Below are positions 1 through 64,000 of a stretch of 64,000 nt of DNA, piece by piece. Numbering within the stretch: the stretch's first letter is position 1; each line of letters opens with the position of its first letter. Under the pieces are notes generated by a model. That model was not told the origin of the DNA. It searched no databases and worked only from the letters and a program-made list of their open reading frames with translations. This stretch comes from Candidatus Shapirobacteria bacterium (GTDB lineage: Bacteria > Patescibacteriota > Microgenomatia > UBA12405). The stretch lies in assembly GCA_028704885.1 (NCBI GenBank), contig JAQWEN010000001.1, positions 350,679 through 414,678 on the forward strand, written 5' to 3'. The position numbers and the translations under genes were made by a program.

Positions 1-124
1 CGGGAAAATCCCATTCGTTGTCATAATATTCTCTCTTTTGGGTTAAGAGAATTTTATTTTCTTTATTTACTATTACAGCAGTAGTACTTTTACGATAGTT
101 AAGAGTATTTCTATCTATAGTCAT
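1..124 (-). CDS. NUDIX hydrolase, partial (only the N-terminus is inside the window)
   Basis: Reverse translation from the ATG at 124 reads MTIDRNTLNYRKSTTAVIVNKENKILLTQKREYYDNEWDFP, which is a NUDIX-like N-terminus; the gene runs off the window edge. Confidence 0.4.
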   Translation of the reverse strand, partial: MTIDRNTLNYRKSTTAVIVNKENKILLTQKREYYDNEWDFP

Positions 125-195
125 AATTTATTTTATCATTGAGTCTATTAAATAAATTCCAAGTTCGGCCCACACTGTCCGCTTAGTATAAATTA

Positions 196-218
196 ATCCC
201 CTGTTTAGGGGATTTTTT
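196..218 (+). terminator. Hairpin ATCCCC-tgttta-GGGGAT followed by a T5 run, immediately upstream of the 220 start codon
   Basis: Stem/loop/T-run read directly; no upstream plus-strand gene exists in the window, so its role (terminator vs attenuator) is unclear. Confidence 0.3.
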
Positions 219-219
219 A

Positions 220-930
220 ATGGTGATAGAATTGGTTATGAAAAATAAATTACCAGAGTATTTAGGTGAATTATTAAAGAAAATTTGGGAAGAGTCGAAG
301 CCGGTGTCGATTTTTGTTTATGGTTCGATGGTTAGGGATGATTTTGAAAATGATAGTGATTATGAGATTGGAATTGTTTATGAAAAAGATAAAAAATGGT
401 CAAGGCAGCAATTAAAAGATTTACATAATTATGAAAATGTAAAAATTTATCCTTTCGTTTTGGAAGAATTAGAAAGTGGTGAAATCGATACACCGTTTCC
501 AAAAGCGATTTACTTAAAAACTTTATTAAAAAGTAATTTGGTTGTTTATGGTAAAAAATTAGAAGAAATTATAAAAGAGGTAAAAATAGAAAAAGAAGAT
601 TTGATTGAATCGGTGGGTTTTTGTTTAGGTAGAGCATATTCAGCCGTTGTATCGTCTAGACAAAATGACTGGGTGGCAGTGAGAGATTCTTTTACAAAAT
701 CAGCATTATATGGTTTACAAATATTAATTTATATAAAGACTGGGAAATTAGTGTTTTCATATAAAGAAATTCAAGAAAAATCCAAAGATTTAATATCAGA
801 AGAATATAAAGAATTAATTAATCACGTAGTTGAAGTTAGAAAAGGAAATGTGGCGATTCAAAATCCCCTACTTTATAAAAACATTAGTTTCTTAAATAAA
901 GTGGTTTTAAAGGAAATAAAATCTATTTAA
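220..930 (+). CDS. Nucleotidyltransferase-domain protein (Pol-beta superfamily; Lnu/ANT-like architecture)
   Basis: YGSMVRDDFENDSDYEIGIVY matches the GS-x9-13-D-x-D/E minimal NTase motif and is followed by a helical C-domain. An alternative ATG start lies at 238. Confidence 0.5.
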   Translation: MVIELVMKNKLPEYLGELLKKIWEESKPVSIFVYGSMVRDDFENDSDYEIGIVYEKDKKWSRQQLKDLHNYENVKIYPFVLEELESGEIDTPFPKAIYLKTLLKSNLVVYGKKLEEIIKEVKIEKEDLIESVGFCLGRAYSAVVSSRQNDWVAVRDSFTKSALYGLQILIYIKTGKLVFSYKEIQEKSKDLISEEYKELINHVVEVRKGNVAIQNPLLYKNISFLNKVVLKEIKSI

Positions 931-1438
931 TTGATTTTTGGATCAGGGAAGTTAGTTTTTCACGGACTTTGTCGAGAGGTTTTTCGGTGACAAAGGCAAT
1001 TTCACTGGTAAGATGTTTTAAAATTGATTCTAAAATTTCTTTATTGGTTCGAGAGAAAGCTTCGGCAACTTTTTCTTTTTCTAAAAACAATTGTTTTAGA
1101 ATAATCAAACTTTTACCTGGATCATTTTGATACAAAGTTTCTTTAATTAATTTGTAATCAAGAATAGCTTCCTTGTCGATTTTTTCTTCAGCTTCTTTAT
1201 ATAGTTTTTTGACAACATCTTGGTTGATTAAAGGTCTAAGACCGCTTTTATAGATATTTCCGGTTGGAGTGGAATAAGTAGTTACATTTTGATTAGTAAC
1301 TTCGATTGGTTGATAGAAAAAATAAGAAAGAGTTTTTCCAGAACAATCTTGTTGATCTTTTTGACTGGAAATTTGATAAATATTTTCAAAATCGATAATA
1401 TAATCCCCAACTGAAAAAAGGTTTTTAACTTCTGTCAT
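923..1438 (-). CDS. CarD/CdnL-like RNA polymerase-binding regulator (tentative)
   Basis: About 170 aa; the N-terminus LFSVGDYIIDF...TLSYFFYQPIE resembles the CarD N-terminal Tudor-like domain and is followed by a helical C-terminus. Confidence 0.4.
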   Translation of the reverse strand: MTEVKNLFSVGDYIIDFENIYQISSQKDQQDCSGKTLSYFFYQPIEVTNQNVTTYSTPTGNIYKSGLRPLINQDVVKKLYKEAEEKIDKEAILDYKLIKETLYQNDPGKSLIILKQLFLEKEKVAEAFSRTNKEILESILKHLTSEIAFVTEKPLDKVREKLTSLIQKSIK

Positions 1439-1541
1439 AAAATTTAGTAAATGTCACAAAAAATAAGCGCAAATTATCTTTAGACCGATAAATGTAACTT
1501 AGATTATAGCAGAAATTAGCTTTAATTACTTGATTTTGCTT

Positions 1542-2153
1542 TTATTCTAAAATGCCATCAAGGTTGACGTCGTAGATTATTTCTTCAGAAATTAATCTGA
1601 ATTGAATAATTTCTTTTTTATCAAACCAAATAGGAATTTCTTTTGAAGCTTCATCAACATTACCGGATGAGTGAATAATATTTCGAACTGCACGACTGTC
1701 GATGTCGGAAGCGGTATAAGAATCGATAGTGTAATCGCCGCGAATAGTTCCCGGAGCGGAAGATAGAGGTTCGGTGGAACCAGTGATTTTTCTGACGACA
1801 GCAACTGCCCCCATTCCCTGCCAGACCATGGCCACAACTGGTCCACTACTCATAAAATCGGTAAGTTTTCTTCTGATACCTTCAGCAAATTCAATAGGAT
1901 TTTTGCCTGGCATTGGCAAACCTTTTGATTGATATGATTCAAAAGTTTTAGTGCCAGTTTTGATGGCCCAATCTGGATCAATAGAATAATGTCTTAAAGT
2001 TTGATCTTTGGTGGGGATAAGCATTTTTAAGGCCACTAATTTAAGACCACAAGCTTCATATCTTTTAATAACTTCACCAATTAAACCTCTTTGAACGCCA
2101 TCTGGTTTAACAATGACTAAAGTTTGTTCTTGTTTATTATCAAAGTTTTTCAT
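1542..2153 (-). CDS. ndk: Nucleoside diphosphate kinase with an extended C-terminus
   Basis: TLVIVKPDGVQRGLIGEVIKRYEACGLKLVALK is the classic NDK N-terminus; at 203 aa it is longer than the typical ~140 aa. Confidence 0.85.
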   Translation of the reverse strand: MKNFDNKQEQTLVIVKPDGVQRGLIGEVIKRYEACGLKLVALKMLIPTKDQTLRHYSIDPDWAIKTGTKTFESYQSKGLPMPGKNPIEFAEGIRRKLTDFMSSGPVVAMVWQGMGAVAVVRKITGSTEPLSSAPGTIRGDYTIDSYTASDIDSRAVRNIIHSSGNVDEASKEIPIWFDKKEIIQFRLISEEIIYDVNLDGILE

Positions 2154-2205
2154 ATTGGCCTATTTTCTCTAAATTGATTTAAATAATCAAGTCGTAGTTA
2201 AATAT

Positions 2206-2234
2206 TTGAATATATTGATGGTTATCGATATAAT
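2206..2234 (+). promoter_or_regulatory. sigma70-like promoter: TTGAAT, 17-nt spacer, TATAAT, ending 6 nt before the arsR-family ATG (leaderless-type)
   Basis: The -35 is at 2206-2211, the -10 at 2229-2234 and the ATG at 2241. Confidence 0.4.
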
Positions 2235-2240
2235 ACGTTC

Positions 2241-2543
2241 ATGGACAAAATCTTTAAAGCAATGGCTGATATTAATAGAAGAAAAATTTTAACTCTGTTG
2301 AAAAATGGAGAAATGTCGGTAAATGAGTTGTTAAAAAATTTTGAAATAACTCAGGCAACTTTATCAAATCATTTATCAATTTTAAGAAAAGCCAAATTGG
2401 TAGAAAATCGAATTTTGGGAAAACAGAGAATTTATAGGTTGAATGTTGAATTACTTAGAACTTTTGCTAAAAATATAGACAAATTTGTCGGAAATTTTGC
2501 GGAAAATATTTCTAATGATATAGAAATTAGATCAAGAAAGTAA
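2241..2543 (+). CDS. ArsR/SmtB-family HTH transcriptional regulator
   Basis: INRRKILTLL...MSVNELL...ITQATLSNHLSILRKAKLV...RIYRL is a typical ArsR winged helix. Confidence 0.8.
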   Translation: MDKIFKAMADINRRKILTLLKNGEMSVNELLKNFEITQATLSNHLSILRKAKLVENRILGKQRIYRLNVELLRTFAKNIDKFVGNFAENISNDIEIRSRK

Positions 2544-2622
2544 TACCTGGATTGACTATTTTAGATTTGAGTTGTATTTTATTATAAGTCAGCAAAATTT
2601 ATTAATTGCTGTTTATATATAT

Positions 2623-3195
2623 ATGTTTTTAATTAAAGCAGGTAAAAAATATATTAAATCTTCGGAAGAATTGGTAAGTATGTTATTAGGTTTAGCAATC
2701 GTAATAGTGGTGGTTTCTCTAATTTTTAATTTTGTTCAAAAAAAGAAAGGGACAGTGGAAATTCCAGGGGCAACAGATATAAGTTTGTCAGAACAAGCAA
2801 CGAAAGATAAACAAGAAAGTGAAGGAATTTATGTTGTCGAAAAAGGAGATAATTTGTGGAAAATTGCTGAGAAAAAATATAATGATGGTTATGCTTGGAC
2901 AAAAATTGCCAAAGAAAATAATCTTAAAAATGCTTCAATTATTAGTGTTGGTCAAAAATTAAAAATGCCGGTTGTAGAAGTTAAAACGACAATTGCGGCA
3001 GCGACAAATGATTCTGGTAATAAAATTGAGGCTGGTGAATATAAAGTAGTTAGAAATGATAATTTATGGAAAATTGCAGTCAGGGCTTATGGTGATGGAT
3101 ATAAGTGGACTAATATTTATCAGGAAAATAAGGCAAAACTTAATAGTGCTAATTTGTTGGAAATTGGGATGGTCTTAAATATTCCAAAGCTATAG
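2623..3195 (+). CDS. Membrane-anchored protein with two LysM peptidoglycan-binding domains
   Basis: Two LysM repeats (YVVEKGDNLWKIAEKKYNDGYAWTKIAKEN; YKVVRNDNLWKIAVRAYGDGYKWTNIYQEN) follow a TM helix. Start ambiguous: TTG at 2572, first ATG at 2623, next ATG at 2680. Confidence 0.7.
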   Translation: MFLIKAGKKYIKSSEELVSMLLGLAIVIVVVSLIFNFVQKKKGTVEIPGATDISLSEQATKDKQESEGIYVVEKGDNLWKIAEKKYNDGYAWTKIAKENNLKNASIISVGQKLKMPVVEVKTTIAAATNDSGNKIEAGEYKVVRNDNLWKIAVRAYGDGYKWTNIYQENKAKLNSANLLEIGMVLNIPKL

Positions 3196-3215
3196 ACGTG
3201 ATAAAATAAGCCGTT

Positions 3216-3286
3216 GCGGCTATAGTTTAGTGGTAAAACGAATCCTTCCCAAGGATTAATCGAGAGTCCGATTCCCTCTAGCCGCT
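3216..3286 (+). tRNA. tRNA-Gly (anticodon CCC)
   Basis: Hand-folded cloverleaf: acceptor GCGGCTA/TAGCCGC, D-arm GTTT/AAAC, anticodon stem AATCC/GGATT with loop TTCCCAA. The T-arm has one A-C mismatch and a non-canonical loop. CCA is not encoded. Confidence 0.55.
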
Positions 3287-3291
3287 CACAG

Positions 3292-3364
3292 GCCGAAGTA
3301 GCTCAGTTGGTAGAGCATAGCTTTCGTAAAGCTGGGGTCGGGAGTTCGACTCTCCCCTTCGGCT
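3292..3364 (+). tRNA. tRNA-Thr (anticodon CGT)
   Basis: Acceptor GCCGAAG/CTTCGGC, TA, D-arm GCTC..GAGC, anticodon loop TTCGTAA, T-arm GGGAG-TTCGACT-CTCCC, discriminator T. CCA is not encoded. Confidence 0.75.
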
Positions 3365-3397
3365 CATGAAACCCACCTGTCTCGCAACCGCGGGATA

Positions 3398-3419
3398 CCC
3401 TTTCTTGAAAAAAGAAGGG
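3398..3419 (+). terminator. Hairpin (CCCTTTC...GAAGGG) downstream of the tRNA pair
   Basis: Imperfect stem-loop read directly, followed by a T-rich stretch. Confidence 0.35.
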
Positions 3420-3448
3420 AGTTTATTAATGTATAATAAACAAAGTTT

Positions 3449-4165
3449 ATGACAGATTTTAAAAGATCAAGATTAGAAAGAAAAAAAGAGGAACAAATAA
3501 CTAAAAAAACAGTTTTTTTGGGGTTTTTAACTGTATTAGTTTTTGTTTTAATTATTGTTTTTGGATTGCCATTTTTAATTAATTTTTCTATTTTTTTAGG
3601 TAATACAAAAAGTAAAAAAGATACAACAAATGAAAATGTTTTACCGCCAATGGCACCAAGGTTAGTGGTTCCTTTTGAAGCAACCAATAGTAGTAAAATT
3701 CAAATTGATGGTTTTGCTGAAACTGGATCTGCGGTTGAATTACTTAAAAATGATGAATCGGTTGGAAGAGTTGATGTGACTGAAAATGGTGATTTTTCTT
3801 TTGAAAATATTGAGCTAAGTGAAGGAGAAAATAATTTTTCAGCTGTGGCAATTAAAGATAAAAGTGGCAGTAGTGAAGTTTCTAAAGAAGTAACTGTTGT
3901 TTTTGATAATAAGGTGCCAGAACTAACGATGACTAATCCAGTCGAAGCAAGTTTAACTGTTGATTATGCTGATCTTGATATTATTGGAAAAAGTGAAAAA
4001 GGAGTTAGTGTTTTGGTAAATAATAGAGTGGCGACGGTTGATAACGATGGAAATTTTAAAATAAAGATACAATTAAATGCAGGTAAAAATGATGTTGAAA
4101 TAATAGTTAGAGATGAAGCCTTGAATGAGACTAGAAAGAAAATAACTATTACTTATGATATTTAA
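3449..4165 (+). CDS. Membrane-anchored extracytoplasmic protein with Ig-like beta domains
   Basis: N-terminal TM (FLGFLTVLVFVLIIVFGLPFLI), then beta-rich repeats (VDVTENGDFSFENIELSEGENNFSAV; GNFKIKIQLNAGKNDVEIIVRD). A TGTATAAT element lies 11 nt upstream. Confidence 0.45.
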   Translation: MTDFKRSRLERKKEEQITKKTVFLGFLTVLVFVLIIVFGLPFLINFSIFLGNTKSKKDTTNENVLPPMAPRLVVPFEATNSSKIQIDGFAETGSAVELLKNDESVGRVDVTENGDFSFENIELSEGENNFSAVAIKDKSGSSEVSKEVTVVFDNKVPELTMTNPVEASLTVDYADLDIIGKSEKGVSVLVNNRVATVDNDGNFKIKIQLNAGKNDVEIIVRDEALNETRKKITITYDI

Positions 4166-5238
4166 AGAAAGATAAAGAAAAGAAGAATCCAGGGATATAA
4201 AAGAGAGTTGGCAAAAATAGAATGTAATAACAGGGAAATAAGAATTGTTTTGATAACTAAATTACCACTAATGAATACCTTTTTAAGGCCTAGAAGGAAA
4301 AGAATCAGTCCAATTATGCCACTGGTGGTTAAAATGGTCATTAACGAACCGTCGAAGCCTGAATTGGCATGAGAGTTTTGATTTTTAATTTGACGAACGT
4401 AAAAAAGATTATTGTAGCCATGACCAACAATTGGCGATTTAAGAAAAATATTAAATCCTTCCTTATAATTTTCAACCTTAGCGGTGATAGAGGAAGTTCT
4501 TTCGAGTTTCGTCCCCTCGCCTTCGAATCGAGGCAATAAAAAAATAGTAGAGAAAATTAAAAGTGAACTTAAAATAAAAATTTTAAGATTTTTCTTTTGA
4601 TAGGCAATGAAAGTGAAGGCGACAAAAAAACAAAGATAACTGGAGCGGCTGTAGGTTAGAGCTAAGGCTAGATAGGAAATTATTAAAACGGGAATTCTAA
4701 GTGGAAATTTTTTATCCAAAAAAACAATAATAATTAAAAATAAATAAATTAAGGCAGTGAAAGTTGGATCAAAAAAAGTACTAACTAATCGGTACAAATG
4801 AGGATCCCAACTTAGAGATTTAAAGCTGGTGAAGTCTGGCCAGAAAAAATATTGAACTAAACCAAAAATTACATTACTAAACAGGCCTAGATAAGATATT
4901 TTTTTTATTTTTTCATCGAGTTTTGGTGGAAAAATAAAGAATGAGAGTAAAAAAGTTAGACGAAATAAATATAAAATTGGCTTGATTAGATCAAAATGAT
5001 AGCGGAAATAATTAAAAACAAAACTAAACCAAGCAAAGATTAAAAAATATAATAAATATTTATTTTTTACCTTAAAATCCTTGTTTTTAATTTTTTGAAA
5101 AATGTTTAAACAAAAAATGAGGCCAATAAAAATATCAATTACAGGAAAAGAAATACCTTTTAGTTCGATTCTTAACAATTGGCCAAAGAAAAAAACAACA
5201 ATTGTGGATAAATAAACTAGTGATGTGACAAATGCCAT
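4162..5238 (-). CDS. O-antigen ligase/polymerase-like polytopic membrane protein (Wzy_C-like)
   Basis: Multi-TM protein; LALALTYSRSSYLCFFVAF and IVGHGYNNLF resemble Wzy_C motifs. Confidence 0.5.
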   Translation of the reverse strand: MAFVTSLVYLSTIVVFFFGQLLRIELKGISFPVIDIFIGLIFCLNIFQKIKNKDFKVKNKYLLYFLIFAWFSFVFNYFRYHFDLIKPILYLFRLTFLLSFFIFPPKLDEKIKKISYLGLFSNVIFGLVQYFFWPDFTSFKSLSWDPHLYRLVSTFFDPTFTALIYLFLIIIVFLDKKFPLRIPVLIISYLALALTYSRSSYLCFFVAFTFIAYQKKNLKIFILSSLLIFSTIFLLPRFEGEGTKLERTSSITAKVENYKEGFNIFLKSPIVGHGYNNLFYVRQIKNQNSHANSGFDGSLMTILTTSGIIGLILFLLGLKKVFISGNLVIKTILISLLLHSIFANSLLYPWILLFFIFL

Positions 5239-5993
5239 AGTTTAGCTCGGACTAAAAATGAATGAAAACTCATGCCAAGAGCCATAATAATACCAGCAGT
5301 GCCATCTAAGAAGCCAAATCTAATAAAGTAATCTTGAATAAATTTAGCTTTAGGGTAAAAAATTATTTGAAATAAACTGCCTTTTTGATTTTGATCAAAT
5401 AATTCTTGGGCTCGAATATCAGAATAAAAATTTAATTTTTTAATGAATCCTTTTAGTGATTGATGGGGATAATGATGGATATGGATTTTTTGTGATTGAA
5501 TTTCCTCTGGGGTTTGCCAGATTTCATGAACTGCGCCGGTAAAACGGCCATATTTTTTATTGAAAAATCTTAAGAAGTATTGATGAGCGTTTTCGCCGTG
5601 TTTTAGTTCGTGGCCAATAAAAACATCATTCCTTTTAAAAGCATAGTTTTTATATTGAAGATTATCGATATGGTTTAAAAATCGGATTAACTTCGTGCTT
5701 GGTTTTTCATCGGCGTCGAGCCAAAGAATCCAGTTATTGGTAGTTTTGGTGATACCAAAATTGCGTTGGTTGGAAAAATTATTATCCAATCCCCTCTCAA
5801 AAATTTTAACTTTAATTCTTTTTGATTCGAGCTTTTTTAAAATTTCTACAGTTTTGTCATCAGAATTATCATCAATGACAATAATTTCATTAACTCTTTT
5901 GGTCTTATCAAGCCAAGTCCAATATTTAAGAAGATTTTTTTCTTCGTTGTGGGTGAGAAGAAGAATGGATATGTGTCGATGTTTTTTAATCAT
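5217..5993 (-). CDS. Glycosyltransferase family 2
   Basis: HISILLLTHNEEKNL...IIVIDDNSDDKT plus DADE (DxD) motif. Confidence 0.8.
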   Translation of the reverse strand: MIKKHRHISILLLTHNEEKNLLKYWTWLDKTKRVNEIIVIDDNSDDKTVEILKKLESKRIKVKIFERGLDNNFSNQRNFGITKTTNNWILWLDADEKPSTKLIRFLNHIDNLQYKNYAFKRNDVFIGHELKHGENAHQYFLRFFNKKYGRFTGAVHEIWQTPEEIQSQKIHIHHYPHQSLKGFIKKLNFYSDIRAQELFDQNQKGSLFQIIFYPKAKFIQDYFIRFGFLDGTAGIIMALGMSFHSFLVRAKLWHLSHH

Positions 5994-7077
5994 GGTTTAT
6001 ATGTCTATTATAGTATTCTAAAATCTTATTTGTAGTATATTTCCAATCGATTGTATTTATTTGATAAAAAGTTAATTCTTTTTGGCTTAATATTTGTTTA
6101 AGTATTTTTTTAGCTTCGTATACATCTGAATATAAATATCCATTTATTCCATTTTTAATTATTTCTGGTGTTCCACCTTCATTTTTACCTAAAACAAGGC
6201 AATTATTTGATGTAGATTCCAAAGTTGTAATTCCAAAGGGTTCACTTTGATTGTTTGCCAAATAAATTGAATAATTTTTATAATAATTATCTTTTTCTTT
6301 ATTATTTTCTGTTTTGGCTATATTTAAAGAAATATTGTTTTGCTTAGCCAAATTAAATATTTTTTGAGATTCATTTGTTTCTCTTCCTAATATCGTAATT
6401 TTATTAACAATATTATTTAATTGCTCTATTGAAAAATCATGGCCTTTTAATTTTGAAAATAATCCTACGGATAATATTTTTTTATTATTTTTAATTGTTA
6501 TTTTTTTTGGTGTAATTGGTTTTAATCCAGGATAAATTATTGTTGAACTTTTTTTATAGTTTTTTAATAAATTATTGGCGGTAAAAATTGAGTTAGAAAT
6601 AATATTTTTAGCTGACTTACAGTTTTTTTTGTCAATATATTTTATTGGTAATCTTATTAACCGAGTAATTATCTTTTTAATTGACCAATAATCAAAAGAA
6701 GTTTGTTCATAAAACTCTCTTTTTGGTTCCTGGAAAAAATAAATATTTTTTTCATTTTTAAGGAATCTAAGAATATATGGTGATTGTGTTAATAAACATG
6801 GATGAATAAGAACAAGATCATAATTATTTTTATCTATATCTTGTGCTATATTTTTATTTATTTTTTTTAATTCAAAAATTATTTGAAATAAATCTTGAAA
6901 GATATTATTTGTTTTTTTAAAGTTATAAATGAAAAAATTATTTACTAATTTTTTTGAAATATTTTTTTGAAAACAATAAACATCTATTTTATTGTATTTT
7001 CTGAGGAATTTAATCGACTCTATTATTGAATTTAAAGCTCCCCCTTTTTCCAAATTATAATATATTGCAATTTTCAT
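5986..7077 (-). CDS. Glycosyltransferase family 4 (GT1 superfamily)
   Basis: C-terminal EPFGITTLESTSNNCLVLGKNEGGTPEIIKNGINGYL is a GT4 nucleotide-sugar motif. The gene is extremely AT-rich and N/K-rich. Confidence 0.7.
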   Translation of the reverse strand: MKIAIYYNLEKGGALNSIIESIKFLRKYNKIDVYCFQKNISKKLVNNFFIYNFKKTNNIFQDLFQIIFELKKINKNIAQDIDKNNYDLVLIHPCLLTQSPYILRFLKNEKNIYFFQEPKREFYEQTSFDYWSIKKIITRLIRLPIKYIDKKNCKSAKNIISNSIFTANNLLKNYKKSSTIIYPGLKPITPKKITIKNNKKILSVGLFSKLKGHDFSIEQLNNIVNKITILGRETNESQKIFNLAKQNNISLNIAKTENNKEKDNYYKNYSIYLANNQSEPFGITTLESTSNNCLVLGKNEGGTPEIIKNGINGYLYSDVYEAKKILKQILSQKELTFYQINTIDWKYTTNKILEYYNRHINHD

Positions 7078-7112
7078 ATTGATTTATTTGTTAATATAAC
7101 TACTATTAGTGT

Positions 7113-9527
7113 ATGATAAAAAATATAATATTTTTAGTAGTGTTTTTTTTCTTAAATTGCTCTAATGTTTTTGGAAATGATTATCTTTATGATGATTTTA
7201 TCAATAAAGATATAAATAAATGGGATTTTTATCCAAACGGAGGAAGTATTGATTTAATTGATGGTAATTTGATTTTATCAAGTAGTGGACTGTTTTTTCC
7301 TTATATAATCAGTAAAAATGATAATTTATTTACAGGTGAAAACAATCCATCTTTAAATATAAAATTTAAATATAACCAGTATGGTTCTATGGGGGATGGA
7401 ATTAGTCTTGGTATTACTGGTATTGATGGTCTTTTTTATGAACAAATTCAGATTTGGAGAGATACAACACATGGATCGTTAATTGCATACAATGATTTAA
7501 ATACGGCTAATAAAAATTTGTGTAGCAATCTTGGGTCAACTAATATTTCAACAGAAACAATATATACGTCTTTAGATTTAGACAATGAATGGCATGTACT
7601 AAAAATTGAAAAAGATAATACAAGATATAAAATTTATATTGATCCAGATAAAAATATTAGCCCAATTTTTATTACTCAAGAAAATCAATGCGAACCAAAA
7701 AGACTTTTAATTGGAAATAGTTATACAGGTGGTAGTACCGATTGGAATAACTTATCTATTGATAGTGTAAATATTGGACCAACTACTGCTCCTGTTGTAA
7801 AACCCAAAATTATTATTATTCCTGGGTTGGGGGCGAGCTGGAACTCGGAAGCAATTGTTTATGATCATGATGTTGGTAACGATCAATGGAAAATGACGCC
7901 TTTTGTAAAAAATTATGATGGTTTGATAGATGCGTTAAAAGAGAATAGTTTGGAAGAAAATACAGATTATTATGTGTGGAATTATGATTGGAGAAAGCCA
8001 TTAAAAGATATTGTTACTGATTTAAATAGTTTTATTAATCAAAAAATTAAATCTGGTGAAAAAGTTATTTTGATTGGTCATAGTTTAGGGGGTTTAACTT
8101 CTAGAATTTGGGCTGAAGATAATAAGAATGATTCGAGATTGGAAAAAGTTATAACACTAGGTAGTCCTCATTTAGGATCAGTGGATGCTTATGAAGCTTG
8201 GAATGGTGGTCAAATTTCTGATTTATCAAAAGTAAGTTCGATTGCTTTTAAAATTTTATTAGAGCTAAAAGGATTAACTACAAAAACTAATATGGAAGCG
8301 GTTAGAACTTATATTCCATCAGTTAAAGATTTGCTGCCGACTTTTAATTTTGTGACTAAAAACGGGACTGATTTTACCAACCAATTGGAAACAAAAAATG
8401 ATTATTTAAAAGATAAAAATAATGATGGTTTAAATTCTGGAATAAATTTAAAACTATATGCAGGTAATGGTTTTAAAACAACAAATTCAATTAATTTAAA
8501 AAATAATAATGTTTTTGATAAAGTATTAGGTATTTGGCCGGATGGAAGAATTAATAATTTTACATATACGAATGAGGGTGATGGAACAGTTTTGGTCAAA
8601 AGTGCTAATTATAATAAAAATGATTTTGTGGAATTAAATAGCAGTCATGGGGAAATTGTTGATGAAACAATTGGTAAAATAATGACGGAAATTGGTTTAA
8701 GTCAAGTTGAAATTGTAGATGAAAATGAAGATCTAAAAAACACTTTAGTATTTTTTATTGGTTCGCCAGTTAATTATTCAGTTCAGTGTGATAATGAATC
8801 CCCTGTTTTAGAAAATGATGGTTTTGTGGTTATTAAAAATAATAATTATAGAATGTGTAATATTAATTATGTTGGAAATGAAAATGGTTTAATTCATATA
8901 GTTACGGGTAATACTGATAATAATGATTGGTCATATTGGGAGAAAAATGTTATTAACGGAGAAATAGGAAACGTTAAAATTAATCCTAAAAATGGAGAAG
9001 TTATCAACAATAAAAGCAATATTTTATTTTTAAAATCGATTATTAAAGAGGATTTAAATTCTCTTTTAATTTTAAATAAAAATAATAAAGATTTAAAAGA
9101 AGCTTTAAGAAATTTGGATAAAAATCAACCAAAACGGTTAATTAAAAATATTTTTGATTTTAGAGAGAAAAATGGAGAAAAATTAATTAGCCAAAAAATT
9201 ATTGATAATACAAATTCTTGGTTATCTTTGATAAATAAATGTTCGAAAAATGAGGCAGTAAAAGGTTTTAAAACAATTAGTAATTACAGAGATTTGATAG
9301 AAAGTTTAATTTCAAATAAAAGGAATACTAAAATAAGTGTTGATGTAGCTGTTGATTATCAAAAAATTGTCGATTTATTGGAACTTAATCAAAAAGAAAT
9401 AAAAAAGAATGATTATAGTAGGGTTTGTAGTCGTAATTTTTTGATTTTAAATTATGGAAATGAAATTTTGAAAAAGAGTCACAAAAACGAGTTTAATAAG
9501 TGGTTGTTGGAGGACTCGAACCTCTGA
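7113..9527 (+). CDS. Secreted multidomain protein: signal peptide, ConA-like lectin/glucanase-like domain, LCAT/PGAP1-like alpha/beta-hydrolase (lipase/acyltransferase) domain
   Basis: Signal peptide MIKNIIFLVVFFFLNCSNVFG; IIIPGLGASWN ... WNYDWRK ... ILIGHSLGGLTSRIW gives a GxSxG nucleophile plus a YDWR motif typical of LCAT-like lipases. The 3' end overlaps tRNA-Val on the opposite strand. Confidence 0.55.
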   Translation: MIKNIIFLVVFFFLNCSNVFGNDYLYDDFINKDINKWDFYPNGGSIDLIDGNLILSSSGLFFPYIISKNDNLFTGENNPSLNIKFKYNQYGSMGDGISLGITGIDGLFYEQIQIWRDTTHGSLIAYNDLNTANKNLCSNLGSTNISTETIYTSLDLDNEWHVLKIEKDNTRYKIYIDPDKNISPIFITQENQCEPKRLLIGNSYTGGSTDWNNLSIDSVNIGPTTAPVVKPKIIIIPGLGASWNSEAIVYDHDVGNDQWKMTPFVKNYDGLIDALKENSLEENTDYYVWNYDWRKPLKDIVTDLNSFINQKIKSGEKVILIGHSLGGLTSRIWAEDNKNDSRLEKVITLGSPHLGSVDAYEAWNGGQISDLSKVSSIAFKILLELKGLTTKTNMEAVRTYIPSVKDLLPTFNFVTKNGTDFTNQLETKNDYLKDKNNDGLNSGINLKLYAGNGFKTTNSINLKNNNVFDKVLGIWPDGRINNFTYTNEGDGTVLVKSANYNKNDFVELNSSHGEIVDETIGKIMTEIGLSQVEIVDENEDLKNTLVFFIGSPVNYSVQCDNESPVLENDGFVVIKNNNYRMCNINYVGNENGLIHIVTGNTDNNDWSYWEKNVINGEIGNVKINPKNGEVINNKSNILFLKSIIKEDLNSLLILNKNNKDLKEALRNLDKNQPKRLIKNIFDFREKNGEKLISQKIIDNTNSWLSLINKCSKNEAVKGFKTISNYRDLIESLISNKRNTKISVDVAVDYQKIVDLLELNQKEIKKNDYSRVCSRNFLILNYGNEILKKSHKNEFNKWLLEDSNL

Positions 9528-9574
9528 CCTCTTCGATGTGAACGAAGCGCTCTAACCAACTGAGCTAAACAACC
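9501..9574 (-). tRNA. tRNA-Val (anticodon CAC)
   Basis: Reverse complement folds as GGTTGTT-TA-GCTC..GAGC-G-CTTCG-TTCACAT-CGAAG-AGGTC-AGAGG-TTCGAGT-CCTCC-AACAACC-A. Confidence 0.8.
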
Positions 9575-9613
9575 TTGGTGAACTAGATTATACCAAGATC
9601 ATTAAAATTACAC

Positions 9614-9619
9614 TATAAT
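9614..9619 (+). promoter_or_regulatory. TATAAT -10 element 8 nt upstream of the lepB ATG (leaderless-type)
   Basis: Read directly; the -35 is weak. Confidence 0.3.
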
Positions 9620-9627
9620 TATTAATC

Positions 9628-10218
9628 ATGATGAACGAAATTTATAAAAAACAAGGTGGGTCGATCGGTGCTTTTATCTTAGATTTTATCCAGTCGATTG
9701 TTTTGGCTTTGGCTGTTTTTGTACTTTTATATCTTTTTGTAGCTCAACCAAACGAAGTTAAAGGAAGTTCAATGGTGCCTAATTTTGTAGATAAAGAATT
9801 TTTATTAACAGAAAAATTATCTTATCAATTTGGAACTCCAAAACGAGGTGATGTGGTTATTTTTAAGGCACCAGCAAGTGAGCCTTGTGCAGCTGAAGAA
9901 TGTGAATATATTAAAAGAATAATTGGACTGCCAGGAGACAAAGTGATGGTTAAAGGTGGTCAGGTTTATTTGAATGGTCAATTATTAAATCAGACTTTTT
10001 TACCACAAGGAGTAATAAGTGATCCGGGGCAATATGCACAAGAAGGATTAGAACAAACAGTTCCAGAAGGTCAATATCTATGTTTTGGTGATAATAGACA
10101 ACATTCACGAGATGGTCGAGAATTTGGTCCAATTAAAAAGGATTTGATTGTAGGAAAAGCTTTTTTTAAGTATTGGCCTTTGACTTCAATCGGTTTAGTT
10201 CCAACAGTAAGATTTTAA
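9628..10218 (+). CDS. lepB: Signal peptidase I
   Basis: GSSMVPNF...RGDVVIFKAP...GDNRQHSRDGREFGP...IVGKAFFKYWP are S26 family motifs with the Ser/Lys dyad context. Confidence 0.85.
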   Translation: MMNEIYKKQGGSIGAFILDFIQSIVLALAVFVLLYLFVAQPNEVKGSSMVPNFVDKEFLLTEKLSYQFGTPKRGDVVIFKAPASEPCAAEECEYIKRIIGLPGDKVMVKGGQVYLNGQLLNQTFLPQGVISDPGQYAQEGLEQTVPEGQYLCFGDNRQHSRDGREFGPIKKDLIVGKAFFKYWPLTSIGLVPTVRF

Positions 10219-11054
10219 TTTTGGAGATCCTTTTTACAGATTTGTTTGTAGAGATTTTTTAGTTCGTCGAACCTTTGGTCGATTGGTCCTTTAAACTGGA
10301 AAGTTACTTTGGTTAAAATATTGGTTTGAACAATTTTTACAGAAGTGGTTTTATTATTAAAAACAGATTGCATATCTTGGCCAATATTATCGATTTTCGA
10401 TTTTAAAAATTGAGGTAAATTTTCTTTAGTAATTGGGACATCGCCTTCTTCTATTTTTTTACGCATTCTTCTGGCAATATCTTCGGCTCGACGAACCGAT
10501 GCTTTTTCTTTTAAAATAATTTTGTAGGCCTCAATCATTAAGCGAGTATCCCCTATTCCAGATAAAGCTCGGGCATGACCTTCGCTAATTAATCCAGATA
10601 ATAAACCATCTTTGATAGCATCAGGAAGGGTCAATAATTTAAGACAATTAATAACATAGGGAACACTTTTACTAACTTTTTTGGCGATTTGATTATTATC
10701 AAAACTAAATTCTTCTTTTAATCTTAAAAAAGCTTTTGCTCTTTCCATTGGATTTAAGTCTTTTCGCTGAACATTTTCAACAATGGCCATCTCTAGCATT
10801 TGTTGAGGAGTGGTTTCTTTGATAATGGCGGGAACGTACTCTAACTTGAGGGTTCTAGCAGCTCGCCAGCGCCTCTCCCCGGCAATTATTTGATATCCGG
10901 CTGGAGTTTTAGCAACAATGAGAGGTTCAAGGATTCCATGTTCTTTAATTGATTCAATTAATTCGGAAATCGATTCTTGATTAATAATACCTCGGGGTTG
11001 AAGTGGGTTTGGTTCTAGCTGATTGGTTGGAATTTGACTGACCTGTTTCATCAT
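10215..11054 (-). CDS. parB: ParB/Spo0J chromosome partitioning protein
   Basis: LQPRG...ESISELIESIKEHGILEPLIV...GYQIIAGERRWRAARTLKLEYVPAII are the ParB box motifs. Confidence 0.8.
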   Translation of the reverse strand: MMKQVSQIPTNQLEPNPLQPRGIINQESISELIESIKEHGILEPLIVAKTPAGYQIIAGERRWRAARTLKLEYVPAIIKETTPQQMLEMAIVENVQRKDLNPMERAKAFLRLKEEFSFDNNQIAKKVSKSVPYVINCLKLLTLPDAIKDGLLSGLISEGHARALSGIGDTRLMIEAYKIILKEKASVRRAEDIARRMRKKIEEGDVPITKENLPQFLKSKIDNIGQDMQSVFNNKTTSVKIVQTNILTKVTFQFKGPIDQRFDELKNLYKQICKKDLQN

Positions 11055-11120
11055 AGTTAAAGATTACTATGAAAGGCCTCGTGAAAAAAGTATCCAAAAA
11101 TGATTCAAACTAAATCAAGC

Positions 11121-11372
11121 TTAACCTTTTATGACAGAAACGATGTTTTTACCAAATTTTTTGAAAAATTTGACAATACCTGGTCTCATGGCATAAATAG
11201 TAAAATCTTTGCCAGTTTTTACACCTTTACCAGCATGAAAACTAGAACCAACTTGTCTGATTATAATTTCGCCAACTTTAATTTTTTGACTACCAAAAAC
11301 TTTAACGCCTCTTCTTTGTCCAGGTCGATTTGATTTTTGATTTGTTTTACCTTGTGATTTTGTATGTGCCAT
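11121..11372 (-). CDS. rpmA: 50S ribosomal protein L27
   Basis: MAHTKSQGKTNQKSNRPGQRRGVKVFGSQKIKVGEIIIRQVGSSFHAGKGV. Confidence 0.9.
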   Translation of the reverse strand: MAHTKSQGKTNQKSNRPGQRRGVKVFGSQKIKVGEIIIRQVGSSFHAGKGVKTGKDFTIYAMRPGIVKFFKKFGKNIVSVIKG

Positions 11373-11375
11373 AGT

Positions 11376-11690
11376 TTAGAAATTAATTTTGGTAATTTGG
11401 ATTTCGCTTAATTGAGCTCGAAAACCAGTGGTTTTTCGATAACGTGATTTTGATTTATATTTAAAAACTTTAAGTTTTTCACCTTGAAAATGTTTTAAAA
11501 CTTTAAATTCAACAGAAGCATCTTTGACAGTTGGAGTACCAACTTTAACTTTGTCTTCATTAACAATCAATAAAACTTGATCAGTTGTGGATTTTTCGCC
11601 TTCTTTAAGATCCAAAAGGTCGACAACGATTTTTTGATTTTCTTCGATTTGATGTTGGGTGCCAGAAATGGCAATAACGGCGTATTTCAT
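11376..11690 (-). CDS. rplU: 50S ribosomal protein L21
   Basis: MKYAVIAISGTQHQIEENQKIVVDLL is an L21 N-terminus; position immediately upstream of rpmA is conserved. Confidence 0.85.
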   Translation of the reverse strand: MKYAVIAISGTQHQIEENQKIVVDLLDLKEGEKSTTDQVLLIVNEDKVKVGTPTVKDASVEFKVLKHFQGEKLKVFKYKSKSRYRKTTGFRAQLSEIQITKINF

Positions 11691-11737
11691 ACTTTTGAAT
11701 TATAACATAGGAAATGAACTTGACAAGATAAAGATTA

Positions 11738-12733
11738 TTAAGATGAATAGATGATTCCGAGAGAAAAAAGTAAAGTCATTATCGATGAACCACCAACAGA
11801 AATAAAAGGTAAAGGAATACCAGTTACCGGTAAGAGACCAATGTTCATACCGATATTAATAAAAGTCTGGATCCAAATTTGAATGGCAATACCAAGAGTA
11901 AACAAAAATAATGCCCTATTTTTAGTTGAAAAAGCTTTGTTAAAAAGAGAACTGACGAGTAAATAATAAGCAAATAAAACAATGGTAATACCAATAAAAC
12001 CTAGTTCTTCGGCAGTGGTAGCAAACATAAAATCGGTGTGTTTTTCGGGTAAAAATAATAATTGTCCCTGAGTCCCCTTTTTGTAACCTTTGCCAAAAAA
12101 ACCACCGGAACCAATAGCAATTTGAGATTGAATAACATTGTAACCTTCGCCTAAAGGATCAGCCTTTGGATTTAAAAAAGTAGTAATTCTTTTTTGCTGG
12201 TAATCATGTAAGACGTATTTGTAGACAAGAGGAGAAATTAGAATAAAAATTAAGCCTAAAATAAGGGAAAGACGAAGTAATTTTTTGTTATATAGAATAA
12301 TAGGAATAATTAAAAAGAAAACGGAAATAGCACTGCCAAGATCTGGTTGCGCCATAATAATGGCGACGGGAATAAAATGAAAAAGAGGAAGATTAGTGGT
12401 GGCTAAAAATGACATGAGCCATGGTTTAACCAATTCTGACGGTTGAAGAGTAAGTCCAGCGAAATAAATCCATCGACGGGATCCTCGAGTAATACTATTT
12501 AAAATAATTGGGAGAAACAGAAGAATACAGCTGGTAATGAAAATTGGCCATTTATAAGAACTGAGTTGTTTTAAATTTATTTGTTTGCCGATGAAAAATA
12601 AAATTAAACCTAAAAACCAGGCGATTAATTGCTTAAAAACCAAATTGGGAGCAATCGAACTGATCATCAAAATGTTGATACAAAAAAGAACAGACAAACT
12701 AATTAAAGTTGGTAACCATAGTGATCTCGACAT
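11738..12733 (-). CDS. SEDS-family peptidoglycan glycosyltransferase (RodA/FtsW family; RodA-like by context)
   Basis: LPEKHTDFMFATTAEELGFIG and GIPLPFISVGGSS are SEDS signatures; a second SEDS paralog (ftsW) lies in the dcw cluster. Confidence 0.7.
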   Translation of the reverse strand: MSRSLWLPTLISLSVLFCINILMISSIAPNLVFKQLIAWFLGLILFFIGKQINLKQLSSYKWPIFITSCILLFLPIILNSITRGSRRWIYFAGLTLQPSELVKPWLMSFLATTNLPLFHFIPVAIIMAQPDLGSAISVFFLIIPIILYNKKLLRLSLILGLIFILISPLVYKYVLHDYQQKRITTFLNPKADPLGEGYNVIQSQIAIGSGGFFGKGYKKGTQGQLLFLPEKHTDFMFATTAEELGFIGITIVLFAYYLLVSSLFNKAFSTKNRALFLFTLGIAIQIWIQTFINIGMNIGLLPVTGIPLPFISVGGSSIMTLLFSLGIIYSS

Positions 12734-12742
12734 TAGACAAGT

Positions 12743-15568
12743 TTAACTTATTTTTTCAATCTTAATGTTTTCTGATTTCTCGATAATTGTCCCGAGTGTT
12801 TTTGACAAAATTTCTTTTTCAAAATTAATTGGCCAATCGGGAGCAAAAATTTTAATTTTATCTTTTAAAGATAATTGATTTTCTTTGCGAAGACTTTGGA
12901 TTTGGCGAATTAAATCTCTGGCATCACCTTCGGCTTTTAATTCGGGAGTGATGTTAGTATCTAAAATAACTGTTAAATTATTTTTAGATAAATTTATTTC
13001 AACTTCTTTGACATTTAATTCATTTTTAATAATTTCAATCAAATTAGAATCTAGATCAATTTTTTTAGAATTACTAACAGTGGCTTTTAAAAGAGGTTGT
13101 CTGGTGCTTAAATTGTTAGTTTTTCGAATCATATTCCCCTGTTCACAAATTTCTCGAACATAAAGCATATTGTCTAATAATTGTTGATCAATAGATTTAG
13201 TTTCTGGATAAAGTTCCAAATGAACAGATTCTTTGGCATTGGAATCAAAAGGTAAAACTAGATTTTGCCAAAAATATTCAGTGATAAAAGGAATTAATGG
13301 AGCTGCAGTTTTAGTAAATTGAACTAAAACCTGCCAAAGAGTTTGAAGAGCTTCTTTATCGCCATTAACAAATCGATCTCGTGACTGACGAATGTACCAA
13401 CGAGATAAATCTTCGATATATGGAGTTACTAATTTAACAGCATTAGGAATAATATATTTGTCTAATTCTTGGGCAAATTCTTGAGTAAATTGATCAGTTC
13501 TAGTAATTATCCATTGATCCAAAACATTTAAATTTTTAATTTTTAATTCAAAATTTTTAATTTCTATATCTGGAGTCCAATCGTGCATTTGGGAATAAGT
13601 GCTGAGATATTTAAGACAATTCCAAAGAGGTAAAAGAACAAATTTGACTTTGTCTTCGATTTCTTTTTCATTGATGTTCATATTTTCACCAACCATAATG
13701 ACACTGCTCATTAAATAGAGACGCATGGCTTCGCCGCCGTATTTTTGAAGAACCATTTTAGTATCAGGATAATTTTTGAAAAGTTTACTCATTTTGCGGC
13801 CATCGTTACCCATAATAGTGCCAGTGACAACACAATTTTTGAAGGATTCTGATTGAAAAAGAGCATTGGACAAAACATGAAGAGTGTAAAACCAACCTCG
13901 AGTTTGGCCGATATATTCGATGATATAGTCAGCGGGGAATTCTTTTTCTAGTTGTTCTTTATTTTCAAAAGGATAATGTCTTTCGGCATAAGGCATGGAG
14001 CCAGATTCAAACCAACAGTCTAAAACTTCGGGAACTCGATGAACTTCTTGGCCACATTTATCACACTTAATGGTGACTTCATCAATATCTGGTTTATGAA
14101 GATTGGTTACTTTTTTACCAGATCTGGCTTCTAAATCAGCGATAGATGAAGGAACATAACGCTGGCCACAATCACATTCCCAAACTGGAATTGGAGAGGC
14201 CCAATAACGAGAACGAGAAAGACACCAATCAGGAGCAGTTTCAATCCCCTGTCCAAAACGACCATTTTTAATATGATCTGGAACCCAATTAATTTTTTGA
14301 TTGGTAGATTTCATGCCATCTTTAATTGATTGGACATTTAAATACCATGCGGTTTGAGATTTGTAGATTAAAGGAGTGCCACAGCGATAGCAAAAAGGAT
14401 AACTGTGTTTAATTTTTTCTTCTTTGAAAATTAAATTTCTGGATTTTAAATCATCAATAACCAAAGGATCGGCTTTTTTAACAAAAAGGCCAGCGAAAGG
14501 AGTAACTTGGTCAATTATTTTACCTTCATCATCGACATGATCGATAACGGATAAATTATTGGCTTTACCAAAAGCAGAATCGTCTTCACCAAAACCTGGA
14601 GCAATGTGAACAATTCCAGTGCCGTCGGTCATTGAGACAAAATCAGCGTGATAAATTTTATAATCAGTTGAAGTTACTTCAAAAAAATTATAGAGAGGTT
14701 CATAAGAAAGACCAATTAAATCCTGACCTTTAAATTCTTTAACTATTTTATATTCTTGATTAGCTAAAACTGATTCAAGTCGAGCCTTGGCGAGAATAAT
14801 ATTTTCATTATTAATATTAATTTCAACATAATCCTCATCTTTATTGATAGCTAGAGCTAAATTGCCAGGAAGAGTCCAAGGAGTAGTGGTCCAAGCCAAG
14901 ATAAAAGCATCACGATCTTTTAATTTAAATTTTATAGAAATAGCTGGATCTTCAACATCTTTGTAGGAATTATCCATGGCGATTTCGAAGTTGGAAAGAG
15001 GAGTGGAACAGCGAGGACAATAAAGGGAAATACGACGACCTTTGTAAATTAAACCTTTTTTATAAAGTTCGGAAAAAACCCACATAACACTTTCCATATA
15101 ATTTAAATCCATGGTTTTGTAGGCGTGTTCGATATCGACCCAACGGCCAATATGATCGATATACCAAGGCCATTCTTGAGAAACATTTTGAACGTAGGAA
15201 TAACATTCTTCGATATATTTTTTAACACCAATTTGTTCAATGTCTTTTTTGGATTTTAAACCAAGTTTTTCTTCAACTTTATTTTCAGCTGGAAGACCAT
15301 GGCAATCCCAACCCCAAACTCGTTTAACTTTTTTACCTTTCATGGTTTGATATCGAGGAATAATATCTTTGGCGATACTGGACAATAAATGACCATGATG
15401 AGGCATACCGGTAATAAAAGGAGGGCCGTCGTAAAAAGTGTAAGTATTATCAGCTGGTCTTTGATCAACTGATTTCTCAAAAATTTTATTTTCTTTCCAA
15501 AAAGAAATTATCTCTTCTTCGAGAGCGGGGAAACTTTGGTTTTGAGGAATATCTTTAAACCTAGACAT
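12743..15568 (-). CDS. ileS: Isoleucyl-tRNA synthetase (long, type-2-like)
   Basis: YDGPPFITGMPHHGHLL (HIGH), KMSKL (KMSKS), DWCLSRSRYWASPIPVW (IleRS signature), 941 aa. Confidence 0.9.
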   Translation of the reverse strand: MSRFKDIPQNQSFPALEEEIISFWKENKIFEKSVDQRPADNTYTFYDGPPFITGMPHHGHLLSSIAKDIIPRYQTMKGKKVKRVWGWDCHGLPAENKVEEKLGLKSKKDIEQIGVKKYIEECYSYVQNVSQEWPWYIDHIGRWVDIEHAYKTMDLNYMESVMWVFSELYKKGLIYKGRRISLYCPRCSTPLSNFEIAMDNSYKDVEDPAISIKFKLKDRDAFILAWTTTPWTLPGNLALAINKDEDYVEININNENIILAKARLESVLANQEYKIVKEFKGQDLIGLSYEPLYNFFEVTSTDYKIYHADFVSMTDGTGIVHIAPGFGEDDSAFGKANNLSVIDHVDDEGKIIDQVTPFAGLFVKKADPLVIDDLKSRNLIFKEEKIKHSYPFCYRCGTPLIYKSQTAWYLNVQSIKDGMKSTNQKINWVPDHIKNGRFGQGIETAPDWCLSRSRYWASPIPVWECDCGQRYVPSSIADLEARSGKKVTNLHKPDIDEVTIKCDKCGQEVHRVPEVLDCWFESGSMPYAERHYPFENKEQLEKEFPADYIIEYIGQTRGWFYTLHVLSNALFQSESFKNCVVTGTIMGNDGRKMSKLFKNYPDTKMVLQKYGGEAMRLYLMSSVIMVGENMNINEKEIEDKVKFVLLPLWNCLKYLSTYSQMHDWTPDIEIKNFELKIKNLNVLDQWIITRTDQFTQEFAQELDKYIIPNAVKLVTPYIEDLSRWYIRQSRDRFVNGDKEALQTLWQVLVQFTKTAAPLIPFITEYFWQNLVLPFDSNAKESVHLELYPETKSIDQQLLDNMLYVREICEQGNMIRKTNNLSTRQPLLKATVSNSKKIDLDSNLIEIIKNELNVKEVEINLSKNNLTVILDTNITPELKAEGDARDLIRQIQSLRKENQLSLKDKIKIFAPDWPINFEKEILSKTLGTIIEKSENIKIEKIS

Positions 15569-15766
15569 ATGGTCTTATTATACACTAGATTTGTGGCTAA
15601 AATATTGACTTTTTAACTAATTAATGATATTATAGGTTAGTTTAATGATAAAATCATTTAACTAATACAAATCTTTTTTATCACTCAGAAACATTGCTTC
15701 TGGGTTCTATATATAAAAGATAGATCTTGAAAAAATTGTCCAATAACTTGATAGAAAGGGATTTTT

Positions 15767-16102
15767 ATGAAAAGTTTGATTAAGTTTGTCTTGTTTTTCA
15801 TGGTAATTGCCCTTGTCGTTTTGTTTGTTTCATTGATTATTAATGCTACTGATCATTTCAGTTTCAAAACAATTGATAAATTAACTATTTTAGACGACGA
15901 TTCTATCGTGTTTATTCCAGAGGGATCTTTCATTTTAGGTGATGCCTACGAAACAGTTGAAATTGGTGGTCAAATGATCAATCAATCAAAAATACCGGAA
16001 AATAAAAAAATAGGCAAAGAGACATTGATCAAAGTTGATTACAAATGTGTTGTTTACTTTGACAATGAACAGAATGAAGCGCTTAAATTATTGGGTAATT
16101 AA
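15767..16102 (+). CDS. Hypothetical small membrane-anchored protein
   Basis: N-terminal TM (FVLFFMVIALVVLFVSLII) plus a ~80-aa domain; no recognisable family. Confidence 0.3.
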   Translation: MKSLIKFVLFFMVIALVVLFVSLIINATDHFSFKTIDKLTILDDDSIVFIPEGSFILGDAYETVEIGGQMINQSKIPENKKIGKETLIKVDYKCVVYFDNEQNEALKLLGN

Positions 16103-16107
16103 AAAAT

Positions 16108-16180
16108 AAACGGTCGAGAGAAAAAATGAAGTGGTGCCAATTTGGTATCAACGAATTTTATTTTCCGACCGTTTTTTTTT
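16108..16180 (+). terminator. Long imperfect stem-loop (CGGTCG...CGACCG outer stem) followed by T9; rho-independent terminator or small structured RNA
   Basis: Outer stem 16111-16116/16166-16171, inner AT-rich pairing, T-run 16172-16180. Confidence 0.45.
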
Positions 16181-16404
16181 GCAAAAAATTGATTTTTTTC
16201 TATATTAGTGGTAAAAGTTGGTTAGCTAATTTAAATTAAAAATTAAAAGCGATAGCGCTTTTTATATAAAGATTTAAATAAAGGTCTTTGACAGATTGAA
16301 GGAGGGAAAAGAATTAAAAAATTTAAAGGAGGTTTGGTTGATAATATTATTTATTGAGGCTTAGACTTATTTAATGATGGTAGAAAGAGAGGTTTTGAAA
16401 GATA

Positions 16405-16704
16405 ATGGTTAAGACAAGTTTAATGATGACTAGTAAAAGAGATATAGAGTCTTTTGGTATCACCAGGTTGTTGGCTTTTGTTTTTAACATAAAAAAAGAA
16501 CTTTTTTCGATTCAATATATGTGTAGCTCGATGCCAATTTTGGCAATGATGCAAATTTATCAGGTTGAAGAGAAGACTCTTTGTTTATTCAAAGAATATA
16601 ATGGCTGTTTAATTGATGATCTTGAAATGAAAAGACGATTAGGCGCTTTAGAAGATGAGGTGGCAAAGATTTGTCAAAATTTTACTATTCCTATTTTTTC
16701 CTGA
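16405..16704 (+). CDS. Hypothetical protein (doubtful)
   Basis: 99-aa ORF in a 600-bp otherwise non-coding stretch; no motif recognised. Confidence 0.2.
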   Translation: MVKTSLMMTSKRDIESFGITRLLAFVFNIKKELFSIQYMCSSMPILAMMQIYQVEEKTLCLFKEYNGCLIDDLEMKRRLGALEDEVAKICQNFTIPIFS

Positions 16705-16739
16705 GATTTATAGAAAGCGGCTGAAAGCTAAAATGATTA

Positions 16740-16757
16740 ATACCTTGGGTATTTTTT
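16740..16757. terminator. Short hairpin ATACC-ttg-GGTAT with T-run, between convergent genes (bidirectional candidate)
   Basis: Read directly; the stem is weak and AT-rich. Confidence 0.25.
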
Positions 16758-16783
16758 GTTTTAGTGAGTAGGTCGTTTTTATT

Positions 16784-17959
16784 TTAATTATTTTTTCTTA
16801 AAAAGGCTGGAATGTCGTATTCGTCGACAATATCAATTCCGGCGGGAACTTCTTTGTTGTCTAAAAATTCTTTTATTTGATTGTCGCTAAGTTCGTTGGG
16901 TGTTAATAGATTATTATCTGATTTTTGGGTATTTTCTGCTTTAGGCATATTAATTAAAGTTGGTTGAGGTTTTTTTATATGCTGATAAAGACTGGCGCGA
17001 TTAGAGTCAAAACCAGTAGCAATGACAGAAATTTTTACTTTGCCTTTTAGATCATTATCAATGGTGGCACCAAAAATAATATTGGCGTCAGGAGCGGTTC
17101 TTTCAGTAATAGTTCTAGCGGCTTCTTCAATTTCGGCCATGGTAATGTCGGGTCCACCAGTAACATTAATTAAAACTCCTCTAGCACCTTCAATATTGAC
17201 CTCGATAAGGGGAGAATTGACGGCATCTTCGACGGCTTTTTGAACTTTATTTTCACCTTCAGCCTCGCCTACTCCCATTAACGCCGAACCAGCATTGCTC
17301 ATAACAGTCTTAATGTCAGCAAAATCGAGATTGATTAAACCTGGAACGGTAATTAAATCGGCAATAGCTTTAGTGCCCTTACTTAAAACAGAATCGGCAA
17401 TTTTAAAAGCTTCAAGAAGAGTGGCCTTAGTATTAACAACTTCCATGACTTTTTGGTTGGGAATGACAATTAAGGTATCGACATTTTCTCTTAATTGAGA
17501 AATTCCTTCTTCGGCATTGGTCATACGACGAGTACCTTCGAATAAAAATGGTTTAGTGACAACTCCGATAGTTAAAATACCTAATTCTTTTTTAGCAATT
17601 TGAGCAATAAGCGGAGCAGCTCCAGTACAAGTGCCTCCACCCATGCCGCCAGTAATAAAAACCATGTCGGTGCCTTCCAATACTTCTTTAATCCTTTCTT
17701 TGGATTCTTCGGCAGCTTTTTGACCAATTTGAGGATTACCGCCAGCCCCTAAACCCTTAGTTAATTTTTCGCCAATTTGAATTTTAACTGAGGCTAGAGA
17801 ATTTAATAAAGCTTGAGAATCGGTATTAACAGAAATAAAATCGACGCCTTTAATGGAATCTTCTAAAATCATTGAATTAATGGCATTATTACCACCGCCA
17901 CCAACTCCGATGACTTTTATTTTGGCAAATTGTCCAGTGAGAGTTTTAATTAATCCCAT
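16784..17959 (-). CDS. ftsZ: Cell division GTPase FtsZ
   Basis: [26 protein letters not shown] tubulin signature. Confidence 0.95.
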
Positions 17960-17962
17960 ATA

Positions 17963-19210
17963 TTAGGGTAAAAGTGGTTCTAGTAGTTTTTTTATCTTAC
18001 CGATAAATCCACCCATAGAAACTTTTGGAGCTTTAATGCTTGCCCCACTACTCTTTTTGGCATTTTTATTGTGAATCAAAAGACCAATGGTGCTAGTATA
18101 AGCTGGATTAATAATATCATCAACTATACCACCAACTCTTGGAGGGTTGGCAATTCTTAATGGAAGAGGAATTATTTTGTTACAGATTTCTTTGGCATTA
18201 ACAGTCATGGCGCCACCACCAGTTAAAACAATTCCAGCCGGAATTGATTGATGAAAACCACTGGCTTCAATTTGAGAATAAATTAGACTAAAAATTTCTT
18301 CTAAACGAGGTTTAATTATGCCATTTATAGCCATTTGGAGAGAGATTTTTTTCTTATCATCAGAGTGAATATCAAAATGAGATAATTCGATTTCATCCTC
18401 AAATTTTTTGGTTTCAGACAGTTTAGCCAATTTTAATTTTATTCTTTCGGCATCTTCGATGGAAAATCGAAGACCAATGGCAATGTCGTTAGTAACATTA
18501 TTGGCACCAACTGGAATTACAGAAGAAAATACTGGGGAACCTTCAATGAAAATAGTTATATTAGTAATGCTGCCGCCAATATCTACCAAAGCAACACCTA
18601 ATTCTTTTTCAGTTTCGGTTAGAGCGGCGGTGGCAGTACTCAATCCGGCGTAAGTTAAGGATTCAATTTTAATGCCAATGTCTTCAAGACATTTTTTGAG
18701 ATTTTTTAAAGCAGGACTGGAAGCCAAGATTAAATGAGCTTCAACTTCAAGGCGAATACCATTCATGCCGACTGGATCAATAACCCCCTCTTGACCATCA
18801 ACTGTAAATTTTCTTTGAATAATATGAATTATTTCTTTGCCACTGGGAAGAGAAATTGCTTTGGCAGCTTCAGTGACTCGGTTAATATCATTAATATCAA
18901 TTTCACCATTGGGATTACTAATAGCGACAACGCCATGTGAATTAACTGATTCAATATGAGGAGCGGAAATGGAAATATGAGCATTATTTATTTGAAAACC
19001 AGCCATTCTTTCGGCTGATTCAATACTTTGAGTAATAGTGTGGGAAGCCTGTTCCAGATTGATTATTTGACCTTTTCGAAAACCTAGGGAGGGAATTGAA
19101 GAAACGGCCACAATATTAAATTTATCTTCAGCTTCAAAATATTGACCAACTAGGGTAGTGACCTTTGAGGTACCGATATCGATTACATTAATTATTTTTG
19201 TATGTTGCAT
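17963..19210 (-). CDS. ftsA: Cell division protein FtsA
   Basis: Actin-like ATPase: INVIDIGTSKVTTLVG...DIGGSITNITIF...; position upstream of ftsZ. Confidence 0.9.
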   Translation of the reverse strand: MQHTKIINVIDIGTSKVTTLVGQYFEAEDKFNIVAVSSIPSLGFRKGQIINLEQASHTITQSIESAERMAGFQINNAHISISAPHIESVNSHGVVAISNPNGEIDINDINRVTEAAKAISLPSGKEIIHIIQRKFTVDGQEGVIDPVGMNGIRLEVEAHLILASSPALKNLKKCLEDIGIKIESLTYAGLSTATAALTETEKELGVALVDIGGSITNITIFIEGSPVFSSVIPVGANNVTNDIAIGLRFSIEDAERIKLKLAKLSETKKFEDEIELSHFDIHSDDKKKISLQMAINGIIKPRLEEIFSLIYSQIEASGFHQSIPAGIVLTGGGAMTVNAKEICNKIIPLPLRIANPPRVGGIVDDIINPAYTSTIGLLIHNKNAKKSSGASIKAPKVSMGGFIGKIKKLLEPLLP

Positions 19211-19571
19211 ATGGGTGGCTAATACTTAGATCAACTAATTGTAGTTGTTTATTATTAATTTTAGCTGTTTTTAAAATTTCTTGTAAAGAAGTAATTTGCC
19301 AATAAGGATTTTTTTTGGTTGATAAAATAATTTTAATTGGATTGTTACTTTCATTAATTATATAGAATTCGAATTGATTTTGATAATCCCTAGTAGTGCT
19401 TTTAGTGATGTTAATTTGGGCGGTTTTTAATCCGTGTTCTATTTGGAGATAAAAATTATTTTTGGTGGAAGTTGGATCAATTTTGTTTTCAGAAAAATTT
19501 ACTAGTGAATAAACAGAAAGGGATAAAGAAAAAATGAAAATAATAAAAAGAAAAATTTTAAATAATTTCAT
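19188..19571 (-). CDS. Small TM-anchored protein at the FtsQ/DivIB position (minimal FtsQ-like?)
   Basis: 127 aa, N-terminal TM (IFLFIIFIFSLSLSVYSL) then a beta-rich ectodomain; sits between murG and ftsA where ftsQ normally lies. Too short for canonical FtsQ. Confidence 0.3.
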   Translation of the reverse strand: MKLFKIFLFIIFIFSLSLSVYSLVNFSENKIDPTSTKNNFYLQIEHGLKTAQINITKSTTRDYQNQFEFYIINESNNPIKIILSTKKNPYWQITSLQEILKTAKINNKQLQLVDLSISHPYATYKNN

Positions 19572-20679
19572 GAATTAATCTTAAAAATTTTGGATTATCA
19601 GTTACTTTGATAATATTATTTTTGGTTTTAATAGAAATTAATTTATCTATGGAATTTAAAAGATTAATATTATTTAGATTTTTTTCTTCGATTATTTCAG
19701 TAATTTGAGGTAATTTTTCTTTTACCCAAAGGGCATTTAAAAATTGTTCATTTTGTTGACTGACTTTTAAAGGAATTAAAATAGATTTTTTATTTAAAGC
19801 GACGATTTCTTGGCTAGTGTTGGCTCCAGAGCGACTAATAATTAAATTTGATTTATTTAAACTGTAAGCCATATCATTGGCATCTAGATAATCAAAAGCC
19901 TGATAGTTAGAATATTTTTTTTCTAATTTTTTAAATTTGGAAAAATCATTTTTGCCTGTTTGATGAACAATAGAATATTTTTTTAATTGAGGTAAAAGAT
20001 TTTTGATAAATAAATTAATAGTATGAGAACCCTGATTACCGGCGGTAATAAAAATGTCGATTGGATCCCCTATTTTTGATTTTTTAGGATTAAAAAGTTC
20101 TTGACGTAAAAGATTTCCAGTAACAACTATTTTATTTTTGGGAAGGTTATCTTTTTGTTTTTGATTATTAAAAGAAAGAGCAACTATATTGACAAAAAGA
20201 CTATTAATTTTAGTAGTTAAACTGTTAGTTAAAGTTTGTTCATGGGTAATTGAGGGAATTTTTTTAAAAAAACCACTGATAATAATTGGAACAGAAACAT
20301 AGCCACCAAAAGAGACAATAATATCCGGTTTTATTTTTTTAATTAATCCAAAAGCCTTGAAAATTGATTTAGTGGTTTGGGGGAGACCTTTAAGGGTGTT
20401 TGGAAGCCAACGACGGTCTAATTTTCCACAATCAATTGAATAAAAATTGATCCCAATCTTGGGAATAATTTTTGATTCTATGGAAGGAGTATCATCAACA
20501 CTGGAATTATTTTTTCGACCGATATAATTTATTTGCCAAGCAATTTTAGGATCTGTCTTTAATTGTCGAATGAGTTCTAGAGCTGGAGTGAGATGTGTCC
20601 CGGTGATAATAATCGTCTTTTTTGTTTTGACTGTGGTCACTCTTTGAGTATAACAGCATTTTTTGGTTTTTTTCGACAT
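19558..20679 (-). CDS. murG: Lipid II synthase MurG (UDP-GlcNAc:MurNAc-pentapeptide GlcNAc transferase)
   Basis: IIITGTHLTPALELI (G-loop variant), C-terminal ISRSGANTSQEIVALNKKSILIP; first ATG at 20679 (ORF track uses TTG at 20703). Confidence 0.75.
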   Translation of the reverse strand: MSKKTKKCCYTQRVTTVKTKKTIIITGTHLTPALELIRQLKTDPKIAWQINYIGRKNNSSVDDTPSIESKIIPKIGINFYSIDCGKLDRRWLPNTLKGLPQTTKSIFKAFGLIKKIKPDIIVSFGGYVSVPIIISGFFKKIPSITHEQTLTNSLTTKINSLFVNIVALSFNNQKQKDNLPKNKIVVTGNLLRQELFNPKKSKIGDPIDIFITAGNQGSHTINLFIKNLLPQLKKYSIVHQTGKNDFSKFKKLEKKYSNYQAFDYLDANDMAYSLNKSNLIISRSGANTSQEIVALNKKSILIPLKVSQQNEQFLNALWVKEKLPQITEIIEEKNLNNINLLNSIDKLISIKTKNNIIKVTDNPKFLRLIHEII

Positions 20680-21724
20680 TTCTGACCAAACCAATGGCGA
20701 CAAAAAGAGTTAAAAGTGATGATCCCCCGTAGGAAATAAAAGGAAGAGGAACCCCAGTTAATGGAATTAAGGCAGCGATAGCGGAAATATTAATTAAACT
20801 TTGATAGGCAATCCAACAAGCGGTACCGGAAACTAGTAAACTTTGGAATGGATCAACTATTGTTTGAGAAAATTTTAGCAAGTAATTTATTAAAGAAAGA
20901 TATATTAACAGAACGACAAAGAGACCAATAAAACCAATTTCCTCTCCTATAACAGCCAGAATTGAATCGGTTGATATTTTGGGTAAAAATTTATATTTTT
21001 GGTCTGAATTGGCAAAACCTTTACCAAAGAGGCCTCCAGATGAAAGAGTCAAAATAATTTGATTACTGTGATAAGAAGAAGTTTCTTGATTTTGTTGTGG
21101 TTCTAGAAAAGTTTTTAGTCTGGCAGATCGATAAGGAGAAAGAAAAATTAGAGGGATACTTAAAACTAAAATAAGACTAATAATTCCAAACAAAGGCATA
21201 ACGTCGCCACCGGAAAGATAATAAATAGAACCAACAATTGCAGAAATTAGAATGGCGGTACTTAAATTTGGTTCGATGATTATAAGAATAAAAGGAATTC
21301 CTAAGTAAAGAATTAAATTTTTTATATGACGTTTTTCTTCTTTAGAAAAGAGATAAGCAAAATAAATGACAGAGCTTAGTTTTAAAATTTCTGATGGCTG
21401 GATGCTGGTAAAACCTAAATTAAGCCAACGTCTGGCCCCTAAAGCCTGATTGCCAAGTCCGGGAATTAAAACTAATATTAGGCCTAAAATAGAAGCTAGA
21501 TAAAAAATAAATGAAAATTTTTTAATAGTTTCAATTTTAATTTTAGAGGTTATATAAAAAGAAACTAGGCCTAATGCAAGCCAAAATCCCTGTTTTTTAA
21601 TAAAGAAAAATTTATCTCCGATAGTGGAATTGGCCTCACTTAAAGAAGAAATAGAAATAAAAATAAGACCAATAAAAATGAGACTAAAAACTAAAAATAG
21701 TAAGGGCGATTTAGTTTTTTTCAT
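20546..21724 (-). CDS. ftsW: SEDS-family cell division protein FtsW
   Basis: ISTDSILAVIGEEIGFIG, GVPLPFISYGGSS; dcw position upstream of murG. The polar C-terminal tail overlaps the murG 5' end by about 130 nt. Confidence 0.8.
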   Translation of the reverse strand: MKKTKSPLLFLVFSLIFIGLIFISISSLSEANSTIGDKFFFIKKQGFWLALGLVSFYITSKIKIETIKKFSFIFYLASILGLILVLIPGLGNQALGARRWLNLGFTSIQPSEILKLSSVIYFAYLFSKEEKRHIKNLILYLGIPFILIIIEPNLSTAILISAIVGSIYYLSGGDVMPLFGIISLILVLSIPLIFLSPYRSARLKTFLEPQQNQETSSYHSNQIILTLSSGGLFGKGFANSDQKYKFLPKISTDSILAVIGEEIGFIGLFVVLLIYLSLINYLLKFSQTIVDPFQSLLVSGTACWIAYQSLINISAIAALIPLTGVPLPFISYGGSSLLTLFVAIGLVRNVEKNQKMLLYSKSDHSQNKKDDYYHRDTSHSSSRTHSTIKDRS

Positions 21725-22826
21725 TTAAATTTTTAGGAATAGAAATTGGATTAGTGGTTTTGGATAAAGGATAAGAAAAATTTATTTTTTTACAGGTATA
21801 GTTATCTTTATTTTTAGGAGTTATTTCAGAGCCAATAATTTTTTTGTTATTAAATCTAGCTTGTTCGGATTTTATATCGATTTGATAATCAATTTTCAAA
21901 AATTCAGCTAAGTGAAAATAAAAAAGAGGAATAACTTTCTGATCAAGTTCAAGCTTGGTATAAAAAGCAAAGGAAGCAGTTAATCGAGGGTTACATTCTA
22001 GAAGATAAACCTTATTTTTATCAATCAAAAAATCAAGACCAAAAAATCCCTTATAACCAATTTCTTTTATAATTTTTCCAAAATTTTCGGTTATGGTATT
22101 AATTTCTTCGACTATTTTTGGTGGAGCAAAAGATGGCCATTGACGACCAACTGTAGTAAAAGGGTTTTGAGTAAAAGGTTTAATGCCAGTATATTGAAGG
22201 GCAGGAGGACTTTGAATTAGACCAAACTTGGTAAGACTGCAATTGTTTAACAAAGAATAAGAAGATGCAATAAAAGGGCTGTATTTAGTAATAACTTCTG
22301 AAGAAATTTTATCTTTAATTTCATCCCAATTTGAGGCAGAAAAGGTACTGTTTCCGGCCCAACCAAAATGAGTTTGGAGAACTAATTTTTGACCATAAAG
22401 TTGTTGATATTTTAAAAAGTTTTTTTGATTAAAGGTATCTATAGAAAAAGGAATTGTCGGCAGATTGTATTTTTGACAAAGCTTAGCAAATTTAATTTTA
22501 TCTTCTAAAAAGCGATTGATCGGCGAGGGATTACTGACATTTACCCAATTATTTCGTTGACATAAAATGTCAATTTTAGCTGATGGTTTAAATGGGATTA
22601 TGGCTGGAATAAGAGAATTTGAAGTCGATTTTATGTATTCAATTACTTTAGAATTACTAAGAAGTTTACCGCTATTTTTAATTTTTATAGATGGATAATC
22701 AGAGAGATAAATTTTATGAAAATTTTTAAGTTGAGGTAAATTGATATCTAAAAATTTATCAACGACTAAAAAATAGAAGGCAAATTTTGAATTATTGATG
22801 ATATTTTCTAAATTTATCTTTGACAT
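21711..22826 (-). CDS. ATP-grasp carboxylate-amine ligase (not Ddl-like by motif)
   Basis: GLDFLIDKNKVYLLECNPRLTASF is a generic ATP-grasp C-motif (RimK/CarB style E-x-N-P-R) rather than the Ddl E-x-N-T-x-P-G-x-T; a ~150-aa N-domain precedes it. Start overlaps the PLP gene by 13 nt and the end overlaps ftsW by 14 nt. Confidence 0.6.
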   Translation of the reverse strand: MSKINLENIINNSKFAFYFLVVDKFLDINLPQLKNFHKIYLSDYPSIKIKNSGKLLSNSKVIEYIKSTSNSLIPAIIPFKPSAKIDILCQRNNWVNVSNPSPINRFLEDKIKFAKLCQKYNLPTIPFSIDTFNQKNFLKYQQLYGQKLVLQTHFGWAGNSTFSASNWDEIKDKISSEVITKYSPFIASSYSLLNNCSLTKFGLIQSPPALQYTGIKPFTQNPFTTVGRQWPSFAPPKIVEEINTITENFGKIIKEIGYKGFFGLDFLIDKNKVYLLECNPRLTASFAFYTKLELDQKVIPLFYFHLAEFLKIDYQIDIKSEQARFNNKKIIGSEITPKNKDNYTCKKINFSYPLSKTTNPISIPKNLNEKN

Positions 22827-23587
22827 CCGGTGAGTATTATGACTGGATAATCGCCAACATCTAAATTATTTTTTATAGCTTTTTTTAGGCCAGCAAAAGC
22901 CATCGCACCTTCAAGAGAAGTTTTAATGTTGTTTGATTCTAGCGTTTTTTGAGCTTCTAAAATATCTTGATTTTGGATAATTAACTCTGAACCTTTAGAA
23001 TTTTTGACAGTGGAATTAACTTTATTTTTTAAAGGTTGATATTTAACAGTTAAAGCATCAGTTAAGATGGTGTTTTCTGGTTTAACAGCAAAAAATTTGA
23101 CAGATGGACTTAAAGCCTGGGAAATACCTAAAAGAGTGGTGCCGCTACCGACAGGAACAAAAATACTGGTTATTTGAGGTAATTCACTTACTAATTCTTT
23201 GCCAATTTCTTGATAACCAATTAAGGCTGATGGATCAGTTGATTGGCGAAGAAAATAGGCTTTATTTTTTTTGGAAAATTTAATAGCATCACTGATGGGT
23301 TTGTCGGAAATAATTATTTGACAATTATTTTTTTTAATTAAATCAAGTTTGTTTTGGTTGACTTTTGGAGAAAGGAAAACAGTTAAATTAATTTGATTAA
23401 GATGACAAAAATAGACAGCAGAAATAGCAGCGTTGCCAGTACTGGAAATAACAGCACTCTTAAAACCTTGTTTTTTTAAATTTGCTATTTGAAAAATTAA
23501 GCTTCGGTCTTTAGCTGAACCAGTAATATTAAGATCTTCTCTTTTAAAATATATATTTTCTAATTTAATTAAAGGAGTGTTTGCCAT
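22814..23587 (-). CDS. Compact PLP-dependent fold-type II enzyme (CysK/ThrC/Trp-synthase-beta superfamily)
   Basis: TPLIKLENIYFKREDLNITGSAKDRS (PLP-Lys motif), ISSTGNAAISAVYF, and C-terminal SLEGAMAFAGLKK...VIILTGCQR matches the CysK-type C-terminus. At 257 aa it is shorter than canonical CysK/ThrC. Confidence 0.65.
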   Translation of the reverse strand: MANTPLIKLENIYFKREDLNITGSAKDRSLIFQIANLKKQGFKSAVISSTGNAAISAVYFCHLNQINLTVFLSPKVNQNKLDLIKKNNCQIIISDKPISDAIKFSKKNKAYFLRQSTDPSALIGYQEIGKELVSELPQITSIFVPVGSGTTLLGISQALSPSVKFFAVKPENTILTDALTVKYQPLKNKVNSTVKNSKGSELIIQNQDILEAQKTLESNNIKTSLEGAMAFAGLKKAIKNNLDVGDYPVIILTGCQR

Positions 23588-23627
23588 ATAATAGCTTAAT
23601 TATACTAGTTATTAATTTTAATAAAAC

Positions 23628-23786
23628 ATGAACGAAAAAGTTATTTGTCCGGATTGTCAAACAGAAATTGAATTAATTGAAGCCACAATGGTTGGAGATA
23701 TTATTGAATGTCCAGAATGTGGGACCGAAGTAGAAATTTTATCTCTAAATCCCCTAAAATATCGGGAATTAATTGAGGAAAAGTAA
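23628..23786 (+). CDS. Unannotated 52-aa zinc-ribbon protein resembling LysW/ArgW amino-group carrier proteins
   Basis: ATG 23628, TAA 23784-23786. Translation: MNEKVICPDCQTEIELIEATMVGDIIECPECGTEVEILSLNPLKYRELIEEK. The pseudo-repeat CPxC..E.EL....G.IIECPECG.E.EI..L.PL mirrors the LysW pattern as I recall it (Thermus CPECGAELRLENPELGELVVCEDCGAELEVVGLDPLRLE), but it ends EEK rather than EDWGE. It falls below the ORF-track length cutoff. Confidence 0.45.
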   Translation: MNEKVICPDCQTEIELIEATMVGDIIECPECGTEVEILSLNPLKYRELIEEK

Positions 23787-24323
23787 TCGATAAAAACCTT
23801 GATGGATAAATTTTTTATCAGTAAGATCGGCTTGGCCATATTTTACTCCCCTACCAGAAAAAGAACTATCAACATAATTGATAATATTACCCTGTTTTTC
23901 GATGATAAATAAAACATGGTGACCATTTTTTTGGCGGACTAAATCACCGGTTTGAATGTTGTTTAAATCGGTTATTTCCTTGGAAATTGGAGCGGAGGTA
24001 AGCATGTCAGCGGAAGTTTTTCGGGGATTAAGGTTAGTTTCAAAATAAAAATTTAACAATTGGCAAACAAGACCAGAACAATCGATTCCAAGATGATTCT
24101 TTTTTTGAAAGTTATAAAATTCTTGATTGGTTAATTTAACCAAATCTATTTTTTGTTTTTGAGCAAGTCTAATAGTTTCAGTAGCAATTTGTCGATAATT
24201 GCCTTTACCACCAAGAAATTGTTCCTTAATTATTTTGCCGTCTTTAAGGATGTTTTTACTATAGGGTAAGCCAATATAATATTGAATTTCCTGTTTTAAT
24301 AAATCTAATTTATTCCCAGCCAT
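23769..24323 (-). CDS. NlpC/P60-family cysteine peptidase (papain-like Cys/His)
   Basis: GIDCSGLVCQLL is the catalytic Cys motif DCSGLV; GHHVLFII supplies the His. First ATG at 24323; the ORF track extends to a TTG at 24389. Confidence 0.55.
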   Translation of the reverse strand: MAGNKLDLLKQEIQYYIGLPYSKNILKDGKIIKEQFLGGKGNYRQIATETIRLAQKQKIDLVKLTNQEFYNFQKKNHLGIDCSGLVCQLLNFYFETNLNPRKTSADMLTSAPISKEITDLNNIQTGDLVRQKNGHHVLFIIEKQGNIINYVDSSFSGRGVKYGQADLTDKKFIHQGFYRLLFLN

Positions 24324-25339
24324 AATCCAAAAATTGCTAATATAATCCCAGCTAACCAAGCGCGCATAACTATCTTTGGTTCTTCCCAACCAATACTTTG
24401 AAGAGTTAAATGAAGAGGGGCAGCGGGAAATATTTTTCTTTTTAAATATTTTTTACTAAGTAATTGAATGCCACTAGACATACCTTCGATAATGAAAGGA
24501 GCACCGACAATTATTAAGGGGACTATTTTTCCTAAAAGAAGAGCAATAACAGCGAAGGTGGCTCCAAAAGAAAGGGAACCAACATCACCAAGCCAAATTC
24601 TGGCTGGATAGACATTAAAATATAAGAAAGCGATTAGGGCGCCAATCCAAAGAGCTAAAAATGAGGAAATAACAGTATCTAGAGAATTATTGGCTAAAAT
24701 CCAAAATGCAAATAAAGCAATCATTAGTAATCCACTAGAAAGTCCATCTAGACCGTCAGTAATATTAAAGAAATTAGCAAAACCAGTAATAATAATAGTA
24801 GAAATGGGAATGAAGAAAAAACTCAGATGAACAGCTCCGAAAAATGGTAGATAAATAAATTCTATTTTTAGTTGAAAATAAATCATTAAAGAAATAATTA
24901 ACGAAATTATTATTTGTAAAATGAATTTATGGATCATTCTTAATCCAAAAAAACCAGTTCTTTTAAAGCCAAAGAATTTATTAATATCATCGTAAAGACC
25001 TAATAATCCGAAACTAATAAAGGTAAAGAATAGAATAAATAATTCTTGTTCTATGTTGTAATTAGAGGAAATAAAAATTCGAGAGAATTTGAGAATAGGG
25101 AAAAGAATTATAAACATGAGGCAAACAGAGACGATGATTAACAGGCCTCCACCGACAGGAGTTCCTGATTTTTGATTGTGAAATTTATCAAAAATAGTGG
25201 TTCTTTTATTTTGAAAATCAGTGGTTTTTTGAACTTGTCGTTGGAATTTTAGTTTATAAAGAAGATTAATAAAAGGAACAACTAAAATACTAGAGATTAA
25301 GAAGGAAAAAAGGACTAGACCGAGATATAAGTGCATCAT
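24305..25339 (-). CDS. mraY: Phospho-N-acetylmuramoyl-pentapeptide transferase MraY
   Basis: NFFNITDGLDGLSSG, DDINKFFGFKR, multi-TM. Confidence 0.9.
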   Translation of the reverse strand: MMHLYLGLVLFSFLISSILVVPFINLLYKLKFQRQVQKTTDFQNKRTTIFDKFHNQKSGTPVGGGLLIIVSVCLMFIILFPILKFSRIFISSNYNIEQELFILFFTFISFGLLGLYDDINKFFGFKRTGFFGLRMIHKFILQIIISLIISLMIYFQLKIEFIYLPFFGAVHLSFFFIPISTIIITGFANFFNITDGLDGLSSGLLMIALFAFWILANNSLDTVISSFLALWIGALIAFLYFNVYPARIWLGDVGSLSFGATFAVIALLLGKIVPLIIVGAPFIIEGMSSGIQLLSKKYLKRKIFPAAPLHLTLQSIGWEEPKIVMRAWLAGIILAIFGLWLGIN

Positions 25340-25343
25340 AAAT

Positions 25344-26672
25344 TTAGGTTTTTATATACTCTATGTTAGCACCTAAAGAACAAAGACGTTCAGCTAATTT
25401 TTCATATCCTCTTTCAATATATTCAACACCGTCAATAATTGAAATGCCGGGTGCTGTAAGAGCGGCAACAGTGGCGGAAGCTCCAGCTCGAAGGTCGTTA
25501 ATGACAAAATTGGCTGGTTTGAGCATGGTGGGTCCATAAATTTTTACACCGTGGAAATATTCTGGATTATCACTGGCTTGGTTAAATTGATAGTAACTAT
25601 CAGGATCGTCAATGATTGGATTAAAAAATTTAAATTTGCTGCCCATTTTTTTAAGATTTTCAATGTGTTGAAATCTGTTTGGAAAAACTGTTTCAATAAG
25701 AGAACTACAACCGACAGTTTGGGTTAAAAGTACAGTAAAAATTGCCTGCCAGTCAGTCATAAATCCTGGTTCTGGGCCAGTTTCAATATCAATACTGGTT
25801 AACGGCTTTACCCATTGAATACAAATTTCATCATTACCAATTCTGACTTCGGCCCCCATTTTTTTTATAGTATCTAAAAAGGTTTTGACTATATCTGGTT
25901 TGATTCTTAAGATGCAGATAGAACCTTTGGTTGCCAAAGCGGCACAAGCAAAAGTAACAATTTCATTTCGATCACAAATTACACTGTGTTCGGTTCCATT
26001 TAGAGAAGAAACTCCCTGAATAGTAATTCTTTTTTCATCGGTTGGGTCTCTTTGAATTTTAGCCCCCATTTTATTTAACATTAAAATAAGATCATCTATT
26101 TCTGGTTCAAGAGCGGCATTATCAATAATGGTTTCACCTTCAGCTAGAACGGCGGTCATAATAATTACTTCGGTGACAGTATGAGATGGTTTGGTAAAAG
26201 TATAATGAGTACCAATAATTTTGTCGGTATTAAAGGTAATTTTATGATCTGTTTCGGAAACTTTAATATTCATTTGAGAGAAACAATCAAAAAGACGATC
26301 AAGAGGTCGGTTGCCTAATTTGTCTCCTCCTGGAGACGGAATGGTGGCGGTGCCAGTTCTGGCGAGAAGTGGAGCCACAAAAATAAAAGAAGTTCTAGAT
26401 TTTTCACCAGTACCACTGGGAACAATTGAATTAGTTATTTCTGGAGTAATTAATTCAAGACAATGCTCCCCTGTTTGTTTTACTTGACAGCCGAGACTTT
26501 TAGCAATACTGGTAGTTATTTTTACATCGGATATCTGAGGAACATTATTTAACAAGACGGTTTTGTCGGTCAACATTGAAGCAATTACTTGTTTGAAACT
26601 AGCGTTCTTGGCACCTCTAATAGAAACTTCGCCTTTAAGTTGTTTTCCGCCGGTTATTATGTATCTGGACAT
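25344..26672 (-). CDS. murA: UDP-N-acetylglucosamine 1-carboxyvinyltransferase MurA
   Basis: ITGGKQLKGEVSIRGAKNASFKQVIASML...LNNVPQISDV; 442 aa. Confidence 0.9.
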   Translation of the reverse strand: MSRYIITGGKQLKGEVSIRGAKNASFKQVIASMLTDKTVLLNNVPQISDVKITTSIAKSLGCQVKQTGEHCLELITPEITNSIVPSGTGEKSRTSFIFVAPLLARTGTATIPSPGGDKLGNRPLDRLFDCFSQMNIKVSETDHKITFNTDKIIGTHYTFTKPSHTVTEVIIMTAVLAEGETIIDNAALEPEIDDLILMLNKMGAKIQRDPTDEKRITIQGVSSLNGTEHSVICDRNEIVTFACAALATKGSICILRIKPDIVKTFLDTIKKMGAEVRIGNDEICIQWVKPLTSIDIETGPEPGFMTDWQAIFTVLLTQTVGCSSLIETVFPNRFQHIENLKKMGSKFKFFNPIIDDPDSYYQFNQASDNPEYFHGVKIYGPTMLKPANFVINDLRAGASATVAALTAPGISIIDGVEYIERGYEKLAERLCSLGANIEYIKT

Positions 26673-26675
26673 AGT

Positions 26676-28049
26676 TTATTTTAAAGAATTAATAATAGAT
26701 TTGACAATCTTGTTTGCCTCAAAACCGCCAGAACTCATATTTATTAAAATGTCACCACTTTTAAGATTTTGTTTGTAAAAATTAACAATATCTTCGTCTA
26801 TGGGAATATAAATTAAATTTTGACCAATGATATCTCTAAAATCTTTGGCAGTACTGCGATTATTTTTGTCGATAATATTATTATAGTTTAATTTAGATAA
26901 AACAATTTCAGAAGCTAAAGAGAAAGCATTTTTAAAATCTTTTAAACTTTCTTTATGTTGAATAAAAGAGGCATGAGGTTGATATAAAACTTTGATATTT
27001 CTTTTGGGAAAATGAGATTTAATGGCTGATAATGTAGATTTGATTCTGTTTGAAGATTGGGCAAAATCATCAAAAATCATGATATTTTTTTTATCAATAA
27101 TTTTTTCGATTCGACGTTTAATGCCTTTAAAAGTTAAAACAGCCTTTTTAATATCTGTTTGATTTAGATTAAGACTGTCGGCCATAGCAACTGCGGCTAA
27201 AATATTTTCAAAATTTAGTTGGCCGATTAATTTGGTTTTAATTTGAATAGTATTTCTGGGAGTTCTAATCTCTAAAAGAGAATAATTCTTTTTTATTTTG
27301 ATATTTTTCAGATAATAATCGGAATTGGATGAATTATAAGTAATTATTTTCGATTTGGAATAAAGACTTAATTCTTTGGTTTGAAAGCCTTTGGAATTAA
27401 TAAGTAAAAATCCTTTTTCGGGAATATTAGTTATTAATTTTTTAAAAGCATTAAAATTAGCAATTTCGGTTGAATAGGAATCTTTGTGCTCCCAATCAGC
27501 ACTGGTTAATAATAAAAATCTGACTGGATAATACAAGAATTTGGCTTGATCGTCGAGTCCATGAATTGATTCATCAGCTTCGACAATAGACCAATCTGAG
27601 GAAGAAATATTGGTAGCCGGAAAATGGTTAATAGCTTCGCCGCCAAACATATAGTTTGGATTGAGATTTGATTGACAAAAAATCCAAGAAATTAAAGAAG
27701 TAATAGTTGTTTTACCATAAGTTCCGGCAATTAAAACAGAATTTTCTTTAATTAAGTTTTCGGCAATAAATTGACTTGCTGAAATATATTTTATATTTAA
27801 TTTTTTAATTTGGTCGAATTCTTCTTTGGTATTTTTAAAATTAGAAAATGAAGAACCGATTATGGCTAAGTCGATAGTGGAGTCAATTTTGGAAGAATTT
27901 ATTTTAATATCAGTTTTTTTAAGAAGAGTACTGACAGGGGGATATATTTTTTCCTGATCAGAACCGGTAACTATATGACCTTCTTTTTTAAGAGCAACAG
28001 CCAAGGAGGCCGTCATAGTTCCAGCTATTCCTAAAATATGGATGTGCAT
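26676..28049 (-). CDS. MurC/Mpl-family Mur ligase; N-terminus most similar to murein-peptide ligase Mpl
   Basis: MHIHILGIAGTMTASLAVALKKEGHIVTGSDQEKIYPPVSTLL closely parallels E. coli Mpl MRIHILGICGTFMGGLAMLARQLGHEVTGSDANVYPPMSTLL (from memory); P-loop IAGTYGKTT; EADES. Confidence 0.7.
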   Translation of the reverse strand: MHIHILGIAGTMTASLAVALKKEGHIVTGSDQEKIYPPVSTLLKKTDIKINSSKIDSTIDLAIIGSSFSNFKNTKEEFDQIKKLNIKYISASQFIAENLIKENSVLIAGTYGKTTITSLISWIFCQSNLNPNYMFGGEAINHFPATNISSSDWSIVEADESIHGLDDQAKFLYYPVRFLLLTSADWEHKDSYSTEIANFNAFKKLITNIPEKGFLLINSKGFQTKELSLYSKSKIITYNSSNSDYYLKNIKIKKNYSLLEIRTPRNTIQIKTKLIGQLNFENILAAVAMADSLNLNQTDIKKAVLTFKGIKRRIEKIIDKKNIMIFDDFAQSSNRIKSTLSAIKSHFPKRNIKVLYQPHASFIQHKESLKDFKNAFSLASEIVLSKLNYNNIIDKNNRSTAKDFRDIIGQNLIYIPIDEDIVNFYKQNLKSGDILINMSSGGFEANKIVKSIINSLK

Positions 28050-28076
28050 AATAAATTAATTTTTAATTTGAAATTT

Positions 28077-28670
28077 TTAAACATATGGAATCCAATTACT
28101 ATCTTTAAAATATTCAAAACCAGGCATATTTCTTTTGTAATAACCTGACTCTTGAGAAAAACGACCAAGATAACAATATTTTAAGCCTAATCCTTGACTG
28201 TCGATTATAACTTGGAGAACTAATCTGATTGGTAAATTACTGTTGGCAAAAGCTGGATTGTAAAAAACATAAGCAATATGGCTAATTTCTTTTGAAAAAT
28301 AACACAAAGAATAGGCAATAATTTTATTTTGATCGTCTTTCCAAATATATAGATAATTAAAAATATGATTTCTAAAAACGTTTTTTACGGAACTGACTGG
28401 AAAATCCCAAGCAAGGGTTTTTGTCCAACTAATAATTTCTTTTTGAATTTTAAAATTATAATCAAAATCTTTTAGAGCTATTTTTTCAAAAGTAAAGTTT
28501 TCGGTTTTTCTTAAAATTCGGCGATTTTCTGAACTTAAATTGAAATTTTCTAAATTAGAACGACAACTGGTTTGAAAATAAAATGAATTTTTATCGTTTC
28601 TTTGGGGTAAAAGTCCGTTTTTATAATTTTCCTCAATACTATTAGTATTTTTTAAATTGAATTGAGTCAT
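28077..28670 (-). CDS. Ate1/Bpt-like aminoacyl-tRNA-protein transferase homolog (ATE_C-like), tentative
   Basis: SHIAYVFYNPAF...NLPIRLVLQVI and YCYLGRFSQESGYYKRNMPGFEYF parallel recalled Ate1 C-domain segments (SSVYFFYDPDY...[37 protein letters not shown]). No CGYC N-motif is present. Confidence 0.35.
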   Translation of the reverse strand: MTQFNLKNTNSIEENYKNGLLPQRNDKNSFYFQTSCRSNLENFNLSSENRRILRKTENFTFEKIALKDFDYNFKIQKEIISWTKTLAWDFPVSSVKNVFRNHIFNYLYIWKDDQNKIIAYSLCYFSKEISHIAYVFYNPAFANSNLPIRLVLQVIIDSQGLGLKYCYLGRFSQESGYYKRNMPGFEYFKDSNWIPYV

Positions 28671-28672
28671 TT

Positions 28673-29974
28673 TTATTTTATTTTTCTAAGTCTAAAAGCG
28701 GTTCTGAAAGCTTCTGCTTCAGACCAAGGATATTCGGTGTGACCATGAAGAATAGTGGTCTCATGGCCTTTACCACAAGCAATAACAACATCATTTGGTT
28801 GACTTAGTTTAATAGCTAAGTTGAAAGCATCTTGACGATTGGGGATATTAAAATAAACAAATTTATTTTTTGATAATTCAATTATTTTTTGAATTTGTTT
28901 TTTAGTTTTGATTTCTTGATAATCAATCAATTCTGATTTTTTAGGATCTATGCCACCAATTATCTGTTTGTTAATATTTTCTATTTTTTCATTTCTAGTG
29001 TCATCAGAGGTAATTAAGGCAATATTAGCTAATTTAGAAACAATTTCACCCATTTTAGGACGTTTGGATTGATCTCGTCCACCAGTGGCTCCAAAAATAA
29101 CAATAAGATTACCTTTGTTAATTTTTTTAAGTGATGAAAGTGACGATTCTAGGGCAAAAGGAGTATGGGCAAAATCTATAATAGTTTTAAATTTAAAATC
29201 ATTTGAAATTTCTTCTCGACGACCTTTGGTTTCGGGAAAATGCTCGATGGCTTTTTGGACAAAAGATGAATCAATTTTTAATTTTTGACAAACGGCTATG
29301 GCTAGAAGGATATTATAAATTTGATATTCGTAATTACTATCGGTGGTAAATTTCTGATCATTAACTTCAAAACTAAGAAGATTTTGATCTAATTTAATTT
29401 TTTTGGCTTGATAGTCTGAATTTTCTTTAATACTGAATGTTTTAAAAGGAACTTTAATTTGTTTTTTAATAATTTCGAAAGATTGATCATCTTTATTTAA
29501 AACGGCATTTTTTGATAAAGAAAATAATTTGGCTTTGGTATTAATGTAATTATTTAAATTTTTGTGATAATCAAGATGTTCATGGGAAGTGTTGGTAATT
29601 CCAGAAATTTCAAAATTACATCCAGAAAAACGATACTGATCAAGAGCATGAGAAGTAACCTCACAAACAACATGAGTTATTCCAGCCTTAACCATTTCAG
29701 CAAGAATTTTTTGAAGTAAAGATGGGTCTGGGGTGGTAGTGTGAAAACCAGTGTCGATTTCCCGATCTTCAATTTTGGCACCAATAGTAGTAATTAAGCC
29801 TGTTTTTAGACCAGATTGCTTTAAAATTTCATGAATTAAGGTACAGGTGGTAGTTTTACCATCGGTTCCAGTAATTCCAATAAGAGTCAATTTTCTTGAA
29901 GGAAATCCGTAGTAAAAGTTATAAAAAATACTTTTAGGTAGATGAATTCCAATATTTTTAAGTTTTTGAATCAT
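28673..29974 (-). CDS. murE: UDP-MurNAc-tripeptide synthetase MurE-like Mur ligase lacking the usual N-terminal UDP-binding domain
   Basis: FYYGFPSRKLTLIGITGTDGKTTT (P-loop), IIDFAHTP (D-x-A-H-x-P), IVIFGATGGRDQSKRPKMG...ALITSDDTRNE, ACGKGHE; only about 25 aa precede the P-loop. Confidence 0.7.
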   Translation of the reverse strand: MIQKLKNIGIHLPKSIFYNFYYGFPSRKLTLIGITGTDGKTTTCTLIHEILKQSGLKTGLITTIGAKIEDREIDTGFHTTTPDPSLLQKILAEMVKAGITHVVCEVTSHALDQYRFSGCNFEISGITNTSHEHLDYHKNLNNYINTKAKLFSLSKNAVLNKDDQSFEIIKKQIKVPFKTFSIKENSDYQAKKIKLDQNLLSFEVNDQKFTTDSNYEYQIYNILLAIAVCQKLKIDSSFVQKAIEHFPETKGRREEISNDFKFKTIIDFAHTPFALESSLSSLKKINKGNLIVIFGATGGRDQSKRPKMGEIVSKLANIALITSDDTRNEKIENINKQIIGGIDPKKSELIDYQEIKTKKQIQKIIELSKNKFVYFNIPNRQDAFNLAIKLSQPNDVVIACGKGHETTILHGHTEYPWSEAEAFRTAFRLRKIK

Positions 29975-29986
29975 TTCGGTGTTTAA

Positions 29987-31636
29987 TTATAACAAATCGT
30001 TTAGTTTTGACGCTAATTCGTACCAAATTGGAGCGGCGGTACTTGATCCCCAAGGGGAAGTTTTAGGATTATTAATGGTAACAATCATAGTAAATTTTGG
30101 GTTTTCACAGGGTGAAAAACCAATATATGAAGCAATGGTTTTAGAATCAGTATACTCTCCACCAATAGCTATTTGAGCAGTACCACTTTTAGCACAAACT
30201 TCCAGATTTTTAGGTTTAAATTGGGAAACAACACCATTTTCAACGGCATATTTTAAAATTGATTTCATATCCTTAATGGTTTGATCACTAAAGATTTTAG
30301 TTTCAGTTTGATTTTTATTTTTAATGATTTTATCCCCTTCTGTAAAATAATTGACAACTTTTGGTTTAACTAAAATACCGTTGTTAGCGATAGTATTAAA
30401 AGCTTGAAGCATATTAATTTGAGTGACGACAATCCCTTGGCCAAAGGAAGCGGTGGCTAAATCAATTTCTGGCCATTCGGTTTTTAATGATGGTTTGGCT
30501 TCTCCTTGAAGATCAATACCGGTTTTTTGACTAAGCCCAAGTTTTTGATAATAATTTAGGAAATTTTTAGTGCCAAGCTTAGCAATAATATGACTCATGC
30601 CGATATTGTCTGAGTTTTTGATAATATCTTGAAGACTAGAATCGGGATGAAGTTCATTATCCCAATTACTAATAAAATATTTACCGATAACATTGGGTCG
30701 ATTACATTGAGTACAAATATAGTTTGTGTTTATCGCTTTGGCATCGAGGGCCATAGAAACAATTATTGGTTTAAAAATTGATCCTGGTTCAAAAAGATCA
30801 GAGATAGCCGGATTCCTAATGGAACTGATTGTAGCCGAACTGCTGCTAGTAAGAGAAGACATAGCAATAATAGCTCCGGTTTTTGGTTCCATAATAGTAA
30901 TAGATCCAGAATCAGCCGAATATTTATCGATACCTTCTTTTAAAAGTTTTTCAACATAAAATTGAGCACTACGATTAATGGAGGTAAAAATATTTCTACC
31001 ATTTACTGATTCAGAGCTCCAACTTTTTTTATTTAGAATGGTCTTACCAGTGGCGTCTTGAGGGGCCCAAACAAAACCGGTTTTACCTTTTAATTGTTTT
31101 TGATAAAAAGCTTCTAGTCCCCCATAACCAACTTGTGATCCTTGGTAATCTTTACTAATAATTCCGAGAAGATCTTTAGCCATTAAATTTTCTGGATAAT
31201 ATCTTTTGGCTATTGTTTGAAATTCAAGCCCAGGAATTTCCAATTGTTTTTTTTGATTGTCGCTAAAATAGGAATTAAAAGTAATCCATTTTTGATTGGA
31301 ATTATTTTTAAATTTATCAATTGAAATATTGTTTTCAAGCTTAAAATCAGGATAAACTTGGTCGATTTTATCAATAACTTCGTCTAAACTATTTTTTAAA
31401 TTTGGTTTATAAATTGATAGTTGATAGATAGTTTGATTTAAAACCAAAGGAAAATTATCTGATGAATATATTTCTCCGCGTTCAGGGATTATTTTTTCTA
31501 GTTTATAAGCTTGGTTTTGAGCTTTTTCTTTTAATTCAGGTCCTTTTATAATTTGCCAATAAAAAAGCCGTGAAGAGACTAAAATAAAGCAGAAAGTTAG
31601 GGCAATAGATAATATTTTTGATCTTTGATTTACCAC
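29987..31636 (-). CDS. ftsI: Penicillin-binding protein (FtsI/PBP3-like transpeptidase)
   Basis: N-terminal TM, SIFKP (SxxK), SDN, KSGTA (KTG variant); GTG start. Confidence 0.85.
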   Translation of the reverse strand: MVNQRSKILSIALTFCFILVSSRLFYWQIIKGPELKEKAQNQAYKLEKIIPERGEIYSSDNFPLVLNQTIYQLSIYKPNLKNSLDEVIDKIDQVYPDFKLENNISIDKFKNNSNQKWITFNSYFSDNQKKQLEIPGLEFQTIAKRYYPENLMAKDLLGIISKDYQGSQVGYGGLEAFYQKQLKGKTGFVWAPQDATGKTILNKKSWSSESVNGRNIFTSINRSAQFYVEKLLKEGIDKYSADSGSITIMEPKTGAIIAMSSLTSSSSATISSIRNPAISDLFEPGSIFKPIIVSMALDAKAINTNYICTQCNRPNVIGKYFISNWDNELHPDSSLQDIIKNSDNIGMSHIIAKLGTKNFLNYYQKLGLSQKTGIDLQGEAKPSLKTEWPEIDLATASFGQGIVVTQINMLQAFNTIANNGILVKPKVVNYFTEGDKIIKNKNQTETKIFSDQTIKDMKSILKYAVENGVVSQFKPKNLEVCAKSGTAQIAIGGEYTDSKTIASYIGFSPCENPKFTMIVTINNPKTSPWGSSTAAPIWYELASKLNDLL

Positions 31637-31637
31637 T

Positions 31638-31895
31638 TTAATTTTGAAGATTAAGAGTCTCTTTTAAATTTATATAGTTTTTTTGGTTAATTAAGGTTTG
31701 GATTTGACTTAAAGAAGTTAGAGACGTAAATTGTTTTTTTAATTCTTGATTGGCAATTTTTAAGGATTGAAGACTACTTTGGTTTTTATTAATTGAATTA
31801 TTTTGATTAATAATTTCACTGGAATAATAAAAAGAAAAAAGGATCTGGCAGGCAATTAAAATAAAGAGAATTAGAAAAAATGGTTTATTTAACAT
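31638..31895 (-). CDS. FtsL-like small bitopic cell-division protein
   Basis: 85 aa, N-terminal TM then a coiled-coil/polar tail; located between rsmH and ftsI. Confidence 0.4.
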   Translation of the reverse strand: MLNKPFFLILFILIACQILFSFYYSSEIINQNNSINKNQSSLQSLKIANQELKKQFTSLTSLSQIQTLINQKNYINLKETLNLQN

Positions 31896-31896
31896 C

Positions 31897-32769
31897 TTAT
31901 ACTATTCTATACGATCTTAGGGTGGCTGAGCGAGAGAGTGGGTTTTTCTTAATTTCTTCAAAGGAAGCTTTGACTGATTTTTCGGCTTGACATAAAGGGT
32001 TTTGATTTAAGAATAGTTTAACAATTCTATCTTCACCGGAATGAAAAGTGATTATACAAACTTTTCCATCTTTTTTAACAACATTTAGACTTTGAATAAG
32101 TAGTTTTTTTAAATTTTCAAATTCATCGTTAACTATAATTCGAAGGGCCATAAAAATTTTTGTACTAGGATCTATTTTTGATCTGATATGACGGTCTTTG
32201 TAAAAATCTCGAATAATATTTGCCAATCTGGTGGCTGTTTTTATAGGTGATTTTTGACGTTCACTGATTATTCTTAAGACAATTGGTTTGCTATAAATTT
32301 CTTGGGCATATTTACTGAATATTTCAAAAAGCTCATCGTAGTCGTAAGTATTAATAATTTCTTCAGCAGTTAATTCTTGATTTTCTGGGTCGAGACGCAT
32401 ATCTAAGGAAGATTCGTCATTAAATGAAAATCCCCTACCTTGACCGGTTTGTTGATTTTGACTTAAGCCTAGATCAATAATTAAACCGTCAATTTTTTGT
32501 TTGATTTGATTGGTTACAATATTTTCCAATTCGTTAAAATTATTATGAACAGGAAAAAAGTGATTTTTGAAACCAGCTTCTTTAATACGGTTAGTGGCAA
32601 TTTCTAAATTTTGAGGATCTTGATCAATACCATAAACAAGGCCACCTTTTTTGAGAATTTCTAAAGTGTGGCCACCGTGACCAAGAGTGCCGTCGACATA
32701 AATTTTGTCTGGTTGGACATTAAGAAGATCAATAGTTTCGGTTGATAAAACTGGAATATGGAAATCCAT
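31897..32769 (-). CDS. rsmH: 16S rRNA (cytosine1402-N4)-methyltransferase RsmH/MraW
   Basis: HIPVL...DGTLGHGGHT...GIDQD; SAM-MTase fold. Confidence 0.9.
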   Translation of the reverse strand: MDFHIPVLSTETIDLLNVQPDKIYVDGTLGHGGHTLEILKKGGLVYGIDQDPQNLEIATNRIKEAGFKNHFFPVHNNFNELENIVTNQIKQKIDGLIIDLGLSQNQQTGQGRGFSFNDESSLDMRLDPENQELTAEEIINTYDYDELFEIFSKYAQEIYSKPIVLRIISERQKSPIKTATRLANIIRDFYKDRHIRSKIDPSTKIFMALRIIVNDEFENLKKLLIQSLNVVKKDGKVCIITFHSGEDRIVKLFLNQNPLCQAEKSVKASFEEIKKNPLSRSATLRSYRIV

Positions 32770-33473
32770 TATTGAGCAATGTAATCACCAACTATGGAAG
32801 TAAGATCTGTTTTAGTGACAGGGCTTGGTTCAATTGAAGTGATTTTACCTTTACCGTTGCCACTGGAAAAAACAGAATAAACAGAATTGAAATTTTTAAT
32901 AACGACAAAATAATCAGTTTTAGAAGCGACAGTGCCATTAATAATTAAATTTTCCTGATCCAAGGTTAATTTTTTTGCTTTATTAAGATCGGTGGCACTT
33001 TTTAAAGTGAAGGGAGTTTCGTAACTGACATATTGTTTGTCAGCAGTGGTTAAAGTTAAAGTAAGTGTTCCACCATTAACACCTTCGTCATATTTATATT
33101 TACAACCATTGGTACAACTGGCAGTGCCTAGCAATAAATCATCTTTTTCTAGTTCAGAACCAGTGAGCTTGATGGTACCACTGACACCTTTTTCGATTTC
33201 TAAATCTTGATCTTTGGCAGTATAAATTAATTCATAATCGACAGTGGTAAATTTAGTGGGTATTCCGGTAATTTTAAGAGTTAAATTGTGACCATCGGCG
33301 CGGGGAATAAGATTAACAACGGGTTTTTCGGTAGGACTTAATTCTATTTCTTTAGAAGCTTTTGTAGTTTCGGCTGGGGTATTAACGATAGTTTTTTTGT
33401 TACGGTAGAATAAAAAAGCTAATAGTAAAACTACGATAACGACTGGAAGTAAAATAATTGTTATTTTTTTCAT
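32769..33473 (-). CDS. Hypothetical membrane-anchored extracytoplasmic protein at the mraZ position
   Basis: N-terminal TM (ITIILLPVVIVVLLLAFLFY) plus a beta-rich domain; not MraZ-like. Confidence 0.35.
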   Translation of the reverse strand: MKKITIILLPVVIVVLLLAFLFYRNKKTIVNTPAETTKASKEIELSPTEKPVVNLIPRADGHNLTLKITGIPTKFTTVDYELIYTAKDQDLEIEKGVSGTIKLTGSELEKDDLLLGTASCTNGCKYKYDEGVNGGTLTLTLTTADKQYVSYETPFTLKSATDLNKAKKLTLDQENLIINGTVASKTDYFVVIKNFNSVYSVFSSGNGKGKITSIEPSPVTKTDLTSIVGDYIAQ

Positions 33474-33474
33474 T

Positions 33475-34797
33475 TTATTTATTTAACTGTTTTTCTAACC
33501 AACTGTCAACTTCGTCAGATTTTATTCTGATTTGTTTCATAGTGTCACGATCGCGAATACTGACAGTGTCGTCTTCGAGAGTTTGATAATCGACAACTAA
33601 ACACCAAGGAGTACCAATTTCATCTTGACGACGATATTTTTTACCAATATTACTACTATCATCCCAATCGATTGAATATTTTGCATTTAAATTCTGAAAA
33701 ATAGCTTCAGCCTTGTCAATTAATTCTGGTTTGTTAGCAGCAAGTGGAAGAATAGCTATTTTATAGGCAGCAACTTGAGGTTTAATTTTAAGAACAGTTC
33801 TAATATCACCTGACTCAGTTTTTTCTTCTTGATAAGCATCGAGAAGCATAAAAAAGAAACTACGGTCAACACCACCAGAAGTTTCAGTAATGTGAGGGAG
33901 ATATTTTTCTTTAGTGACAGGATCAGTGTAAGAAAGATCTTGACCGCTAAATTTGGAATGTTGAGTTAAATCGTAATCAGAACGCCAATGAATACCTTCC
34001 ATTTCTGACCAACCCCAAGGAGCATTATATTCAATATCAAAAGCTTTTTTGGCATAAAAAGCCAATTCATCTTTGTCGTGTTCTCGGAATTTTAAATTTT
34101 CTGGGTGATTAAATAATTTTTGATACCAAGCCATACGAGTGGCTTTCCAATATTCATACCATTTGTCCATTTCTGATGGATGAACAAAATATTGAATATC
34201 CCACTGCTCAAATTCACGAGTGCGATAAAGAAAATTTTTAGGAGTGATTTCATTTCGGAAAGCTTTGCCAATTTGGGCAATACCAAACGGAATTTTGACT
34301 CGGCAAGAATCGACGATATTTTTAAAATCGAGATAGATTGTTTGACAGGCTTCCCCTCTTAAATAAGCATGTTGTTTTTCGCCTTCAATGACACCAATTT
34401 CAGTTTCAAATAAAATATTATATTTTTTACCTTCAGTAAATTGACCACCACATTCAGGACACTTAGATGAATCTTCTAATAAATCTGGACGAAATCTTTT
34501 GTGACAAGATTTGCATTCAACCATAATATCGGCAAAATTTTTGACATGACCAGAAGCCTGCCAAACAGTAGGATGGGTAATAATAGAACCGTCAATACCA
34601 ACGACATCACGACGCTTAATGACATTATCAGTCCACCAAATATTCTTCCAATTTAATTTCATTAAAGATCCGATGGGGCCATAATCATAAAAACCTTGAA
34701 CACCGCCATAGATTTCGGAGTTTTGAAAAATAATTCCGCGTCTTTTACAAAGACTAACGATTTTAGCAACTAATTCGTTTTGATTGTTTTCAGCCAT
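33475..34797 (-). CDS. glyQS: Glycyl-tRNA synthetase (class II, alpha2 dimeric type)
   Basis: LCKRRGIIFQNSEIYGGVQGFYDYGPIG, Zn-ribbon insertion CKSCHKRF...CPECGG, C-terminal anticodon-binding domain. Confidence 0.85.
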   Translation of the reverse strand: MAENNQNELVAKIVSLCKRRGIIFQNSEIYGGVQGFYDYGPIGSLMKLNWKNIWWTDNVIKRRDVVGIDGSIITHPTVWQASGHVKNFADIMVECKSCHKRFRPDLLEDSSKCPECGGQFTEGKKYNILFETEIGVIEGEKQHAYLRGEACQTIYLDFKNIVDSCRVKIPFGIAQIGKAFRNEITPKNFLYRTREFEQWDIQYFVHPSEMDKWYEYWKATRMAWYQKLFNHPENLKFREHDKDELAFYAKKAFDIEYNAPWGWSEMEGIHWRSDYDLTQHSKFSGQDLSYTDPVTKEKYLPHITETSGGVDRSFFFMLLDAYQEEKTESGDIRTVLKIKPQVAAYKIAILPLAANKPELIDKAEAIFQNLNAKYSIDWDDSSNIGKKYRRQDEIGTPWCLVVDYQTLEDDTVSIRDRDTMKQIRIKSDEVDSWLEKQLNK

Positions 34798-34814
34798 GGA
34801 ATATTATAACCGAT

Positions 34815-35375
34815 TTACTTGAAAAGTTTATTGCTTTCGAGAGGTTTTTCAATAATTGATTCAAAAAAGCCTTTAATTAACTGCTGAGTGGTTTTGTAAT
34901 CTTTTTTGGCAAAATATTGATTAATTTCAGTTGGAACACCGAAACCAAGAGTTTCTAAAAAAAGAATTTCACTTTTAATATAGCGATTAAGTTGATTTTG
35001 ATTAATAGCATCAATAATTTCTTGGGAAATTTGATAAATACTTTCTATTTGTTGATTTTCAGCAATTAACCGATTTAAAATTTCTAAAAAATAAAATAAT
35101 AAATTTATTTGAGTTAAATTTTTATCGTGTTGTAAAAAAGGAGTAATAGTTTGGGCTTCTGACAACCAAAGATAATCATTTTTTTGATAAAGTTGGACTT
35201 TTATAGTGTTTCCAAGTTGAAGGCAACTTAAACGACTGCTTTTGATATTTTTGGCACCTTTAGCCAGAGCAACTATTTTTCCATTTCTTGGGGTTAAGAG
35301 AGTTACTAATAAATCTGTCTCTTTGATTGTTTTTTTATTAATTACAATACCAACTGTGTTTTGATATTTCTCCAT
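34815..35375 (-). CDS. recO: DNA repair protein RecO (short form)
   Basis: N-terminal OB fold GIVINKKTIKETDLLVTLLTPRNGKIVALAKGAKNIKSSRLS...LWLSEAQ. Confidence 0.6.
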   Translation of the reverse strand: MEKYQNTVGIVINKKTIKETDLLVTLLTPRNGKIVALAKGAKNIKSSRLSCLQLGNTIKVQLYQKNDYLWLSEAQTITPFLQHDKNLTQINLLFYFLEILNRLIAENQQIESIYQISQEIIDAINQNQLNRYIKSEILFLETLGFGVPTEINQYFAKKDYKTTQQLIKGFFESIIEKPLESNKLFK

Positions 35376-37330
35376 TATAAAGAAAGTTTGATGGTTTTAT
35401 CGGCAACCCATTGGAAGGTGGGTTGTTTTTTACCATTGATGGTTAGCTCGTATTCAATAGCTTTTGTCCCTGGCTGTTTTTGAAGTAATAGGGTATAAGT
35501 TGAACCGATTGCGGCCCCGGAAGTATATTGAACAGAAGTTTTAATGCTCGATTTAGCATTTAGAGCGTATTTATTGCCGTAAAATCCTTCGAAAACTTGT
35601 TTATTCAACTCTTCGTATTGAACTGGTTCAACTTCTGACCCCGTCATTTTAATCAGTTTAGAATTAACAGGGACATAGAATCTAAATAGATCACGATATT
35701 GAGCAGCGTTGAGACACAAATCGCCTTTTTCTAAATTACAATTAGAAGCTGGAGATGGATTTTCGTAAGTTATAGAAACTTTATGTTCGGCTACTCCATT
35801 TTTAATAGTAATATCGTGTTTTATTTTTTGAGTAATAAAAATATTACTTTTGGCACTAGCAAAATTGGCATCGTTTAAATGGAAATAGTCAATATTTTTT
35901 TCAACATCAACTATTTTTCCAGTAACGTTGGCTAAATTTCCAATTGTTTGCATATCAGCATCTGGGAAATAAAACATAACATGTTTTTCGTTGACATTTT
36001 TTAACGAAGCTTCAATTATAGAGGCCATCTTGGTTTTTTCTGAACCCATTATATTTGACAATAAAGATGACATGAGCGGATTCATAAAATCTTTTCGATT
36101 TTTTTCAATGTAATTTCGAGGTCGACCAGCAATCCATTCCAATTCATAAATAATAGAAGGACAGCCATCACAGCGCTTATCGGGTTCAGCGGTAAAAGTT
36201 CCAACTCGAGTATCTAGTTTTCCAAGAATTCTAACCATATCAACCAAAATATTGGTGTCGATGGAAATAACAGCGTCAAACTGATCTTTTTTGCCCATGG
36301 CTTTGTAATATTGATCTAAAAATATTTGAGCATCGGTAGGAAAATCAGGAGAAAGATTGTTATCACGAAGATTAAGATAAGGAACATTTATGTGATAACT
36401 TTTAATTAATCTTGGGGCGGGAATTTTGCTGGCTATTTTGTCGTCAAGATCGTAAATATTACTAGCAATACCAGGAGTAACTTTGCCATTTTTGACAGTC
36501 ATAGTGCTGTAAGCTGTCCAAAAGCCACCGCTTGGTCGAAGTTCGCCATCATTTTGAAAGATCACTAAATATTTACGGGGAGCATCTTTACCTAAAAGCC
36601 AAGATATTTTTCCAATAATTGGTTTACCATCTTTAATAAATTTATAGCTTTCATCTATTGTTTCTCGAGCTTTAACTAAATTTGATTTAACTTGATAACC
36701 TTTAAATTCTTCCGGATAGCGATTTGGATCAATTTCAGCGATAGCGGTTTGAATTAAGGCAATTTTATTTTCTATTTGATCGAGATAAGGAATTAAACCC
36801 TCAACTGATTCAGTTAAAAAAGCAATTCTGTCCTCAGTGGTTTTTTCATTACTGGTAGAAGATCCTTTAGCGCCTAAAAAATCTTTATATGGTTCAATGG
36901 CTTTAACTAAAATTTCACCGGTTTCAATTCCCTCTTTGGCAATTATTAAGGCTTGTTGACCGTCTTTATAATAATTACCGGCGATAGGGAGAATTTTTAC
37001 CCAAGCAAGTTTTTTATAATTAGTGTCAACAGAGGCCGTTTGGACTTTAACTGTACTTAGAGATTCTTTAATTTTGTCTAAATCTTTATCACTGACAGCT
37101 TGTTGAATTACAGGAATTGATTTTTTTATATTCTCAATTTGAGCTAATATTTTTTTGCCAGGGACGAAAATAAAAAAGAAAAACAAAACGGTAATCACCG
37201 AAAAAATAATTAAAATAATCCAAAGAAATTTGGGAACTGATTTCTTGATTTTGATTTTTTTATCTACCATTTCTTTTGGGGCTGGTTGGATAATTTCTAC
37301 AGGAGGTGCGATTGGGTTTAATTGATCCAT
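35375..37330 (-). CDS. Large membrane-anchored extracytoplasmic protein of unknown function
   Basis: 651 aa, single N-terminal TM (FLWIILIIFSVITVLFFFFIFV), otherwise soluble; possibly DUF4012-like but not verifiable from sequence. Confidence 0.35.
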   Translation of the reverse strand: MDQLNPIAPPVEIIQPAPKEMVDKKIKIKKSVPKFLWIILIIFSVITVLFFFFIFVPGKKILAQIENIKKSIPVIQQAVSDKDLDKIKESLSTVKVQTASVDTNYKKLAWVKILPIAGNYYKDGQQALIIAKEGIETGEILVKAIEPYKDFLGAKGSSTSNEKTTEDRIAFLTESVEGLIPYLDQIENKIALIQTAIAEIDPNRYPEEFKGYQVKSNLVKARETIDESYKFIKDGKPIIGKISWLLGKDAPRKYLVIFQNDGELRPSGGFWTAYSTMTVKNGKVTPGIASNIYDLDDKIASKIPAPRLIKSYHINVPYLNLRDNNLSPDFPTDAQIFLDQYYKAMGKKDQFDAVISIDTNILVDMVRILGKLDTRVGTFTAEPDKRCDGCPSIIYELEWIAGRPRNYIEKNRKDFMNPLMSSLLSNIMGSEKTKMASIIEASLKNVNEKHVMFYFPDADMQTIGNLANVTGKIVDVEKNIDYFHLNDANFASAKSNIFITQKIKHDITIKNGVAEHKVSITYENPSPASNCNLEKGDLCLNAAQYRDLFRFYVPVNSKLIKMTGSEVEPVQYEELNKQVFEGFYGNKYALNAKSSIKTSVQYTSGAAIGSTYTLLLQKQPGTKAIEYELTINGKKQPTFQWVADKTIKLSL

Positions 37331-37350
37331 ACTAAGAGTTTAACTTAAAA

Positions 37351-37989
37351 TTACCAACGAGACAACATGGACATTGGGGTTTTGAAGATTATGAGAATTT
37401 CTTCAACAAAGGATTGCTTCTTAATGTATTCAGCATCCATCTTGGCTCGATCTTCAAAAGTAATATCATTTCGGCCTGAAGTTTGCCAAACACCAGTAAT
37501 ACCAGGTTTAGCGGTTCTGATAATTTGAATGTATTTTTTGGTTTTGGGGTATTTTAAGGCCTGTTCTTGAAGTTCTTCTTCTCGATAAGCTCGTGGGCCA
37601 ACTAAACTCATGTCCCCTTTTAAAACGTTAATTAATTGAGGAAATTCGTCGATAGTTAGGGATCTAATTTTTTTACCGATTGGAGTAATACGAGGATCTT
37701 CACACATGGGTAATTTCCAACCGCTTTCTTTATATTTTTTCCATAGTTCGGGATAATTTTCTCGAAGTCTCTTGTCATTATCACCGGTATACATGGAACG
37801 AAATTTATACATCCAAAATTCATGACTGTTTTTGCCAACTCTTTTTTGTTTAAAAAAAATTGGTCCAGTCGATCCCATTTTAATTAAAAGCATAGTAATC
37901 AGCATAATAGGAGAAAACAAAATAAGAAGAACTAATGAACCAACGATGTCGATTGTTCTTTTAAAAGAGGTAAATAATATTTTTTTCAT
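37351..37989 (-). CDS. Undecaprenyl-phosphate sugar phosphotransferase (WbaP/WcaJ-type initiating transferase, short form)
   Basis: FKFRSMYTGDNDKR...DEFPQLINVLKGDMSLVGPRA is the Bac_transf signature. Confidence 0.85.
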   Translation of the reverse strand: MKKILFTSFKRTIDIVGSLVLLILFSPIMLITMLLIKMGSTGPIFFKQKRVGKNSHEFWMYKFRSMYTGDNDKRLRENYPELWKKYKESGWKLPMCEDPRITPIGKKIRSLTIDEFPQLINVLKGDMSLVGPRAYREEELQEQALKYPKTKKYIQIIRTAKPGITGVWQTSGRNDITFEDRAKMDAEYIKKQSFVEEILIIFKTPMSMLSRW

Positions 37990-37991
37990 TT

Positions 37992-39080
37992 TTAACCTAA
38001 AAAGTATGTTTTATATTTTTTGTTTTTCACCATCAAGCTTACTAAATCTCGGACACTAAAGCTAGAGTCTAGGTTACAAACTAAAAGAGCATCGGAAGTA
38101 TCGATGATGGCTAAATTATTTACCCCAACTAGACCAATTAGTTTTTTTCTTTGGCCGGAAATAAGGCATTTTTGAGAATTAATATTCAGAAATTGGGTGT
38201 CGGGATTAATAATGGCCAAATCATCTTTTCTTTTAATTGAACTGGCAAAAATGGTTTCCCACTCACCTATATCACTCCAATCAAAAGTGGCCGGAACCAT
38301 AGTCATTTTTGATGATTTTTCAGAAATTGCTCTATCTATGGATAATTCAGGTGATTGTTTATATATCTGTTCAATTTTTTTAGGGTAATTTAAATTTTTT
38401 TCCAAATCTTTAAAAATGGCAAAATATTCTGGTTGTAATTTTTCAAATTCAGAAAGAATAGTGGAGACAGAAAAAGTATAAATACCGGAATTCCAGTAAG
38501 AATTTTTATCAATTAATTTTTGCGCTTTTACAGGATCTGGTTTTTCAATAAATTTGGCAACATGATAATAATCATCTATTTTTTTGTCAGGGCAAATATA
38601 ACCATAAGAGGAATCGGGTTTAGTTGGTTTAATGCCAATGGTAACAATGGTGTCAGTTAATTGGGCGACTCTTTTGGCTTTGGTTAGAGTTTGCTTAAAT
38701 CTGGCAATATTTTTAATATAGTGATCGGAAGGAAGAGTACTAATGATGGCATTGGGGTCGATTTGTTTAATTCTGGCAACAGAATAGAGAATAGCCATAG
38801 CAGTGTTTTTCTTTTCCGGTTCGATAATTACGTTTTTAGTTAAATTAAAATCTTTAGCGATTTTAATAATTTTGTCAAAATAATTTTGTCCAGAAACTAT
38901 ATAAATATTTTGAGTATCAACAGTTCGTTGAGATCTTTTGATTGTTTGTTCTAAAATTGATTTTTTATCTAAAAGAGGGAGAAACTGCTTGGGATTGTTT
39001 TTTCTAGATAATGGCCAAAGACGTGGTCCAGTGCCGCCGCAGAGAATAAAAATATAGTGTTTTATTGATGATTCTGCCAT
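37992..39080 (-). CDS. manC: Mannose-1-phosphate guanylyltransferase-like sugar nucleotidyltransferase
   Basis: FILCGGTGPRLWPLSRKNNPKQFL. Confidence 0.75.
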   Translation of the reverse strand: MAESSIKHYIFILCGGTGPRLWPLSRKNNPKQFLPLLDKKSILEQTIKRSQRTVDTQNIYIVSGQNYFDKIIKIAKDFNLTKNVIIEPEKKNTAMAILYSVARIKQIDPNAIISTLPSDHYIKNIARFKQTLTKAKRVAQLTDTIVTIGIKPTKPDSSYGYICPDKKIDDYYHVAKFIEKPDPVKAQKLIDKNSYWNSGIYTFSVSTILSEFEKLQPEYFAIFKDLEKNLNYPKKIEQIYKQSPELSIDRAISEKSSKMTMVPATFDWSDIGEWETIFASSIKRKDDLAIINPDTQFLNINSQKCLISGQRKKLIGLVGVNNLAIIDTSDALLVCNLDSSFSVRDLVSLMVKNKKYKTYFLG

Positions 39081-40141
39081 AAGAGATCTATTTCTTTTTT
39101 AAAGTTTAACATAAAGTTTTGGCTGGAAAAGTTTTGAGAATTTTTTCGGCAAATGTCTTTAGAAAAATTTTTGGGATTAAATTTTTTAATAGCTAAAATT
39201 AAACTTTTGACAGTTTGATGGTTGAAAAAAATACCGGTTTTATTATTAATAACTGTTTCAGTTAATCCCCCTTTATTGTAAGCAATAACCGGCTTACCAC
39301 AAGCTTGAGCCTCAATTGGGGTGAGACCAAAATCTTCTAATTGAGGACAGATTAAAGCCTGACAATTTTGATAAAGATTTAAAAGTTTTTTGTCGTCGAT
39401 TTTGCCGATAAATTCGATATTCGAATTTGGTTTAACTATTTTTTTTAGAGTTTTACAATCTCTACCAACTCCGACTATTTTTAGTTTGAAATTAAGTTTT
39501 TGGCAAGCTTTTATAGCAATGTCAATTCTTTTATATTTGACAAGTCGGGAGACGATTAAAAAATATTTTTCTTTTGGTTTAGTTTTTGAAGGAATAAAAA
39601 ATGAAGTGTCTATTCCTGGATAAATTATTTTTGCTTTTCTTTTATAAATATCGGCAATTCTTTTTTGAACGGTTTTTGAATTGCAAAAAAAATAATTTGG
39701 CTTTTGGGCATAAATTTTATCTTTTTGTTTATATTTTGAGATTAAATAAGAAAGGGGCCAAGAGTATTTTTGTTGATAAATGTGGCGATTAACATTATGA
39801 AGATAACAAATAAAAAGGGTTTTTGAGGGGACAGATAGATGATGACCAATGGTTGATGAAGTGGAGATAACTATGTCAAATTTGGAAAAATCAAAATTGC
39901 GAACGGCTGTTGAATAAAGTGGAGTATGGAGAATATTATTTTTTTTAGATGGAGATAATTTATTTAAAAACGACGGAATAATTTTAACTTTTTTTGGAAG
40001 CCAATCGGTTTTTTTGGGATCGTAAATAATCGTAAAAATCGGTGCTTTTGGATAAAGTTTAATTAAATCAAGAAGAACTTTTTCAGCTCCGCCCCATTGA
40101 TTTAACCAGTCGTAAAAAAGGGCGACTTTTGGCTTATTCAT
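39062..40141 (-). CDS. Glycosyltransferase family 4
   Basis: GT-B architecture; E..GLTPIEAQACGKPVIAYNKGGLTETV C-motif. Confidence 0.7.
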   Translation of the reverse strand: MNKPKVALFYDWLNQWGGAEKVLLDLIKLYPKAPIFTIIYDPKKTDWLPKKVKIIPSFLNKLSPSKKNNILHTPLYSTAVRNFDFSKFDIVISTSSTIGHHLSVPSKTLFICYLHNVNRHIYQQKYSWPLSYLISKYKQKDKIYAQKPNYFFCNSKTVQKRIADIYKRKAKIIYPGIDTSFFIPSKTKPKEKYFLIVSRLVKYKRIDIAIKACQKLNFKLKIVGVGRDCKTLKKIVKPNSNIEFIGKIDDKKLLNLYQNCQALICPQLEDFGLTPIEAQACGKPVIAYNKGGLTETVINNKTGIFFNHQTVKSLILAIKKFNPKNFSKDICRKNSQNFSSQNFMLNFKKEIDLLWQNHQ

Positions 40142-41244
40142 AATAAATTTTTATAAACAGCCAGAGTTTGTTTGGCGGTTTTTGTCCAGGAATATTTTTT
40201 GACTTGTTGATTACCTAATTTAATCAATTTTTGACGAAGATCAAGATTGTCTTTGAGTTGGTTAATTTTTTGAACTAGATCTGGAGCACTGTTGGGATCA
40301 AAATATAAAACTGAATTGTTGTAAATTTCTGGTAAGCAACTGGCATTAGAGGAAATAACAGGGCAATTTAGAGCCATAGCTTCTAAACCAGTTAAACTGA
40401 AACCTTCCATCAATGACGGGTGAACCAAAGCTATGGCTTTTTTATAAACATTTTTAAATTCTTTGTCGTCTAAATAACCTAAAAATTCAACTTGGTTTTC
40501 GAGACCCATTTCAACAATTTTTACTTTTAATTTTTCACTAAAAAAACTTCTGGCACAAATAATTTTAAGACTAATATCGGGTAAACTTTTTAGAGCTTCG
40601 AGAATAACTTTAATATTTTTATGGGTATATAAATTGCCGGTATAAATAATGTATTTTTGCGGAGTTTTAATAAAATCATCTTGATTATTAATTAAAAAAG
40701 TCGGGTCGACGGCTTCATGAGTGGTGACGATCTGAGATGGATTTAATTTATATTTTTCAATCAAATATTGGCGCCAAAAATTACTCGGAACAATGATTTG
40801 ATTTCTTTTAACAATAATATTAGTTAAAAACAAATAACCTAAATGTTTGATGGCATATAAATATTGGTTTTTAGTAGTAGTATCTTTGCCAGTAAAAAAA
40901 TGTTTGATTAGATCGTGAATAGTAACGACTGATTTTTTAGAATAAAGAATTGGTTTGTTAAAATGAGTGAAATGAACCAGATCGGCTTTCAAACCATAAA
41001 TAAGGAAAGGTAGAAAAAGTTGTTCAGCTAGGGAATAATGTTTAATATTAGTGGTGACATAATTGAAATTGTCACCTAAATTTTTTTTAATCTCTGCCTC
41101 TAAATTTTTATAAATAATTAAAGTAAATTTATATTTTTTAAAATCCGGAAGAGTAATTAAAGCTTTTAATAAATTTTTGGTGTAGCGACCAATTCCGGTG
41201 TGTTTTGGTCCATAAAGACGAGCATCTATTACTATATGTTTCAT
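40138..41244 (-). CDS. Glycosyltransferase family 4
   Basis: HPSLMEGFSLTGLEAMALNCPVISSNASCLPEI. Confidence 0.8.
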   Translation of the reverse strand: MKHIVIDARLYGPKHTGIGRYTKNLLKALITLPDFKKYKFTLIIYKNLEAEIKKNLGDNFNYVTTNIKHYSLAEQLFLPFLIYGLKADLVHFTHFNKPILYSKKSVVTIHDLIKHFFTGKDTTTKNQYLYAIKHLGYLFLTNIIVKRNQIIVPSNFWRQYLIEKYKLNPSQIVTTHEAVDPTFLINNQDDFIKTPQKYIIYTGNLYTHKNIKVILEALKSLPDISLKIICARSFFSEKLKVKIVEMGLENQVEFLGYLDDKEFKNVYKKAIALVHPSLMEGFSLTGLEAMALNCPVISSNASCLPEIYNNSVLYFDPNSAPDLVQKINQLKDNLDLRQKLIKLGNQQVKKYSWTKTAKQTLAVYKNLL

Positions 41245-42152
41245 AAATATTTAGCTTTAAAAACTCTTTGAATTTCTAACATCTTAATACCAGTCATAAC
41301 TAAAAATCTAACTGGAGCTGAATAACTAGAAAATAAATTTTCTTGATAAAAAATTCTCATAGCATCGGTGCTGGCCTTAGCGACTTTAATTTTTGTTTCT
41401 TGGGAAGCCTTGGAAAGATGTTTACTTTTACTAATTAGTCCAGAAGAAACTCCCTGAAAATGGGTTATTTTACAATTTGGATTAAAATATAAATTAAAAT
41501 TATTTTGTTTTAATTTATAACAAAAATCAAGGTCTTCACCATAGAAAAAATATTTTTCGTTCCACCATTTAATCTTGTCACCGACGGCTTTTTTGACCAT
41601 TAAAAAGGCACCGACACAGGCATCAATTTTATGAGGAATGCTTTTGTCTAAATTACCCATGAAATAACCAGAAAATATTTTTGAATTGGGAAATACTTTT
41701 GATAGGCCGCTGAAATGACATAAGGAATTCCAAGGAGTAGGAAAACCACGATGACATTCTGGCTGCATTTTACCGTTTAAGGCAAGGTCTATTTGACAAG
41801 TGGCGGCGTCGACATTTTTGTTTTGATCAAAAAATTCAATCATGTTTTTGAAAGTATTTTTTTGAACAATAGTGTCGGGGTTTAAAAAAAGAACGAATCT
41901 AGTTTTAGGGTTAATTTCTTTTAAGCCTTGATTATTGCCATGAGCAAAACCTTTATTGTTTTTTAGTTCGAGAAACTTAAAATCTGACGATTTAACAGTT
42001 TTGGCTAATTTAATACTGTCATCAGTAGAACAATTATCAACAATAATTACTTCATATTTGTAATTATCAATGTCGCTTTTAGTAATACTTTCAAGACATT
42101 TTTTTAAATAATCAGCAGAATTATAATTAAGAATAATAATTGATAAATCCAT
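41241..42152 (-). CDS. Glycosyltransferase family 2
   Basis: LSIIILNYNSADYLKKCLESI...VIIVDNCSTDDS. Confidence 0.8.
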   Translation of the reverse strand: MDLSIIILNYNSADYLKKCLESITKSDIDNYKYEVIIVDNCSTDDSIKLAKTVKSSDFKFLELKNNKGFAHGNNQGLKEINPKTRFVLFLNPDTIVQKNTFKNMIEFFDQNKNVDAATCQIDLALNGKMQPECHRGFPTPWNSLCHFSGLSKVFPNSKIFSGYFMGNLDKSIPHKIDACVGAFLMVKKAVGDKIKWWNEKYFFYGEDLDFCYKLKQNNFNLYFNPNCKITHFQGVSSGLISKSKHLSKASQETKIKVAKASTDAMRIFYQENLFSSYSAPVRFLVMTGIKMLEIQRVFKAKYL

Positions 42153-42153
42153 T

Positions 42154-43365
42154 TTATTTTTTGGTAATTTCTTTATAAATTTGATTTAGACCTTTAACAC
42201 TGTTTTGATAGGAATATTTACCACTAATTAATTTATTGGCTTCTTCGCCCATGGTAATTCTTTTTTTATCATTCTTTAAAAGATTAATAGTATTACCAGC
42301 AACATCTTTATAATCACAAATTATTGATTGTTTAAAATTTTCAATTTTAATTCCACCCATTCCTTCGGGAGTGGTAATAATGGGAAGACGACAAGCCATG
42401 GCTTCGAGAAATTTATTACGACTGCCTCCCCCACTACCCATTGGAGCGACTAAAGCCCAACAATATTGATAATAATACATAGGATCGTGTTCTCCGCCAT
42501 CAAAATCAGCTTCTTCAACAATAATATCTTTTGTTCGATAATGAGCGTAATAATCTGGAGCGCTGCGGCCAATAATATAAAATTTACATTCAGGAATTGC
42601 CTTTTTAATAGCCGGCCAAGAATCCTTAATAATCATTTCAACAGATTCACGATTTTGCATCCATTTCATATTGGAAACGCCAAAAAGAATTGAAGGAAAT
42701 TTACTTTTGACGGTTTTTGGTTTGGATTCAAAAAATTTATTATCAACTCCATTTTGAAAAAGTTCGATATCTTTTCGACCAGTGATTTTAGAGATTATTT
42801 TTTGATCTTCCTGGGCAAATGCGACGACAGTGTGAGTATTTTTCCAATAATAAGTTTCCCAATATTTAAGTTTTAAAACATCAAACCAAAGAAATGGGTA
42901 AATTAACTTTTTCCAACTTTTAACTGTTTTTATATAGTGTTCGTAGACGGCAAATTCAATGGTTTGATCAACGAGAACAATAGGAATTTTAGTTTTTGGG
43001 ATATTCGGCATCAAATAAAAACATTCGCAGTGGATTAGGTCATATTTATTATTGTCTAATTCAGTGGCAATGGTTTGTTTTAAATCATTGCTAATATAAT
43101 TGGCAACTAGAAAAGGATAAGTACTAAAACCAGTGTAAAGTATTTTTTTGAGTTCCCAAGTTTTACCACGTTTAACAACAATAACCTTTTTGCAAAATTG
43201 TTTAATTTCTTCTAAACCTTCTTGGTCTCGACTAAAACAAATTAAAGTTATATCGTTTTCGGCGGCTAAATATTTTATGGAATAATAGGAACTATTTTGA
43301 CCACCAGACTGGGCGCGACGAGGAAGGTAGGGAGTGATCATTAAAATTTTGCGTTTTTGAGTCAT
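42154..43365 (-). CDS. Glycosyltransferase, GT-B (GT4-like)
   Basis: N-terminal MITPYLPRRAQSGGQN and C-terminal GSGGGSRNKFLEAMACRLPIITT. Confidence 0.6.
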   Translation of the reverse strand: MTQKRKILMITPYLPRRAQSGGQNSSYYSIKYLAAENDITLICFSRDQEGLEEIKQFCKKVIVVKRGKTWELKKILYTGFSTYPFLVANYISNDLKQTIATELDNNKYDLIHCECFYLMPNIPKTKIPIVLVDQTIEFAVYEHYIKTVKSWKKLIYPFLWFDVLKLKYWETYYWKNTHTVVAFAQEDQKIISKITGRKDIELFQNGVDNKFFESKPKTVKSKFPSILFGVSNMKWMQNRESVEMIIKDSWPAIKKAIPECKFYIIGRSAPDYYAHYRTKDIIVEEADFDGGEHDPMYYYQYCWALVAPMGSGGGSRNKFLEAMACRLPIITTPEGMGGIKIENFKQSIICDYKDVAGNTINLLKNDKKRITMGEEANKLISGKYSYQNSVKGLNQIYKEITKK

Positions 43366-43383
43366 GTTTTTTTAAATTATAAA

Positions 43384-44784
43384 TTATTTCTTTTCTTTTA
43401 ATATTAAACTTTGATAATAAAGTCCCATCATTATCCAAAATAGATAGGCTGTTTTTGAGGCTTCGAAAACATCAATAAAAATAGCATTGGCCAGAGTGGT
43501 TAAAAGACAACCAAAGAAAATAATAGATATTAGATCGTGAGTGGTTTTTTCTTTTTTGAAAATTAAAGGAATGGTTTTGATAATAAAAAATAAAATAATA
43601 GCCATAAAAGAAACAAAACCTAATAATCCGCTTTCTCCTAAAGATCTTAAATAATCATTATCGGTGGCGAGAGTAATTGATCCAAGGCCGCTGCCGGTAA
43701 TAATATTTTTTTTGTAGGCATTAATGGCTCGAGGCCATTCAACATTAAAACGAATTTCCCCTGATCTGGCCACACCAGCATCAACATCGACAGTAGGATA
43801 AATTTCGGTTGGTTTATTGCGAATAATGGTTGGAGTAGGAGTAGTTGATTTAGAGATTGGTTTTGGAGTGACAACAACAATCATAGGAATAGGAGTTGGA
43901 GTTATTGTGGGAGTAACAGCTACAGTGGTCGTTTTTATTTGATTTTTTAGGGCAGGAATAGTGGCTAATAATCTTTGGTTTAAATCTTTTGAGTTGAAAA
44001 TACTAAGACCAACTAAAACAACAAAAGGAACAATCCAAAGATATTTTCTTAAAACAAAAAGAGTAAAACAAATACCCCCAAGAAAGGCAAAAATTGAAAC
44101 TCTGGAAGCAGTGAGAGTAAGAATTGGGTAGGCAGCAATCCAAACAATTAAACTGATTATTTTGACCCAAACATTCTTATTAAGAATAAAAACTAGGGCA
44201 ATAATAATAAGAGCAACACTTAAAAAAGCAGCTAAATCATAGTGACCAGCAAAAGTGGAATTAATTCGAGTCCAAGTGCTCATTTGGAGTAATTGACCTT
44301 TAGAAAATTCTGAATTCATAGTGGAAATTACGGGAAATTGGAAGTATTTTTGACCATAACCATAAACACTTACTAAAGCGGTGGAAATTAAAAGAAAAAT
44401 ATAACTAATTCTAAAATCCTTAGTCGATTTAATACTATTAATGGCAATAAAGAATAAAGAAATATATTCAAAACGACGCATCAAATGAAGAATTAAAAGA
44501 TTAGTTGGATCACTTTGATAAATTAAAAAAGCATTAACAAAACTAGCAATAATGGCCAAAAAATAGACTAAAAATAGTTTAGTAATTTTTATTTTAAAAA
44601 CCGGAAATTTATAAATTATTTGATAAATAAGCCAAACTAAAACAGAAATGGCGACGACGATATCATCAATACGAATGGAAACATAAGTTCCAGTGACACT
44701 AGTAAAGGGGAATTTAGGATAAAGTGGAATAAAAAAAATAAGAATAGCGATTATTGGTCGAAAAATATTTAAATTTTTGAACAT
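43384..44784 (-). CDS. O-antigen ligase/polymerase-like membrane protein with Pro/Thr-rich linker
   Basis: Polytopic; LTLTASRVSIFAFLGG resembles Wzy_C; the low-complexity segment TPTITPTPIPMIVVVTPKPISKSTTPTPT lies in a loop. Confidence 0.5.
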   Translation of the reverse strand: MFKNLNIFRPIIAILIFFIPLYPKFPFTSVTGTYVSIRIDDIVVAISVLVWLIYQIIYKFPVFKIKITKLFLVYFLAIIASFVNAFLIYQSDPTNLLILHLMRRFEYISLFFIAINSIKSTKDFRISYIFLLISTALVSVYGYGQKYFQFPVISTMNSEFSKGQLLQMSTWTRINSTFAGHYDLAAFLSVALIIIALVFILNKNVWVKIISLIVWIAAYPILTLTASRVSIFAFLGGICFTLFVLRKYLWIVPFVVLVGLSIFNSKDLNQRLLATIPALKNQIKTTTVAVTPTITPTPIPMIVVVTPKPISKSTTPTPTIIRNKPTEIYPTVDVDAGVARSGEIRFNVEWPRAINAYKKNIITGSGLGSITLATDNDYLRSLGESGLLGFVSFMAIILFFIIKTIPLIFKKEKTTHDLISIIFFGCLLTTLANAIFIDVFEASKTAYLFWIMMGLYYQSLILKEKK

Positions 44785-45722
44785 GTTTGAAGATAAAGAG
44801 AAGCAGTAATCTTATTGCCTCTTAAAGAGTATATAACACTGCGACTAAGAGCATTAAATTTGAGCAGGTGTTTAACAAATTTATATTGTAATTGGTTTTT
44901 GTGTTTTTTGAAAAAAGTTAAAATGCCAAGATATTCATTAAGAATTGGATCTATTTTGTTTTTAGCCGAAGCGCCACCAAGGTGAATAATTTGAGGTCCG
45001 ATTAAATACCAAGTTTGATTTTCGGGATTATTTTTTTTAATACGGTAGGAAAGTTCAACTTCTTCGCCATACATAAAATAATTTTCATCAAAACCATTAG
45101 TTGGTTTTAAGTGAGAATTTCGAATCATCATAAAAGCACCAGTAACCCAATCTTGTTGATGATCTTTTAAATAAAATTTGTCGTGGGTGTAAAAATCAGG
45201 AGTATGAGGGTGAAGCGGTTTAATAATTTTATTAACAAAAGGAAGATCGTCTAGATTTAAACACCAAGAAATAACATTTGTAAGATTTGGGAAAAAACCA
45301 CCTGAGGCTTGGATGCTTTTATCTTTATTTAATATTTGAGCGGTGCATACAGATACTTCAGGATGGGAACAAAGCCAATTAAGGCTTTGACTAATGGCAG
45401 AATGAAGAATCAAGGTGTCGGAATTTAATAATAAAATGTAATTACCTTTGGCAATTTTTAGACCCTGATTATTGGCTTTGCCAAATCCGCCATTAAATTT
45501 ATTTTCAATTAATTTAATTGGTATTTTTTTAAGTTTAGATACAGAATCATCAGAAGAATTATTATCAATAACAATAATTTCAGTTGGGACTAAATTTTTA
45601 TTATCAATTTTATTTAAATCAAAAGTTAAACCTTTATCTTGGAAAATGGACTTTAAGCAATCTATGGTTATTTTACTGGTGTTGTAGGAAATAATAATTA
45701 TCGATAGAACAGGATTAATCAT
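44769..45722 (-). CDS. Glycosyltransferase family 2
   Basis: LSIIIISYNTSKITIDCLKSI...IIVIDNNSSDDS. Confidence 0.8.
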   Translation of the reverse strand: MINPVLSIIIISYNTSKITIDCLKSIFQDKGLTFDLNKIDNKNLVPTEIIVIDNNSSDDSVSKLKKIPIKLIENKFNGGFGKANNQGLKIAKGNYILLLNSDTLILHSAISQSLNWLCSHPEVSVCTAQILNKDKSIQASGGFFPNLTNVISWCLNLDDLPFVNKIIKPLHPHTPDFYTHDKFYLKDHQQDWVTGAFMMIRNSHLKPTNGFDENYFMYGEEVELSYRIKKNNPENQTWYLIGPQIIHLGGASAKNKIDPILNEYLGILTFFKKHKNQLQYKFVKHLLKFNALSRSVIYSLRGNKITASLYLQTCSKI

Positions 45723-46261
45723 TTTTTCTTTTTTAAAAAAGATTTATAAATACAAAAGGCAAAGATAAGTGTGCCTTCGGTGAATAAAAAGGCAGTAATA
45801 CGTTTTGGAATAGAGGTAGGAATGGTTTTTATAGTAATTTTGGCCTTATATTCTTTGTCTTTAAAAATAAGTTTATTTTTAATTCTTTTTTCTGGTAAGG
45901 TAAAAACATCATTTTCCCATTCGAAACCATTGATATATAAAGATTCTTTGAATGGTAAAACATATTCTTCAAAATAGTAGCTTTGGATTGTATCACGAAT
46001 AATTTCTTTGGCTTTTTCGGGTGGATGATTGATGATTATTCGGAAAGAGCCACTATAATAGGCTTTATAAAAATTCATGACTTCAGTTCGAGTCATGTTG
46101 GTATAGTAAGCGGAAACGTTTTTAAGTTGGATGGTGTCGCCTGGTTCATCGGATCTAACACTGTTAACGAGATCCGGAAGAGTTGGAGTAGGACTGACTA
46201 GATAAACAATGGCAAAAATATTAAAAAGACAAAGTAGAGCGATTAATATTTTTTTAATCAT
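45719..46261 (-). CDS. Hypothetical membrane protein
   Basis: First ATG at 46261 (the ORF track's longer form begins at 46414 and overlaps the acetyltransferase); N- and C-terminal TM segments. Confidence 0.3.
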   Translation of the reverse strand: MIKKILIALLCLFNIFAIVYLVSPTPTLPDLVNSVRSDEPGDTIQLKNVSAYYTNMTRTEVMNFYKAYYSGSFRIIINHPPEKAKEIIRDTIQSYYFEEYVLPFKESLYINGFEWENDVFTLPEKRIKNKLIFKDKEYKAKITIKTIPTSIPKRITAFLFTEGTLIFAFCIYKSFLKKKK

Positions 46262-46262
46262 A

Positions 46263-46856
46263 TTATTGAAAGCACATAGGACGACCAAGTTTATAATTTG
46301 GGTTTTTATTTTTTCGATCACTGATTTTTTGAGCTGGAATGCCTCCCCAAATTTCAAATTCTGGAATATTTTTAGTGACAACGGCACCGGCGGCAATAAC
46401 AGCACCTTTGCCAATTTTAACGCCGGGTAAGATTATAGATCGGGGGCCAATAAAAACGTAATCGCCAATTTCAACCGGGCCAAAAGAATTTTCGTAATTA
46501 TCGGAATGAATATTGTGTTCGTCATTGTAAATTAAAACCTGGCTAGCGATACCAACGTGATTGCCGATGGTTAATTTGGCACGGCCATCCATAAAACAAT
46601 GATCACCAATAATAGTATCGTGACCGATTTTGATATTTGAGGGATTAAAAAAATTAGCACCGATATGAATAGTGGAATTAAATGGCATGTCAATTCCCGA
46701 GGCAATATAAAATATTTTTCTGATTGTGTGAATAGGAATAAAGCCGACAAATCGGAGAATCATCAGCCAAAATTCGAGACAAATGGTTTTAAAACGGTTG
46801 ATAATTTTTTGAAAAATTTCTTGGGAATTTAAGTTCTTACCGGTTCTATCTTTCAT
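46263..46856 (-). CDS. Hexapeptide-repeat (left-handed beta-helix) sugar O-acetyltransferase
   Basis: Repeated [LIV]GxxxxI hexapeptides: IGDHCFMDGRAKLTIGNHVGIASQV...IGDYVFIGPRSIILPGVKIGKGAVIAAGAVV. Confidence 0.8.
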   Translation of the reverse strand: MKDRTGKNLNSQEIFQKIINRFKTICLEFWLMILRFVGFIPIHTIRKIFYIASGIDMPFNSTIHIGANFFNPSNIKIGHDTIIGDHCFMDGRAKLTIGNHVGIASQVLIYNDEHNIHSDNYENSFGPVEIGDYVFIGPRSIILPGVKIGKGAVIAAGAVVTKNIPEFEIWGGIPAQKISDRKNKNPNYKLGRPMCFQ

Positions 46857-46874
46857 ACAATTTATTATATATAT

Positions 46875-46903
46875 TAGTGCTCTGGTTCGCTAGTGCTCTG
46901 GTT
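46875..46903. repeat. Tandem direct repeat TAGTGCTCTGGTT(cgc)TAGTGCTCTGGTT in the 49-bp intergenic spacer
   Basis: Read directly. On the minus strand it sits just upstream of an ATATATATAAT -10-like element and the acetyltransferase ATG. Confidence 0.6.
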
Positions 46904-46905
46904 GA

Positions 46906-48054
46906 TTATTTTTTGAATTTTTCAAAGACGGAGATAACGGATTTGGCAGTATTTTTCCAACTGAAAAAATCAGCTCGAATTTTTGCTGATTTTACTATTT
47001 TTTCAATTTCTGATGGTTTGCTATTTTCAAACTTAATTAATTGATCAACAAGTTCTTTTTGATTGGTGGGATCAAAATAGAAACCATTACTTTGAATAAC
47101 TTCTTTTAATGGAGCAATATTACTGGAAATTACGGGAGTATCTAACTTCATAGCTTCGATAACGGGAATACCAAAACCTTCATAAGTGCTGGGTATAATT
47201 AAAGCTTTGGCATTACTGTAGAGAGTTGTTTTTTGGATATCATCAATAAAATCAGTAAAGACAATATTAGATTCTATCCCCTCTTGTTTGACGGCAGAAA
47301 AAATTTCGTCAAAAAGCCAACCTTTTTTGCCGGCAATAACTAAACCCACTTGTCCTTCGGACATCCTCCCTTGATGAAGGGAGGAAATTTCTTTTTGTTT
47401 TAAATATTGGGCGAAGGATTTAATTAAGAAAGGGATGTTTTTATTGGGCTTAAGAGTGCCAAGATAGAGATAATAGTTTTTTGATACTAAATTAAAAGAT
47501 GAAAGGATTTTTTGCTGATCTTTAGAATTAATTTTTAAAGGTTCGTCGACACCATTAAAAGCAATGGTTATTTTTTTTGGATTTATTTTATAAATTTTTT
47601 CAATTTCAGTTTTGGAAAAATTAGAAACAGTAATTATATGACTAGCCTTTTTGATTGATTGCTTAGTCCAATTAATTAGTTGATAAAGATCTTTTTTGGT
47701 AAATTGGGATTGAAACTGAAGATAGCCAAGATCGTGAATAGTAGGAATAGTAGGACAAGGAGCAAAGGCGGGAGAATAATGACTGGGGGAATAAAAAAGA
47801 TCTAGGGGTGTTTTTTCGGTAAATAAATGAATAGGTAGAGCAAATCTCGTCCAAAGTTTTTGAGGTCCAAAAACTTTATAACGCCAATTTTTATTTTCTT
47901 TGGGAAGATCGGAAAGAGGAGGATTTTTTAGATAGATAATGTATTGATTTTTTTTATCAATTAGATAAAGATTTTTTAAGAGATTAAAAGCATATTGGCC
48001 GACACCAACCCGGGAAGTAATATTGGCTTCATTGCCATCAATTCCGATTAACAT
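46906..48054 (-). CDS. Glycosyltransferase family 4
   Basis: IIPSTYEGFGIPVIEAMKLDTPVISSNIAPLKEVI. Confidence 0.8.
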   Translation of the reverse strand: MLIGIDGNEANITSRVGVGQYAFNLLKNLYLIDKKNQYIIYLKNPPLSDLPKENKNWRYKVFGPQKLWTRFALPIHLFTEKTPLDLFYSPSHYSPAFAPCPTIPTIHDLGYLQFQSQFTKKDLYQLINWTKQSIKKASHIITVSNFSKTEIEKIYKINPKKITIAFNGVDEPLKINSKDQQKILSSFNLVSKNYYLYLGTLKPNKNIPFLIKSFAQYLKQKEISSLHQGRMSEGQVGLVIAGKKGWLFDEIFSAVKQEGIESNIVFTDFIDDIQKTTLYSNAKALIIPSTYEGFGIPVIEAMKLDTPVISSNIAPLKEVIQSNGFYFDPTNQKELVDQLIKFENSKPSEIEKIVKSAKIRADFFSWKNTAKSVISVFEKFKK

Positions 48055-48728
48055 GGTTTAATTATAGCTAAAAGTTCTAAATAATATTTCTTTTGTTTAA
48101 AAAATAGAAAGAAAATTTTAATAATTATTCTTTTTAGGAATTTGGGAGCTGTAAATAATTCAAAAAAAATAGATTTTATTGGTAACGGTTCAATTGATAT
48201 TAATTTAATTAATTTACCTCCAGAAATATTAATTAATTTAGTTAATGATCTTTTAGAGTAATTTCTTAGATGGCTTTTATCTTGATAATGAGAGTAAATT
48301 AAGCCTCTTTTTTTTAGTTTAGAACTGGTTTTTTGGGGAACAATTACAATTATTTTTTTGCCTATCCTTAAGGCTTCTTTTAGAGTTGATTGATCGTCTT
48401 TTAAATGTTCTAAAACACTTTTTAAAATAACAGTATCAAATTCTTTTGATTTAAAATTAGTTTTGTTGGCGTCACCAATTTGAAAATTACCTTTTTTATT
48501 TTTTTTGGCATAGTCAATAAAACTAGGGACTGAATCAATACCAAAAGAATCAAAACCTTTTTTGGATAAAATATCAACAAGATGACCTGGTCCGCATCCG
48601 ATATCAATAATTTTTTTACCGGAAATATAAGGAATTATTTCGTTTATTTTATAATCAGGAATTTTTGTATCAGTTCCCCATCCAAATTTATTAGAGTTAT
48701 TTTTATAGTAATCAGCCGGTTTTAACAT
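48048..48728 (-). CDS. Class I SAM-dependent methyltransferase
   Basis: KIIDIGCGPGHL (motif I), ~226 aa. Confidence 0.75.
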   Translation of the reverse strand: MLKPADYYKNNSNKFGWGTDTKIPDYKINEIIPYISGKKIIDIGCGPGHLVDILSKKGFDSFGIDSVPSFIDYAKKNKKGNFQIGDANKTNFKSKEFDTVILKSVLEHLKDDQSTLKEALRIGKKIIVIVPQKTSSKLKKRGLIYSHYQDKSHLRNYSKRSLTKLINISGGKLIKLISIEPLPIKSIFFELFTAPKFLKRIIIKIFFLFFKQKKYYLELLAIIKPC

Positions 48729-49851
48729 AGACGTTTAGTGTTTGTTCGGCGGTTTTAAGCCAATCGAATTTTTTGGCTTGAATTAAACCTTTAGCTTTTA
48801 ATTTCTTTCGAAGAGCAGCTAATTTAACAATTTTAGTAATAGCATTAGTCATATCGGGAATAGAAGTTGGATCGACATAAAGGGCAGCTTTATCACTGAC
48901 TTCGGGCATTGAAGAAATATTGCTGGTAATAATTGGAGTACCAACTTTTAAGGATTTAACCAATGGTAAACCAAAGCCTTCATAAAGAGAGGGATAAGCC
49001 AAACAAATGGCACTGGCGTGAAGAGCAACCATGTCTTTTTCGGGAATAAATCCAAGAATTTTTACTGAAGGATTTTTAACACCATCGATATCTTGGCCCC
49101 AGCCATATTTACCAGCGATGGCTAATTCAACATGACAATTAGGATTATTTTTTTTGAAAATAACGAAAGCCTCAATTAATCTTTTTAAATTTTTTCGGGG
49201 TTCGCGAGTGCCTTGAGCCAAAATAAATTTATCCAAACCGTATTGTTTTTTGATGGCATCTTTTTTCTTTTGTTGAAGATCTTTTGATAATTTTATAAAT
49301 TTACCATACTTTTCTTCGGCAGCTTCGTAAATGACTTCAATCTTCTGGGGATCTATTTTGGGGAAAATTTTTAATAAATCATTTTTGGTGTTTTGAGAAA
49401 CGCAAATAAATTTAAAACATTTTTCAGCAGCTAATTTCATTTTGTTTTTATGAGCAGTAATTACTTTTTGGTGATGCCATTCGGGGTGTAAAAAAGGAGT
49501 TAAATCGTGAATTGTGGCAATAGTTTTGGCTTTTAAAGTTGGCGGCTGAGTCCAGTCTGAGGTATGAAAAATATCACATTTACCAATAAAAAATTCAATT
49601 GGAAATAGTTGTAATTGATTCCATAAAATTTGAAGTAAAGTTGGTGGTAGTTTAAATTGGTAGACCAAAACATTAGAATGATTCTTTTTTATTTCAATAA
49701 TTTCTTCCGGTAGGGAAAGGCGCATGGAAGAATAAAAAAGTTTATAAGTATTTATTTTATCGAGCTTAACTAAATTTCTGACCAGATTTAGAGTGTAATT
49801 ACTGACGCCAGTTTTGTAGGGAACAGAAGAAATATCAATGCCGATGATCAT
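48712..49851 (-). CDS. Glycosyltransferase family 4
   Basis: YPSLYEGFGLPLVKSLKVGTPIITSNISSMPEV. Confidence 0.8.
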   Translation of the reverse strand: MIIGIDISSVPYKTGVSNYTLNLVRNLVKLDKINTYKLFYSSMRLSLPEEIIEIKKNHSNVLVYQFKLPPTLLQILWNQLQLFPIEFFIGKCDIFHTSDWTQPPTLKAKTIATIHDLTPFLHPEWHHQKVITAHKNKMKLAAEKCFKFICVSQNTKNDLLKIFPKIDPQKIEVIYEAAEEKYGKFIKLSKDLQQKKKDAIKKQYGLDKFILAQGTREPRKNLKRLIEAFVIFKKNNPNCHVELAIAGKYGWGQDIDGVKNPSVKILGFIPEKDMVALHASAICLAYPSLYEGFGLPLVKSLKVGTPIITSNISSMPEVSDKAALYVDPTSIPDMTNAITKIVKLAALRKKLKAKGLIQAKKFDWLKTAEQTLNVYVKTG

Positions 49852-50858
49852 AATGAATTATGCAATTTTACCAACTTTTGGATAACTTTTCGTTTGTTGA
49901 ACATCTTAGACAAATTAATAAGAACTGTTCCATAAACCGAAATTAGAACGTAGGGTAAATAAAAAATTGATTTTAATTTGTAAAGACGAATAACTTTTTT
50001 ACTTAAACCAGACAAATTTCGAAGCCGCTCCTCGATTATTTTTAGTAGATTATTGGCAATTTCTTTGGCCGAAAAATTTTTGATGATAATATAAATCCAA
50101 TTTTTAGCATCCATTTTATATCTAAAAACCCCCATTTTATTACTGGTACCGCCGCCAAGATGATAAGAAAGGGCTTTGGGAATATAGAGAGTTTGATAAT
50201 TTAAATTATGAAGACGGAGGGCTAGATCAACGTCTTCTTCATAGGCAAAAAAATCGGCATCAAATAAACCAATTTTTTCTAAAATTTCTTTTTTATAAAC
50301 TACTAAAGCGGCGGAAGCACCCCAGACAAACCCACCCCCCGACCCCCTCCCTTGAAGAAATGAGGGGGCGTCAAATTTCTCACCATTGGAAATGTTTTGA
50401 CATTTACCAGAGTAAAAAAAATCTAAACCCTGGGATTCAAATTTGCTTCCATCTTTATTTAAGACAGTACCAAAAAAAGTAGCAACTTTAGGATTTTTAT
50501 TGGCTTTAATAGTTTTGGAAATTAATTGAAACCAGTTTTTTTCTATAGTTAAATCATTATTTAAAAGAACAACATATTTATGTTTAGCTTTTTCAATACC
50601 TTGATTAATAGCACCGGCAAAACCACGATTTTTTGAATTTAATAATATTCGATAGTTAAAACTTTTGGGAATAATTTTTTCGAATATTTCAATACTGTTA
50701 TCTTTTGAATTGTTGTCGACTAAAATTAATTCAAATTGGGGTTCAGGACAATTATTAATGGCGTTAAGTAGGGAATTAAGACAATCTGGCAAAAATTTGG
50801 CGCCGTTGTAGTTTGGGATAATGACGGAGAAATTTAGTTCGCTGGGTTTTTTAGTCAT
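49848..50858 (-). CDS. Glycosyltransferase family 2
   Basis: FSVIIPNYNGAKFLPDCLNSL...LILVDNNSKDNS. Confidence 0.8.
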   Translation of the reverse strand: MTKKPSELNFSVIIPNYNGAKFLPDCLNSLLNAINNCPEPQFELILVDNNSKDNSIEIFEKIIPKSFNYRILLNSKNRGFAGAINQGIEKAKHKYVVLLNNDLTIEKNWFQLISKTIKANKNPKVATFFGTVLNKDGSKFESQGLDFFYSGKCQNISNGEKFDAPSFLQGRGSGGGFVWGASAALVVYKKEILEKIGLFDADFFAYEEDVDLALRLHNLNYQTLYIPKALSYHLGGGTSNKMGVFRYKMDAKNWIYIIIKNFSAKEIANNLLKIIEERLRNLSGLSKKVIRLYKLKSIFYLPYVLISVYGTVLINLSKMFNKRKVIQKLVKLHNSL

Positions 50859-51309
50859 TTAGTTTTGATAGATCAATAATATCACCTATTTTTAGGTTTA
50901 ATTTTTGAGAATCATTGATATTTAATTCGAGAACGTATTGGGCTGGAGATTGGTTTTGATAAATCTTTGAAGAATTAATTTCAGTAGCGGCTTTAATATC
51001 GACAATTTTGCCGGTTTTATCAAGCCAAATCATATCTAAAGGGATAAGGGTATCTTTCATCCAAAAAGGCAGATCAGTTTCAAAACCAAAAATAAAAAGC
51101 ATGCCGCATTTAGGGCAAAGAGATTCTCTCTTCGATAAGCCTTTTATTTTTTGAGCGGAAGAAGAAGCTAATTCTATTTTATAATCAGTATCGGCAATTT
51201 TAATTTTAATAAAATCAGATGTTGGTAAATAAAAAAATAATCGCCAAATTAAAAAACCGGCAATTATTACTAAAACTGGAGTAAAAATTAACATAATATT
51301 TTTTGACAT
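50851..51309 (-). CDS. DUF192-like small protein (COG1430 family)
   Basis: N-terminal TM, GLSKRESLCPKCGMLFIFGFETDLPFWMKDTLIPLDMIWLD resembles the DUF192 core. Confidence 0.55.
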   Translation of the reverse strand: MSKNIMLIFTPVLVIIAGFLIWRLFFYLPTSDFIKIKIADTDYKIELASSSAQKIKGLSKRESLCPKCGMLFIFGFETDLPFWMKDTLIPLDMIWLDKTGKIVDIKAATEINSSKIYQNQSPAQYVLELNINDSQKLNLKIGDIIDLSKLND

Positions 51310-52496
51310 ATTTTATCCCCTACTTTTTCCCATGTATAGTTATTTTTAACATATTCATAACCAGATTGCCCCAATTCTTTTGCTTTTTTAGGATTATCTA
51401 AAATAAATTGAATTTTTTTAGTTAGATCTTTTTGATTATCAGTTTTAAATAACAATCCCCCATTTGATTTTTCAACTAATTCTTTTAAGGCTGGAATATC
51501 GGCGCAAATTACTGGTTTTTGTCTGGCCCAGGCCTCGATAACTACTAAACCAAAACTTTCCTGAATTGATGGCAGAACTAGAACATCACAACTATCGATA
51601 AGTTTGGATAAATCTTTTTGAGGGAAATTAAAAATGAAATTAATTTTAGATTTTATTTTGGAATCTAGTGAATTGATTAATTTTTCAATTTGAGGGTAGA
51701 AAAGAGTTTTTTGACCAGCAATAGTTAATGAGATTTCAGATTTCAGTTTTTCAGATGTCAGATTAGAAAAAGATTTGATTAATAAGTCGACGCGTTTATG
51801 GGAAGCGAGAGAACCGATGAATAAGATCTCAGATTTCAGTTTTTCAGATGTCAGATGTTTTGATTTTTTTAAAAAATCTGAGTCAACACCATTACCGGCG
51901 AGAATTAAATTTTCTCGGTCAATATTAAAATTTTTAATAAAATAATCAGTTTCAGATTGGGTAAGAGTCCATAGAAAATCAGCCTTTTGAAGTGATTTGA
52001 TTAATGGTTGTTGTTGAAAATCTTGATCGGTAGAATGAAAAGAAGAGTTTATTAGAATGCTAGCTCGCTGGTTCGCTAGTACTTTAGACAAAAATTTAAA
52101 AAAATTAGCATATAAAACAATGGTAGTGGGAAGTGGACCGGCGACAATTAGGTCTGGTTTAAATTTAATGATTTTAATGGTGGCTTTAATAAAAGGAATT
52201 AGTTTGAAAATCGGGCCTTTTTGAAAAACTTTTAATAAATCATTTTTAATAAATAAATTAAGGAATTTTAGAGGTTTCCTGAAATTTGTATAAACTGGAA
52301 GTTTTATTGTTCGCTGGTTCTCTGGTGCACTAGTTTGCTGGATTTTTTTGACGAAATCGTCGGTGCTGGAACAATTTGAAGAAAGATAAAGAGTTTGATG
52401 ATGTTGGGATTCAAAATACTGACCGAGTTTATAAATCACTTTAGATCCACCATCAATGGCTGGTGGAAAAATGTGACTTAATAACAAGACTTTCAT
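51288..52496 (-). CDS. Glycosyltransferase family 4 carrying an internal 27-bp direct duplication
   Basis: VLPSIQESFGLVVIEAWARQKPVICADIPALKELV; the peptide TSEKLKSEI is encoded twice. Confidence 0.8.
   Translation of the reverse strand: MKVLLLSHIFPPAIDGGSKVIYKLGQYFESQHHQTLYLSSNCSSTDDFVKKIQQTSAPENQRTIKLPVYTNFRKPLKFLNLFIKNDLLKVFQKGPIFKLIPFIKATIKIIKFKPDLIVAGPLPTTIVLYANFFKFLSKVLANQRASILINSSFHSTDQDFQQQPLIKSLQKADFLWTLTQSETDYFIKNFNIDRENLILAGNGVDSDFLKKSKHLTSEKLKSEILFIGSLASHKRVDLLIKSFSNLTSEKLKSEISLTIAGQKTLFYPQIEKLINSLDSKIKSKINFIFNFPQKDLSKLIDSCDVLVLPSIQESFGLVVIEAWARQKPVICADIPALKELVEKSNGGLLFKTDNQKDLTKKIQFILDNPKKAKELGQSGYEYVKNNYTWEKVGDKICQKILC
51737..51853. repeat. Perfect ~27-bp direct repeat (CAGATTTCAGTTTTTCAGATGTCAGAT) about 64 bp apart inside the GT4 coding sequence
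   Basis: Read directly at about 51737-51763 and 51829-51855. Confidence 0.7.
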
Positions 52497-52534
52497 TTAG
52501 TAATTATACTTCGTGTTATCCTAATAATTAGCTT

Positions 52535-53497
52535 ATGTTGAAGATTTTAAAAAAAGTTTTTGCTTCAAAATTGTTTAGATTAATATTTTCGGCAATTCTA
52601 GTTTATTTTGCTTTTAAAAAAGTTAATATCATTGAACTTTTTAGAGATATAAAAAATGTTCCATTTTGGTTTGTTTTAGTAAATGTGGTTTTAAGTTTTT
52701 GGCTTGTAGTTTTAATCTCTGCTAGGTGGAATTTATTATTATTTTCAAAGATTAAAATTAGGACGGTTTTAACTTTTACTCGAGCTAATTTTTTAGCTAC
52801 TTTTTATTCGTTATTTTTTTCAACTGCAGTGGTAGGTGAAGTGGCAAAATGGATGGTAATAGATCATAAATATCCAAAAATTCCAAAAACAAAAATATTG
52901 GGATCTGTATTATTAGATAGATTTATTGGATTTTCTGTTTTTATAATTTTAGGTTTAATAGCAGGAATTGTGGGTAAAACTAAAGGATTAATTATTCCGG
53001 AAATAATTTTCTATTTATCAATTATTTTAAATGTGGTTTGTGGAGTGGTTTATTTTATTATTTATTTTTTTGATGTATCTAAATTGTGGCCGAAATTTAC
53101 TTTATTACATAAATTGGATGATGCTTTTGAACTAATTAAGAATAAAAATAAAGTTCAAATTATTAAATGTTTATTAATATCACTTTTAAGTGAGATTACC
53201 TGGATTCTTCAAATTTGGTTTGTAGGAAGGCAATTTGGAATTAATTTAAGTCTTTTGGCAGTTTTTGTCTTTATTCCAATAATTTCACTAATTTTGGTTT
53301 TACCAATTTCAGTTGGAGGTTTTGGGGCTAGAGAACAATTATATTTATTTTTCTTTTCTCAGTTTGGTTCAAACGAAAGTATTTTGTTAATGTCAACTTT
53401 TTTGGGAATTTTAGGAATAATTAATGCTTTATTTGGCGGAATTTTATTGTTATTTGATGTGGAAATGAGAAAGAAGTTGAAAAATAATAATAACTAG
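52535..53497 (+). CDS. Polytopic membrane protein, flippase-like/LPG-synthase-TM-like (UPF0104-type), tentative
   Basis: 320 aa with about 8 predicted TM helices and a basic C-terminus; no catalytic motif recognised. Confidence 0.35.
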   Translation: MLKILKKVFASKLFRLIFSAILVYFAFKKVNIIELFRDIKNVPFWFVLVNVVLSFWLVVLISARWNLLLFSKIKIRTVLTFTRANFLATFYSLFFSTAVVGEVAKWMVIDHKYPKIPKTKILGSVLLDRFIGFSVFIILGLIAGIVGKTKGLIIPEIIFYLSIILNVVCGVVYFIIYFFDVSKLWPKFTLLHKLDDAFELIKNKNKVQIIKCLLISLLSEITWILQIWFVGRQFGINLSLLAVFVFIPIISLILVLPISVGGFGAREQLYLFFFSQFGSNESILLMSTFLGILGIINALFGGILLLFDVEMRKKLKNNNN

Positions 53498-53517
53498 ATT
53501 AATATTAATTTGCTTTG

Positions 53518-53631
53518 TCAAGAGATTCCGAATGATCGGAGCAGCAACCGAGTTTGCCAGTTGGCGAATCGCGGTGCTTTTTCTTTAGAAATAAAGAAAG
53601 ACAAGCCTTTATTAATTATTAAAGGAAAAAT
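53518..53631 (+). promoter_or_regulatory. Putative SAM-binding riboswitch (SAM-I/IV-like) in the metK leader with an SD-sequestering hairpin
   Basis: GTCAAGAG ... CCGA-atga-TCGG ... GCAACC ... GCCAGTTGGCG...GGTGC resemble SAM-I/IV conserved blocks. Downstream hairpins TTTCTTTA-gaaa-TAAAGAAA and CCTTTA-ttaattat-TAAAGG, the latter covering the AAGGA SD 6 nt upstream of ATG. Confidence 0.4.
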
Positions 53632-54750
53632 ATGAACTATCCCCTTTTTGTTTCCGAGTCGGTATGTGCTGGTCATCCTGATAAAATTTGCGACCAGATT
53701 TCTGATGCGGTGTTAGACGCAGCCTTAAGTGTTGATGTTAATTCCAGAGTGGCAATAGAAACTTTGGTGACAACCAATAAAGTAACCATGGCCGGAGAAG
53801 TGACGAGTCGATCGAAATTAAATTATAAAGAAATTGCCCAAAAAGTTATTACTGATTTAGGTTATGACAAACCAGAATTAAATTTTGATAAAAATGCCTT
53901 TTTTGATGTGGCAGTTCACGAACAATCTCGTGATATTGCAATTGGAGCTGATAATGATGGGGCTGGTGATCAGGGAATGATGTTTGGATATGCCTGTAAT
54001 GAAACTCCTCAATTAATGCCGTTACCAATTGTTTTATCTCATGAATTGTGTCGAAAAATGGATGAACTTCAATTTGGTGAATTAAATTATTTAAGACCTG
54101 ATGGTAAAGCGGAAGTAAGTGTTAGTTATGAAAATGGAAAAGTAGTTAAGGTGGAAAAAATTGTTTTAGCTAAACCATTTAATCCAAAAATGAATAAAGA
54201 TGAAGTAGAAAAACAATTATACGAATTAGTAGTTTTACCAATTTTAAAGAAATATCATTTAAATGAGTTGTCGATAGGTCAGGTTATTTTTAACGGCACT
54301 GGTCAATGGGAAATTGGCGGGCCAGCATCGGACACTGGAGTGACTGGCAGAAAAATTGTGGTCGATACTTATGGCGGTATGGGAAGGATTGGTGGTGGTT
54401 GTTTTTCTGGAAAAGATCCAACAAAAGTTGATCGAAGTGGAGCTTACGCGGCCAGATATATTGCTAAAAATATTGTGGCAGCAGAACTGGCGGATCGATG
54501 TGAAGTGCAATTGGCTTATGCAATCGGGCAAAGAGATCCAATTGCTAAATCGATTGAAACTTTTGGAACAGCCAAAAAAGATCTTAAAGAAATTGAAGAG
54601 TTTGCGTGGAAGTTGATAGATTTATCAGTTAAAGGGATTATTAATGGATTAGATTTGAAAAGACCGATATATCGAAATACGGCTAGATATGGGCATTTTG
54701 GATATGAAGAGTATCCATGGGAAAAGATCAAAACCCCTCTGTCTCGATAA
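53632..54750 (+). CDS. metK: S-adenosylmethionine synthetase
   Basis: LFVSESVCAGHPDKICDQISDAVLDAAL, GAGDQGMMFGYA, bacterial MAT signatures. Confidence 0.95.
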   Translation: MNYPLFVSESVCAGHPDKICDQISDAVLDAALSVDVNSRVAIETLVTTNKVTMAGEVTSRSKLNYKEIAQKVITDLGYDKPELNFDKNAFFDVAVHEQSRDIAIGADNDGAGDQGMMFGYACNETPQLMPLPIVLSHELCRKMDELQFGELNYLRPDGKAEVSVSYENGKVVKVEKIVLAKPFNPKMNKDEVEKQLYELVVLPILKKYHLNELSIGQVIFNGTGQWEIGGPASDTGVTGRKIVVDTYGGMGRIGGGCFSGKDPTKVDRSGAYAARYIAKNIVAAELADRCEVQLAYAIGQRDPIAKSIETFGTAKKDLKEIEEFAWKLIDLSVKGIINGLDLKRPIYRNTARYGHFGYEEYPWEKIKTPLSR

Positions 54751-54781
54751 ATCGAGACATCTCCCCTTGATAAAAGGGAGA
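54741..54781 (+). terminator. Two consecutive hairpins at the metK stop (GTCTCGA-taaa-TCGAGAC; TCTCCC-N10-GGGAGA)
   Basis: Read directly; no strong T-run, so terminator function is uncertain. Confidence 0.3.
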
Positions 54782-54830
54782 AGTTTAAAAGATGGTAAAA
54801 TTTAGTAATTAAAAATTAATAATATTTTCT

Positions 54831-55808
54831 ATGATTTTAATTGTCGGCGGAGCGGGATATATTGGGTCCCACATAAATAAAGAATTAACTAAGCAAGGTT
54901 TTAAAACTGTTGTTTTTGATAATTTATCGAGCGGAAAAAAAGAATTAGTTAAATGGGGTGATTTTTTTGAAGGTGATTTAGGAAATATCGAAAATATTAG
55001 AGAAGTATTTAAAAAATATCCAATTGAAGCAGTTTTGCATTTTGCCGCTTTTAAGGCAGTTGGGGAATCAGTAGTTGATCCACAAAAGTATTATTTAAAT
55101 AATGTGGCTAACACTCTTAATTTATTTAAAGTGATGAGAGAAAATAATGTTAATAAATTTATTTTTTCTTCATCAGCGGCAACTTTTGGAAATCCACAAT
55201 ATACTCCAATTGATGAAAAACATCCCCAATCCCCAATTAATCCCTATGGTGAAACTAAATTAATGGTCGAACATATTATGCGCGATTATTCGACGGCTTA
55301 TGATTTTAGGTATGTGGCTTTAAGATACTTTAATGCTTGTGGGGCTGATTTGGATAGTGAAACCGGTGAGTGGCAAGGAAGCAGTTCAAATTTAATTCCA
55401 TTAACTCTTGATGCAGCTATTGGAGCCAGAGAAGAAATTGGAATTTTTGGAACTGATTATCCAACTCCAGACGGCACCTGTATTCGTGATTATATTCATG
55501 TGACTGATTTGGCTGATGCCCATGTTTTAGCTCTTAAATATTTAATGGATGGTGGTAAAAGTGATTGTTTTAATTTGGGTAATGGAAAAGGATTTTCAGT
55601 TAAAGAAGTTATTGATATGGCAAAAGAGGTTACAGGAATTGATTTTAAGGTTACAGCAAAAGATCGACGAGCCGGTGATCCCCCAGAACTTATAGCTGAT
55701 TCGAAAAAAGCTAGGGAAATTTTAAAATGGGAACCAAAATATTTTGATTTGAAAACTATAATGACGAGTGCTTGGAACTGGCACAAACAGTTCAAAAAAA
55801 ATGTCTAA
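54831..55808 (+). CDS. galE: UDP-glucose 4-epimerase
   Basis: MILIVGGAGYIGSH (NAD Rossmann), YxxxK context, 325 aa. Confidence 0.85.
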   Translation: MILIVGGAGYIGSHINKELTKQGFKTVVFDNLSSGKKELVKWGDFFEGDLGNIENIREVFKKYPIEAVLHFAAFKAVGESVVDPQKYYLNNVANTLNLFKVMRENNVNKFIFSSSAATFGNPQYTPIDEKHPQSPINPYGETKLMVEHIMRDYSTAYDFRYVALRYFNACGADLDSETGEWQGSSSNLIPLTLDAAIGAREEIGIFGTDYPTPDGTCIRDYIHVTDLADAHVLALKYLMDGGKSDCFNLGNGKGFSVKEVIDMAKEVTGIDFKVTAKDRRAGDPPELIADSKKAREILKWEPKYFDLKTIMTSAWNWHKQFKKNV

Positions 55809-57030
55809 CAAACGAATATTAATTAAAAATGTTTTTTGGTTAGGTGCAGTTGAATTCTTTTCAAAGATTTTATTGTTTTTTGTAATTGTTGGTTTGGTTA
55901 GATATTGGGGGGCAGAAGAATTTGGAGCTTTTAATTTAGCTTTTGCCTACGTGGCTATTTTTATGATTTTGGCAGATTTTGGTCTATCAACAATTACTAC
56001 TCGAGAAGTGGCTAAACATAAAGACTTAAGTGAAAAATATCTGGGAAATTTAATTGGATTAAAATTATTTTTATCGGTAATAATTGGAATATTTTTTGCG
56101 GCTTCGTTTTTGTTTGTTAATAAGCCAGTTTCAATTCAACTATTGGTAGCAACTTTAATTTACAGTTTAATTCAAGGTTTTCAAACATTATTTATTTCAA
56201 TTTTTCAGGCTTGGGAAAGGATGGAAATGGTGTTTTTTAATCGAATGGTTTTTTATGTTGGAGTTTTGATATCAGCTTTGTTGGTAATTAAATTTCATGG
56301 AAGCGCTACAAATTTAGTTTTTGGTTATATGATGGCGACGATATTGGCGATAATTTTGGGAGTTTGGCAATCACACTTATTAAAAATAAAAGTCAAAATA
56401 ATTTTTGATTTTAAATTTTGGAGAGAATTAATAAAAGAAGCCTTGCCACTTTTGGGGATGACAGCAGCGATGGTGATTTATGCTAACAATGATACTTTAT
56501 TGATTGGTCGATATTTTAACAATAATCAAGTTGGTTTTTATCAAACTGCTTTCAAAATATTATTCGCTTTTCAAAGTATTAATGTAATTAATTATGTGGT
56601 TTTTCCCAGATTAACGGTTTTATTTCATGAAGATAAAGAAGACACAGCTAAAAAATTAATTAAAATCGTAGTTGGATTATCAATTGTTGGTTTAATCCCC
56701 TTGGCGGCAATAATAACTTGGCAAAGAGAATTAATTATGAAATTAATTTATGGACAATCGTTTGTGGTATCGGCTGGAGTTATGAGTTTATTAATTTGGT
56801 CGGGGGTAATTAATTATTTTCGAGTATTTGTGGGGAATTTATTGGTGATAAAAAAGAAACAAAATATGGTTTTTTGGTCGATCCTAATTGGAACTTTAGT
56901 TAATTTAACAATTAACTATTTTTTAATTCCAAAGTTTGGATTTGTGCAGGCAGGTTGGAGTTTGATAATCAGTGAATTGGTAATATTAGTAGTGATGGCG
57001 GTCAGTTTAAGAAAAACATCAGAGCTTTAG
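55801..57030 (+). CDS. Oligosaccharide/polysaccharide flippase (Wzx, MOP superfamily)
   Basis: 12-TM architecture; start placed at MSNKRIL (ATG 55801, 8-nt overlap with galE). Confidence 0.65.
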   Translation: MSNKRILIKNVFWLGAVEFFSKILLFFVIVGLVRYWGAEEFGAFNLAFAYVAIFMILADFGLSTITTREVAKHKDLSEKYLGNLIGLKLFLSVIIGIFFAASFLFVNKPVSIQLLVATLIYSLIQGFQTLFISIFQAWERMEMVFFNRMVFYVGVLISALLVIKFHGSATNLVFGYMMATILAIILGVWQSHLLKIKVKIIFDFKFWRELIKEALPLLGMTAAMVIYANNDTLLIGRYFNNNQVGFYQTAFKILFAFQSINVINYVVFPRLTVLFHEDKEDTAKKLIKIVVGLSIVGLIPLAAIITWQRELIMKLIYGQSFVVSAGVMSLLIWSGVINYFRVFVGNLLVIKKKQNMVFWSILIGTLVNLTINYFLIPKFGFVQAGWSLIISELVILVVMAVSLRKTSEL

Positions 57031-57033
57031 ATT

Positions 57034-58329
57034 TTATCTACCGACTGAAATATAGTTAAAACCTAGATCTTTTATCTCTTCTTTATCGAAAATATTACGG
57101 CCATCGACAATATTAGCTTTTTTCATTGACTTTTTAATCTGTTTTAAATCAACATTTTTGAATTCCGGCCACTCGGTAGCAATAATCAAACAATCGGCGT
57201 TTGCAACCGACTGAAGGAGGTCTTTTTCATAATTAACAGTATCGCCTAAAATTAATTTAGCCGGATTAATAGCAATTGGATCGACAACAGTAATTTTGGC
57301 ATCGCGATCGAGAAGTTGTTTGATAATAATCAATGATGGAGCTTCGCGAACATCATCAGTATTTGGTTTAAAAGCTAAACCCCAAATGGTAATATTTTTA
57401 CCATGTAAACCTTGACCAAGGAGAGATTGAATTTTAGGAAGAAGAGATTGTTTTTGAGCCAGATTGGTATCTTCGACAGCATCGAGAATACTAAAACGAA
57501 CACCATTTTCTTGGGCAATTTGAATTAAACCTTTGACGTCTTTTGGAAAACAGCTGCCACCATAACCAATGCCGGCATTTAAAAAAGCTTTTTGACCAAT
57601 TCGATTATCAAATTTCATTCCTTGAGAAACCTTACTGACATCAGCACCAATTTTTTCACAAATATTTGCAATAGAATTTATAAAGGAAATTTCAGTGGCT
57701 AAGAAAGCGTTAGAAGCATATTTAATTAGTTCAGCAGTCTTGATGTCAGTATTTATAATAGTCGAGTTTTGAGGAGCATATAGATCATTAATAATTTTTT
57801 GAGCTTTTTTGGAACCATTACCAATAATGATTCGATCGGGATGCATAAAATCGTAGACAGCAGTTCCCTCTCTTAAAAATTCAGGATTAGAAACAATATC
57901 AAATTCACCATTATAATTTTGACCAATAATTCTCTTGACAAGATCGCCGGTACCAATTGGGACAGTGGATTTATTAATAATTATTTTATAACCATTCATG
58001 TTTTTACCAATAGATTCGGCAGCAGCTTTAACATATTCCAAATTAACACTACCATCGGCCATAGGTGGGGTACCAACAGCAATAAAAATAATATCTGATG
58101 ATTTAACGGCTTTGGAAATATTAGTGGTAAAAGATAGATTATTGTTTTTTTGATTCTTTTTAATTAAATCAGTGAGACCTTCTTCATAGATTGGAATAAT
58201 GCCTTTATTTAAGTTGTCAATTTTCTTTTGATCAATATCAAGACCGACTACTTGATTTCCGAGTTCAGCAAAACAAGTACTGGTAACTAGACCTACATAA
58301 CCAACTCCAATGACTGTTATTTTGTTCAT
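57034..58329 (-). CDS. ugd: UDP-glucose 6-dehydrogenase-family nucleotide-sugar dehydrogenase
   Basis: MNKITVIGVGYVGLVTSTCFAELG, GGSCFPKD catalytic Cys motif. Confidence 0.85.
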   Translation of the reverse strand: MNKITVIGVGYVGLVTSTCFAELGNQVVGLDIDQKKIDNLNKGIIPIYEEGLTDLIKKNQKNNNLSFTTNISKAVKSSDIIFIAVGTPPMADGSVNLEYVKAAAESIGKNMNGYKIIINKSTVPIGTGDLVKRIIGQNYNGEFDIVSNPEFLREGTAVYDFMHPDRIIIGNGSKKAQKIINDLYAPQNSTIINTDIKTAELIKYASNAFLATEISFINSIANICEKIGADVSKVSQGMKFDNRIGQKAFLNAGIGYGGSCFPKDVKGLIQIAQENGVRFSILDAVEDTNLAQKQSLLPKIQSLLGQGLHGKNITIWGLAFKPNTDDVREAPSLIIIKQLLDRDAKITVVDPIAINPAKLILGDTVNYEKDLLQSVANADCLIIATEWPEFKNVDLKQIKKSMKKANIVDGRNIFDKEEIKDLGFNYISVGR

Positions 58330-58350
58330 ATGAAATAATATAACACATTA

Positions 58351-58390
58351 AAAAAGCCGGCAGATTGTTACATGCACCTGTCGGCTTTTT
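58351..58390 (-). terminator. Rho-independent terminator hairpin GCCGGCAG...CTGTCGGC flanked by A5/T5, terminating the 58411-58773 gene
   Basis: Read directly; one G-T wobble in the stem. Confidence 0.55.
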
Positions 58391-58410
58391 AGGGGTTAGA
58401 GAGAAGGTTT

Positions 58411-58773
58411 TTATTTGTTGGCAACTTTGTTTTTGAGTCTAAAATTTATCATGGCTGAGTAATAGGCTTCACGAACATGATAATCGGAAATTTTAGACAA
58501 AGTTTCAAGTATAAAGTCATAGCCTTTGGCACGGGAGATGAGATAAAATTTTTGATTACTTTTGTTAAAGTTAAAATAACTAGTGTTATAACTGTTGGCT
58601 GTTGATAATGACGGAATTTTGGAAGTAATAATAAGATCATTATCTCCATGGGAACGATAAAAATGATTTACCAGATCTAAAAAATCTTTTAAATCGGCAG
58701 CCGAAGCTTCAATCAGATGAGATAAACTTCCAATGAGAAGTGCATTTTTAGGCAGTTCAAATTCTGTCGCCAT
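58411..58773 (-). CDS. Hypothetical protein
   Basis: 120 aa, no TM, no recognised motif. Confidence 0.3.
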   Translation of the reverse strand: MATEFELPKNALLIGSLSHLIEASAADLKDFLDLVNHFYRSHGDNDLIITSKIPSLSTANSYNTSYFNFNKSNQKFYLISRAKGYDFILETLSKISDYHVREAYYSAMINFRLKNKVANK

Positions 58774-58857
58774 TATAAATAATCCCCTTTCTGTGTTTTA
58801 AAGGTGTGGAGCGCTAAAGCTCTTTCTTTAGCGGTATTTTAGCACAAAAATAAAAAA

Positions 58858-60591
58858 TTACTTAATTCCGTATTGCTTGCCAAAGATTAGATCGTATTGA
58901 ATAAGTTCATAATTTTTCAATTGATCTCCGGTGAAATTTGTTGAAATTTTTTGATTTAAAACAGTATTAGTTTCTTTGAGAGAATTTAAAAAAGCAAATT
59001 GATAATTAGGAGTAATATTTGCCATTTTAAGGATCTCTAAAGATAAAAAAGATGGACTTAATTCTTTCGGTAAATTTAAATTAGTTTTAAAATTTGACCA
59101 GATGGAAATTGGAGTGGTGTGCATTTTTGTTTCATCGCTAATGTTGTAGTTTTCTTTTTTATAGATATCAAAATCGCCGCCCAAAAATGGTAGATGGTCA
59201 CCAAAGAAAATAATAATAGTTGGTTTCTTTATTTTATTTAATTCAGTTTTGAGAGTCGAATAAGATTGATCACTTAAATTGATACCGTCGATGTAGCTTT
59301 GAAGAGTGGATTGATCGGCAGAATTTAGGGAATTTTGAAAAGTAATTGGATGCTCTGGAAAACGGTTGGCTTCATAAGGAGCATGATTTTGAATCGAAAG
59401 GGCAAAAATAAATTGTGATTTATCGGTGGAATTTAATTGATTTAAAACTTCTTTAGTGAATGATTTATCGGAAACAAACGGGCCAGCATTCTGATAATTG
59501 CTCATGTTACTCAAATTAGTGAATTTGTCCACATCAAAATATCTGTAAACGTTATCGCGATTGTAAAACCATTGACTGTAGGGATGAATGGCAGTGGTAA
59601 AATAGCCTTTTTCTTTAAATAAAGAGAAAAGGGAAGGAATATTTTTTTTGATATATTGAGTGTAAGGATAGGAATTAGTTGGTAGAAAATAATTAGAAAA
59701 CCCAGTCAGTAATTCGAACTCAACATTGGCTGTTTCGCCACCAAAAGCTGGAGAAATGAAACTTGACTTAATATCAGAACGAACATTTTTAATTGGATCT
59801 TTGGAATATTTAGTTTCAGAAAATTGAACTGCATCCCAAAAAGACTCAGACATTATAACAATAATATTTGGCTTGACTTTATTATCTTCGTTATACTCAG
59901 AGGCCTCCTTTTTTACATCTGAATAAATTTGATTGATTTTGGCTTGATTATAATTAATTGGTTCTGGGAAAATTAAGTATTTTTCATCATGAACGAAACA
60001 AAGCAGCATTCCATTGTTGCGGCAATTTTCGGCAGCATCCCAGGCATGGAAAAGAATATTGGTTTTGGATAAAATTTGGTCAAATAATTTAGGGTTAAAA
60101 TAAGGTAGTAAAAGGATATAAAAAGAAACAAGAATAAATAGGATTCGGATTAATTTTCTTTTAATTTGAAATTTAAAAAAATGTTTTAAAAAGAAAAAAG
60201 AAACAAATAAAGCACCAAAACTGGCAATTAATTCTTTTTTTAAATTAGTGTGCTTAATTATAAGTGGGACAAAACCTAATAATTGTTTTCCCCAAGTTAA
60301 GTCATTAATTTTTAAAGGTAGGTTGAGAACTTTGATTTTGTAACGATTAGCAATGCTAAAGATGGTAAAAAATAAAAGGTAGAAAAATATGGCCTGATAA
60401 TTTTTTTTAAAAATTCCCAAAAAGAGAACAAAAACGGCCGACCAAAGAATAAAGTTTAAAACTAAAACCCAAGGGTTGATAATTTTAAACTCATATCCTC
60501 TGCCAATTGAAAGTCGTTGAGAGAGGTAAGAAAGAACGAAGGGAAGAAAAATTTGAAATATGGTTAGCGATATAGAAAAAATTTTTTTCAT
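58858..60591 (-). CDS. LtaS-like/sulfatase-family membrane phosphotransferase (alkaline-phosphatase superfamily)
   Basis: N-terminal 5-TM block; extracytoplasmic domain with IIVIMSESFWD and FFGDHLP metal-site-like motifs. Confidence 0.6.
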   Translation of the reverse strand: MKKIFSISLTIFQIFLPFVLSYLSQRLSIGRGYEFKIINPWVLVLNFILWSAVFVLFLGIFKKNYQAIFFYLLFFTIFSIANRYKIKVLNLPLKINDLTWGKQLLGFVPLIIKHTNLKKELIASFGALFVSFFFLKHFFKFQIKRKLIRILFILVSFYILLLPYFNPKLFDQILSKTNILFHAWDAAENCRNNGMLLCFVHDEKYLIFPEPINYNQAKINQIYSDVKKEASEYNEDNKVKPNIIVIMSESFWDAVQFSETKYSKDPIKNVRSDIKSSFISPAFGGETANVEFELLTGFSNYFLPTNSYPYTQYIKKNIPSLFSLFKEKGYFTTAIHPYSQWFYNRDNVYRYFDVDKFTNLSNMSNYQNAGPFVSDKSFTKEVLNQLNSTDKSQFIFALSIQNHAPYEANRFPEHPITFQNSLNSADQSTLQSYIDGINLSDQSYSTLKTELNKIKKPTIIIFFGDHLPFLGGDFDIYKKENYNISDETKMHTTPISIWSNFKTNLNLPKELSPSFLSLEILKMANITPNYQFAFLNSLKETNTVLNQKISTNFTGDQLKNYELIQYDLIFGKQYGIK

Positions 60592-60655
60592 TAGGATAAG
60601 AAATTATAGAACATAATTGCTTGATGGATATTAGTTATGTGCTATAAGTAATTAA

Positions 60656-62233
60656 ATGAAAGATTTTGTTAACAGATTTAGCTTTGTTTTAAGTATGTTT
60701 GTTTGTGTTGTTGTGTATTTATGTTTGGCTTTTAAAAATCCATTTGTACCTAATTCATTAGTATCTAATTTAGAACCATATCCAGATACATTATGGTATT
60801 CAGTTCCGGCTTGGAATTTTGTTAATAATAATGGTTTTTCAATGTCAGTTTTTGGAGTGGAAATAAAAAAAATGGTTCCTCCTGCTTATAGCATATATTT
60901 AATCCCGTTTTTTGCAATTTTTAAAGATGTAAGGTCTTTTTATTTTGGAAATTTGTTATTGGGAATTTTATCAATTATATTATTCGGATTAATTGCTAAA
61001 AAAATATTTAAAAACAACTCGTTATTAATTCTATTTTTGGAATTTTTATTAATAACAAATTTTTATTTTTATATTTTACCTAGTCTTTTGATGGCAGAAA
61101 ATTTAACCTTGTTTGTAACTCTTTGTGCTGTCTATATTTTGATATCAAAAATGTCAATTAAAAATACTTTTTTTGCTGGTTTTGTTGGAATTCTCTTTTG
61201 GTTAATAAAATTTTCTAATTTAACGTTGGGGTTATCTTTTTTGTTTCTATATACAATAAAAATTGTATTGGAAAATAAAACTAGATCTGACAAGATAAAA
61301 CATATTTCAATTTTGGTGTTTTTTGGAATTTTGTTTTTTCTATATTTAAAATTTTCGTCATTATTAGCTGGTCGAGCAGGTACAGGTTCGATAGTAGCTT
61401 TTTCAAAAAAATATTTTATTGATAATTTTAAATATTATATTAATACTTTTTTTGGTGGAAAAACTAGTTATTCTTGGTATCAGCAAATTTTTTTAAATAA
61501 ATACTTAGGTATTTTGTCTTTGATAGGTTTTATTTTGGGTTTATGGAATAAAAATACAAGAAAATTTACTGTTTCATTATTTTTAATAGTTTTTCCATTA
61601 GTTATTTTTATGTCGTTTTTTTATAGTCCAAGTAGCAGATATGTTTTTGCAGTATTACCATTGTTAATTTTATTGATTGGAATATTTTTAGATAAATTAG
61701 GTTCTAGAATTAGTAAAAAGAAATTTTTTGTTTTGGTTTTTTTAATTGCTGGAGTTTATTTGTTGAGTAGTCAATATTCGGATAAAAATGAATTTTTGAT
61801 AGTTTCTTTAAAAAAACAGATTGGGTTAAATTTTAGACACAAAGAAGACCCATGGAATTATTTGGCAATTCAAAGTTTTAACGGCTATTTTAAAGAAAAA
61901 AAAGAAAATGTTTACTTAGCCACATTTTTACCACCGTTTTATATAAACTACTTTATGAATGAAAATTATAAATTTTTGCCAATTTTTTTAGGTCAGGAAT
62001 TTAGTGATAATTATCTTAAAAGGGTTTACAAAAGTGATTTAATTGGCGAATATAAAAAATTATTGGAACAAAACAACGAACTTTATTTTTCCAATTATTA
62101 TGTGAATAATAGTTTCGATTCTTGGAATATGGAATTAGAAAAAATTAAAACAAATTTTGAAGTTAAGAAAGTATCTGATGGTTGTCTTGGTAGTTGTAAT
62201 ATTTACCGTATAAATTTAAAAAATAAACTATGA
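60656..62233 (+). CDS. Polytopic GT-C-like membrane glycosyltransferase (ArnT/PMT-like), tentative
   Basis: About 11 TM helices followed by a ~150-aa soluble C-terminal domain; translationally coupled to the downstream DPM1-like GT2. Confidence 0.4.
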   Translation: MKDFVNRFSFVLSMFVCVVVYLCLAFKNPFVPNSLVSNLEPYPDTLWYSVPAWNFVNNNGFSMSVFGVEIKKMVPPAYSIYLIPFFAIFKDVRSFYFGNLLLGILSIILFGLIAKKIFKNNSLLILFLEFLLITNFYFYILPSLLMAENLTLFVTLCAVYILISKMSIKNTFFAGFVGILFWLIKFSNLTLGLSFLFLYTIKIVLENKTRSDKIKHISILVFFGILFFLYLKFSSLLAGRAGTGSIVAFSKKYFIDNFKYYINTFFGGKTSYSWYQQIFLNKYLGILSLIGFILGLWNKNTRKFTVSLFLIVFPLVIFMSFFYSPSSRYVFAVLPLLILLIGIFLDKLGSRISKKKFFVLVFLIAGVYLLSSQYSDKNEFLIVSLKKQIGLNFRHKEDPWNYLAIQSFNGYFKEKKENVYLATFLPPFYINYFMNENYKFLPIFLGQEFSDNYLKRVYKSDLIGEYKKLLEQNNELYFSNYYVNNSFDSWNMELEKIKTNFEVKKVSDGCLGSCNIYRINLKNKL

Positions 62234-62904
62234 AAATATTTATAATCGTGCCGGTTTACAATGAGGAAAACAGAGCAATAGAAACTATAAATGAGATTTT
62301 GCAAACAGATGGAAAATTAAATGTAATAGTGGTGGATGATGGATCATCAGATAATTCATTAAAAATTTTAAAGAAAAAATTTAATGATAATAAAAAGGTA
62401 ACTGTCTTAAATCATATAATTAATCTTGGTAAAGGGGCGGCAATGAAGACTGGTTTGAAAATGGCATGGAAATTGGGTGGAGAGGCAGTGATTTTTGTGG
62501 ATGCCGATGGTCAACACAACCCAAAATATTTACCAAAATTTATTGAAGAACTAGACAAGAATCCAATCGTGTTTGGTTATAGAGAATTAGATAAAAAGTC
62601 ACCATGGATAAGGCGAAATGGTAATAGATTTGCTGGATGGTTAATTGAAATTTTATTTAATATTAAAAGAAAAGATTTACTTTGTGGATTTTTGGGATTT
62701 AGAAAAGAGGTATATAAAAAAATTATTTGGAAATCGACTAGATATGGGATAGAAACAGAAATGGCAGCTAAAGTCGGACGCAGCAAAATCCCCTTTTCTG
62801 AAGTAAAAATTGATACAATTTATATTGATAAATATAAAGGGGTAACAATTTTTGATGCTTTTAAAATTTTATTTAAAATCCCCTTTTGGTATGTTAGTAA
62901 GTAG
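62230..62904 (+). CDS. GT2 polyprenyl-phosphate glycosyltransferase (DPM1/ArnC/GtrB-like)
   Basis: MKIFIIVPVYNEENRAIETI...VVVDDGSSDNS...VDADGQH. Confidence 0.8.
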   Translation: MKIFIIVPVYNEENRAIETINEILQTDGKLNVIVVDDGSSDNSLKILKKKFNDNKKVTVLNHIINLGKGAAMKTGLKMAWKLGGEAVIFVDADGQHNPKYLPKFIEELDKNPIVFGYRELDKKSPWIRRNGNRFAGWLIEILFNIKRKDLLCGFLGFRKEVYKKIIWKSTRYGIETEMAAKVGRSKIPFSEVKIDTIYIDKYKGVTIFDAFKILFKIPFWYVSK

Positions 62905-62938
62905 AAAGTTATCAAGTAGAAAGTAGAAAGAAAATAAA

Positions 62939-63283
62939 GTGAAAATAGAAAAATTTGAAGATTTAGTTTGTTGGAAGAAATCTCAGAGTTTTATTATTGA
63001 GATATATAAAGTTTTTAGTAGTTGTAAAGATTATTCCTTTAAAGATCAAATAGTTAGAGCAGCTGTTTCAATTTCAAATAATATTGCTGAAGGATTTGAA
63101 AGATTATCAAATAAAGATTTTAGAAAATTTTTATATATTTCAAAAGGATCATGTGGTGAAGTAAGATCGATGTTGTATTTATCAAAAGAGTTAAAATATG
63201 TTACAGAAGAAGAGTTTAATTTTTTGTATAATCAATCAATAGAAATTTCAAAAATTTTATCAGGTTTAATTAAATCTTTATAA
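62939..63283 (+). CDS. Four-helix-bundle protein (TIGR02436-type, 23S rRNA intervening-sequence protein family)
   Basis: FKDQIVRAAVSISNNIAEGFERLSNKDFRKFLYISKGSCGEVRSMLYLS matches the conserved S-x-NI-AEG...G-S-x-E core. Confidence 0.7.
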   Translation: MKIEKFEDLVCWKKSQSFIIEIYKVFSSCKDYSFKDQIVRAAVSISNNIAEGFERLSNKDFRKFLYISKGSCGEVRSMLYLSKELKYVTEEEFNFLYNQSIEISKILSGLIKSL

Positions 63284-63312
63284 CTTTATACTTTTAACTT
63301 TATAACTAAACC

Positions 63313-63639
63313 ATGAACATAATTACTCTACAAATAATACTATTCGCATTTGCCATATTTATGGCTTATTCTTTGTTTTTACATTGGAAAAAGAAAAATA
63401 TTTCTAATAATTTATTCTTTTTTTGGATATGTATTTTTTCTTTGTTTATATTTATAACTTTTTTTCCAAAAATACTTGAACCACTATTAAAAGAATTATT
63501 TCTTGTAAGGGTAATGGATTTGGGAATGATTGGGACTTTTATGATTTTAACCTATGTATCGATTGAAAATAATATTAAGATCAAGAATTTGGAAGAAAAA
63601 ATGGAAAAATTGGTTAGAAAAATTTCTTTAAAAAAATAA
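63313..63639 (+). CDS. Small 3-TM membrane protein, DUF2304-like
   Basis: LFAFAIFMAYSLFLHWKKK...FFWICIFSLFIFITFFP...MDLGMIGTFMILTYV with a basic C-tail; this type commonly accompanies DPM1-like GT2 genes. Confidence 0.45.
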   Translation: MNIITLQIILFAFAIFMAYSLFLHWKKKNISNNLFFFWICIFSLFIFITFFPKILEPLLKELFLVRVMDLGMIGTFMILTYVSIENNIKIKNLEEKMEKLVRKISLKK

Positions 63640-63646
63640 AAAAATA

Positions 63647-64000
63647 TGAAAAAACAAATAAGTTTTAAAAATAAAACATTGCTTATTACTGGTGGAACAG
63701 GTTCTTTTGGTAATAAAATGCTGCGATATTTTTTAAACAATACTGATATTGGAGAAATTCGTATTTTTAGTCGAGATGAAGAAAAACAAGATAGAATGCG
63801 CAATGAACTTTGCGATTCAAAACTGAAGTTTATTATTGGTGATGTACGTGATTATGAAAGTATAAATAGGGCTATGTCTGGGGTTGATTTTGTTTTTCAT
63901 GCAGCAGCCTTAAAACAAGTACCTTCTTGTGAGTTTTTTCCAATGGAAGCGGTTAGAACTAATATATTGGGGGCAAATAATGTTTTAAATGCAGCTGAAA
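63647..64000 (+). CDS. UDP-N-acetylglucosamine 4,6-dehydratase (PseB/CapD/FlaA1-like), partial (runs off the window)
   Basis: KTLLITGGTGSFGNKMLRYFL...IRIFSRDEEKQ...GDVRD...FHAAALKQVPSCE; no stop before the window end. Confidence 0.8.

Follow-up and report, generated by a model that had tools for sequence, protein, structure and literature searches.

A conserved, non-canonical dcw cluster in Candidatus Shapirobacteria points to an unusual peptidoglycan precursor pathway

Results

Cluster architecture

The locus described here is best explained as the dcw operon that Candidatus Shapirobacteria (Microgenomates, CPR) inherited vertically, and its architecture is most reasonably taken to reflect an unusual precursor pathway. 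It lies in a 64,000-nt stretch of DNA, which we call the window (GCA_028704885.1, JAQWEN010000001.1, positions 350,679-414,678 of the forward strand). Scans of the cluster proteins with Pfam and NCBIfam profiles identified rsmH, ftsI, murE, mraY, ftsW, murG, ftsA and ftsZ in canonical relative order on the minus strand between 16784 and 33473 (Table 1). As in a canonical dcw cluster, the genes form a tightly packed operon, abutting or overlapping each other, with the order rsmH-ftsL(slot)-ftsI-murE ... mraY ... ftsW-murG ... ftsQ(slot)-ftsA-ftsZ. Unlike a canonical cluster, it lacks mraZ, murF, murD, murB, ddl and, at its usual place, murC. The murF slot instead holds genes for an Ate-like aminoacyl-tRNA transferase and an Mpl-like ligase together with murA, and the murD slot holds genes for an NlpC/P60 peptidase, a LysW-like zinc ribbon, a PLP enzyme (PALP) and an ATP-grasp ligase. 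Of these six non-canonical genes, the LysW-like one is transcribed against the operon direction. The GlyRS gene lies directly upstream of the cluster.

Table 1. Features of the Shapirobacteria dcw cluster (window positions)
Feature	Position (strand)	Evidence
234-aa protein at the mraZ position	32769..33473 (-)	hydrophobic N-terminus
rsmH (mraW), 16S rRNA methyltransferase	31897..32769 (-)	PF01795, 278 bits
85-aa FtsL-slot protein	31638..31895 (-)	position only; DivIC E = 0.098
ftsI, class B PBP / DD-transpeptidase	29987..31636 (-)	PBP_dimer + Transpeptidase
murE without N-terminal (UDP-binding) domain	28673..29974 (-)	TIGR01085, 357 bits (cut-off 257)
Ate-like aminoacyl-tRNA-dependent transferase, single GNAT-like domain, 197 aa	28077..28670 (-)	ATE_C, 24 bits
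Mpl-like ligase, MurC/Mpl family, 457 aa	26676..28049 (-)	own N-terminal nucleotide-binding domain
murA	25344..26672 (-)	TIGR01072, 412 bits, over cut-off
mraY	24305..25339 (-)	PF00953; TIGR00445, 169 bits
NlpC/P60-like cysteine peptidase	23769..24389 (-)	PF00877, 23 bits
LysW-like zinc-ribbon carrier protein, 52 aa	23628..23786 (+)	PF21344 (Zn_ribbon_LysW), 47.6 bits
PLP enzyme (PALP), compact fold-type II	22814..23587 (-)	PF00291, 138 bits; threonine-synthase-like motifs
Novel ATP-grasp ligase	21711..22826 (-)	
ftsW	20546..21724 (-)	PF01098, 305 bits; TIGR02614, 315 bits
murG	19558..20703 (-)	Glyco_transf_28 N + C domains; TIGR01133, 178 bits
127-aa FtsQ-slot protein, hydrophobic N-terminus	19188..19571 (-)	position only
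ftsA	17963..19210 (-)	FtsA + SHS2_FTSA
ftsZ	16784..17959 (-)	Tubulin + FtsZ_C

An earlier note on this DNA had proposed a non-canonical dcw architecture, and the profile matches verify the gene order it gave. Its zinc ribbon on the opposite strand can now be identified more closely as LysW-like. The slots that it labelled FtsL-like and FtsQ-like are indeed occupied, but the labels themselves reflect position: both proteins are kept in most related loci, and the 127-aa FtsQ-slot protein has no Pfam match and no similarity to E. coli FtsQ. The 234-aa protein in the mraZ slot matched no Pfam or NCBIfam profile, and has orthologues at the same position in many Shapirobacteria loci. Two start sites probably need revision. 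The listed TTG start of murG overlaps ftsW by 158 nt and the real start probably lies further downstream, while the true start of the NlpC/P60 gene is probably an internal Met near 24323.

When dcw synteny was compared across 80 Shapirobacteria species representatives, all sufficiently long loci had the identical order. As the order is kept in about 80 species, the cluster reflects neither chance nor decay; it is a conserved architecture under selection, and the possibility raised earlier that the cassette of extra genes consists of pseudogenes is contradicted. Identity among orthologues is 40-84% for the ATP-grasp ligase, 56-98% for the LysW-like protein, 66-91% for the Ate-like protein and 71-92% for MraY.

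Missing genes, FtsI, MurE and murA

No homologue of MurB, MurD, MurF, Ddl, MurI, Alr or MraZ was found among window ORFs of 90 aa or more, by six-frame searching with E. coli and CPR-type references, or within 10 kb beyond either window end. The earlier observation that murD, murF, ddl, murB and mraZ are missing from their usual slots therefore holds for the window and its flanks. FtsI conserves its SIFK (SxxK), SDN (SxN) and KSG motifs in 53 orthologues, and these intact motifs argue that precursors ending in D-Ala-D-Ala still exist. Since the FtsI active site is retained, Shapirobacteria probably encode murF, ddl and murB elsewhere, outside the cluster.

The truncation of MurE is seen in its alignments, which begin at model position 75 of TIGR01085 and at about chain residue 94-138 of PDB MurE structures. 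The enzyme has the P-loop GTDGKTT, with DDTR in place of DNPR. The best PDB match, T. maritima MurE, deposited as an LD-lysine ligase, has DDPR aligned there. The murA gene is embedded in the cluster as first described, but this is not exceptional, as the longest known version of dcw already includes murA and murB (PMC8871954). In about 11 related loci murA is missing from the cluster.

Proteins of the murF and murD slots

The Ate-like protein matches arginyltransferase models of NCBIfam (E = 1e-8). Its AF2 model (pLDDT 93) gave ATE1 (TMq 0.70) and MprF/aa-PG synthases as top Foldseek matches, the latter through the MprF C-domain, so it has the same fold as the ATE1/Bpt, FemXAB and MprF superfamily, with weak sequence similarity to ATE_C. 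Unlike those proteins, it is a single domain with no ATE_N region, the cluster scan gave no FemAB Pfam match, and its gene lies between murE and the Mpl-like ligase. Acceptors of the ATE family carry N-terminal Asp or Glu.

The neighbouring ligase, as the earlier note held, is Mpl-like. The NCBIfam murC and mpl models score 241 and 192 bits, each under cut-off (389 bits for the Mpl equivalog), but BLASTP against the E. coli enzymes gave 173 bits for Mpl and 103 for MurC, the best PDB match is P. arcticus Mpl (3hn7), and the protein falls in a clade apart from true MurC. By sequence, it is thus nearer Mpl than MurC, and it has the length and N-terminus of Mpl. As in Mpl-dependent recycling, it is accompanied by a probably cytoplasmic NlpC/P60-type peptidase, comparable to YkfC-type recycling enzymes. 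Unlike a recycling Mpl, it is encoded inside the dcw operon, apparently as the sole MurC-family ligase and with MurE retained, and is coupled to an aminoacyl-tRNA transferase. The two genes are neighbours in every case and, in one lineage (L089, 645 aa), form a fusion. The type of ligase follows its context: those next to an Ate-like gene are Mpl-like, while those that follow murG where the cluster has kept murD are MurC-like.

The catalytic motif GIDCSGLV and a downstream His of the NlpC/P60 protein are conserved in 68 orthologues. It has no evident signal peptide, and homologues occur in L089, L094, L097 and L099. The globular domain of the LysW-like protein scores above the Pfam threshold, with TIGR01206 at 38.9 bits, under its cut-off of 53.2. 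Its C-terminal EEK is invariant in about 70 orthologues and recurs in the distant relatives L089, L091, L092, L097, L102 and L104. The best NCBIfam matches of the PLP enzyme are threonine synthases, far under cut-off, and its PDB relatives include threonine deaminase, serine racemase and aspartate racemase; its TGSAKDRS and SSTGNAA motifs are conserved. Two proteins (P0304, P0396) are PALP-ATP-grasp fusions. Family members more remote from this ATP-grasp enzyme lie in unrelated gene neighbourhoods (L093, L095/L096).

The cassette in related lineages

The cassette lies between mraY and ftsW in L089, L092, L094 and L097, and immediately 3' of a MurD gene in L091/L100, L102 and L104. In L102 and L104 the order is murD-lysW-PALP-ATPgrasp-ftsW-murG-murC, with murB next in L104; both retain a true MurC and neither has a visible NlpC/P60 gene. 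The L092 cluster contains the LysW-PALP-ATP-grasp triad together with the Mpl-like ligase, but no NlpC/P60 gene. Among 80 loci encoding relatives of that MurD, murI is adjacent in 29, the triad in 3 and both in none. In many of these relatives murI occupies the triad's position after murD. In the related MAG L098/L099, the interval from mraY to ftsW contains neither the cassette nor murD, so in Microgenomates murD often lies outside the cluster in any case.

In the sister lineages L094 and L097 the cassette shares one cluster with murB, ddl and murF. Because it coexists with them there, it is not a substitute for Ddl, MurF or MurB. From the Shapirobacteria cluster, murF, ddl and murB were lost, or relocated, at a later stage.

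Discussion

We propose, with a probability of roughly 0.4, that the cassette supplies D-glutamate, the second residue of the stem peptide, in a carrier-dependent way, and that the Ate-like and Mpl-like proteins replace MurC and MurD. We infer every catalytic assignment in this scheme; the gene content, conservation, fusions and neighbourhood patterns are observed. The early cytoplasmic steps of stem-peptide synthesis would have been re-engineered in Shapirobacteria, with the four murD-slot genes acting as a single functional unit. The ATP-grasp enzyme would use a carboxyl group of L-Glu to attach it to the carrier, at the epsilon-amine of the invariant C-terminal lysine, the PLP enzyme would epimerise the tethered residue, its alpha-amino group left free, and the NlpC/P60 peptidase, whose family is specific for D-Glu-containing amide bonds, would free the product and regenerate the carrier. 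The net effect would be a one-way, ATP-driven L-to-D conversion in place of the glutamate racemase MurI. The Ate-like protein may then add residue 1 (L-Ala, Gly or Ser, borne on tRNA) to the amino group of D-Glu and the Mpl-like enzyme may join the resulting dipeptide to UDP-MurNAc, with MurE, MraY, MurG, FtsW and FtsI acting downstream as usual. The ancestral cluster would have had murB, ddl and murF, dropped from it in the Shapirobacteria stem and most likely encoded elsewhere.

The context evidence points to the D-Glu/MurD step. The cassette is found at or next to this step in several independent lineages, the triad and murI are complementary, a pattern resting on only three triad loci, and the PALP-ATP-grasp and Ate-Mpl fusions are Rosetta-stone evidence. 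The PLP superfamily has serine and aspartate racemases, and the fold of the Ate-like protein fits ATE1 and MprF. The known cargo of the LysW family is Glu or alpha-aminoadipate, and by analogy the LysW-like protein, whose domain passes the Pfam threshold, may carry Glu. Like the LysW/ArgW system (LysX/ArgX ATP-grasp, LysZ, LysY, LysJ, LysK), the cassette sets a LysW-domain zinc ribbon beside an ATP-grasp enzyme and a hydrolase, and the general logic of tethering an amino acid to the carrier tail would be shared. The differences are that the tail is an invariant EEK rather than the ...EDWGE of LysW, that kinase, reductase and aminotransferase are absent from the cassette, and that a fold-type II PLP enzyme serves as partner, in a context of peptidoglycan synthesis. 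A precedent by analogy is MurD2/MurL of Xanthomonas and some Actinobacteria, an established ATP-consuming supply of D-Glu without glutamate racemase, whose genes also lie with Mur genes (PMC8788868). There, MurD2 is a Mur ligase and MurL epimerises a UDP-linked dipeptide, whereas the Shapirobacteria candidates are an ATP-grasp ligase, a PLP enzyme and a carrier, and the cluster has no MurD-like gene.

Several observations count against the D-glutamate route. The PLP motifs (TGSAKDR, STGN) are of threonine-synthase type, not the serine-racemase signature, so epimerase activity is only a guess. The triad coexists with MurD in L091, L102 and L104. As L102 and L104 have a true MurC and no visible NlpC/P60 gene, the release step and the Ate/Mpl part do not hold in every lineage, and the L092 cluster also lacks the peptidase gene. 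Shapirobacteria may encode murD, murI and murC elsewhere in the genome.

It is possible, though rather doubtful, that the cluster is simply rearranged, with murD, murF, ddl, murB, murC and murI elsewhere, and that the extra genes decorate peptidoglycan with a side branch or cross-bridge. In that case enterococci and lactococci, with their aspartate racemase and D-aspartate ligase, would offer an analogy for the PLP enzyme as a racemase and the ATP-grasp enzyme as a D-amino-acid ligase. TRNA-dependent branch transfer of the Fem type could fall to the Ate-like protein, and remodelling to the NlpC/P60 peptidase. Genes do relocate in this group, as murA inside or outside the cluster and murB, ddl and murF in sister clusters show, and FtsI is apparently catalytically intact. 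D-Asp cross-bridges made by ATP-grasp and racemase pairs are well established biochemically and give decoration a precedent, the Ate-like fold groups with MprF in one aminoacyl-tRNA transferase superfamily, and the upstream GlyRS gene would suit such a role. However, decoration leaves unexplained a LysW-like carrier with an invariant tail, the repeated position of the triad in the murD slot or beside murD, its complementarity with murI, and why the one cluster ligase that has a nucleotide-binding domain should be Mpl-like and fused to a transferase. The missing FemAB match also tells against it.

The earlier note suggested a partly salvage-based or chemically unusual pathway. Our results support an unusual precursor route, but give host-muropeptide uptake no specific support. 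Salvage, in which the NlpC/P60 peptidase would trim imported murein peptides and the Mpl-like ligase re-attach them to UDP-MurNAc, making MurC and MurD (perhaps MurF and Ddl) dispensable, is improbable. It would fit the ligase type, a peptidase that keeps its catalytic Cys and lacks an evident signal peptide, and the place of Shapirobacteria among the metabolically poorest CPR (PMC6744442). Yet profile and ORF scans found no peptide transporter, amidase or LD-carboxypeptidase in the cluster or window, murA and murE are kept and show strong conservation, and L092 pairs the triad and Mpl-like ligase with no peptidase gene. Salvage also leaves the carrier, the PLP enzyme, the ATP-grasp ligase and the tRNA-dependent transferase unexplained.

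It seems very improbable that position 3 receives a non-canonical diamino acid made by the cassette, for instance through PLP-dependent beta- or gamma-replacement onto the epsilon-amine of the carrier's C-terminal lysine, giving a lysinoalanine-type DAP surrogate that the peptidase would release before the ATP-grasp enzyme reloads the carrier with lysine. The threonine-synthase/SbnA-like PLP motifs are of replacement type, the carrier's terminal Lys is invariant, MurE keeps the Arg of DDTR, and amino-acid biosynthesis is generally missing in CPR (PMC7143001). However, the genomic association is with murD and murI rather than murE, and the T. maritima lysine ligase has DDPR at the same position. 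We know of no precedent for a lysinoalanine-type residue in peptidoglycan.

Chance insertion into dcw of an unrelated operon for small-molecule or peptide modification, which the contexts of distant ATP-grasp relatives might suggest, is already disfavoured and highly improbable, as the ATP-grasp genes accompanied by LysW-like and PALP genes were all dcw-embedded or murD-adjacent in the contexts examined, cassette genes overlap their dcw neighbours and one is fused to a Mur ligase.

A whole uncultured lineage of tiny bacteria thus has a cell-division and cell-wall operon in which conserved, unusual enzymes take the places of murD and murF. A small carrier protein is at the centre of this enzyme set, which points to a route, as yet undescribed, to the start of the peptidoglycan peptide.

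Organisation of the cluster

The genes between 16784 and 33473 form a strongly modified dcw cluster. Domain scans of every ORF in this interval bore out the gene list of an earlier note made from the DNA alone (see table). The backbone genes lie in canonical order, with mraZ, murF, murD, murB and ddl absent and murC replaced and relocated. The earlier note had also described the layout as noncanonical, with the absent genes away from their usual slots, and this agrees with our searches: among ORFs of at least 90 aa, and in six-frame comparisons of the window with E. coli and CPR-type references, we found no MurB, MurD, MurF, Ddl, MurI, Alr or MraZ, and the 10 kb past each window end held no Mur gene. 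The presence of murA within the cluster is not unusual in itself, as the longest known version of the dcw cluster contains both murA and murB (PMC8871954). The window has about 31% G+C and its genes are tightly packed, adjacent genes of the cluster overlapping or sitting a few bases apart.

Features of the window, the dcw cluster being listed in its direction of reading
Feature	Coordinates	Strand	Length (aa)	Position or remark
Protein without a match		minus	234	highest-coordinate end of cluster
rsmH		minus		after the 234-aa protein
FtsL-slot protein		minus	85	between rsmH and ftsI
ftsI		minus		
murE	28673-29974	minus		after ftsI
Ate-like protein		minus	197	after murE
MurC/Mpl-family ligase		minus	457	after Ate-like
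murA		minus		
mraY		minus		after murA
NlpC/P60-like peptidase		minus		after mraY
Zinc ribbon (LysW-like)	23628-23786	plus	52	
PALP (PLP) enzyme		minus	257	after zinc ribbon
ATP-grasp protein		minus	371	after PALP
ftsW		minus		
murG		minus		after ftsW
FtsQ-slot protein		minus	127	after murG
ftsA		minus		after FtsQ-slot protein
ftsZ		minus		after ftsA
Glycine-tRNA ligase	33475-34797			directly upstream of cluster
RodA-like SEDS protein	11738-12733			after ileS
Glycan-synthesis regions	35375-52496; 4162-7077; 55768-62904			flanking the cluster
Nucleoside diphosphate kinase	1542-2153		203	

Several neighbours of the cluster deserve mention. The glycine-tRNA ligase (567 bits) carries a zinc-ribbon-like insertion at residues ~94-122; as the cluster encodes an aminoacyl-tRNA transferase, this neighbour may point to which amino acid is used, or its place may be coincidence. 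Directly downstream of ftsZ is ileS, followed by the gene for a second SEDS protein (288 bits), with PBP2, MreB, MreC and MreD not adjacent, and the block ileS-rodA-L21-L27-parB is kept in Shapirobacteria and sister lineages. The large flanking glycan-synthesis regions encode a DUF4012 protein, a Bac_transf priming transferase, more than 10 GT1/GT2/GT4 glycosyltransferases, two Wzy-like polymerases, a flippase, a UDP-glucose dehydrogenase and a sulfatase-family (LTA-synthase-like) protein. In the nucleoside diphosphate kinase the N-terminus is longer by ~95 residues, and the best NDK match covers residues 96-182.

Conservation in Shapirobacteria and sister lineages

In a scan with one genome per species we found 95 relatives, for which 80 loci were retrieved, almost all of them carrying the label Shapirobacteria. 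The earlier note had suggested comparing dcw synteny across related genomes, and orthologue mapping found a single layout wherever the locus was of sufficient length: ftsI-murE-Ate-Mpl-like-(murA)-mraY-NlpC/P60-LysW(opposite strand)-PALP-ATP-grasp-ftsW-murG-...-ftsZ-ileS-rodA. A 1.12-Mb contig has the same order, and murA is missing from the cluster in about 11 of the loci. Compared with the window proteins, relatives of the ATP-grasp protein are 40-84% identical, those of the carrier 56-98%, of MraY 71-92% and of the Ate-like protein 66-91%; the cluster genes are functional and under purifying selection. A CPR lineage of at least 80 species, and related Microgenomates with it, keep inside dcw a cassette of five unusual proteins: the LysW-like carrier, the PLP enzyme, the ATP-grasp ligase, the probably cytoplasmic NlpC/P60 peptidase and the aminoacyl-tRNA transferase, the last coupled to the Mpl-like ligase. 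The ATP-grasp protein of the window is identical to that of a Candidatus Shapirobacteria MAG, GCA_028685145.1, where the proteins of the two window ends sit on separate contigs (JAQUEN010000005.1 and JAQUEN010000001.1). Window proteins are also encoded on a contig of 735,491 nt, and the window therefore stems from an assembly of greater contiguity in which the two are joined.

One MAG also labelled Shapirobacteria (GCA_002793695.1; loci L098/L099) has a different dcw layout: mraZ-...-ftsI-alr-ddl-murE (split)-303-aa unknown-NlpC/P60-like (opposite strand)-murF-second murE paralogue-mraY-ftsW. Between its mraY and ftsW there is neither murD nor the cassette.

Outside Shapirobacteria, genomic contexts were compared for several members of the wider ATP-grasp family. 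Locus L089 has the common Shapirobacteria order, with the Ate-like and Mpl-like proteins fused into one of 645 aa. Locus L092 reads murE-Ate-Mpl-like-murA-MurF-mraY-LysW-PALP-ATP-grasp-ftsW; L094 is similar, with MurB and an NlpC/P60 homologue in addition. L097 reads Ate-Mpl-like-MurB-murA-Ddl-MurF-...-mraY-NlpC/P60-LysW-PALP-ATP-grasp-ftsW-murG-...-ileS-rodA. With Ddl, MurF and MurB present alongside it in these clusters, the cassette cannot be what replaces them. Its role as a MurF substitute can be dismissed from L092 and L094, and the ATP-grasp protein and PLP enzyme do not stand in for Ddl and Alr, as true Ddl (L097, L099) and Alr (one relative) occur together with cassette genes. The Shapirobacteria cluster, judged from these arrangements, is a derived state that has lost ddl, murF and murB.

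The earlier note had read the layout as a sign of a partly salvage-based or chemically unusual pathway, which would plausibly draw on host muropeptides if the organism is an episymbiont. The unusual pathway and the Mpl-like ligase stand; for host salvage we found no specific evidence, and Ddl and MurF are not replaced, because both genes share clusters with the cassette in sister lineages. It is more likely that murF, ddl and murB have been relocated in the genome than that they have been lost. All 53 FtsI orthologues keep the motifs SIFK, SDN and KSG, from which one would expect a D-Ala-D-Ala terminus on the DD-transpeptidase substrate; murA, which is retained and conserved, needs MurB; and the sister clusters carry murF, ddl and murB. 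A search with the MurF of a sister lineage gave only matches of at least 54% identity and none on a known variant-cluster contig; an orthologue from Shapirobacteria would probably come further down than these matches. Contigs with the variant cluster were likewise absent from the matches of a metagenome scan that used a CPR MurD.

The cassette proteins

The small zinc ribbon belongs to the LysW domain family (PF21344, 47.6 bits against a cut-off of 27), with the two CxxC pairs of the ribbon conserved as CPDC...CPEC, and falls below the LysW equivalog model TIGR01206 (38.9 against 53.2). In LysW and ArgW an acidic tail ends in Glu, and the gamma-carboxyl of this terminal Glu carries the substrate. 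Here, in contrast, about 70 orthologues end in EEK (rarely EQK or ETK), as do distant relatives. The partners differ too: the RimK-type LysX/ArgX ligase and LysZ/Y/J/K enzymes of the known systems are not those of the cassette, and neither sequence nor fold ranking supports the ATP-grasp protein as a LysX/RimK-type enzyme.

The LysW-like gene always lies opposite in strand to the operon, an orientation kept in the distant loci L089, L091, L092, L097, L102 and L104. In this part of the window (23587-23790), 40 nt of AT-rich sequence separate it from the divergent PLP gene, and at their 3' ends it and the NlpC/P60 gene share 18 nt. A transcript reading through dcw would therefore be antisense to it.

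The PLP enzyme is a member of the fold-type II superfamily (PALP domain, 138 bits), with the PLP-binding lysine of SAKDR conserved in a TGSAKDRS motif and with an SSTGNAA loop. The models that come nearest are those of threonine synthases, yet the best of them gives 96 bits where 358 are required, so the enzyme is no threonine synthase. Among its relatives of solved structure are threonine deaminases as well as serine and aspartate racemases. The ATP-grasp protein gives 15.8 bits against the Ddl cut-off of 245.65 (TIGR01205) and lacks the Dala_Dala_lig_N/C signature. A profile search of 1.8 billion representative proteins returned 219 representatives of its family at E < 1e-30. The family's closest match to NCBIfam PRK06524, P0327 (493 aa), sits in a different operon (L093:5643-12930). 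This operon, probably a peptide-modification system, also encodes MATCAP, a second ATP-grasp, a 7TM-transglutaminase protein, an FGase, a GNAT and a Ddl-like protein. The peptidase just passes the NlpC/P60 cut-off (PF00877, 23.1 bits against 23); its DCSG cysteine motif and a downstream histidine are conserved in 68 orthologues, and by eye it has no evident signal peptide.

The Ate-like protein scores 24 bits against ATE_C (PF04377), just below the cut-off of 25, and the ATE_N domain is absent. Its structural model (pLDDT 93) matches ATE1 (TMq 0.70, probability 1.00) and also the tRNA-dependent MprF/aa-PG synthases, so that by predicted fold it is an aminoacyl-tRNA transferase. A sequence search of the PDB gave no match, and there was no FemAB Pfam match at E <= 0.01, the likeness to that group being one of fold at superfamily level.

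The adjoining ligase reaches neither the Mpl equivalog cut-off (TIGR01081, 192 bits against 388.7) nor that of MurC (TIGR01082, 240.7 against 335.1). In pairwise comparison it is closer to the Mpl of E. coli (29% identity, 173 bits) and P. arcticus than to any MurC (E. coli MurC, 24%, 103 bits), and P. arcticus Mpl 3hn7 is its best solved relative. It retains the N-terminal domain and clusters apart from the MurC of L102, L104, L112 and E. coli. Ligases that adjoin an Ate-like gene (window, L089, L092, L094 and L097) form a clade of their own and score 42-117 bits higher against Mpl than against MurC (E. coli references), whereas the post-murG ligases of murD-keeping clusters (L102, L104 and L112) have their higher scores against MurC and cluster with it. 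The type of ligase tracks genomic context. Mpl ligates a preformed peptide, not L-Ala, to UDP-MurNAc.

The window's MurE is assigned with confidence (TIGR01085, 356.7 bits against 257.3), yet of the expected three-domain architecture the N-terminal UDP-binding domain is absent. Alignments begin at about its residue 20, on the side of the references at model position 75 or PDB residue ~94-138. With the end of ftsI 12 nt upstream of murE, there is no space for the missing domain. MurE or MurF proteins of this form (~400-440 aa) are also found at L092:6574-7836, L094:5867-7114 and L099:10001-12450, and the MurF search found the short form to be widespread in Microgenomates. A non-nucleotide substrate for these enzymes is an argument that this weakens, because the form is general in Microgenomates, including the MAG that has no cassette.

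Discussion

The carrier, PLP enzyme and ATP-grasp protein, which we call the triad, also occur in other contexts. In L091, outside any dcw cluster, a fused PALP and ATP-grasp protein (P0396, 782 aa) lies beside a LysW-like gene directly after a MurD-like ligase. Loci L102 and L104 read murD-LysW-PALP-ATP-grasp-ftsW-murG-murC, with murB next in L104. When the MurD of the L091 lineage was used in a metagenome scan and neighbours were mapped for 80 relatives, murI was adjacent in 29 and the triad in three, and in none were both adjacent. Three further loci with a lone LysW-like ribbon followed by holA were left out of the triad count. These ribbons (L144:9322-9537, L158:6884-7057 and L163:8852-9025) lie on the opposite strand directly after murD; their tails differ, being acidic and ending in EEKIDE or TEETEE, and PALP and ATP-grasp genes are not next to them.

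Three independent lines tie the triad to residue 2 of the stem peptide: its position in the murD slot or directly after murD, its complementarity with murI next to murD, and the background of the LysW family, whose cargo is Glu or alpha-aminoadipate. The fusion of PALP with ATP-grasp shows that these two work together, and that of the Ate-like with the Mpl-like protein shows the same for that pair. The reading we favour among several is that the cassette would make D-Glu by an ATP-driven, carrier-dependent route. Glu would be tethered to the terminal lysine of the LysW-like carrier and epimerised there with its alpha-amine free, and D-Glu would be released by a D-Glu-specific NlpC/P60 peptidase. 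In those lineages whose cluster lacks murD and murC, the tRNA-dependent Ate-like transferase may form the bond between residue 1 and D-Glu, and the dipeptide would then be joined to UDP-MurNAc by the Mpl-like enzyme. Each of these inferred reactions is typical of its enzyme's family.

That other solutions for the D-Glu residue exist is shown by the ATP-dependent MurD2/MurL route (PMC8788868). It requires a MurD-like ligase for L-Glu and the MurL epimerase, and the present system differs, with no MurD-like ORF in the window or any Shapirobacteria locus.

A bolder variant, which we think unlikely, would build residues 1 and 2 off the nucleotide, on the carrier, replacing MurC, MurD and MurI across the lineage. 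The ATP-grasp protein would attach Glu to the epsilon-amine of the carrier's C-terminal lysine, the PLP enzyme would epimerise the bound Glu to D-Glu and the Ate-like transferase would aminoacylate it from an aminoacyl-tRNA. NlpC/P60 would cleave L-Ala-D-Glu from the carrier, and only then would the Mpl-like ligase join it to UDP-MurNAc. Such a pathway would be convergent, and both carrier- and tRNA-dependent.

Several observations sit uneasily with a carrier-dependent synthesis of D-Glu. MurD can accompany the triad, and L102 and L104 keep a true MurC as well and show no visible peptidase. The complementarity with murI rests on three triad loci, the motifs of the PLP enzyme are closer to threonine synthase than to racemases, and in the related MAG the stretch from mraY to ftsW contains no murD and no cassette.

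A complete Microgenomates genome has been reported with 'essentially complete' peptidoglycan pathways (PMC7143001), and Shapirobacteria are described as metabolically very poor (PMC6744442). In the literature on Microgenomates and Shapirobacteria peptidoglycan, CPR dcw clusters and CPR glutamate racemase we found no description of this architecture, nor was any LysW-like protein described there as acting in peptidoglycan synthesis.

The cytoplasmic Mur pathway (MurA-F and the racemases), a major target of antibiotics, is regarded as almost universal among bacteria that have a wall. To our knowledge dcw is the most conserved gene cluster of bacteria, and the unusual proteins sit exactly at its murD and murF places. 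We know of no well-documented bypass of the D-Glu step other than MurD2/MurL. If the cassette supplies or installs D-Glu, an essential step would have a new biochemical solution, an amino-acid carrier protein would for the first time be seen at work in cell-wall synthesis, and tRNA would be linked directly to the backbone of the stem peptide. Culturing the organism would not be needed to test this hypothesis. If true, it would change how the peptidoglycan capacity of CPR bacteria is scored, as a missing murD or murI is easily taken for incompleteness or host dependence.

Follow-up and report, generated by a model that had tools for sequence, protein, structure and literature searches.

Introduction

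Small carrier proteins that act through their C-terminus are known from bacterial and archaeal biosynthetic systems. In the LysW/ArgW system of Thermus, Sulfolobus and Thermococcus, the cargo, which can naturally be glutamate, is carried on the γ-carboxylate of the C-terminal Glu of LysW, and is processed by LysX/ArgX, LysZ, LysY, LysJ and LysK. In the CysO–CysM–Mec+ system of Mycobacterium, the C-terminus of the carrier enters a fold-type II PLP enzyme and a dedicated protease frees the product. Joining of carboxylates to amines is known from ATP-grasp ligases such as BesA, MfnD, PylC and Aslfm, which acylate primary amines or Lys ε-amines; Aslfm, a D-aspartate ligase, acts on the Lys of the peptidoglycan precursor and is encoded beside a racemase gene. 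We know of no PLP-dependent glutamate racemase. A murD-linked, ATP-dependent and one-way L to D route for D-Glu has been described as MurD2/MurL in Xanthomonas and Micromonospora (PMC8788868).

Here, we analysed a 64,000-nucleotide stretch of a Candidatus Shapirobacteria genome (the window), in which a LysW-like gene, a PLP enzyme gene and an ATP-grasp ligase gene are embedded in the dcw cell-wall cluster. The initial annotation had called this arrangement undescribed and, in agreement, we found no account of such a module in the searchable literature.

Results

The small ORF encodes a LysW-fold protein that is not a canonical LysW

As initially annotated, three ORFs lie between mraY and ftsW. 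Two of them, for the ATP-grasp ligase and the PLP enzyme, are on the minus strand, and the small ORF diverges from them; the position and sequence reported for the 52-aa ORF were exact (Table 1). This ORF, initially noted as missed by the ORF track, is not new to public databases, where it is already annotated as 'lysine biosynthesis protein LysW'. The protein scored 47.6 bits (E 1.2e-12) on PF21344 (Zn_ribbon_LysW; gathering cut-off 27), and its best PDB sequence matches were LysW of Thermococcus and Thermus (E 1e-7 to 2e-6). When its AF2 model (pLDDT 83.5) was used as a Foldseek query, the top six matches were LysW without exception (TM 0.69–0.76). Across 75 orthologues, entropy was 15.7, 6.6 and 39.1 at codon positions 1, 2 and 3, and codon differences with respect to the window gene comprised 864 synonymous and 373 non-synonymous changes. 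Given these matches and the variation concentrated at the third codon position, the small ORF is a genuine gene and not a chance reading frame.

The resemblance to LysW in fold and sequence signature was therefore confirmed, but the proposed membership of the LysW amino-group-carrier family was not. The suggested HMM comparison gave a divided answer, since the cut-off of PF21344 was passed whereas the score on TIGR01206 (38.9 bits) stayed below the curated equivalog cut-off of 53.2; the score on NF041070 (35.0 bits) was likewise below its cut-off of 75. The canonical tail type, EDWGE with a terminal Glu, is missing and the protein ends in ...RELIEEK, nor is it accompanied by LysX/Z/Y/J/K partners. 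The 52-aa protein thus has the LysW fold and a four-Cys zinc ribbon, but is not a canonical LysW.

Table 1. Features of the module and its flanks, in positions of the window.
Feature	Position	Strand	Description
ftsW	20546–21724	−	ORF and synteny; flank
ATP-grasp ligase	21711–22826	−	371 aa; biotin-carboxylase/PurK/L-amino-acid-ligase structural group
Compact fold-type II PLP enzyme	22814–23587	−	257 aa; PF00291, 137.7 bits
Divergent intergenic region	23588–23627	.	40 bp separating the PLP and LysW-like genes
LysW-fold zinc-ribbon protein	23628–23786	+	52 aa; net charge about −9; ends in ...RELIEEK
Cytoplasmic NlpC/P60-like papain-fold protein	23769–24323/24389	−	Likely start ATG at 24323; PF00877, 23.1 bits at GA 23
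mraY	24305–25339	−	ORF and synteny; flank

Alignment of the tails of 139 distinct homologues from several phyla showed that the last residue is Lys in all of them, that it is preceded by Glu in 135, and that the third residue from the end is always Glu or Asp (139/139). The distance between the last CxxC and the C-terminus is also fixed, at 25–26 residues in 137 of these 139 proteins. The EEK ending was found in 118 of the 120 protein-database homologues listed, the two exceptions being an extension past EEK (EEKW...) or an ending in ...KEE. We regard the invariant C-terminal Lys as the putative functional end of a putative carrier, and we would place its covalent use by the module only a little short of even. 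In the AF2 model only about the last four residues are free, as compared with 8–10 in LysW, and the reach of the tail into active sites is perhaps limited.

Companion enzymes of the LysW-like protein

The PLP enzyme carries its Schiff-base Lys within NITGSAKDR, followed by an Asn loop (ISSTGNAA) and a QSTDP motif, and residues K26, S49, G51 and N52 are invariant across lineages. PDB profile searches returned Thr dehydratases, Ser/Asp racemases, Thr synthase and CysK with E-values from 1e-16 to 1e-11, the best matches being Ser/Asp racemases and dehydratases, and the score was below the cut-off of every NCBIfam equivalog, including that of threonine synthase. By sequence comparison, we assign the enzyme to a separate subfamily at a nearly equal distance from Thr dehydratase, Ser/Asp racemase, Thr synthase and CysK. 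Because it is equally distant from the β-replacement enzymes CysK, SbnA and ThrC, racemisation is one option only. Threonine synthase, the public label of its orthologues, was rejected: the best models reached 96 bits against 358 and TIGR00260 gave 30.9 against 167, and the phosphate-binding N-P-x-R motif of threonine synthase is not kept, the sequence reading QSTDP-x-A without the Arg.

The 3′ end of the PLP gene overlaps the start of the ATP-grasp gene by 13 nt, in line with the translational coupling initially noted. On its other side, read along the minus strand, a −10-like TATAAT precedes the start of the PLP gene by 7–13 nt (weak consensus scan), and the spacing of about 40 bp between the PLP and LysW-like genes is common to most Shapirobacteria loci.

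The fold and the E-x-N Mg/ATP-binding motif place the ligase in the ATP-grasp superfamily (PF02655, ATP-grasp_3). It had been described as RimK/LysX-like, but structural comparison puts it in the group of biotin carboxylase and L-amino-acid ligases, by which its identity as a LysX/ArgX (RimK-type) partner ligase was rejected. Identity with Ddl was rejected as well, as the protein scored 15.8 bits against a cut-off of 245 on TIGR01205 and belongs to another structural class. The recommended placement among LysX, RimK and Ddl thus yielded an assignment to neither side.

A fourth conserved gene of the module, overlooked in the initial annotation, encodes an NlpC/P60-like protein and sits between mraY and the small ORF, with which it shares an 18-nt overlap of the two 3′ ends. 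Its product is a weak sequence match (23.1 bits), whose residues align with the catalytic residues of Spr/MepS at a PDB E-value of only about 0.07–0.1. The catalytic Cys (GIDCSG), the His (G-x-H; GHH in the window protein) and the third residue (D/H/E) are conserved among these proteins, and a gene at the same position is present in all long Shapirobacteria loci. Clear NlpC/P60 domains were found in the corresponding genes of three other loci, L090 (81 bits, NCBIfam), L172 (74 bits, Pfam) and L173, the L090 protein being barely similar to that of the window. Signal peptides were absent in every lineage checked, and the window protein has no hydrophobic N-terminus. We see this protein as a candidate for the unloading or hydrolysis step of the module.

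The module is conserved in several phyla, usually beside murD

In 80 species-level genomes, every sufficiently long locus showed the order mraW–pbp–murE–ATE-like–murC–(murA)–mraY–NlpC–LysW-like–PALP–ATP-grasp–ftsW. An independent comparison of 80 metagenomic loci placed the LysW-like gene beside the PLP gene in 66 of 68 testable loci; the ATP-grasp gene followed the PLP gene in 61 of 61, and MurD was the immediate neighbour of the LysW-like gene in 36 of 49. This neighbour passed the MurD equivalog cut-off (TIGR01087) in L085, L090 and L140. The conservation of the trio in relatives and its tie to peptidoglycan genes, both raised in the initial annotation, are borne out by these two sets. In L107, L167, L170 and L173, the LysW-like gene shares its strand with murD and the PLP gene, and in the first three with the ATP-grasp gene as well; the short L173 contig showed no ATP-grasp gene. 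One or two PLP–ATP-grasp fusions were also found. Among about 170 loci, the neighbours of the LysW-like gene were NlpC/P60, MurD, mraY, ftsW and other cell-envelope genes, and none was LysZ/Y/J/K (or ArgB/C/D/E-like).

The module was also detected in Gottesmanbacteria, CPR2, Dormibacteria, Chloroflexota and Thermoleophilia, whether as part of a dcw cluster or elsewhere in the genome. Its presence in the last three groups is at odds with its initial framing as an oddity of tiny CPR genomes. The trio and the NlpC/P60 gene recur in Patescibacteria, Dormibacteria, Chloroflexota and Thermoleophilia, with murD directly beside them in most lineages.

In canonical dcw clusters, mraY is followed by murD. 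HMMs built from the murE-like and murC-like orthologues detected no third Mur ligase (murD), neither in the window nor in any of 84 Shapirobacteria-type loci related to it. Shapirobacteria therefore represent a variant of the module without murD in the cluster, and murD may be encoded elsewhere or its step may have been taken over. As murD is missing from the cluster of this lineage, the link to MurD is an extrapolation for the window. The class II sister clusters also have no murD.

All 43 module-associated MurDs keep the catalytic and α-carboxylate-binding residues (K115, N138, H183, K198, T321/S and K348). At position 415, where Ser contacts the second carboxylate group in complexes with D-Glu mimetics (PMC3527612), they have F, Y, N or G instead, as compared with the canonical MurDs of two species, E. 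coli and S. agalactiae, as control. They also lack the MurD2 determinants Glu197 and Arg358, and have Asn and Lys there instead. The murE-like ligase of the clade has an invariant DDTR motif, whose Arg binds a distal carboxylate in DAP-type MurE, and its N-terminal domain is missing; in the window, the murC-like ligase matches Mpl as well, with 192 bits.

Discussion

Since the LysW-like gene travels with PLP, ATP-grasp and NlpC/P60 genes, and usually with MurD, the locus points to an undescribed step in the synthesis of the D-glutamate position of peptidoglycan. The window carries a variant of a conserved cytoplasmic module for peptidoglycan precursors that is shared by several phyla. The best explanation overall, to which we give somewhat less than even confidence, is that the four proteins of this module run a carrier cycle; a link of the module to MurD and the position-2 step is somewhat more probable than not. 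In our hypothesis, the cycle would deliver the position-2 residue (D-Glu) to MurD or display it for this enzyme. The acidic LysW-like carrier would work with reversed polarity with respect to LysW, the carboxyl of the cargo being attached to the ε-amino group of the C-terminal Lys. The ATP-grasp ligase would activate a carboxylate, most plausibly the γ-carboxylate of L-Glu, and ligate it to this Lys, and the PLP enzyme would then act on the free α-amino/α-carboxyl end of the tethered residue, most plausibly by L to D racemisation. The D-residue would pass to MurD, after release or still tethered, and the NlpC/P60 protein would cut the γ-D-glutamyl-lysine isopeptide and so regenerate the carrier. 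Overall, the residue at position 2 of the stem peptide would be supplied in one direction only, at the expense of ATP. In this specific form, with racemisation of carrier-bound Glu, the cycle is doubtful. A simple racemase would leave the carrier unnecessary.

The logic of loading, modification and release could be parallel to that of LysW, because an ATP-grasp ligase, a PLP enzyme and a hydrolase accompany both. Both systems also share a small acidic four-Cys zinc ribbon (TM 0.69–0.76) and a conserved C-terminal tail of fixed length. They differ in that the E-E-K tail ends in Lys and is about five residues shorter than the Glu-terminated tail of LysW, the ATP-grasp ligase is of the biotin-carboxylase/L-amino-acid-ligase group and not RimK/LysX, the PLP enzyme is of fold type II whereas LysJ is a fold-I aminotransferase, and the hydrolase is NlpC/P60 whereas LysK is an M20 enzyme. 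Moreover, the module has no kinase or reductase, and its partner genes are MurD and cell-wall genes instead of those for lysine or arginine biosynthesis. CysO–CysM–Mec+ likewise combines a small carrier, a fold-II PLP enzyme and a releasing protease, but CysO has a ubiquitin-like fold with a GG-thiocarboxylate end, serves sulfur transfer, and has neither an ATP-grasp ligase nor a link to the cell wall. BesA, MfnD, PylC and Aslfm provide a precedent for coupling an alkyl amine with the carboxylate of an amino acid, although none uses a protein-borne Lys as acceptor and sequence identity to the module ligase is about 10–13% (in a comparison without a structure of Aslfm). MurD2/MurL resembles the proposed module as an alternative, ATP-consuming and one-way source of D-Glu for position 2 encoded beside a murD-type gene, but operates without a carrier protein, PLP enzyme, ATP-grasp ligase or NlpC/P60 protein.

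The LysW-like protein might instead be a non-covalent subunit or regulator, acting as a zinc-ribbon adaptor or a substrate-mimicking tail for MurD or the ATP-grasp ligase, while the PLP and ATP-grasp enzymes work on free metabolites and make, for example, D-Glu, a γ-glutamyl dipeptide or another position-2 amino acid. The shortness of the free tail, the frequent location of the small gene on the opposite strand, the coupling of the PLP and ATP-grasp genes to each other and not to the small gene, and the likeness of the ligase to enzymes that ligate small molecules would all agree with this, and the ...E-E-K end might resemble the acyl-Glu-Lys end of the stem tripeptide. We nevertheless find it unlikely, because a terminal Lys that is invariant and a tail length that is fixed across phyla typify a reactive terminus such as that of LysW, and the LysW fold is seen among solved structures only in carrier proteins. 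For DNA binding, the protein is too acidic. The initial annotation proposed an amino-group carrier of the LysW/LysX type that makes or activates a non-canonical diamino acid for the stem peptide. In this reading, the residue would be lanthionine- or DAP-like, e.g. lysinoalanine formed by PLP-dependent β-replacement on the terminal Lys, and MurE would incorporate it at position 3. This would fit the LysW fold, the KDR and Asn-loop motifs of CysK/ThrC/SbnA type in the PLP enzyme, and the DDTR Arg kept by a murE-like ligase devoid of its N-terminal domain. We consider it quite improbable, as the conserved neighbour across phyla is MurD and not MurE, the ligase is not of LysX/RimK type, the terminal residue is Lys and not Glu, and no LysZ/Y/J/K genes occur in the loci; in addition, once the modified Lys had been cleaved off, a ligase would be required for reloading, and none is evident.

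Within a dcw cluster, a PLP enzyme beside an ATP-grasp ligase recalls the pair of Alr and Ddl, and ddl and murF are missing from the 64-kb window, so that the two enzymes could be taken for counterparts of alanine racemase and of the ligase that makes D-Ala-D-Ala, or for makers of another D-amino-acid dipeptide. Such a replacement, also put forward in the initial annotation, is unlikely because sister clusters of the Shapirobacteria variant that have the same cassette keep canonical ddl and murF: L106 and L139 carry a Ddl of the canonical kind (E 2.5e-60 against DdlB of E. coli), and L106 and L094 a MurF-like ligase. For the sister lineages this substitution is largely refuted and, with a ligase that scores so far below Ddl and is structurally nearer biotin carboxylase and L-amino-acid ligases, and with MurD rather than MurF as the partner of the module, we give it hardly any credence in general. 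Recycling of peptidoglycan peptides offers another reading, in which the NlpC/P60 protein would act like YkfC, a γ-D-Glu-Lys/DAP endopeptidase, on imported muropeptides and recover fragments that contain D-Glu; the remaining enzymes would then process these anew for MurD or for a ligase of the Mpl type. The cytoplasmic location of the NlpC/P60 protein and the Mpl score of the murC-like ligase are consistent with it, as is the dependence of CPR organisms on hosts. Yet the module is also present in free-living members of Dormibacteria and Chloroflexota that have genomes of at least 2 Mb, and recycling leaves unexplained both the Lys-terminated LysW-fold protein and the coupling of the PLP enzyme to the ATP-grasp ligase; it has, in our view, a low probability.

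Returning to the carrier cycle, its fullest form would make the LysW-fold protein a 'carboxyl-group carrier protein' with a Lys ε-amine tether, at the core of an ATP-driven, PLP-dependent route to peptidoglycan D-Glu in Patescibacteria, Dormibacterota, Chloroflexota and some Actinomycetota, in which Shapirobacteria may dispense with MurD. We put this forward as a speculative and rather unlikely proposal. If true, it would be the first 'carboxyl-group carrier protein' and would add a third route to the D-glutamate of peptidoglycan.

A conserved cytoplasmic module tied to peptidoglycan genes

Our analysis shows a five-component cytoplasmic module: the LysW-like zinc ribbon, the fold-II PLP enzyme, the ATP-grasp protein, a cytoplasmic NlpC/P60-like protein and usually MurD. 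The module is linked to peptidoglycan genes, in most lineages to MurD as well, and its LysW-fold protein ends in an invariant lysine on a tail of fixed length. All coordinates assigned to the cassette ORFs in the initial annotation were correct (Table). The LysW-like and NlpC/P60-like genes converge, their 3' ends overlapping by 18 nt (23769-23786), an arrangement kept in many loci, and a promoter scan of the 40-bp divergent region gave only weak consensus matches.

Table. Features of the window discussed in this part; order refers to minus-strand transcription from mraY to ftsW
Feature	Position	Strand	Order	Remarks
murE-type ligase	28673-29974	-		433 aa; passes TIGR01085 cut-off
ATE_C/Bpt-like (Fem-like fold) protein	28077-28670	-		197 aa; weak similarity to arginyl/leucyl-tRNA-protein transferases
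murC-like ligase	26676-28049	-		MurC equivalog 240.7 vs cut-off 335; Mpl 192 bits
mraY	24305-25339	-	First	
NlpC/P60-like ORF	23769-24389	-	Second	Likely ATG at 24323
LysW-like ORF	23628-23786	+		52 aa; 40 bp from PLP start
PLP enzyme	22814-23587	-	Third	257 aa
ATP-grasp	21711-22826	-	Fourth	371 aa; start overlaps PLP stop by 13 nt
ftsW	20546-21724	-	Last	

The LysW-like protein has the LysW fold and a different tail

The 52-aa ORF (MNEKVICPDCQTEIELIEATMVGDIIECPECGTEVEILSLNPLKYRELIEEK), proposed from the sequence alone to be a LysW-type gene, proved to be a real gene with a LysW fold, which public databases already call 'lysine biosynthesis protein LysW'. It matches PF21344 (Zn_ribbon_LysW) with 47.6 bits (E 1.2e-12; gathering cut-off 27), and in the PDB its closest sequences are LysW from Thermococcus (5k2m_E, E 1.2e-7) and Thermus (3wwl_A). 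In the AF2 model (pLDDT 83.5), a beta-hairpin (residues 34-48) follows the zinc ribbon and only the last ~4 residues form a free tail; LysW chains make up all six of the model's best Foldseek matches among PDB entries (TM 0.69-0.76). Across 75 orthologues, third-position variation dominates (summed entropy of 15.7, 6.6 and 39.1 at codon positions 1, 2 and 3), and the codon differences from the window gene comprise 864 synonymous and 373 non-synonymous changes.

Membership in the canonical LysW family did not hold. The protein stays below the curated cut-offs (TIGR01206, 38.9 vs 53.2 bits; NF041070, 35 vs 75) and ends in K-Y-R-E-L-I-E-E-K, not in EDWGE. Among the matches listed, EEK is the end of 118 of 120 homologues; the other two are longer gene calls running past EEK, one of them among the calls reading EEKW, which resembles a stop codon translated as W. 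Each of the 139 distinct LysW-like sequences gathered across all loci ends in K; the second to last residue is E in 135 and the third to last is always E or D, and the last CxxC lies 25-26 residues from the C-terminus in 137. The last 45 residues of the homologues have a median net charge of -9. When 1.84 billion representative proteins were searched with a profile, short LysW-like proteins often ended in [LIV]EEEK, DEEK or QEEK, and within the top 150 such tails were at least as frequent as EDWGE. This search also brought up many proteins with two or three LysW-like zinc ribbons in tandem (100-210 aa; P0245-P0249, P0255, P0258, P0261 and others) and a few long ones (500-1100 aa) with 6-9 repeats, all with basic or otherwise different tails.

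Partner enzymes

The ATP-grasp protein had been described as RimK/LysX-like. We found instead that it matches PF02655 (35.8 bits), NF005096 'PRK06524 biotin carboxylase' (110 bits, far under the model cut-off) and, weakly, the tyramine-glutamate ligase MfnD; the best PDB match of the family profile was carbamoyl-phosphate synthetase (E 0.0045). From these matches and a confident AF2 model (pLDDT 91.7), we conclude that it is neither LysX/RimK-like nor Ddl-like. Its sequence is 100% identical to that of a protein from a Candidatus Shapirobacteria bacterium, which identifies the organism of the window.

The PLP enzyme is a clear PALP-domain protein (137.7 bits) with the Schiff-base lysine in GSAKDR, the asparagine loop ISSTGNAA and a QSTDP motif. 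It reached no equivalog cut-off of the NCBIfam-type models. Judged by its similarity to threonine dehydratases and serine/aspartate racemases (E 1e-16 to 1e-13) and to threonine synthases and CysK/SbnA (E 1e-12 to 1e-9), it is about equidistant from these two groups. The PLP and ATP-grasp parts occur as a single ORF in a 72%-GC organism (L107, 2235-5153; 972 aa) and in a Shapirobacteria MAG (L036, 1775-3655; 626 aa); the latter may be an assembly or frameshift artefact, since the PLP C-terminus is missing.

In the NlpC/P60-like protein, which aligns to the catalytic residues of Spr/MepS, the GIDCSG and G-x-H motifs and the D/H/E third residue are all kept. A search for a hydrophobic N-terminus in these proteins found none, which makes a role as a secreted cell-separation hydrolase unlikely. 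The public names of module orthologues ('lysine biosynthesis protein LysW', 'threonine synthase', 'threonine dehydratase' and 'biotin carboxylase') are probably wrong.

MurD is the usual neighbour of the module

Synteny of the trio is conserved in the clade and well beyond it. Taking one genome per species, the clade scan yielded 80 loci, and every locus that was long enough has the order mraW - PBP - murE-like - ATE/Fem-like - murC-like - (murA) - mraY - NlpC-like - LysW-like (opposite strand) - PLP - ATP-grasp - ftsW - murG - ftsA - ftsZ, with ATP-grasp identity as low as 41%. Outside this clade, EEEK-type LysW-like proteins occur in Gottesmanbacteria (L089 and L091), CPR2 (L090) and a further locus, L085. 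The Gottesmanbacteria loci lie outside the dcw cluster and encode an NlpC/P60-like protein, a 466-479-aa Mur ligase, the LysW-like protein (opposite strand), PLP and ATP-grasp; the CPR2 locus has the same arrangement and location. L085 lies inside the cluster (mraY - PaaX-like - NlpC-like - Mur ligase - LysW-like - PLP - ATP-grasp - ftsW - murG). By its TIGR01087 scores (cut-off 212), the Mur ligase neighbouring the module is MurD in L090 (251 bits), L085 (261) and L140 (219). It was rejected as an orthologue of the murE-like or murC-like ligase of the window (21-29% identity, E no better than ~1e-10).

A metagenome scan seeded with the PLP family added 80 further loci, annotated with the clade HMMs. 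The LysW-like and PLP genes are adjacent in 66 of the 68 testable loci, ATP-grasp follows PLP in all 61, and 36 of 49 loci have MurD as the immediate neighbour (21/22 at high GC, 15/27 at low GC). The high-GC loci (65-74% GC) come, by their source names, from Candidatus Dormibacteria, Chloroflexota and Thermoleophilia. On a 2.14-Mb contig (L172), NlpC/P60 - MurD - LysW-like - PLP - ATP-grasp are encoded in that order with clear Pfam matches; a Thermoleophilia contig (L173) has the first four, with no ATP-grasp within its 7.6 kb. The LysW-like gene is on its neighbours' strand in L107, L167, L170 and L173. Two loci (L102 and L104) show a variant order, LysW-like, PLP, a ~500-bp gap, ATP-grasp and NlpC-like, with MurD not adjacent, a QIIEEEK tail and a longer hairpin.

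Overall, two architectures can be distinguished. Class I is (NlpC/P60) - MurD - LysW-like - PLP - ATP-grasp, in which the LysW-like gene and the 3' end of murD share 30-50 nt. Class II, comprising the window, the Shapirobacteria loci, L094, L106, L124, L139 and L161, is mraY - NlpC - LysW-like - PLP - ATP-grasp - ftsW, without murD.

The Shapirobacteria cluster has no murD

The dcw cluster of the window (16784-32769) has no murD, murF, ddl or murB. HMMs built from the clade's two Mur ligases revealed no further Mur ligase in the window and 84 related loci, and murD, murF and ddl are therefore absent from this cluster. Queries with E. coli MurD, MurF and DdlB recovered only the ligases already identified, plus a canonical ddl within the cluster of L106 (E 2.5e-60 to DdlB) and L139 (1.7e-56); a MurI query of ~2.6 Mb of loci gave no match and was uninformative. 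The ligase encoded upstream of mraY in the class II relatives resembles MurF (TIGR01143, 260-275 bits), with murF-like genes in L094 and L106, and murD is absent from the sister clusters L094, L106, L139 and L161. In these clusters the usual enzyme of the MurD step is missing, not that of the D-Ala-D-Ala branch.

The murE-type ligase of the window lacks the N-terminal UDP-binding domain, as its TIGR01085 match starts at model position 75, and its DNPR-equivalent motif is DDTR, invariant across the clade. The MurF-like ligases of L094 and L106 likewise start late, at model position 63. The murC-like ligase may act on a substrate other than plain L-Ala. Between the two ligases, all long Shapirobacteria loci keep the ATE/Fem-like gene, whose product could be a tRNA-dependent stem-peptide or cross-bridge transferase. 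Elsewhere in the window, a DUF4012 protein (35375-37330) and a long run of glycosyltransferase, sugar-nucleotide and polysaccharide-export genes (37351-52496 and 54831-62904; Bac_transf, NTP_transferase, GT1, GT2, UDP-glucose dehydrogenase, epimerase, Polysacc_synt and a sulfatase-family protein) are ordinary cell-envelope context.

Module-linked MurDs differ at Ser415 and two other positions

All 43 module MurDs keep the catalytic and alpha-carboxylate-binding residues K115, N138, H183, K198, T321 (S in one) and K348 (E. coli numbering). Consistent changes are Asp182 to Asn, Leu416 to Phe and Ser415 to F, Y, N or G. D-Glu mimetics present two carboxylates to E. coli MurD: the first is bound by Lys348 and Thr321, the second by the Ser415 hydroxyl and amide (PMC3527612). 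With only two canonical controls (E. coli and S. agalactiae), the replacement of Ser415 is a hint that the incoming residue is unlike free D-Glu at its side-chain end. The MurD2 determinants Glu197 and Arg358 (PMC8788868) are absent, and module MurDs were rejected as MurD2-type enzymes.

A carrier-based route to position 2 and its alternatives

We consider it probable that the module is linked to the position-2 step, the addition of D-Glu to the stem peptide by MurD. More tentatively, with the case for and against nearly balanced, the terminal lysine of the LysW-like protein would be used covalently. The protein would then act as a carrier whose lysine epsilon-amine holds a carboxyl group of a cargo loaded by the ATP-grasp enzyme; BesA, MfnD and PylC are precedents for ATP-grasp coupling of an amino-acid carboxylate to a primary or lysine amine. 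The most economical cargo would be glutamate, which would be attached via its gamma-carboxylate, with the PLP enzyme inverting it to D-Glu; MurD would consume the product, and the NlpC/P60 enzyme would cut the gamma-D-glutamyl-lysine bond to regenerate the carrier. Specificity for gamma-D-glutamyl-Lys/DAP bonds characterises much of the NlpC/P60 family. The alpha-amine must be free for the PLP enzyme to act, which fits a cargo tethered through its carboxylate and not the canonical LysW mode, where the cargo amine is blocked. We rate this specific racemisation cycle as rather unlikely. MurD2/MurL, a murD-linked, ATP-consuming, one-way alternative route to D-Glu (PMC8788868), makes a solution of this kind plausible.

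Among other readings, the zinc ribbon may be a non-covalent adaptor or regulator of enzymes that act on free metabolites, which we regard as unlikely. The diamino acid for MurE proposed in the initial annotation is harder still to credit: the clade MurE, with its invariant DDTR motif and missing N-domain, speaks for it, but the module associates with MurD. Muropeptide salvage seems similarly improbable. The other role suggested there, replacement of Alr/Ddl, we reject as highly improbable because sister clusters carry canonical ddl (L106, L139) and murF-like genes (L094, L106), which largely refutes it.

Relation to known systems and implications

We classify the module as a variant of carrier-protein-assisted amino-acid modification. 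It shares its fold, and possibly its logic, with the LysW carrier systems, but departs from them in tail, cut-off, partner ligase and neighbourhood; it resembles MurD2/MurL only in presumed purpose. Our literature search, which covered sources other than subscription-only literature, found no paper describing the module, nor any combining LysW with peptidoglycan and ATP-grasp, with MurD or with a C-terminal lysine; on LysW in Patescibacteria, and on amino-group carrier proteins and D-glutamate, it brought up only unrelated work. Knowledge of the cytoplasmic part of peptidoglycan synthesis is considered essentially complete; to our knowledge, MurD2/MurL is the only alternative on record for the D-Glu step, and we know of no protein-borne intermediates in precursor synthesis.

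A reversed-polarity carrier and D-Glu route, if confirmed, would be a categorically new system and a new way to make or hand over a D-amino acid, taking LysW-type carriers beyond amino-acid biosynthesis into cell-wall synthesis, with the attachment chemistry reversed. The module defines a five-protein system that is directly testable and suited to reconstitution in E. coli, and the new route would correct the widespread mis-annotation as 'lysine biosynthesis protein LysW' and 'threonine synthase'. These names could lead to an overestimate of what CPR genomes can make by way of amino acids, since they suggest a lysine or threonine biosynthesis that these genomes probably lack. Finally, such a route would explain the source of the position-2 residue in several poorly studied phyla.

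Follow-up and report, generated by a model that had tools for sequence, protein, structure and literature searches.

The cytoplasmic Mur pathway (MurA–F), a major target of antibiotics, is regarded as near-universal. The described ligases closest to the one studied here are MurC and Mpl. In HiMurC, L-Ala is bound by Tyr346, His348, His376, Arg377 and Arg380 (PMC3060825). The Mpl scaffold tolerates substrates of varied length, turning over L-Ala, L-Ala-D-Glu and tri- to pentapeptides, and canonical Mpl genes are stand-alone recycling genes, with E. coli mpl lying between fbp and yjgA. A peptide that is pre-formed off the nucleotide and added in one Mur-ligase step is known for residues 4–5 from Ddl and MurF, and the route proposed for archaeal pseudomurein offers a precedent in which the peptide is assembled beforehand. 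Proteins that begin with Glu or Asp are acylated on the alpha-amine by ATE1 and Bpt, the known substrates of the ATE1 family being protein N-termini, not free glutamate. In a literature search covering mostly papers outside subscription, we found no account of the cluster reported below, of an Mpl-like ligase in CPR bacteria, or of dcw clusters that contain LysW- or ATE-like genes.

We compared these systems with a locus in a 64,000-nucleotide stretch of Candidatus Shapirobacteria DNA (the window), where a Mur ligase, the target of this analysis, lies among the following genes.

16784..21724, minus strand: distal dcw genes ftsW, murG, ftsQ-like, ftsA and ftsZ (open reading frames; Pfam from syntenic loci)
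21711..22826, minus strand: ATP-grasp ligase, 371 aa (Pfam ATP-grasp_3, E 1.1e-8; NCBIfam PRK06524, 110 bits; 54/55 loci)
22814..23587, minus strand: short fold-type-II (PALP) PLP enzyme, 257 aa (Pfam PALP, E 6.9e-40; 54/55 loci)
23628..23786, plus strand, opposite to its neighbours: LysW-like zinc-ribbon carrier homologue, 52 aa (TIGR01206 lysW, 38.9 bits, cut-off 53.2)
23769..24323, minus strand: NlpC/P60-like protein, 184 aa from a probable ATG at 24323 (Pfam NLPC_P60, 23.1 bits, cut-off 23; DCSGL motif)
24305..25339, minus strand: MraY (EcMraY phmmer, 104.9 bits; Glycos_transf_4 in syntenic loci)
25344..26672, minus strand: MurA, UDP-GlcNAc enolpyruvyl transferase (TIGR01072, 412.3 bits, cut-off 392.7; downstream of the ligase in 56/66 loci)
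26676..28049, minus strand: target Mur ligase, intact open reading frame of 457 aa with an ATG start, in a Shapirobacteria-specific subfamily of the MurC/Mpl branch
28077..28670, minus strand: ATE1-like aminoacyl-tRNA transferase homologue, 197 aa (Pfam ATE_C, 24.0 bits, cut-off 25; NCBIfam arginyltransferase, E 7.7e-8)
28673..29974, minus strand: MurE, 433 aa (TIGR01085, 356.7 bits, cut-off 257.3; profile match only from about position 75)
29987..31636, minus strand: FtsI-type class B PBP (PBP_dimer and Transpeptidase in syntenic loci; SxxK (SIFK), SxN (SDN) and KSG motifs in the translation)
31638..32769, minus strand: proximal dcw genes rsmH and ftsL (open reading frames; Methyltransf_5 in syntenic loci)

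This arrangement recurs across the lineage. Among 80 species loci (±10 kb around the ligase, 1.30 Mb in total), the order ftsI–murE–ATE1-like transferase–ligase–murA–mraY–NlpC/P60-like–LysW-like–PLP enzyme–ATP-grasp–ftsW was almost invariant, and the ligase was embedded in the dcw cluster in 80/80. The NlpC/P60-like gene was present in 55/55 loci and the LysW-like gene in 53/55. Canonical Microgenomates carry pgeF–murC–murB–murA–murF–mraY–murD at the same place. Relative to that cluster, the target fills the pgeF–murC position with murA downstream, an ATE1-like gene replaces pgeF, the NlpC/P60-like gene replaces murF (which itself occupies this position in loci L009 and L015), and the LysW-like, PLP enzyme and ATP-grasp genes fill the murD slot. 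Homologues of murC, murD, murF, murB, pgeF and ddl were absent from all 80 species loci (±10 kb), and the lack of murC, murD and murF inside the cluster supports the original prediction. Beyond it, none of the best 120 of 604 MurF-type matches lay on clade contigs of 735,491, 578,770, 587,024, 1,117,440 and 564,127 bp, a result that is suggestive only. Searching all open reading frames of the window with E. coli MurB, MurI, DdlB, MurD and MurF (phmmer) gave no match beyond the two Mur ligases. L009 keeps murF and still has no murD, and in the relatives L014, P0140 and P0172 murB sits next to the ligase or is fused with it. The genes for the membrane steps, mraY, murG (TIGR01133, 178.5 bits), ftsW and ftsI, are intact in the window.

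The MurE of the cluster is missing its N-terminal UDP-binding domain, and only the M and C Pfam domains match. We considered N-truncated MurE or MurF as a sign of a peptide built off UDP and rejected it, since canonical Microgenomates MurE has the same truncation, and in L015 and L016, which carry murC and murD, both MurE and MurF are truncated in this way. Nearest among the solved relatives of the PALP gene product were threonine deaminase, serine and aspartate racemases and threonine synthase (about 1e-9); a PDB sequence search found no solved relative of the ATP-grasp ligase below E 0.025.

By its sequence features, the target is a three-domain ligase of the MurC/Mpl branch that is intact and maintained by selection, and it is predicted to be ATP-dependent. 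The bounds of its open reading frame agree exactly with the original prediction, and dN/dS of 0.09–0.12 indicates purifying selection, ruling out a pseudogene or chance open reading frame. All three Mur-ligase domains (N, M and C) are present, matching Mur_ligase PF01225 at 31.6 bits, Mur_ligase_M PF08245 at 58.4 bits and Mur_ligase_C PF02875 at 28.2 bits, the last about at its cut-off of 28.4; it is the sole Mur ligase in the window with a UDP-MurNAc-type N-domain. Catalytic-core residues G112, K113, T114, T115, E157, D159, E160, H188, D190, R312, R313, D327 and D328 are invariant with EcMpl and EcMurC and are kept across 39 aligned orthologues, as are the P-loop GTYGKTT, the EADE Mg ligand, WEHKD, RR and DD motifs. 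Several ATP- and nucleotide-contact positions are substituted: two ATP-contact histidines are replaced (GQLN, FAQS), with GxHN changed to GQLN and HHP to QSS, and N69/R73/G74 are not retained. The AF2 model (pLDDT 91.5) matches MurC, Mpl, MurD, MurE and MurF structures in a Foldseek search against the PDB. Its top match is HiMurC at TM 0.88, with Mpl at TM 0.68, a gap that reflects domain opening; as a classifier the structure search did not separate MurC from Mpl.

The original prediction held that the N-terminal 45 residues follow E. coli Mpl more closely than MurC, and they do, with 26/45 identities against 17/45; over residues 1–100 the counts are 39 and 23. The N-terminus begins M-H-I-H-I-L-G-I as in Mpl, without the leader of about 20 residues found in MurC, and the protein carries the Mpl-type GIxGT and IYPPxST motifs. 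The resemblance extends to length (457 aa), the three-domain fold of the MurC/Mpl branch, the GIxGT(M/F), DDF and MS(S/N)GGF motifs, and a post-EADE loop. Whole-protein phmmer scores were 151 bits with EcMpl and 101 bits with EcMurC; the best PDB sequence match was Psychrobacter Mpl (3hn7, E 1.6e-41); in hhalign the score was 716 with the Mpl clade and 527 with the MurC clade; and EcMpl scored higher than EcMurC for almost all of the 150 closest cluster representatives. Pairwise, profile and neighbour comparisons thus place the target nearer Mpl than MurC.

The Mpl signal sits almost wholly in the UDP-MurNAc-binding N-domain, the central and C-domains being equidistant: domain-wise HMM scores for Mpl and MurC were 84.9 and 45.7 bits for the N-domain, 149.9 and 139.9 for the central domain, and 93.2 and 91.0 for the C-domain. 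By identity, the C-domain matches Microgenomates MurC at 41–42/157 positions and EcMpl at 30/157. The N-terminal traits are also not diagnostic of Mpl. The Mpl N-domain signature is GI(C/G)GTFM, with a bulky residue at position 12, plus Tyr35; the target reads GIAGTMT (Met at position 12) and IYPP, and YPP also occurs in the MurC-type ligases P0170 and P0179. Both YPP and the post-EADE loop are found in P0170, a MurC-passing ligase in a pgeF–ligase–murB context, and the loop also occurs, without YPP, in L015/L016 MurC. We therefore dropped the loop as an Mpl synapomorphy, since 133 of 135 sampled relatives have it, these MurC-type proteins included. Where Mpl has the loop (S/T)AFFDKRSK, the target has one of similar length reading SIHGLDDQAKF; Mpl Tyr182 is Ser, and its packing partner SGP (90–92) is SAS. 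In the C-terminal domain, where the choice of amino acid or peptide is made, an Mpl identity did not hold up: FAHH, EPRSNT and SNG of Mpl are FAQS, QPHASF and SSG in the target. Neither NCBIfam model accepts it, with murC TIGR01082 at 240.7 bits (cut-off 335.1) and mpl TIGR01081 at 192.2 bits (cut-off 388.7). As controls, P0170 passes TIGR01082 at 392.7 and P0148 passes TIGR01081 at 398.6; the rank of the two models is uninformative as a classifier, P0148 passing both and P0135 and P0128 failing both.

In a neighbour-joining tree of 146 sequences, the target's clade had bootstrap support of 1.00, and the MurC clade (EcMurC, L015, L016 and canonical Microgenomates MurC) excluded it with support of 0.86, in a tree where MurC was under-sampled at eight sequences. 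Placement inside bona fide MurC, one of the two findings that together would have undone the original prediction, was not what this tree gave. Its deep nodes were weak (0.47–0.69). The target clade spans at least 80 species, mostly Candidatus Shapirobacteria. As far as sequence can tell, the target is related to both MurC and Mpl and is a member of neither family. With MurC, including the L015/L016 and P0170 types, it shares the slot between murE and murB/murA, the QPH motif and the presumed acyl substrate UDP-MurNAc, and with the P0170 type also YPP and the loop; it differs in clade, in failing TIGR01082, in its L-Ala contacts and in having the normal companions pgeF and murD replaced.

Inspection of the substrate-binding residues, proposed as a check, showed four of the five MurC L-Ala contacts to be gone. 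Relative to HiMurC, Y346 is F, H348 is Q, R377 is A and R380 is Q or I, and His376 alone is kept; F329, Q331, H359 and A360 are invariant across the target clade. The pocket arginines hold the carboxylate that every single amino acid has, so their loss points to a larger substrate in a different position. Mpl is also without these arginines.

The ATE1-like gene is an almost constant upstream neighbour of the ligase gene. The AF2 model of its product (pLDDT 91.7) matched ATE1 best among PDB structures (8tzv, E 2.7e-9, TM 0.71, Foldseek), followed by the aminoacyl-tRNA transferase domains of MprF, and this model-based comparison confirms a predicted ATE1 (ATE_C/GNAT-like) fold. The protein shares this fold with ATE1/Bpt and then with the Fem/MprF transferases, and differs from ATE1 in being only 197 aa long at 12–15% identity, ATE1 chains having 348–503 residues; from its length we infer that the N-terminal region of ATE1 is missing. 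The gene lies directly upstream of the ligase in 74 of 75 loci, and in P0125 the two form a single fused protein. The adjacency was also found in L009, L011, L014 and L177, in an isolated pair in L012 with no murE nearby, and in four metagenome loci. The last came from a metagenome scan with a sister-group alignment and a generic P-loop pattern, in which canonical Mpl dominated and which yielded a context control besides these four further ATE–ligase pairs. Most of its 72 EcMpl-type genes (best match ≥274 bits) had no cell-wall neighbours.

The LysW-like protein matches LysW structures (5k2m_E, E 1.2e-7; 3wwl, E 1.8e-6), its zinc ribbon aligning with LysW over nearly the full length, and an ATP-grasp gene is nearby in both systems. 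It differs at the C-terminus, where the EDWGE attachment site of LysW is replaced by E-x-K in 57/57 sequences (EEK in 54/57). By Pfam, the ATP-grasp enzyme of the cluster is not RimK/LysX-like, and the LysW-like gene lies in a cell-wall cluster unaccompanied by the kinase, reductase and aminotransferase genes of the LysW/LysX system.

The murC-slot position of the target in a biosynthetic cluster next to murA, together with the missing murC, murD, murF, murB, pgeF and ddl there, makes it the predicted first stem-peptide ligase of a rewired pathway and not a stand-alone recycling Mpl. As a candidate activity we tentatively favour the joining of UDP-MurNAc to a short peptide made beforehand, in place of the MurC and MurD steps. 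The target would phosphorylate the lactyl carboxylate of UDP-MurNAc, as all MurC and Mpl enzymes do, and couple it to the free N-terminal amine of the pre-made peptide instead of to free L-Ala. The most economical candidate would be an X-Glu-type dipeptide, whose N-terminal residue the ATE1-like enzyme would install by transfer from aminoacyl-tRNA to the alpha-amine of glutamate; since ATE1 and Bpt acylate that amine on N-terminal Glu or Asp, the product would have exactly the free amine that the target needs. A single ligase step would thereby cover the MurC and MurD reactions, leaving residue 3 to the retained MurE; the conservation of murE in 73/73 loci argues for a substrate shorter than a tripeptide. 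The peptide could be a de novo product of the ATE-like and ATP-grasp module, or the NlpC/P60-like enzyme could trim it from a scavenged muropeptide. Such a scheme would resemble that of Ddl and MurF, the cluster also having an ATP-grasp gene, and would differ in supplying residues 1–2, with a peptide maker that may be an aminoacyl-tRNA transferase homologue and not an ATP-grasp enzyme. Weighing against attachment of a pre-made peptide are the C-domain, no nearer Mpl than MurC; the weak deep nodes of a neighbour-joining tree with few MurC sequences; the NCBIfam order of murC above mpl and the non-discriminating structure search; and the known action of the ATE1 family on protein N-termini. The ATE-like gene adjoins murE too and could encode a Fem-like side-chain brancher, the ATP-grasp module lies exactly in the murD place and could substitute for MurD directly, and murC, murD, murF and murB could lie elsewhere in genomes of about 0.6–1.1 Mb. 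The scheme assigns the LysW-like protein no role.

The murC slot also allows a simple alternative, a fast-evolving MurC of changed specificity, which we regard as rather unlikely. The target would then join a single amino acid, which may be other than L-Ala, to UDP-MurNAc; the ATP-grasp enzyme would replace MurD, with the PLP enzyme supplying a D-amino acid, and the ATE1-like protein would be a Fem-like residue-3 brancher or a PgeF stand-in. It would account for the slot shared with canonical Microgenomates murC, the higher NCBIfam murC score, the slightly greater C-domain identity to Microgenomates MurC, the MurC-like QPH motif, the ATP-grasp, PLP enzyme and LysW-like genes exactly at the murD position, and the adjacency of the ATE-like gene to murE. 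Loss of pgeF would fit a changed residue 1, as PgeF polices L-Ala at position 1 (PMC8844914). It sits poorly with the pocket, where an altered-preference MurC should retain the two carboxylate-binding arginines and both are gone along with the Tyr and His, and with the position outside the MurC clade. The P0125 fusion and the recurrent pairing, even without a nearby murE in L012, tie the ATE-like protein to the ligase, and no ATP-grasp enzyme is known to carry out the MurD reaction.

Attachment of a short peptide also differs from the original prediction of an Mpl-type enzyme. A true Mpl would bypass MurC, MurD and MurE by ligating to UDP-MurNAc an L-Ala-gamma-D-Glu-diamino-acid peptide (tri-, tetra- or penta-) obtained by recycling or from a host. 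The Mpl-like N-domain, the EcMpl score above that of EcMurC, the best PDB sequence match, the JGI annotation of homologues and a cluster without murC, murD and murF all fit it, as do the very sparse metabolism of Shapirobacteria (PMC6744442) and a cytoplasmic NlpC/P60-like enzyme that could trim scavenged peptides. We nevertheless consider it improbable: the score lies far below the Mpl cut-off, the (S/T)AFFDKRSK, SGP and EPRSNT signatures are missing, and the supposed bypass of MurE conflicts with murE standing two genes upstream of the ligase in 73/73 loci. The suggested peptide salvage found no counterpart in the 64 kb window, which holds no peptide-uptake, transporter or recycling genes, and an Mpl role fits badly with a gene embedded next to murA in the murC slot, canonical Mpl genes being stand-alone. 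The conserved LysW homologue and ATP-grasp enzyme (53–54/55 loci) raise another route, in which the stem peptide would grow on the LysW-like carrier through the ATP-grasp enzyme and N-truncated MurE (with MurF in some lineages), be released by the NlpC/P60-like hydrolase, receive an N-terminal cap from aminoacyl-tRNA by the ATE1-like enzyme, and be joined en bloc to UDP-MurNAc by the target; Shapirobacteria would have given up MurC and MurD, and this sub-lineage MurF and Ddl as well. It gives every cluster-specific gene a role and has its pre-assembled-peptide precedent in archaeal pseudomurein. If true, it would be a bacterial counterpart of the route proposed for that polymer and the first tRNA-dependent installation of residue 1. 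It is purely contextual, however, leaves the PLP enzyme without a clear role, and meets an EEK C-terminus where LysW has EDWGE and truncated MurE/MurF in canonical clusters as well, and we hold both the route and the gene losses that it implies to be doubtful in a high degree. More improbable still is a different acyl substrate, such as UDP-GlcNAc-enolpyruvate, or a polymer other than peptidoglycan. The failure to find murB in the window or in any of the 80 loci and the changed ATP- and nucleotide-contact residues point that way; against it, murB accompanies or is fused to the ligase in L014, P0140 and P0172, the mraY, murG, ftsW and ftsI genes are intact, and murB may simply sit elsewhere in the genome.

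An order-level lineage of ultra-small CPR bacteria retains the membrane steps (MraY, MurG, FtsW, FtsI) and MurE, and the in-cluster genes for residues 1, 2 and 4–5 are replaced by an unrelated set comprising an Mpl-related ligase and ATE1-like, LysW-like, ATP-grasp, PLP and NlpC/P60-like proteins. Should the missing genes be truly absent genome-wide, the cluster would amount to another way of making lipid II precursors. It would then account for wall building in episymbionts of minimal metabolism and broaden the range of processes in which aminoacyl-tRNA transferases and amino-group carriers are known to act. Database names vary: KO-style annotation labels the protein “Mpl”, as JGI does its homologues, and NCBI has “Mur ligase family protein”. 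Pathway reconstructions will score such genomes as lacking MurC/D/F or as “recycling only”, neither of which is established.

The ligase gene is an intact ORF of 457 aa (26676..28049, minus strand), with exactly the coordinates of the original prediction, in a Candidatus Shapirobacteria (CPR/Microgenomates) window of ~30% G+C that holds only two Mur ligases. Its catalytic core is complete in sequence alignments and its dN/dS is 0.09–0.12; a neighbouring protein has 100% identity to NCBI PHE32_02145. The reported N-terminal likeness to Mpl was reproduced: residues 1–45 are identical to E. coli Mpl (EcMpl) at 26/45 positions and to E. coli MurC (EcMurC) at 17/45, with no MurC-type leader and with the motifs GIAGTMT and IYPPVST. 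The whole protein scores 151 bits against EcMpl versus 101 bits against EcMurC, its top sequence match among solved structures is Psychrobacter Mpl (3hn7), and EcMpl also outscores EcMurC in nearly all of its 150 nearest representatives, drawn at 50% clustering from 1.84 billion proteins. Domain-wise group HMMs gave Mpl versus MurC scores of 84.9 vs 45.7 bits for the N-domain, 149.9 vs 139.9 for the central domain and 93.2 vs 91.0 for the C-terminal domain. The Mpl signal is restricted to the UDP-MurNAc-binding N-domain, the other two being equidistant. In ligases of the MurC/Mpl branch, the C-terminal domain selects the amino acid or peptide.

Beyond this likeness, five lines speak against the Mpl identity originally suggested: the HMM cut-offs, the N-domain-only signal, the mostly absent features, the non-diagnostic N-terminus and the dcw context. 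The ligase falls below the cut-offs of both the NCBIfam murC model (240.7 bits, cut-off 335.1) and the mpl model (192.2 bits, cut-off 388.7). Most Mpl-specific features described by Das et al. 2011 (PMC3060825) are missing: the loop after EADE has an Mpl-like length and reads SIHGLDDQAKF versus (S/T)AFFDKRSK in Mpl, SGP becomes SAS, FAHH becomes FAQS and EPRSNT becomes QPHASF, with MS(S/N)GGF the sole listed feature in common. The "Mpl-like" traits at the N-terminus do not distinguish Mpl from MurC, since relative P0170 carries YPP and the AFFD loop alongside the MurC C-domain motifs DDYAHHP and PHTYSRTR (392.7 bits, above the MurC cut-off, in a pgeF-ligase-murB context), and the loop also occurs in MurC of canonical Microgenomates clusters. 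Moreover, mpl stands alone in E. coli and in most EcMpl-type metagenome loci, whereas this ligase sits inside a dcw cluster.

Of the residues holding L-Ala in the MurC structure HiMurC (Tyr346, His348, His376, Arg377 and Arg380; PMC3060825), the ligase keeps one of five (His376), and the Mpl C-domain motifs are missing too; F329, Q331, H359 and A360 are invariant in its clade at the pocket positions. In a tree of 146 sequences (L-INS-i alignment, ScoreDist NJ, 200 bootstraps), the ligase falls outside the MurC clade (support 0.86), whose members include the MurC sequences from E. coli and from canonical Microgenomates loci L015 and L016. Its own clade (n=10, support 1.00) groups with 19 "sister" sequences at 0.80, within a 64-member clade (0.47) paired to the 62-member canonical Mpl clade (0.69), in an NJ-only tree with weak deep nodes and under-sampled MurC. 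Profile–profile scores of the clade are in line with the tree (Mpl 716, intermediate group 637, MurC 527), and a fold search did not discriminate (HiMurC TM 0.88, Mpl TM 0.68). Judged from sequence, the ligase defines a new subfamily within the MurC/Mpl branch, for which "distinct, outside MurC, with Mpl nearest" is the safe statement.

The ligase is the putative first stem-peptide ligase of a conserved, seemingly undescribed rewiring of the dcw cluster; no earlier description was found in the literature searched, whose coverage is incomplete. ORFs and HMM annotation gave the minus-strand order rsmH, ftsL, ftsI, murE, a 197-aa ATE_C-like gene, the ligase, murA, mraY, an NlpC/P60-like gene, a 52-aa LysW-like gene (opposite strand), a PLP enzyme (PALP), ATP-grasp, ftsW, murG, ftsQ-like, ftsA and ftsZ. 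The distinctive genes are:

28077..28670, minus strand: ATE1/ATE_C-like aminoacyl-tRNA transferase homologue ("ATE-like")
23769-24323, minus strand: NlpC/P60-like protein with a DCSGL motif, in place of the murF of loci L009 and L015
23628-23786, plus strand: genuine homologue of LysW (amino-group carrier protein), inside the dcw cluster
21711-23587, minus strand: ATP-grasp ligase and PLP enzyme, in the murD slot of canonical Microgenomates

A homology search of ORFs in the 64 kb window with E. coli MurB, MurD, MurF, MurI and DdlB gave no homologue, and the ligase was the only MurC-like match; a Pfam sweep of all other ORFs likewise found none of these five, nor a peptide transporter. Gene order is almost invariant across 80 loci (1.30 Mb) from a scan of GTDB species representatives, most titled Candidatus Shapirobacteria. 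Among loci covering each position, the ATE-like gene lies upstream of the ligase in 74/75 and murA downstream in 56/66, with murE nearby in 73/73, NlpC/P60-like in 55/55, LysW-like in 53/55, and PLP enzyme and ATP-grasp each in 54/55; MurC, MurD, MurF, MurB, PgeF or Ddl homologues are near it in 0/80. The 10/66 species loci without murA in the cluster (L055, L061, L066, L070, L074, L082–L084, L090 and L093) have mraY directly after the ligase. Many variant records carry the odd title "uncultured Gammaproteobacteria" (L019–L022 and many others); of L046 and L069, one is labelled "Candidatus Methanoperedens sp." and the other "Saccharibacteria". Such MAG contigs seem to be mislabelled or mis-binned.

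Two canonical Microgenomates clusters served as baseline (ftsI-murE-pgeF-murC-murB-murA-(ddl)-murF-mraY-murD-ftsW). Relative to these, the ATE-like gene replaces pgeF, the ligase murC, the NlpC/P60-like gene murF, and lysW-like, PLP enzyme and ATP-grasp together murD. Intermediates occur: L009, whose ligase is 40% identical, keeps murF and lacks murD, and L014 reads murE-ATE-ligase-murB-murA-ddl…. None of the best 120 of 604 MurF-type matches lay on long contigs bearing the variant cluster, a weak check. Microgenomates MurE and MurF lack the N-terminal UDP-binding domain (window 28673-29974, minus strand; L015:4396-5631; L015:10001-11239; L009:12759-14033) in variant clusters as well as in canonical ones that still carry murC and murD, so this truncation is unusable as evidence for off-nucleotide assembly. 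FtsI of the variant cluster keeps SxxK, SxN and KSG, with which it would call for a D-Ala-D-Ala-type donor. The NlpC/P60-like protein has no obvious signal peptide, and no solved sequence relative of it was found.

The ATE-like protein and the ligase form a conserved two-gene module, as they are fused in relative P0125 and an ATE-like gene is paired with related ligases in L011 (ATE-[ligase-MurB fusion]-murA), in L177, in L012 (the pair alone, far from any dcw gene) and in four metagenome loci. The predicted ATE-like structure (pLDDT 91.7) best matches ATE1 (E 2.7e-9, TM 0.71), then MprF aminoacyl-tRNA transferase domains. Other relatives are fused to MurB (P0140, P0172) or a GNAT acetyltransferase (P0252), and relative P0135 is encoded outside any dcw cluster, together with a MurE-like ligase truncated at its N-terminus and a DUF1611 protein (L010:349-4612). 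In L114, L115, L133, L137 and L139, murB follows a canonical Mpl-type ligase (336–357 bits to EcMpl), and so does murA in all but L114 (4/5), which is an uncommon setting for a recycling enzyme.

All MurC/Mpl enzymes activate the UDP-MurNAc carboxylate and couple it to a free alpha-amine, and the ATE family transfers an amino acid from aminoacyl-tRNA onto an N-terminal Glu or Asp at its alpha-amine. Known substrates of the Mpl scaffold range over L-Ala, L-Ala-D-Glu and peptides of three to five residues. We tentatively propose that a short peptide made beforehand, in the simplest case X-Glu, is joined to UDP-MurNAc by the ligase; this would replace MurC and MurD, and MurE would continue from there. 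Short-peptide attachment fits best because both carboxylate-binding arginines are gone from the L-Ala pocket, murD is missing from the cluster with murE kept, and an ATE-type transferase is closely linked to the ligase. The original prediction, an Mpl-type enzyme hinting at peptide salvage that bypasses MurC, MurD and MurE, stood in part, namely as to a position outside MurC, nearest Mpl; the kept murE, the genomic context and the lack of the Mpl signature speak against a true tripeptide-recycling Mpl, which is very unlikely.

The main rival, rather unlikely in our judgement, is a MurC-like single-residue ligase of altered specificity; the ATP-grasp module would then take over from MurD, and the ATE-like protein would be a Fem-type brancher. 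No close solved relative of the ATP-grasp ligase was found; the PLP enzyme is a short fold-type-II protein (257 aa) resembling Ser/Asp racemases and Thr deaminase/synthase. A full carrier-protein route via the LysW-like protein is very unlikely: this protein ends in E-x-K in 57/57 sequences (EEK in 54/57), in contrast to the EDWGE attachment site of known LysW.

Elsewhere in the window, a glycyl-tRNA synthetase (33475-34797, minus strand; NF003211, 566.9 bits) is encoded immediately upstream of the dcw cluster, with one 234-aa gene between it and rsmH; in variant and canonical Microgenomates loci alike, the matching position is taken by an aminoacyl-tRNA synthetase with identical Pfam domains. 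An MprF-type transmembrane domain (LPG_synthase_TM; 52535-53497, plus strand) lacks the aminoacyl-tRNA transferase domain that usually follows at the C-terminus. A large polysaccharide cluster (37351-52496, minus strand) encodes ~10 glycosyltransferases, a Wzy_C protein, Bac_transf, a methyltransferase and a hexapeptide transferase, and a second, RodA-like SEDS protein (11738-12733, minus strand) adjoins IleRS.
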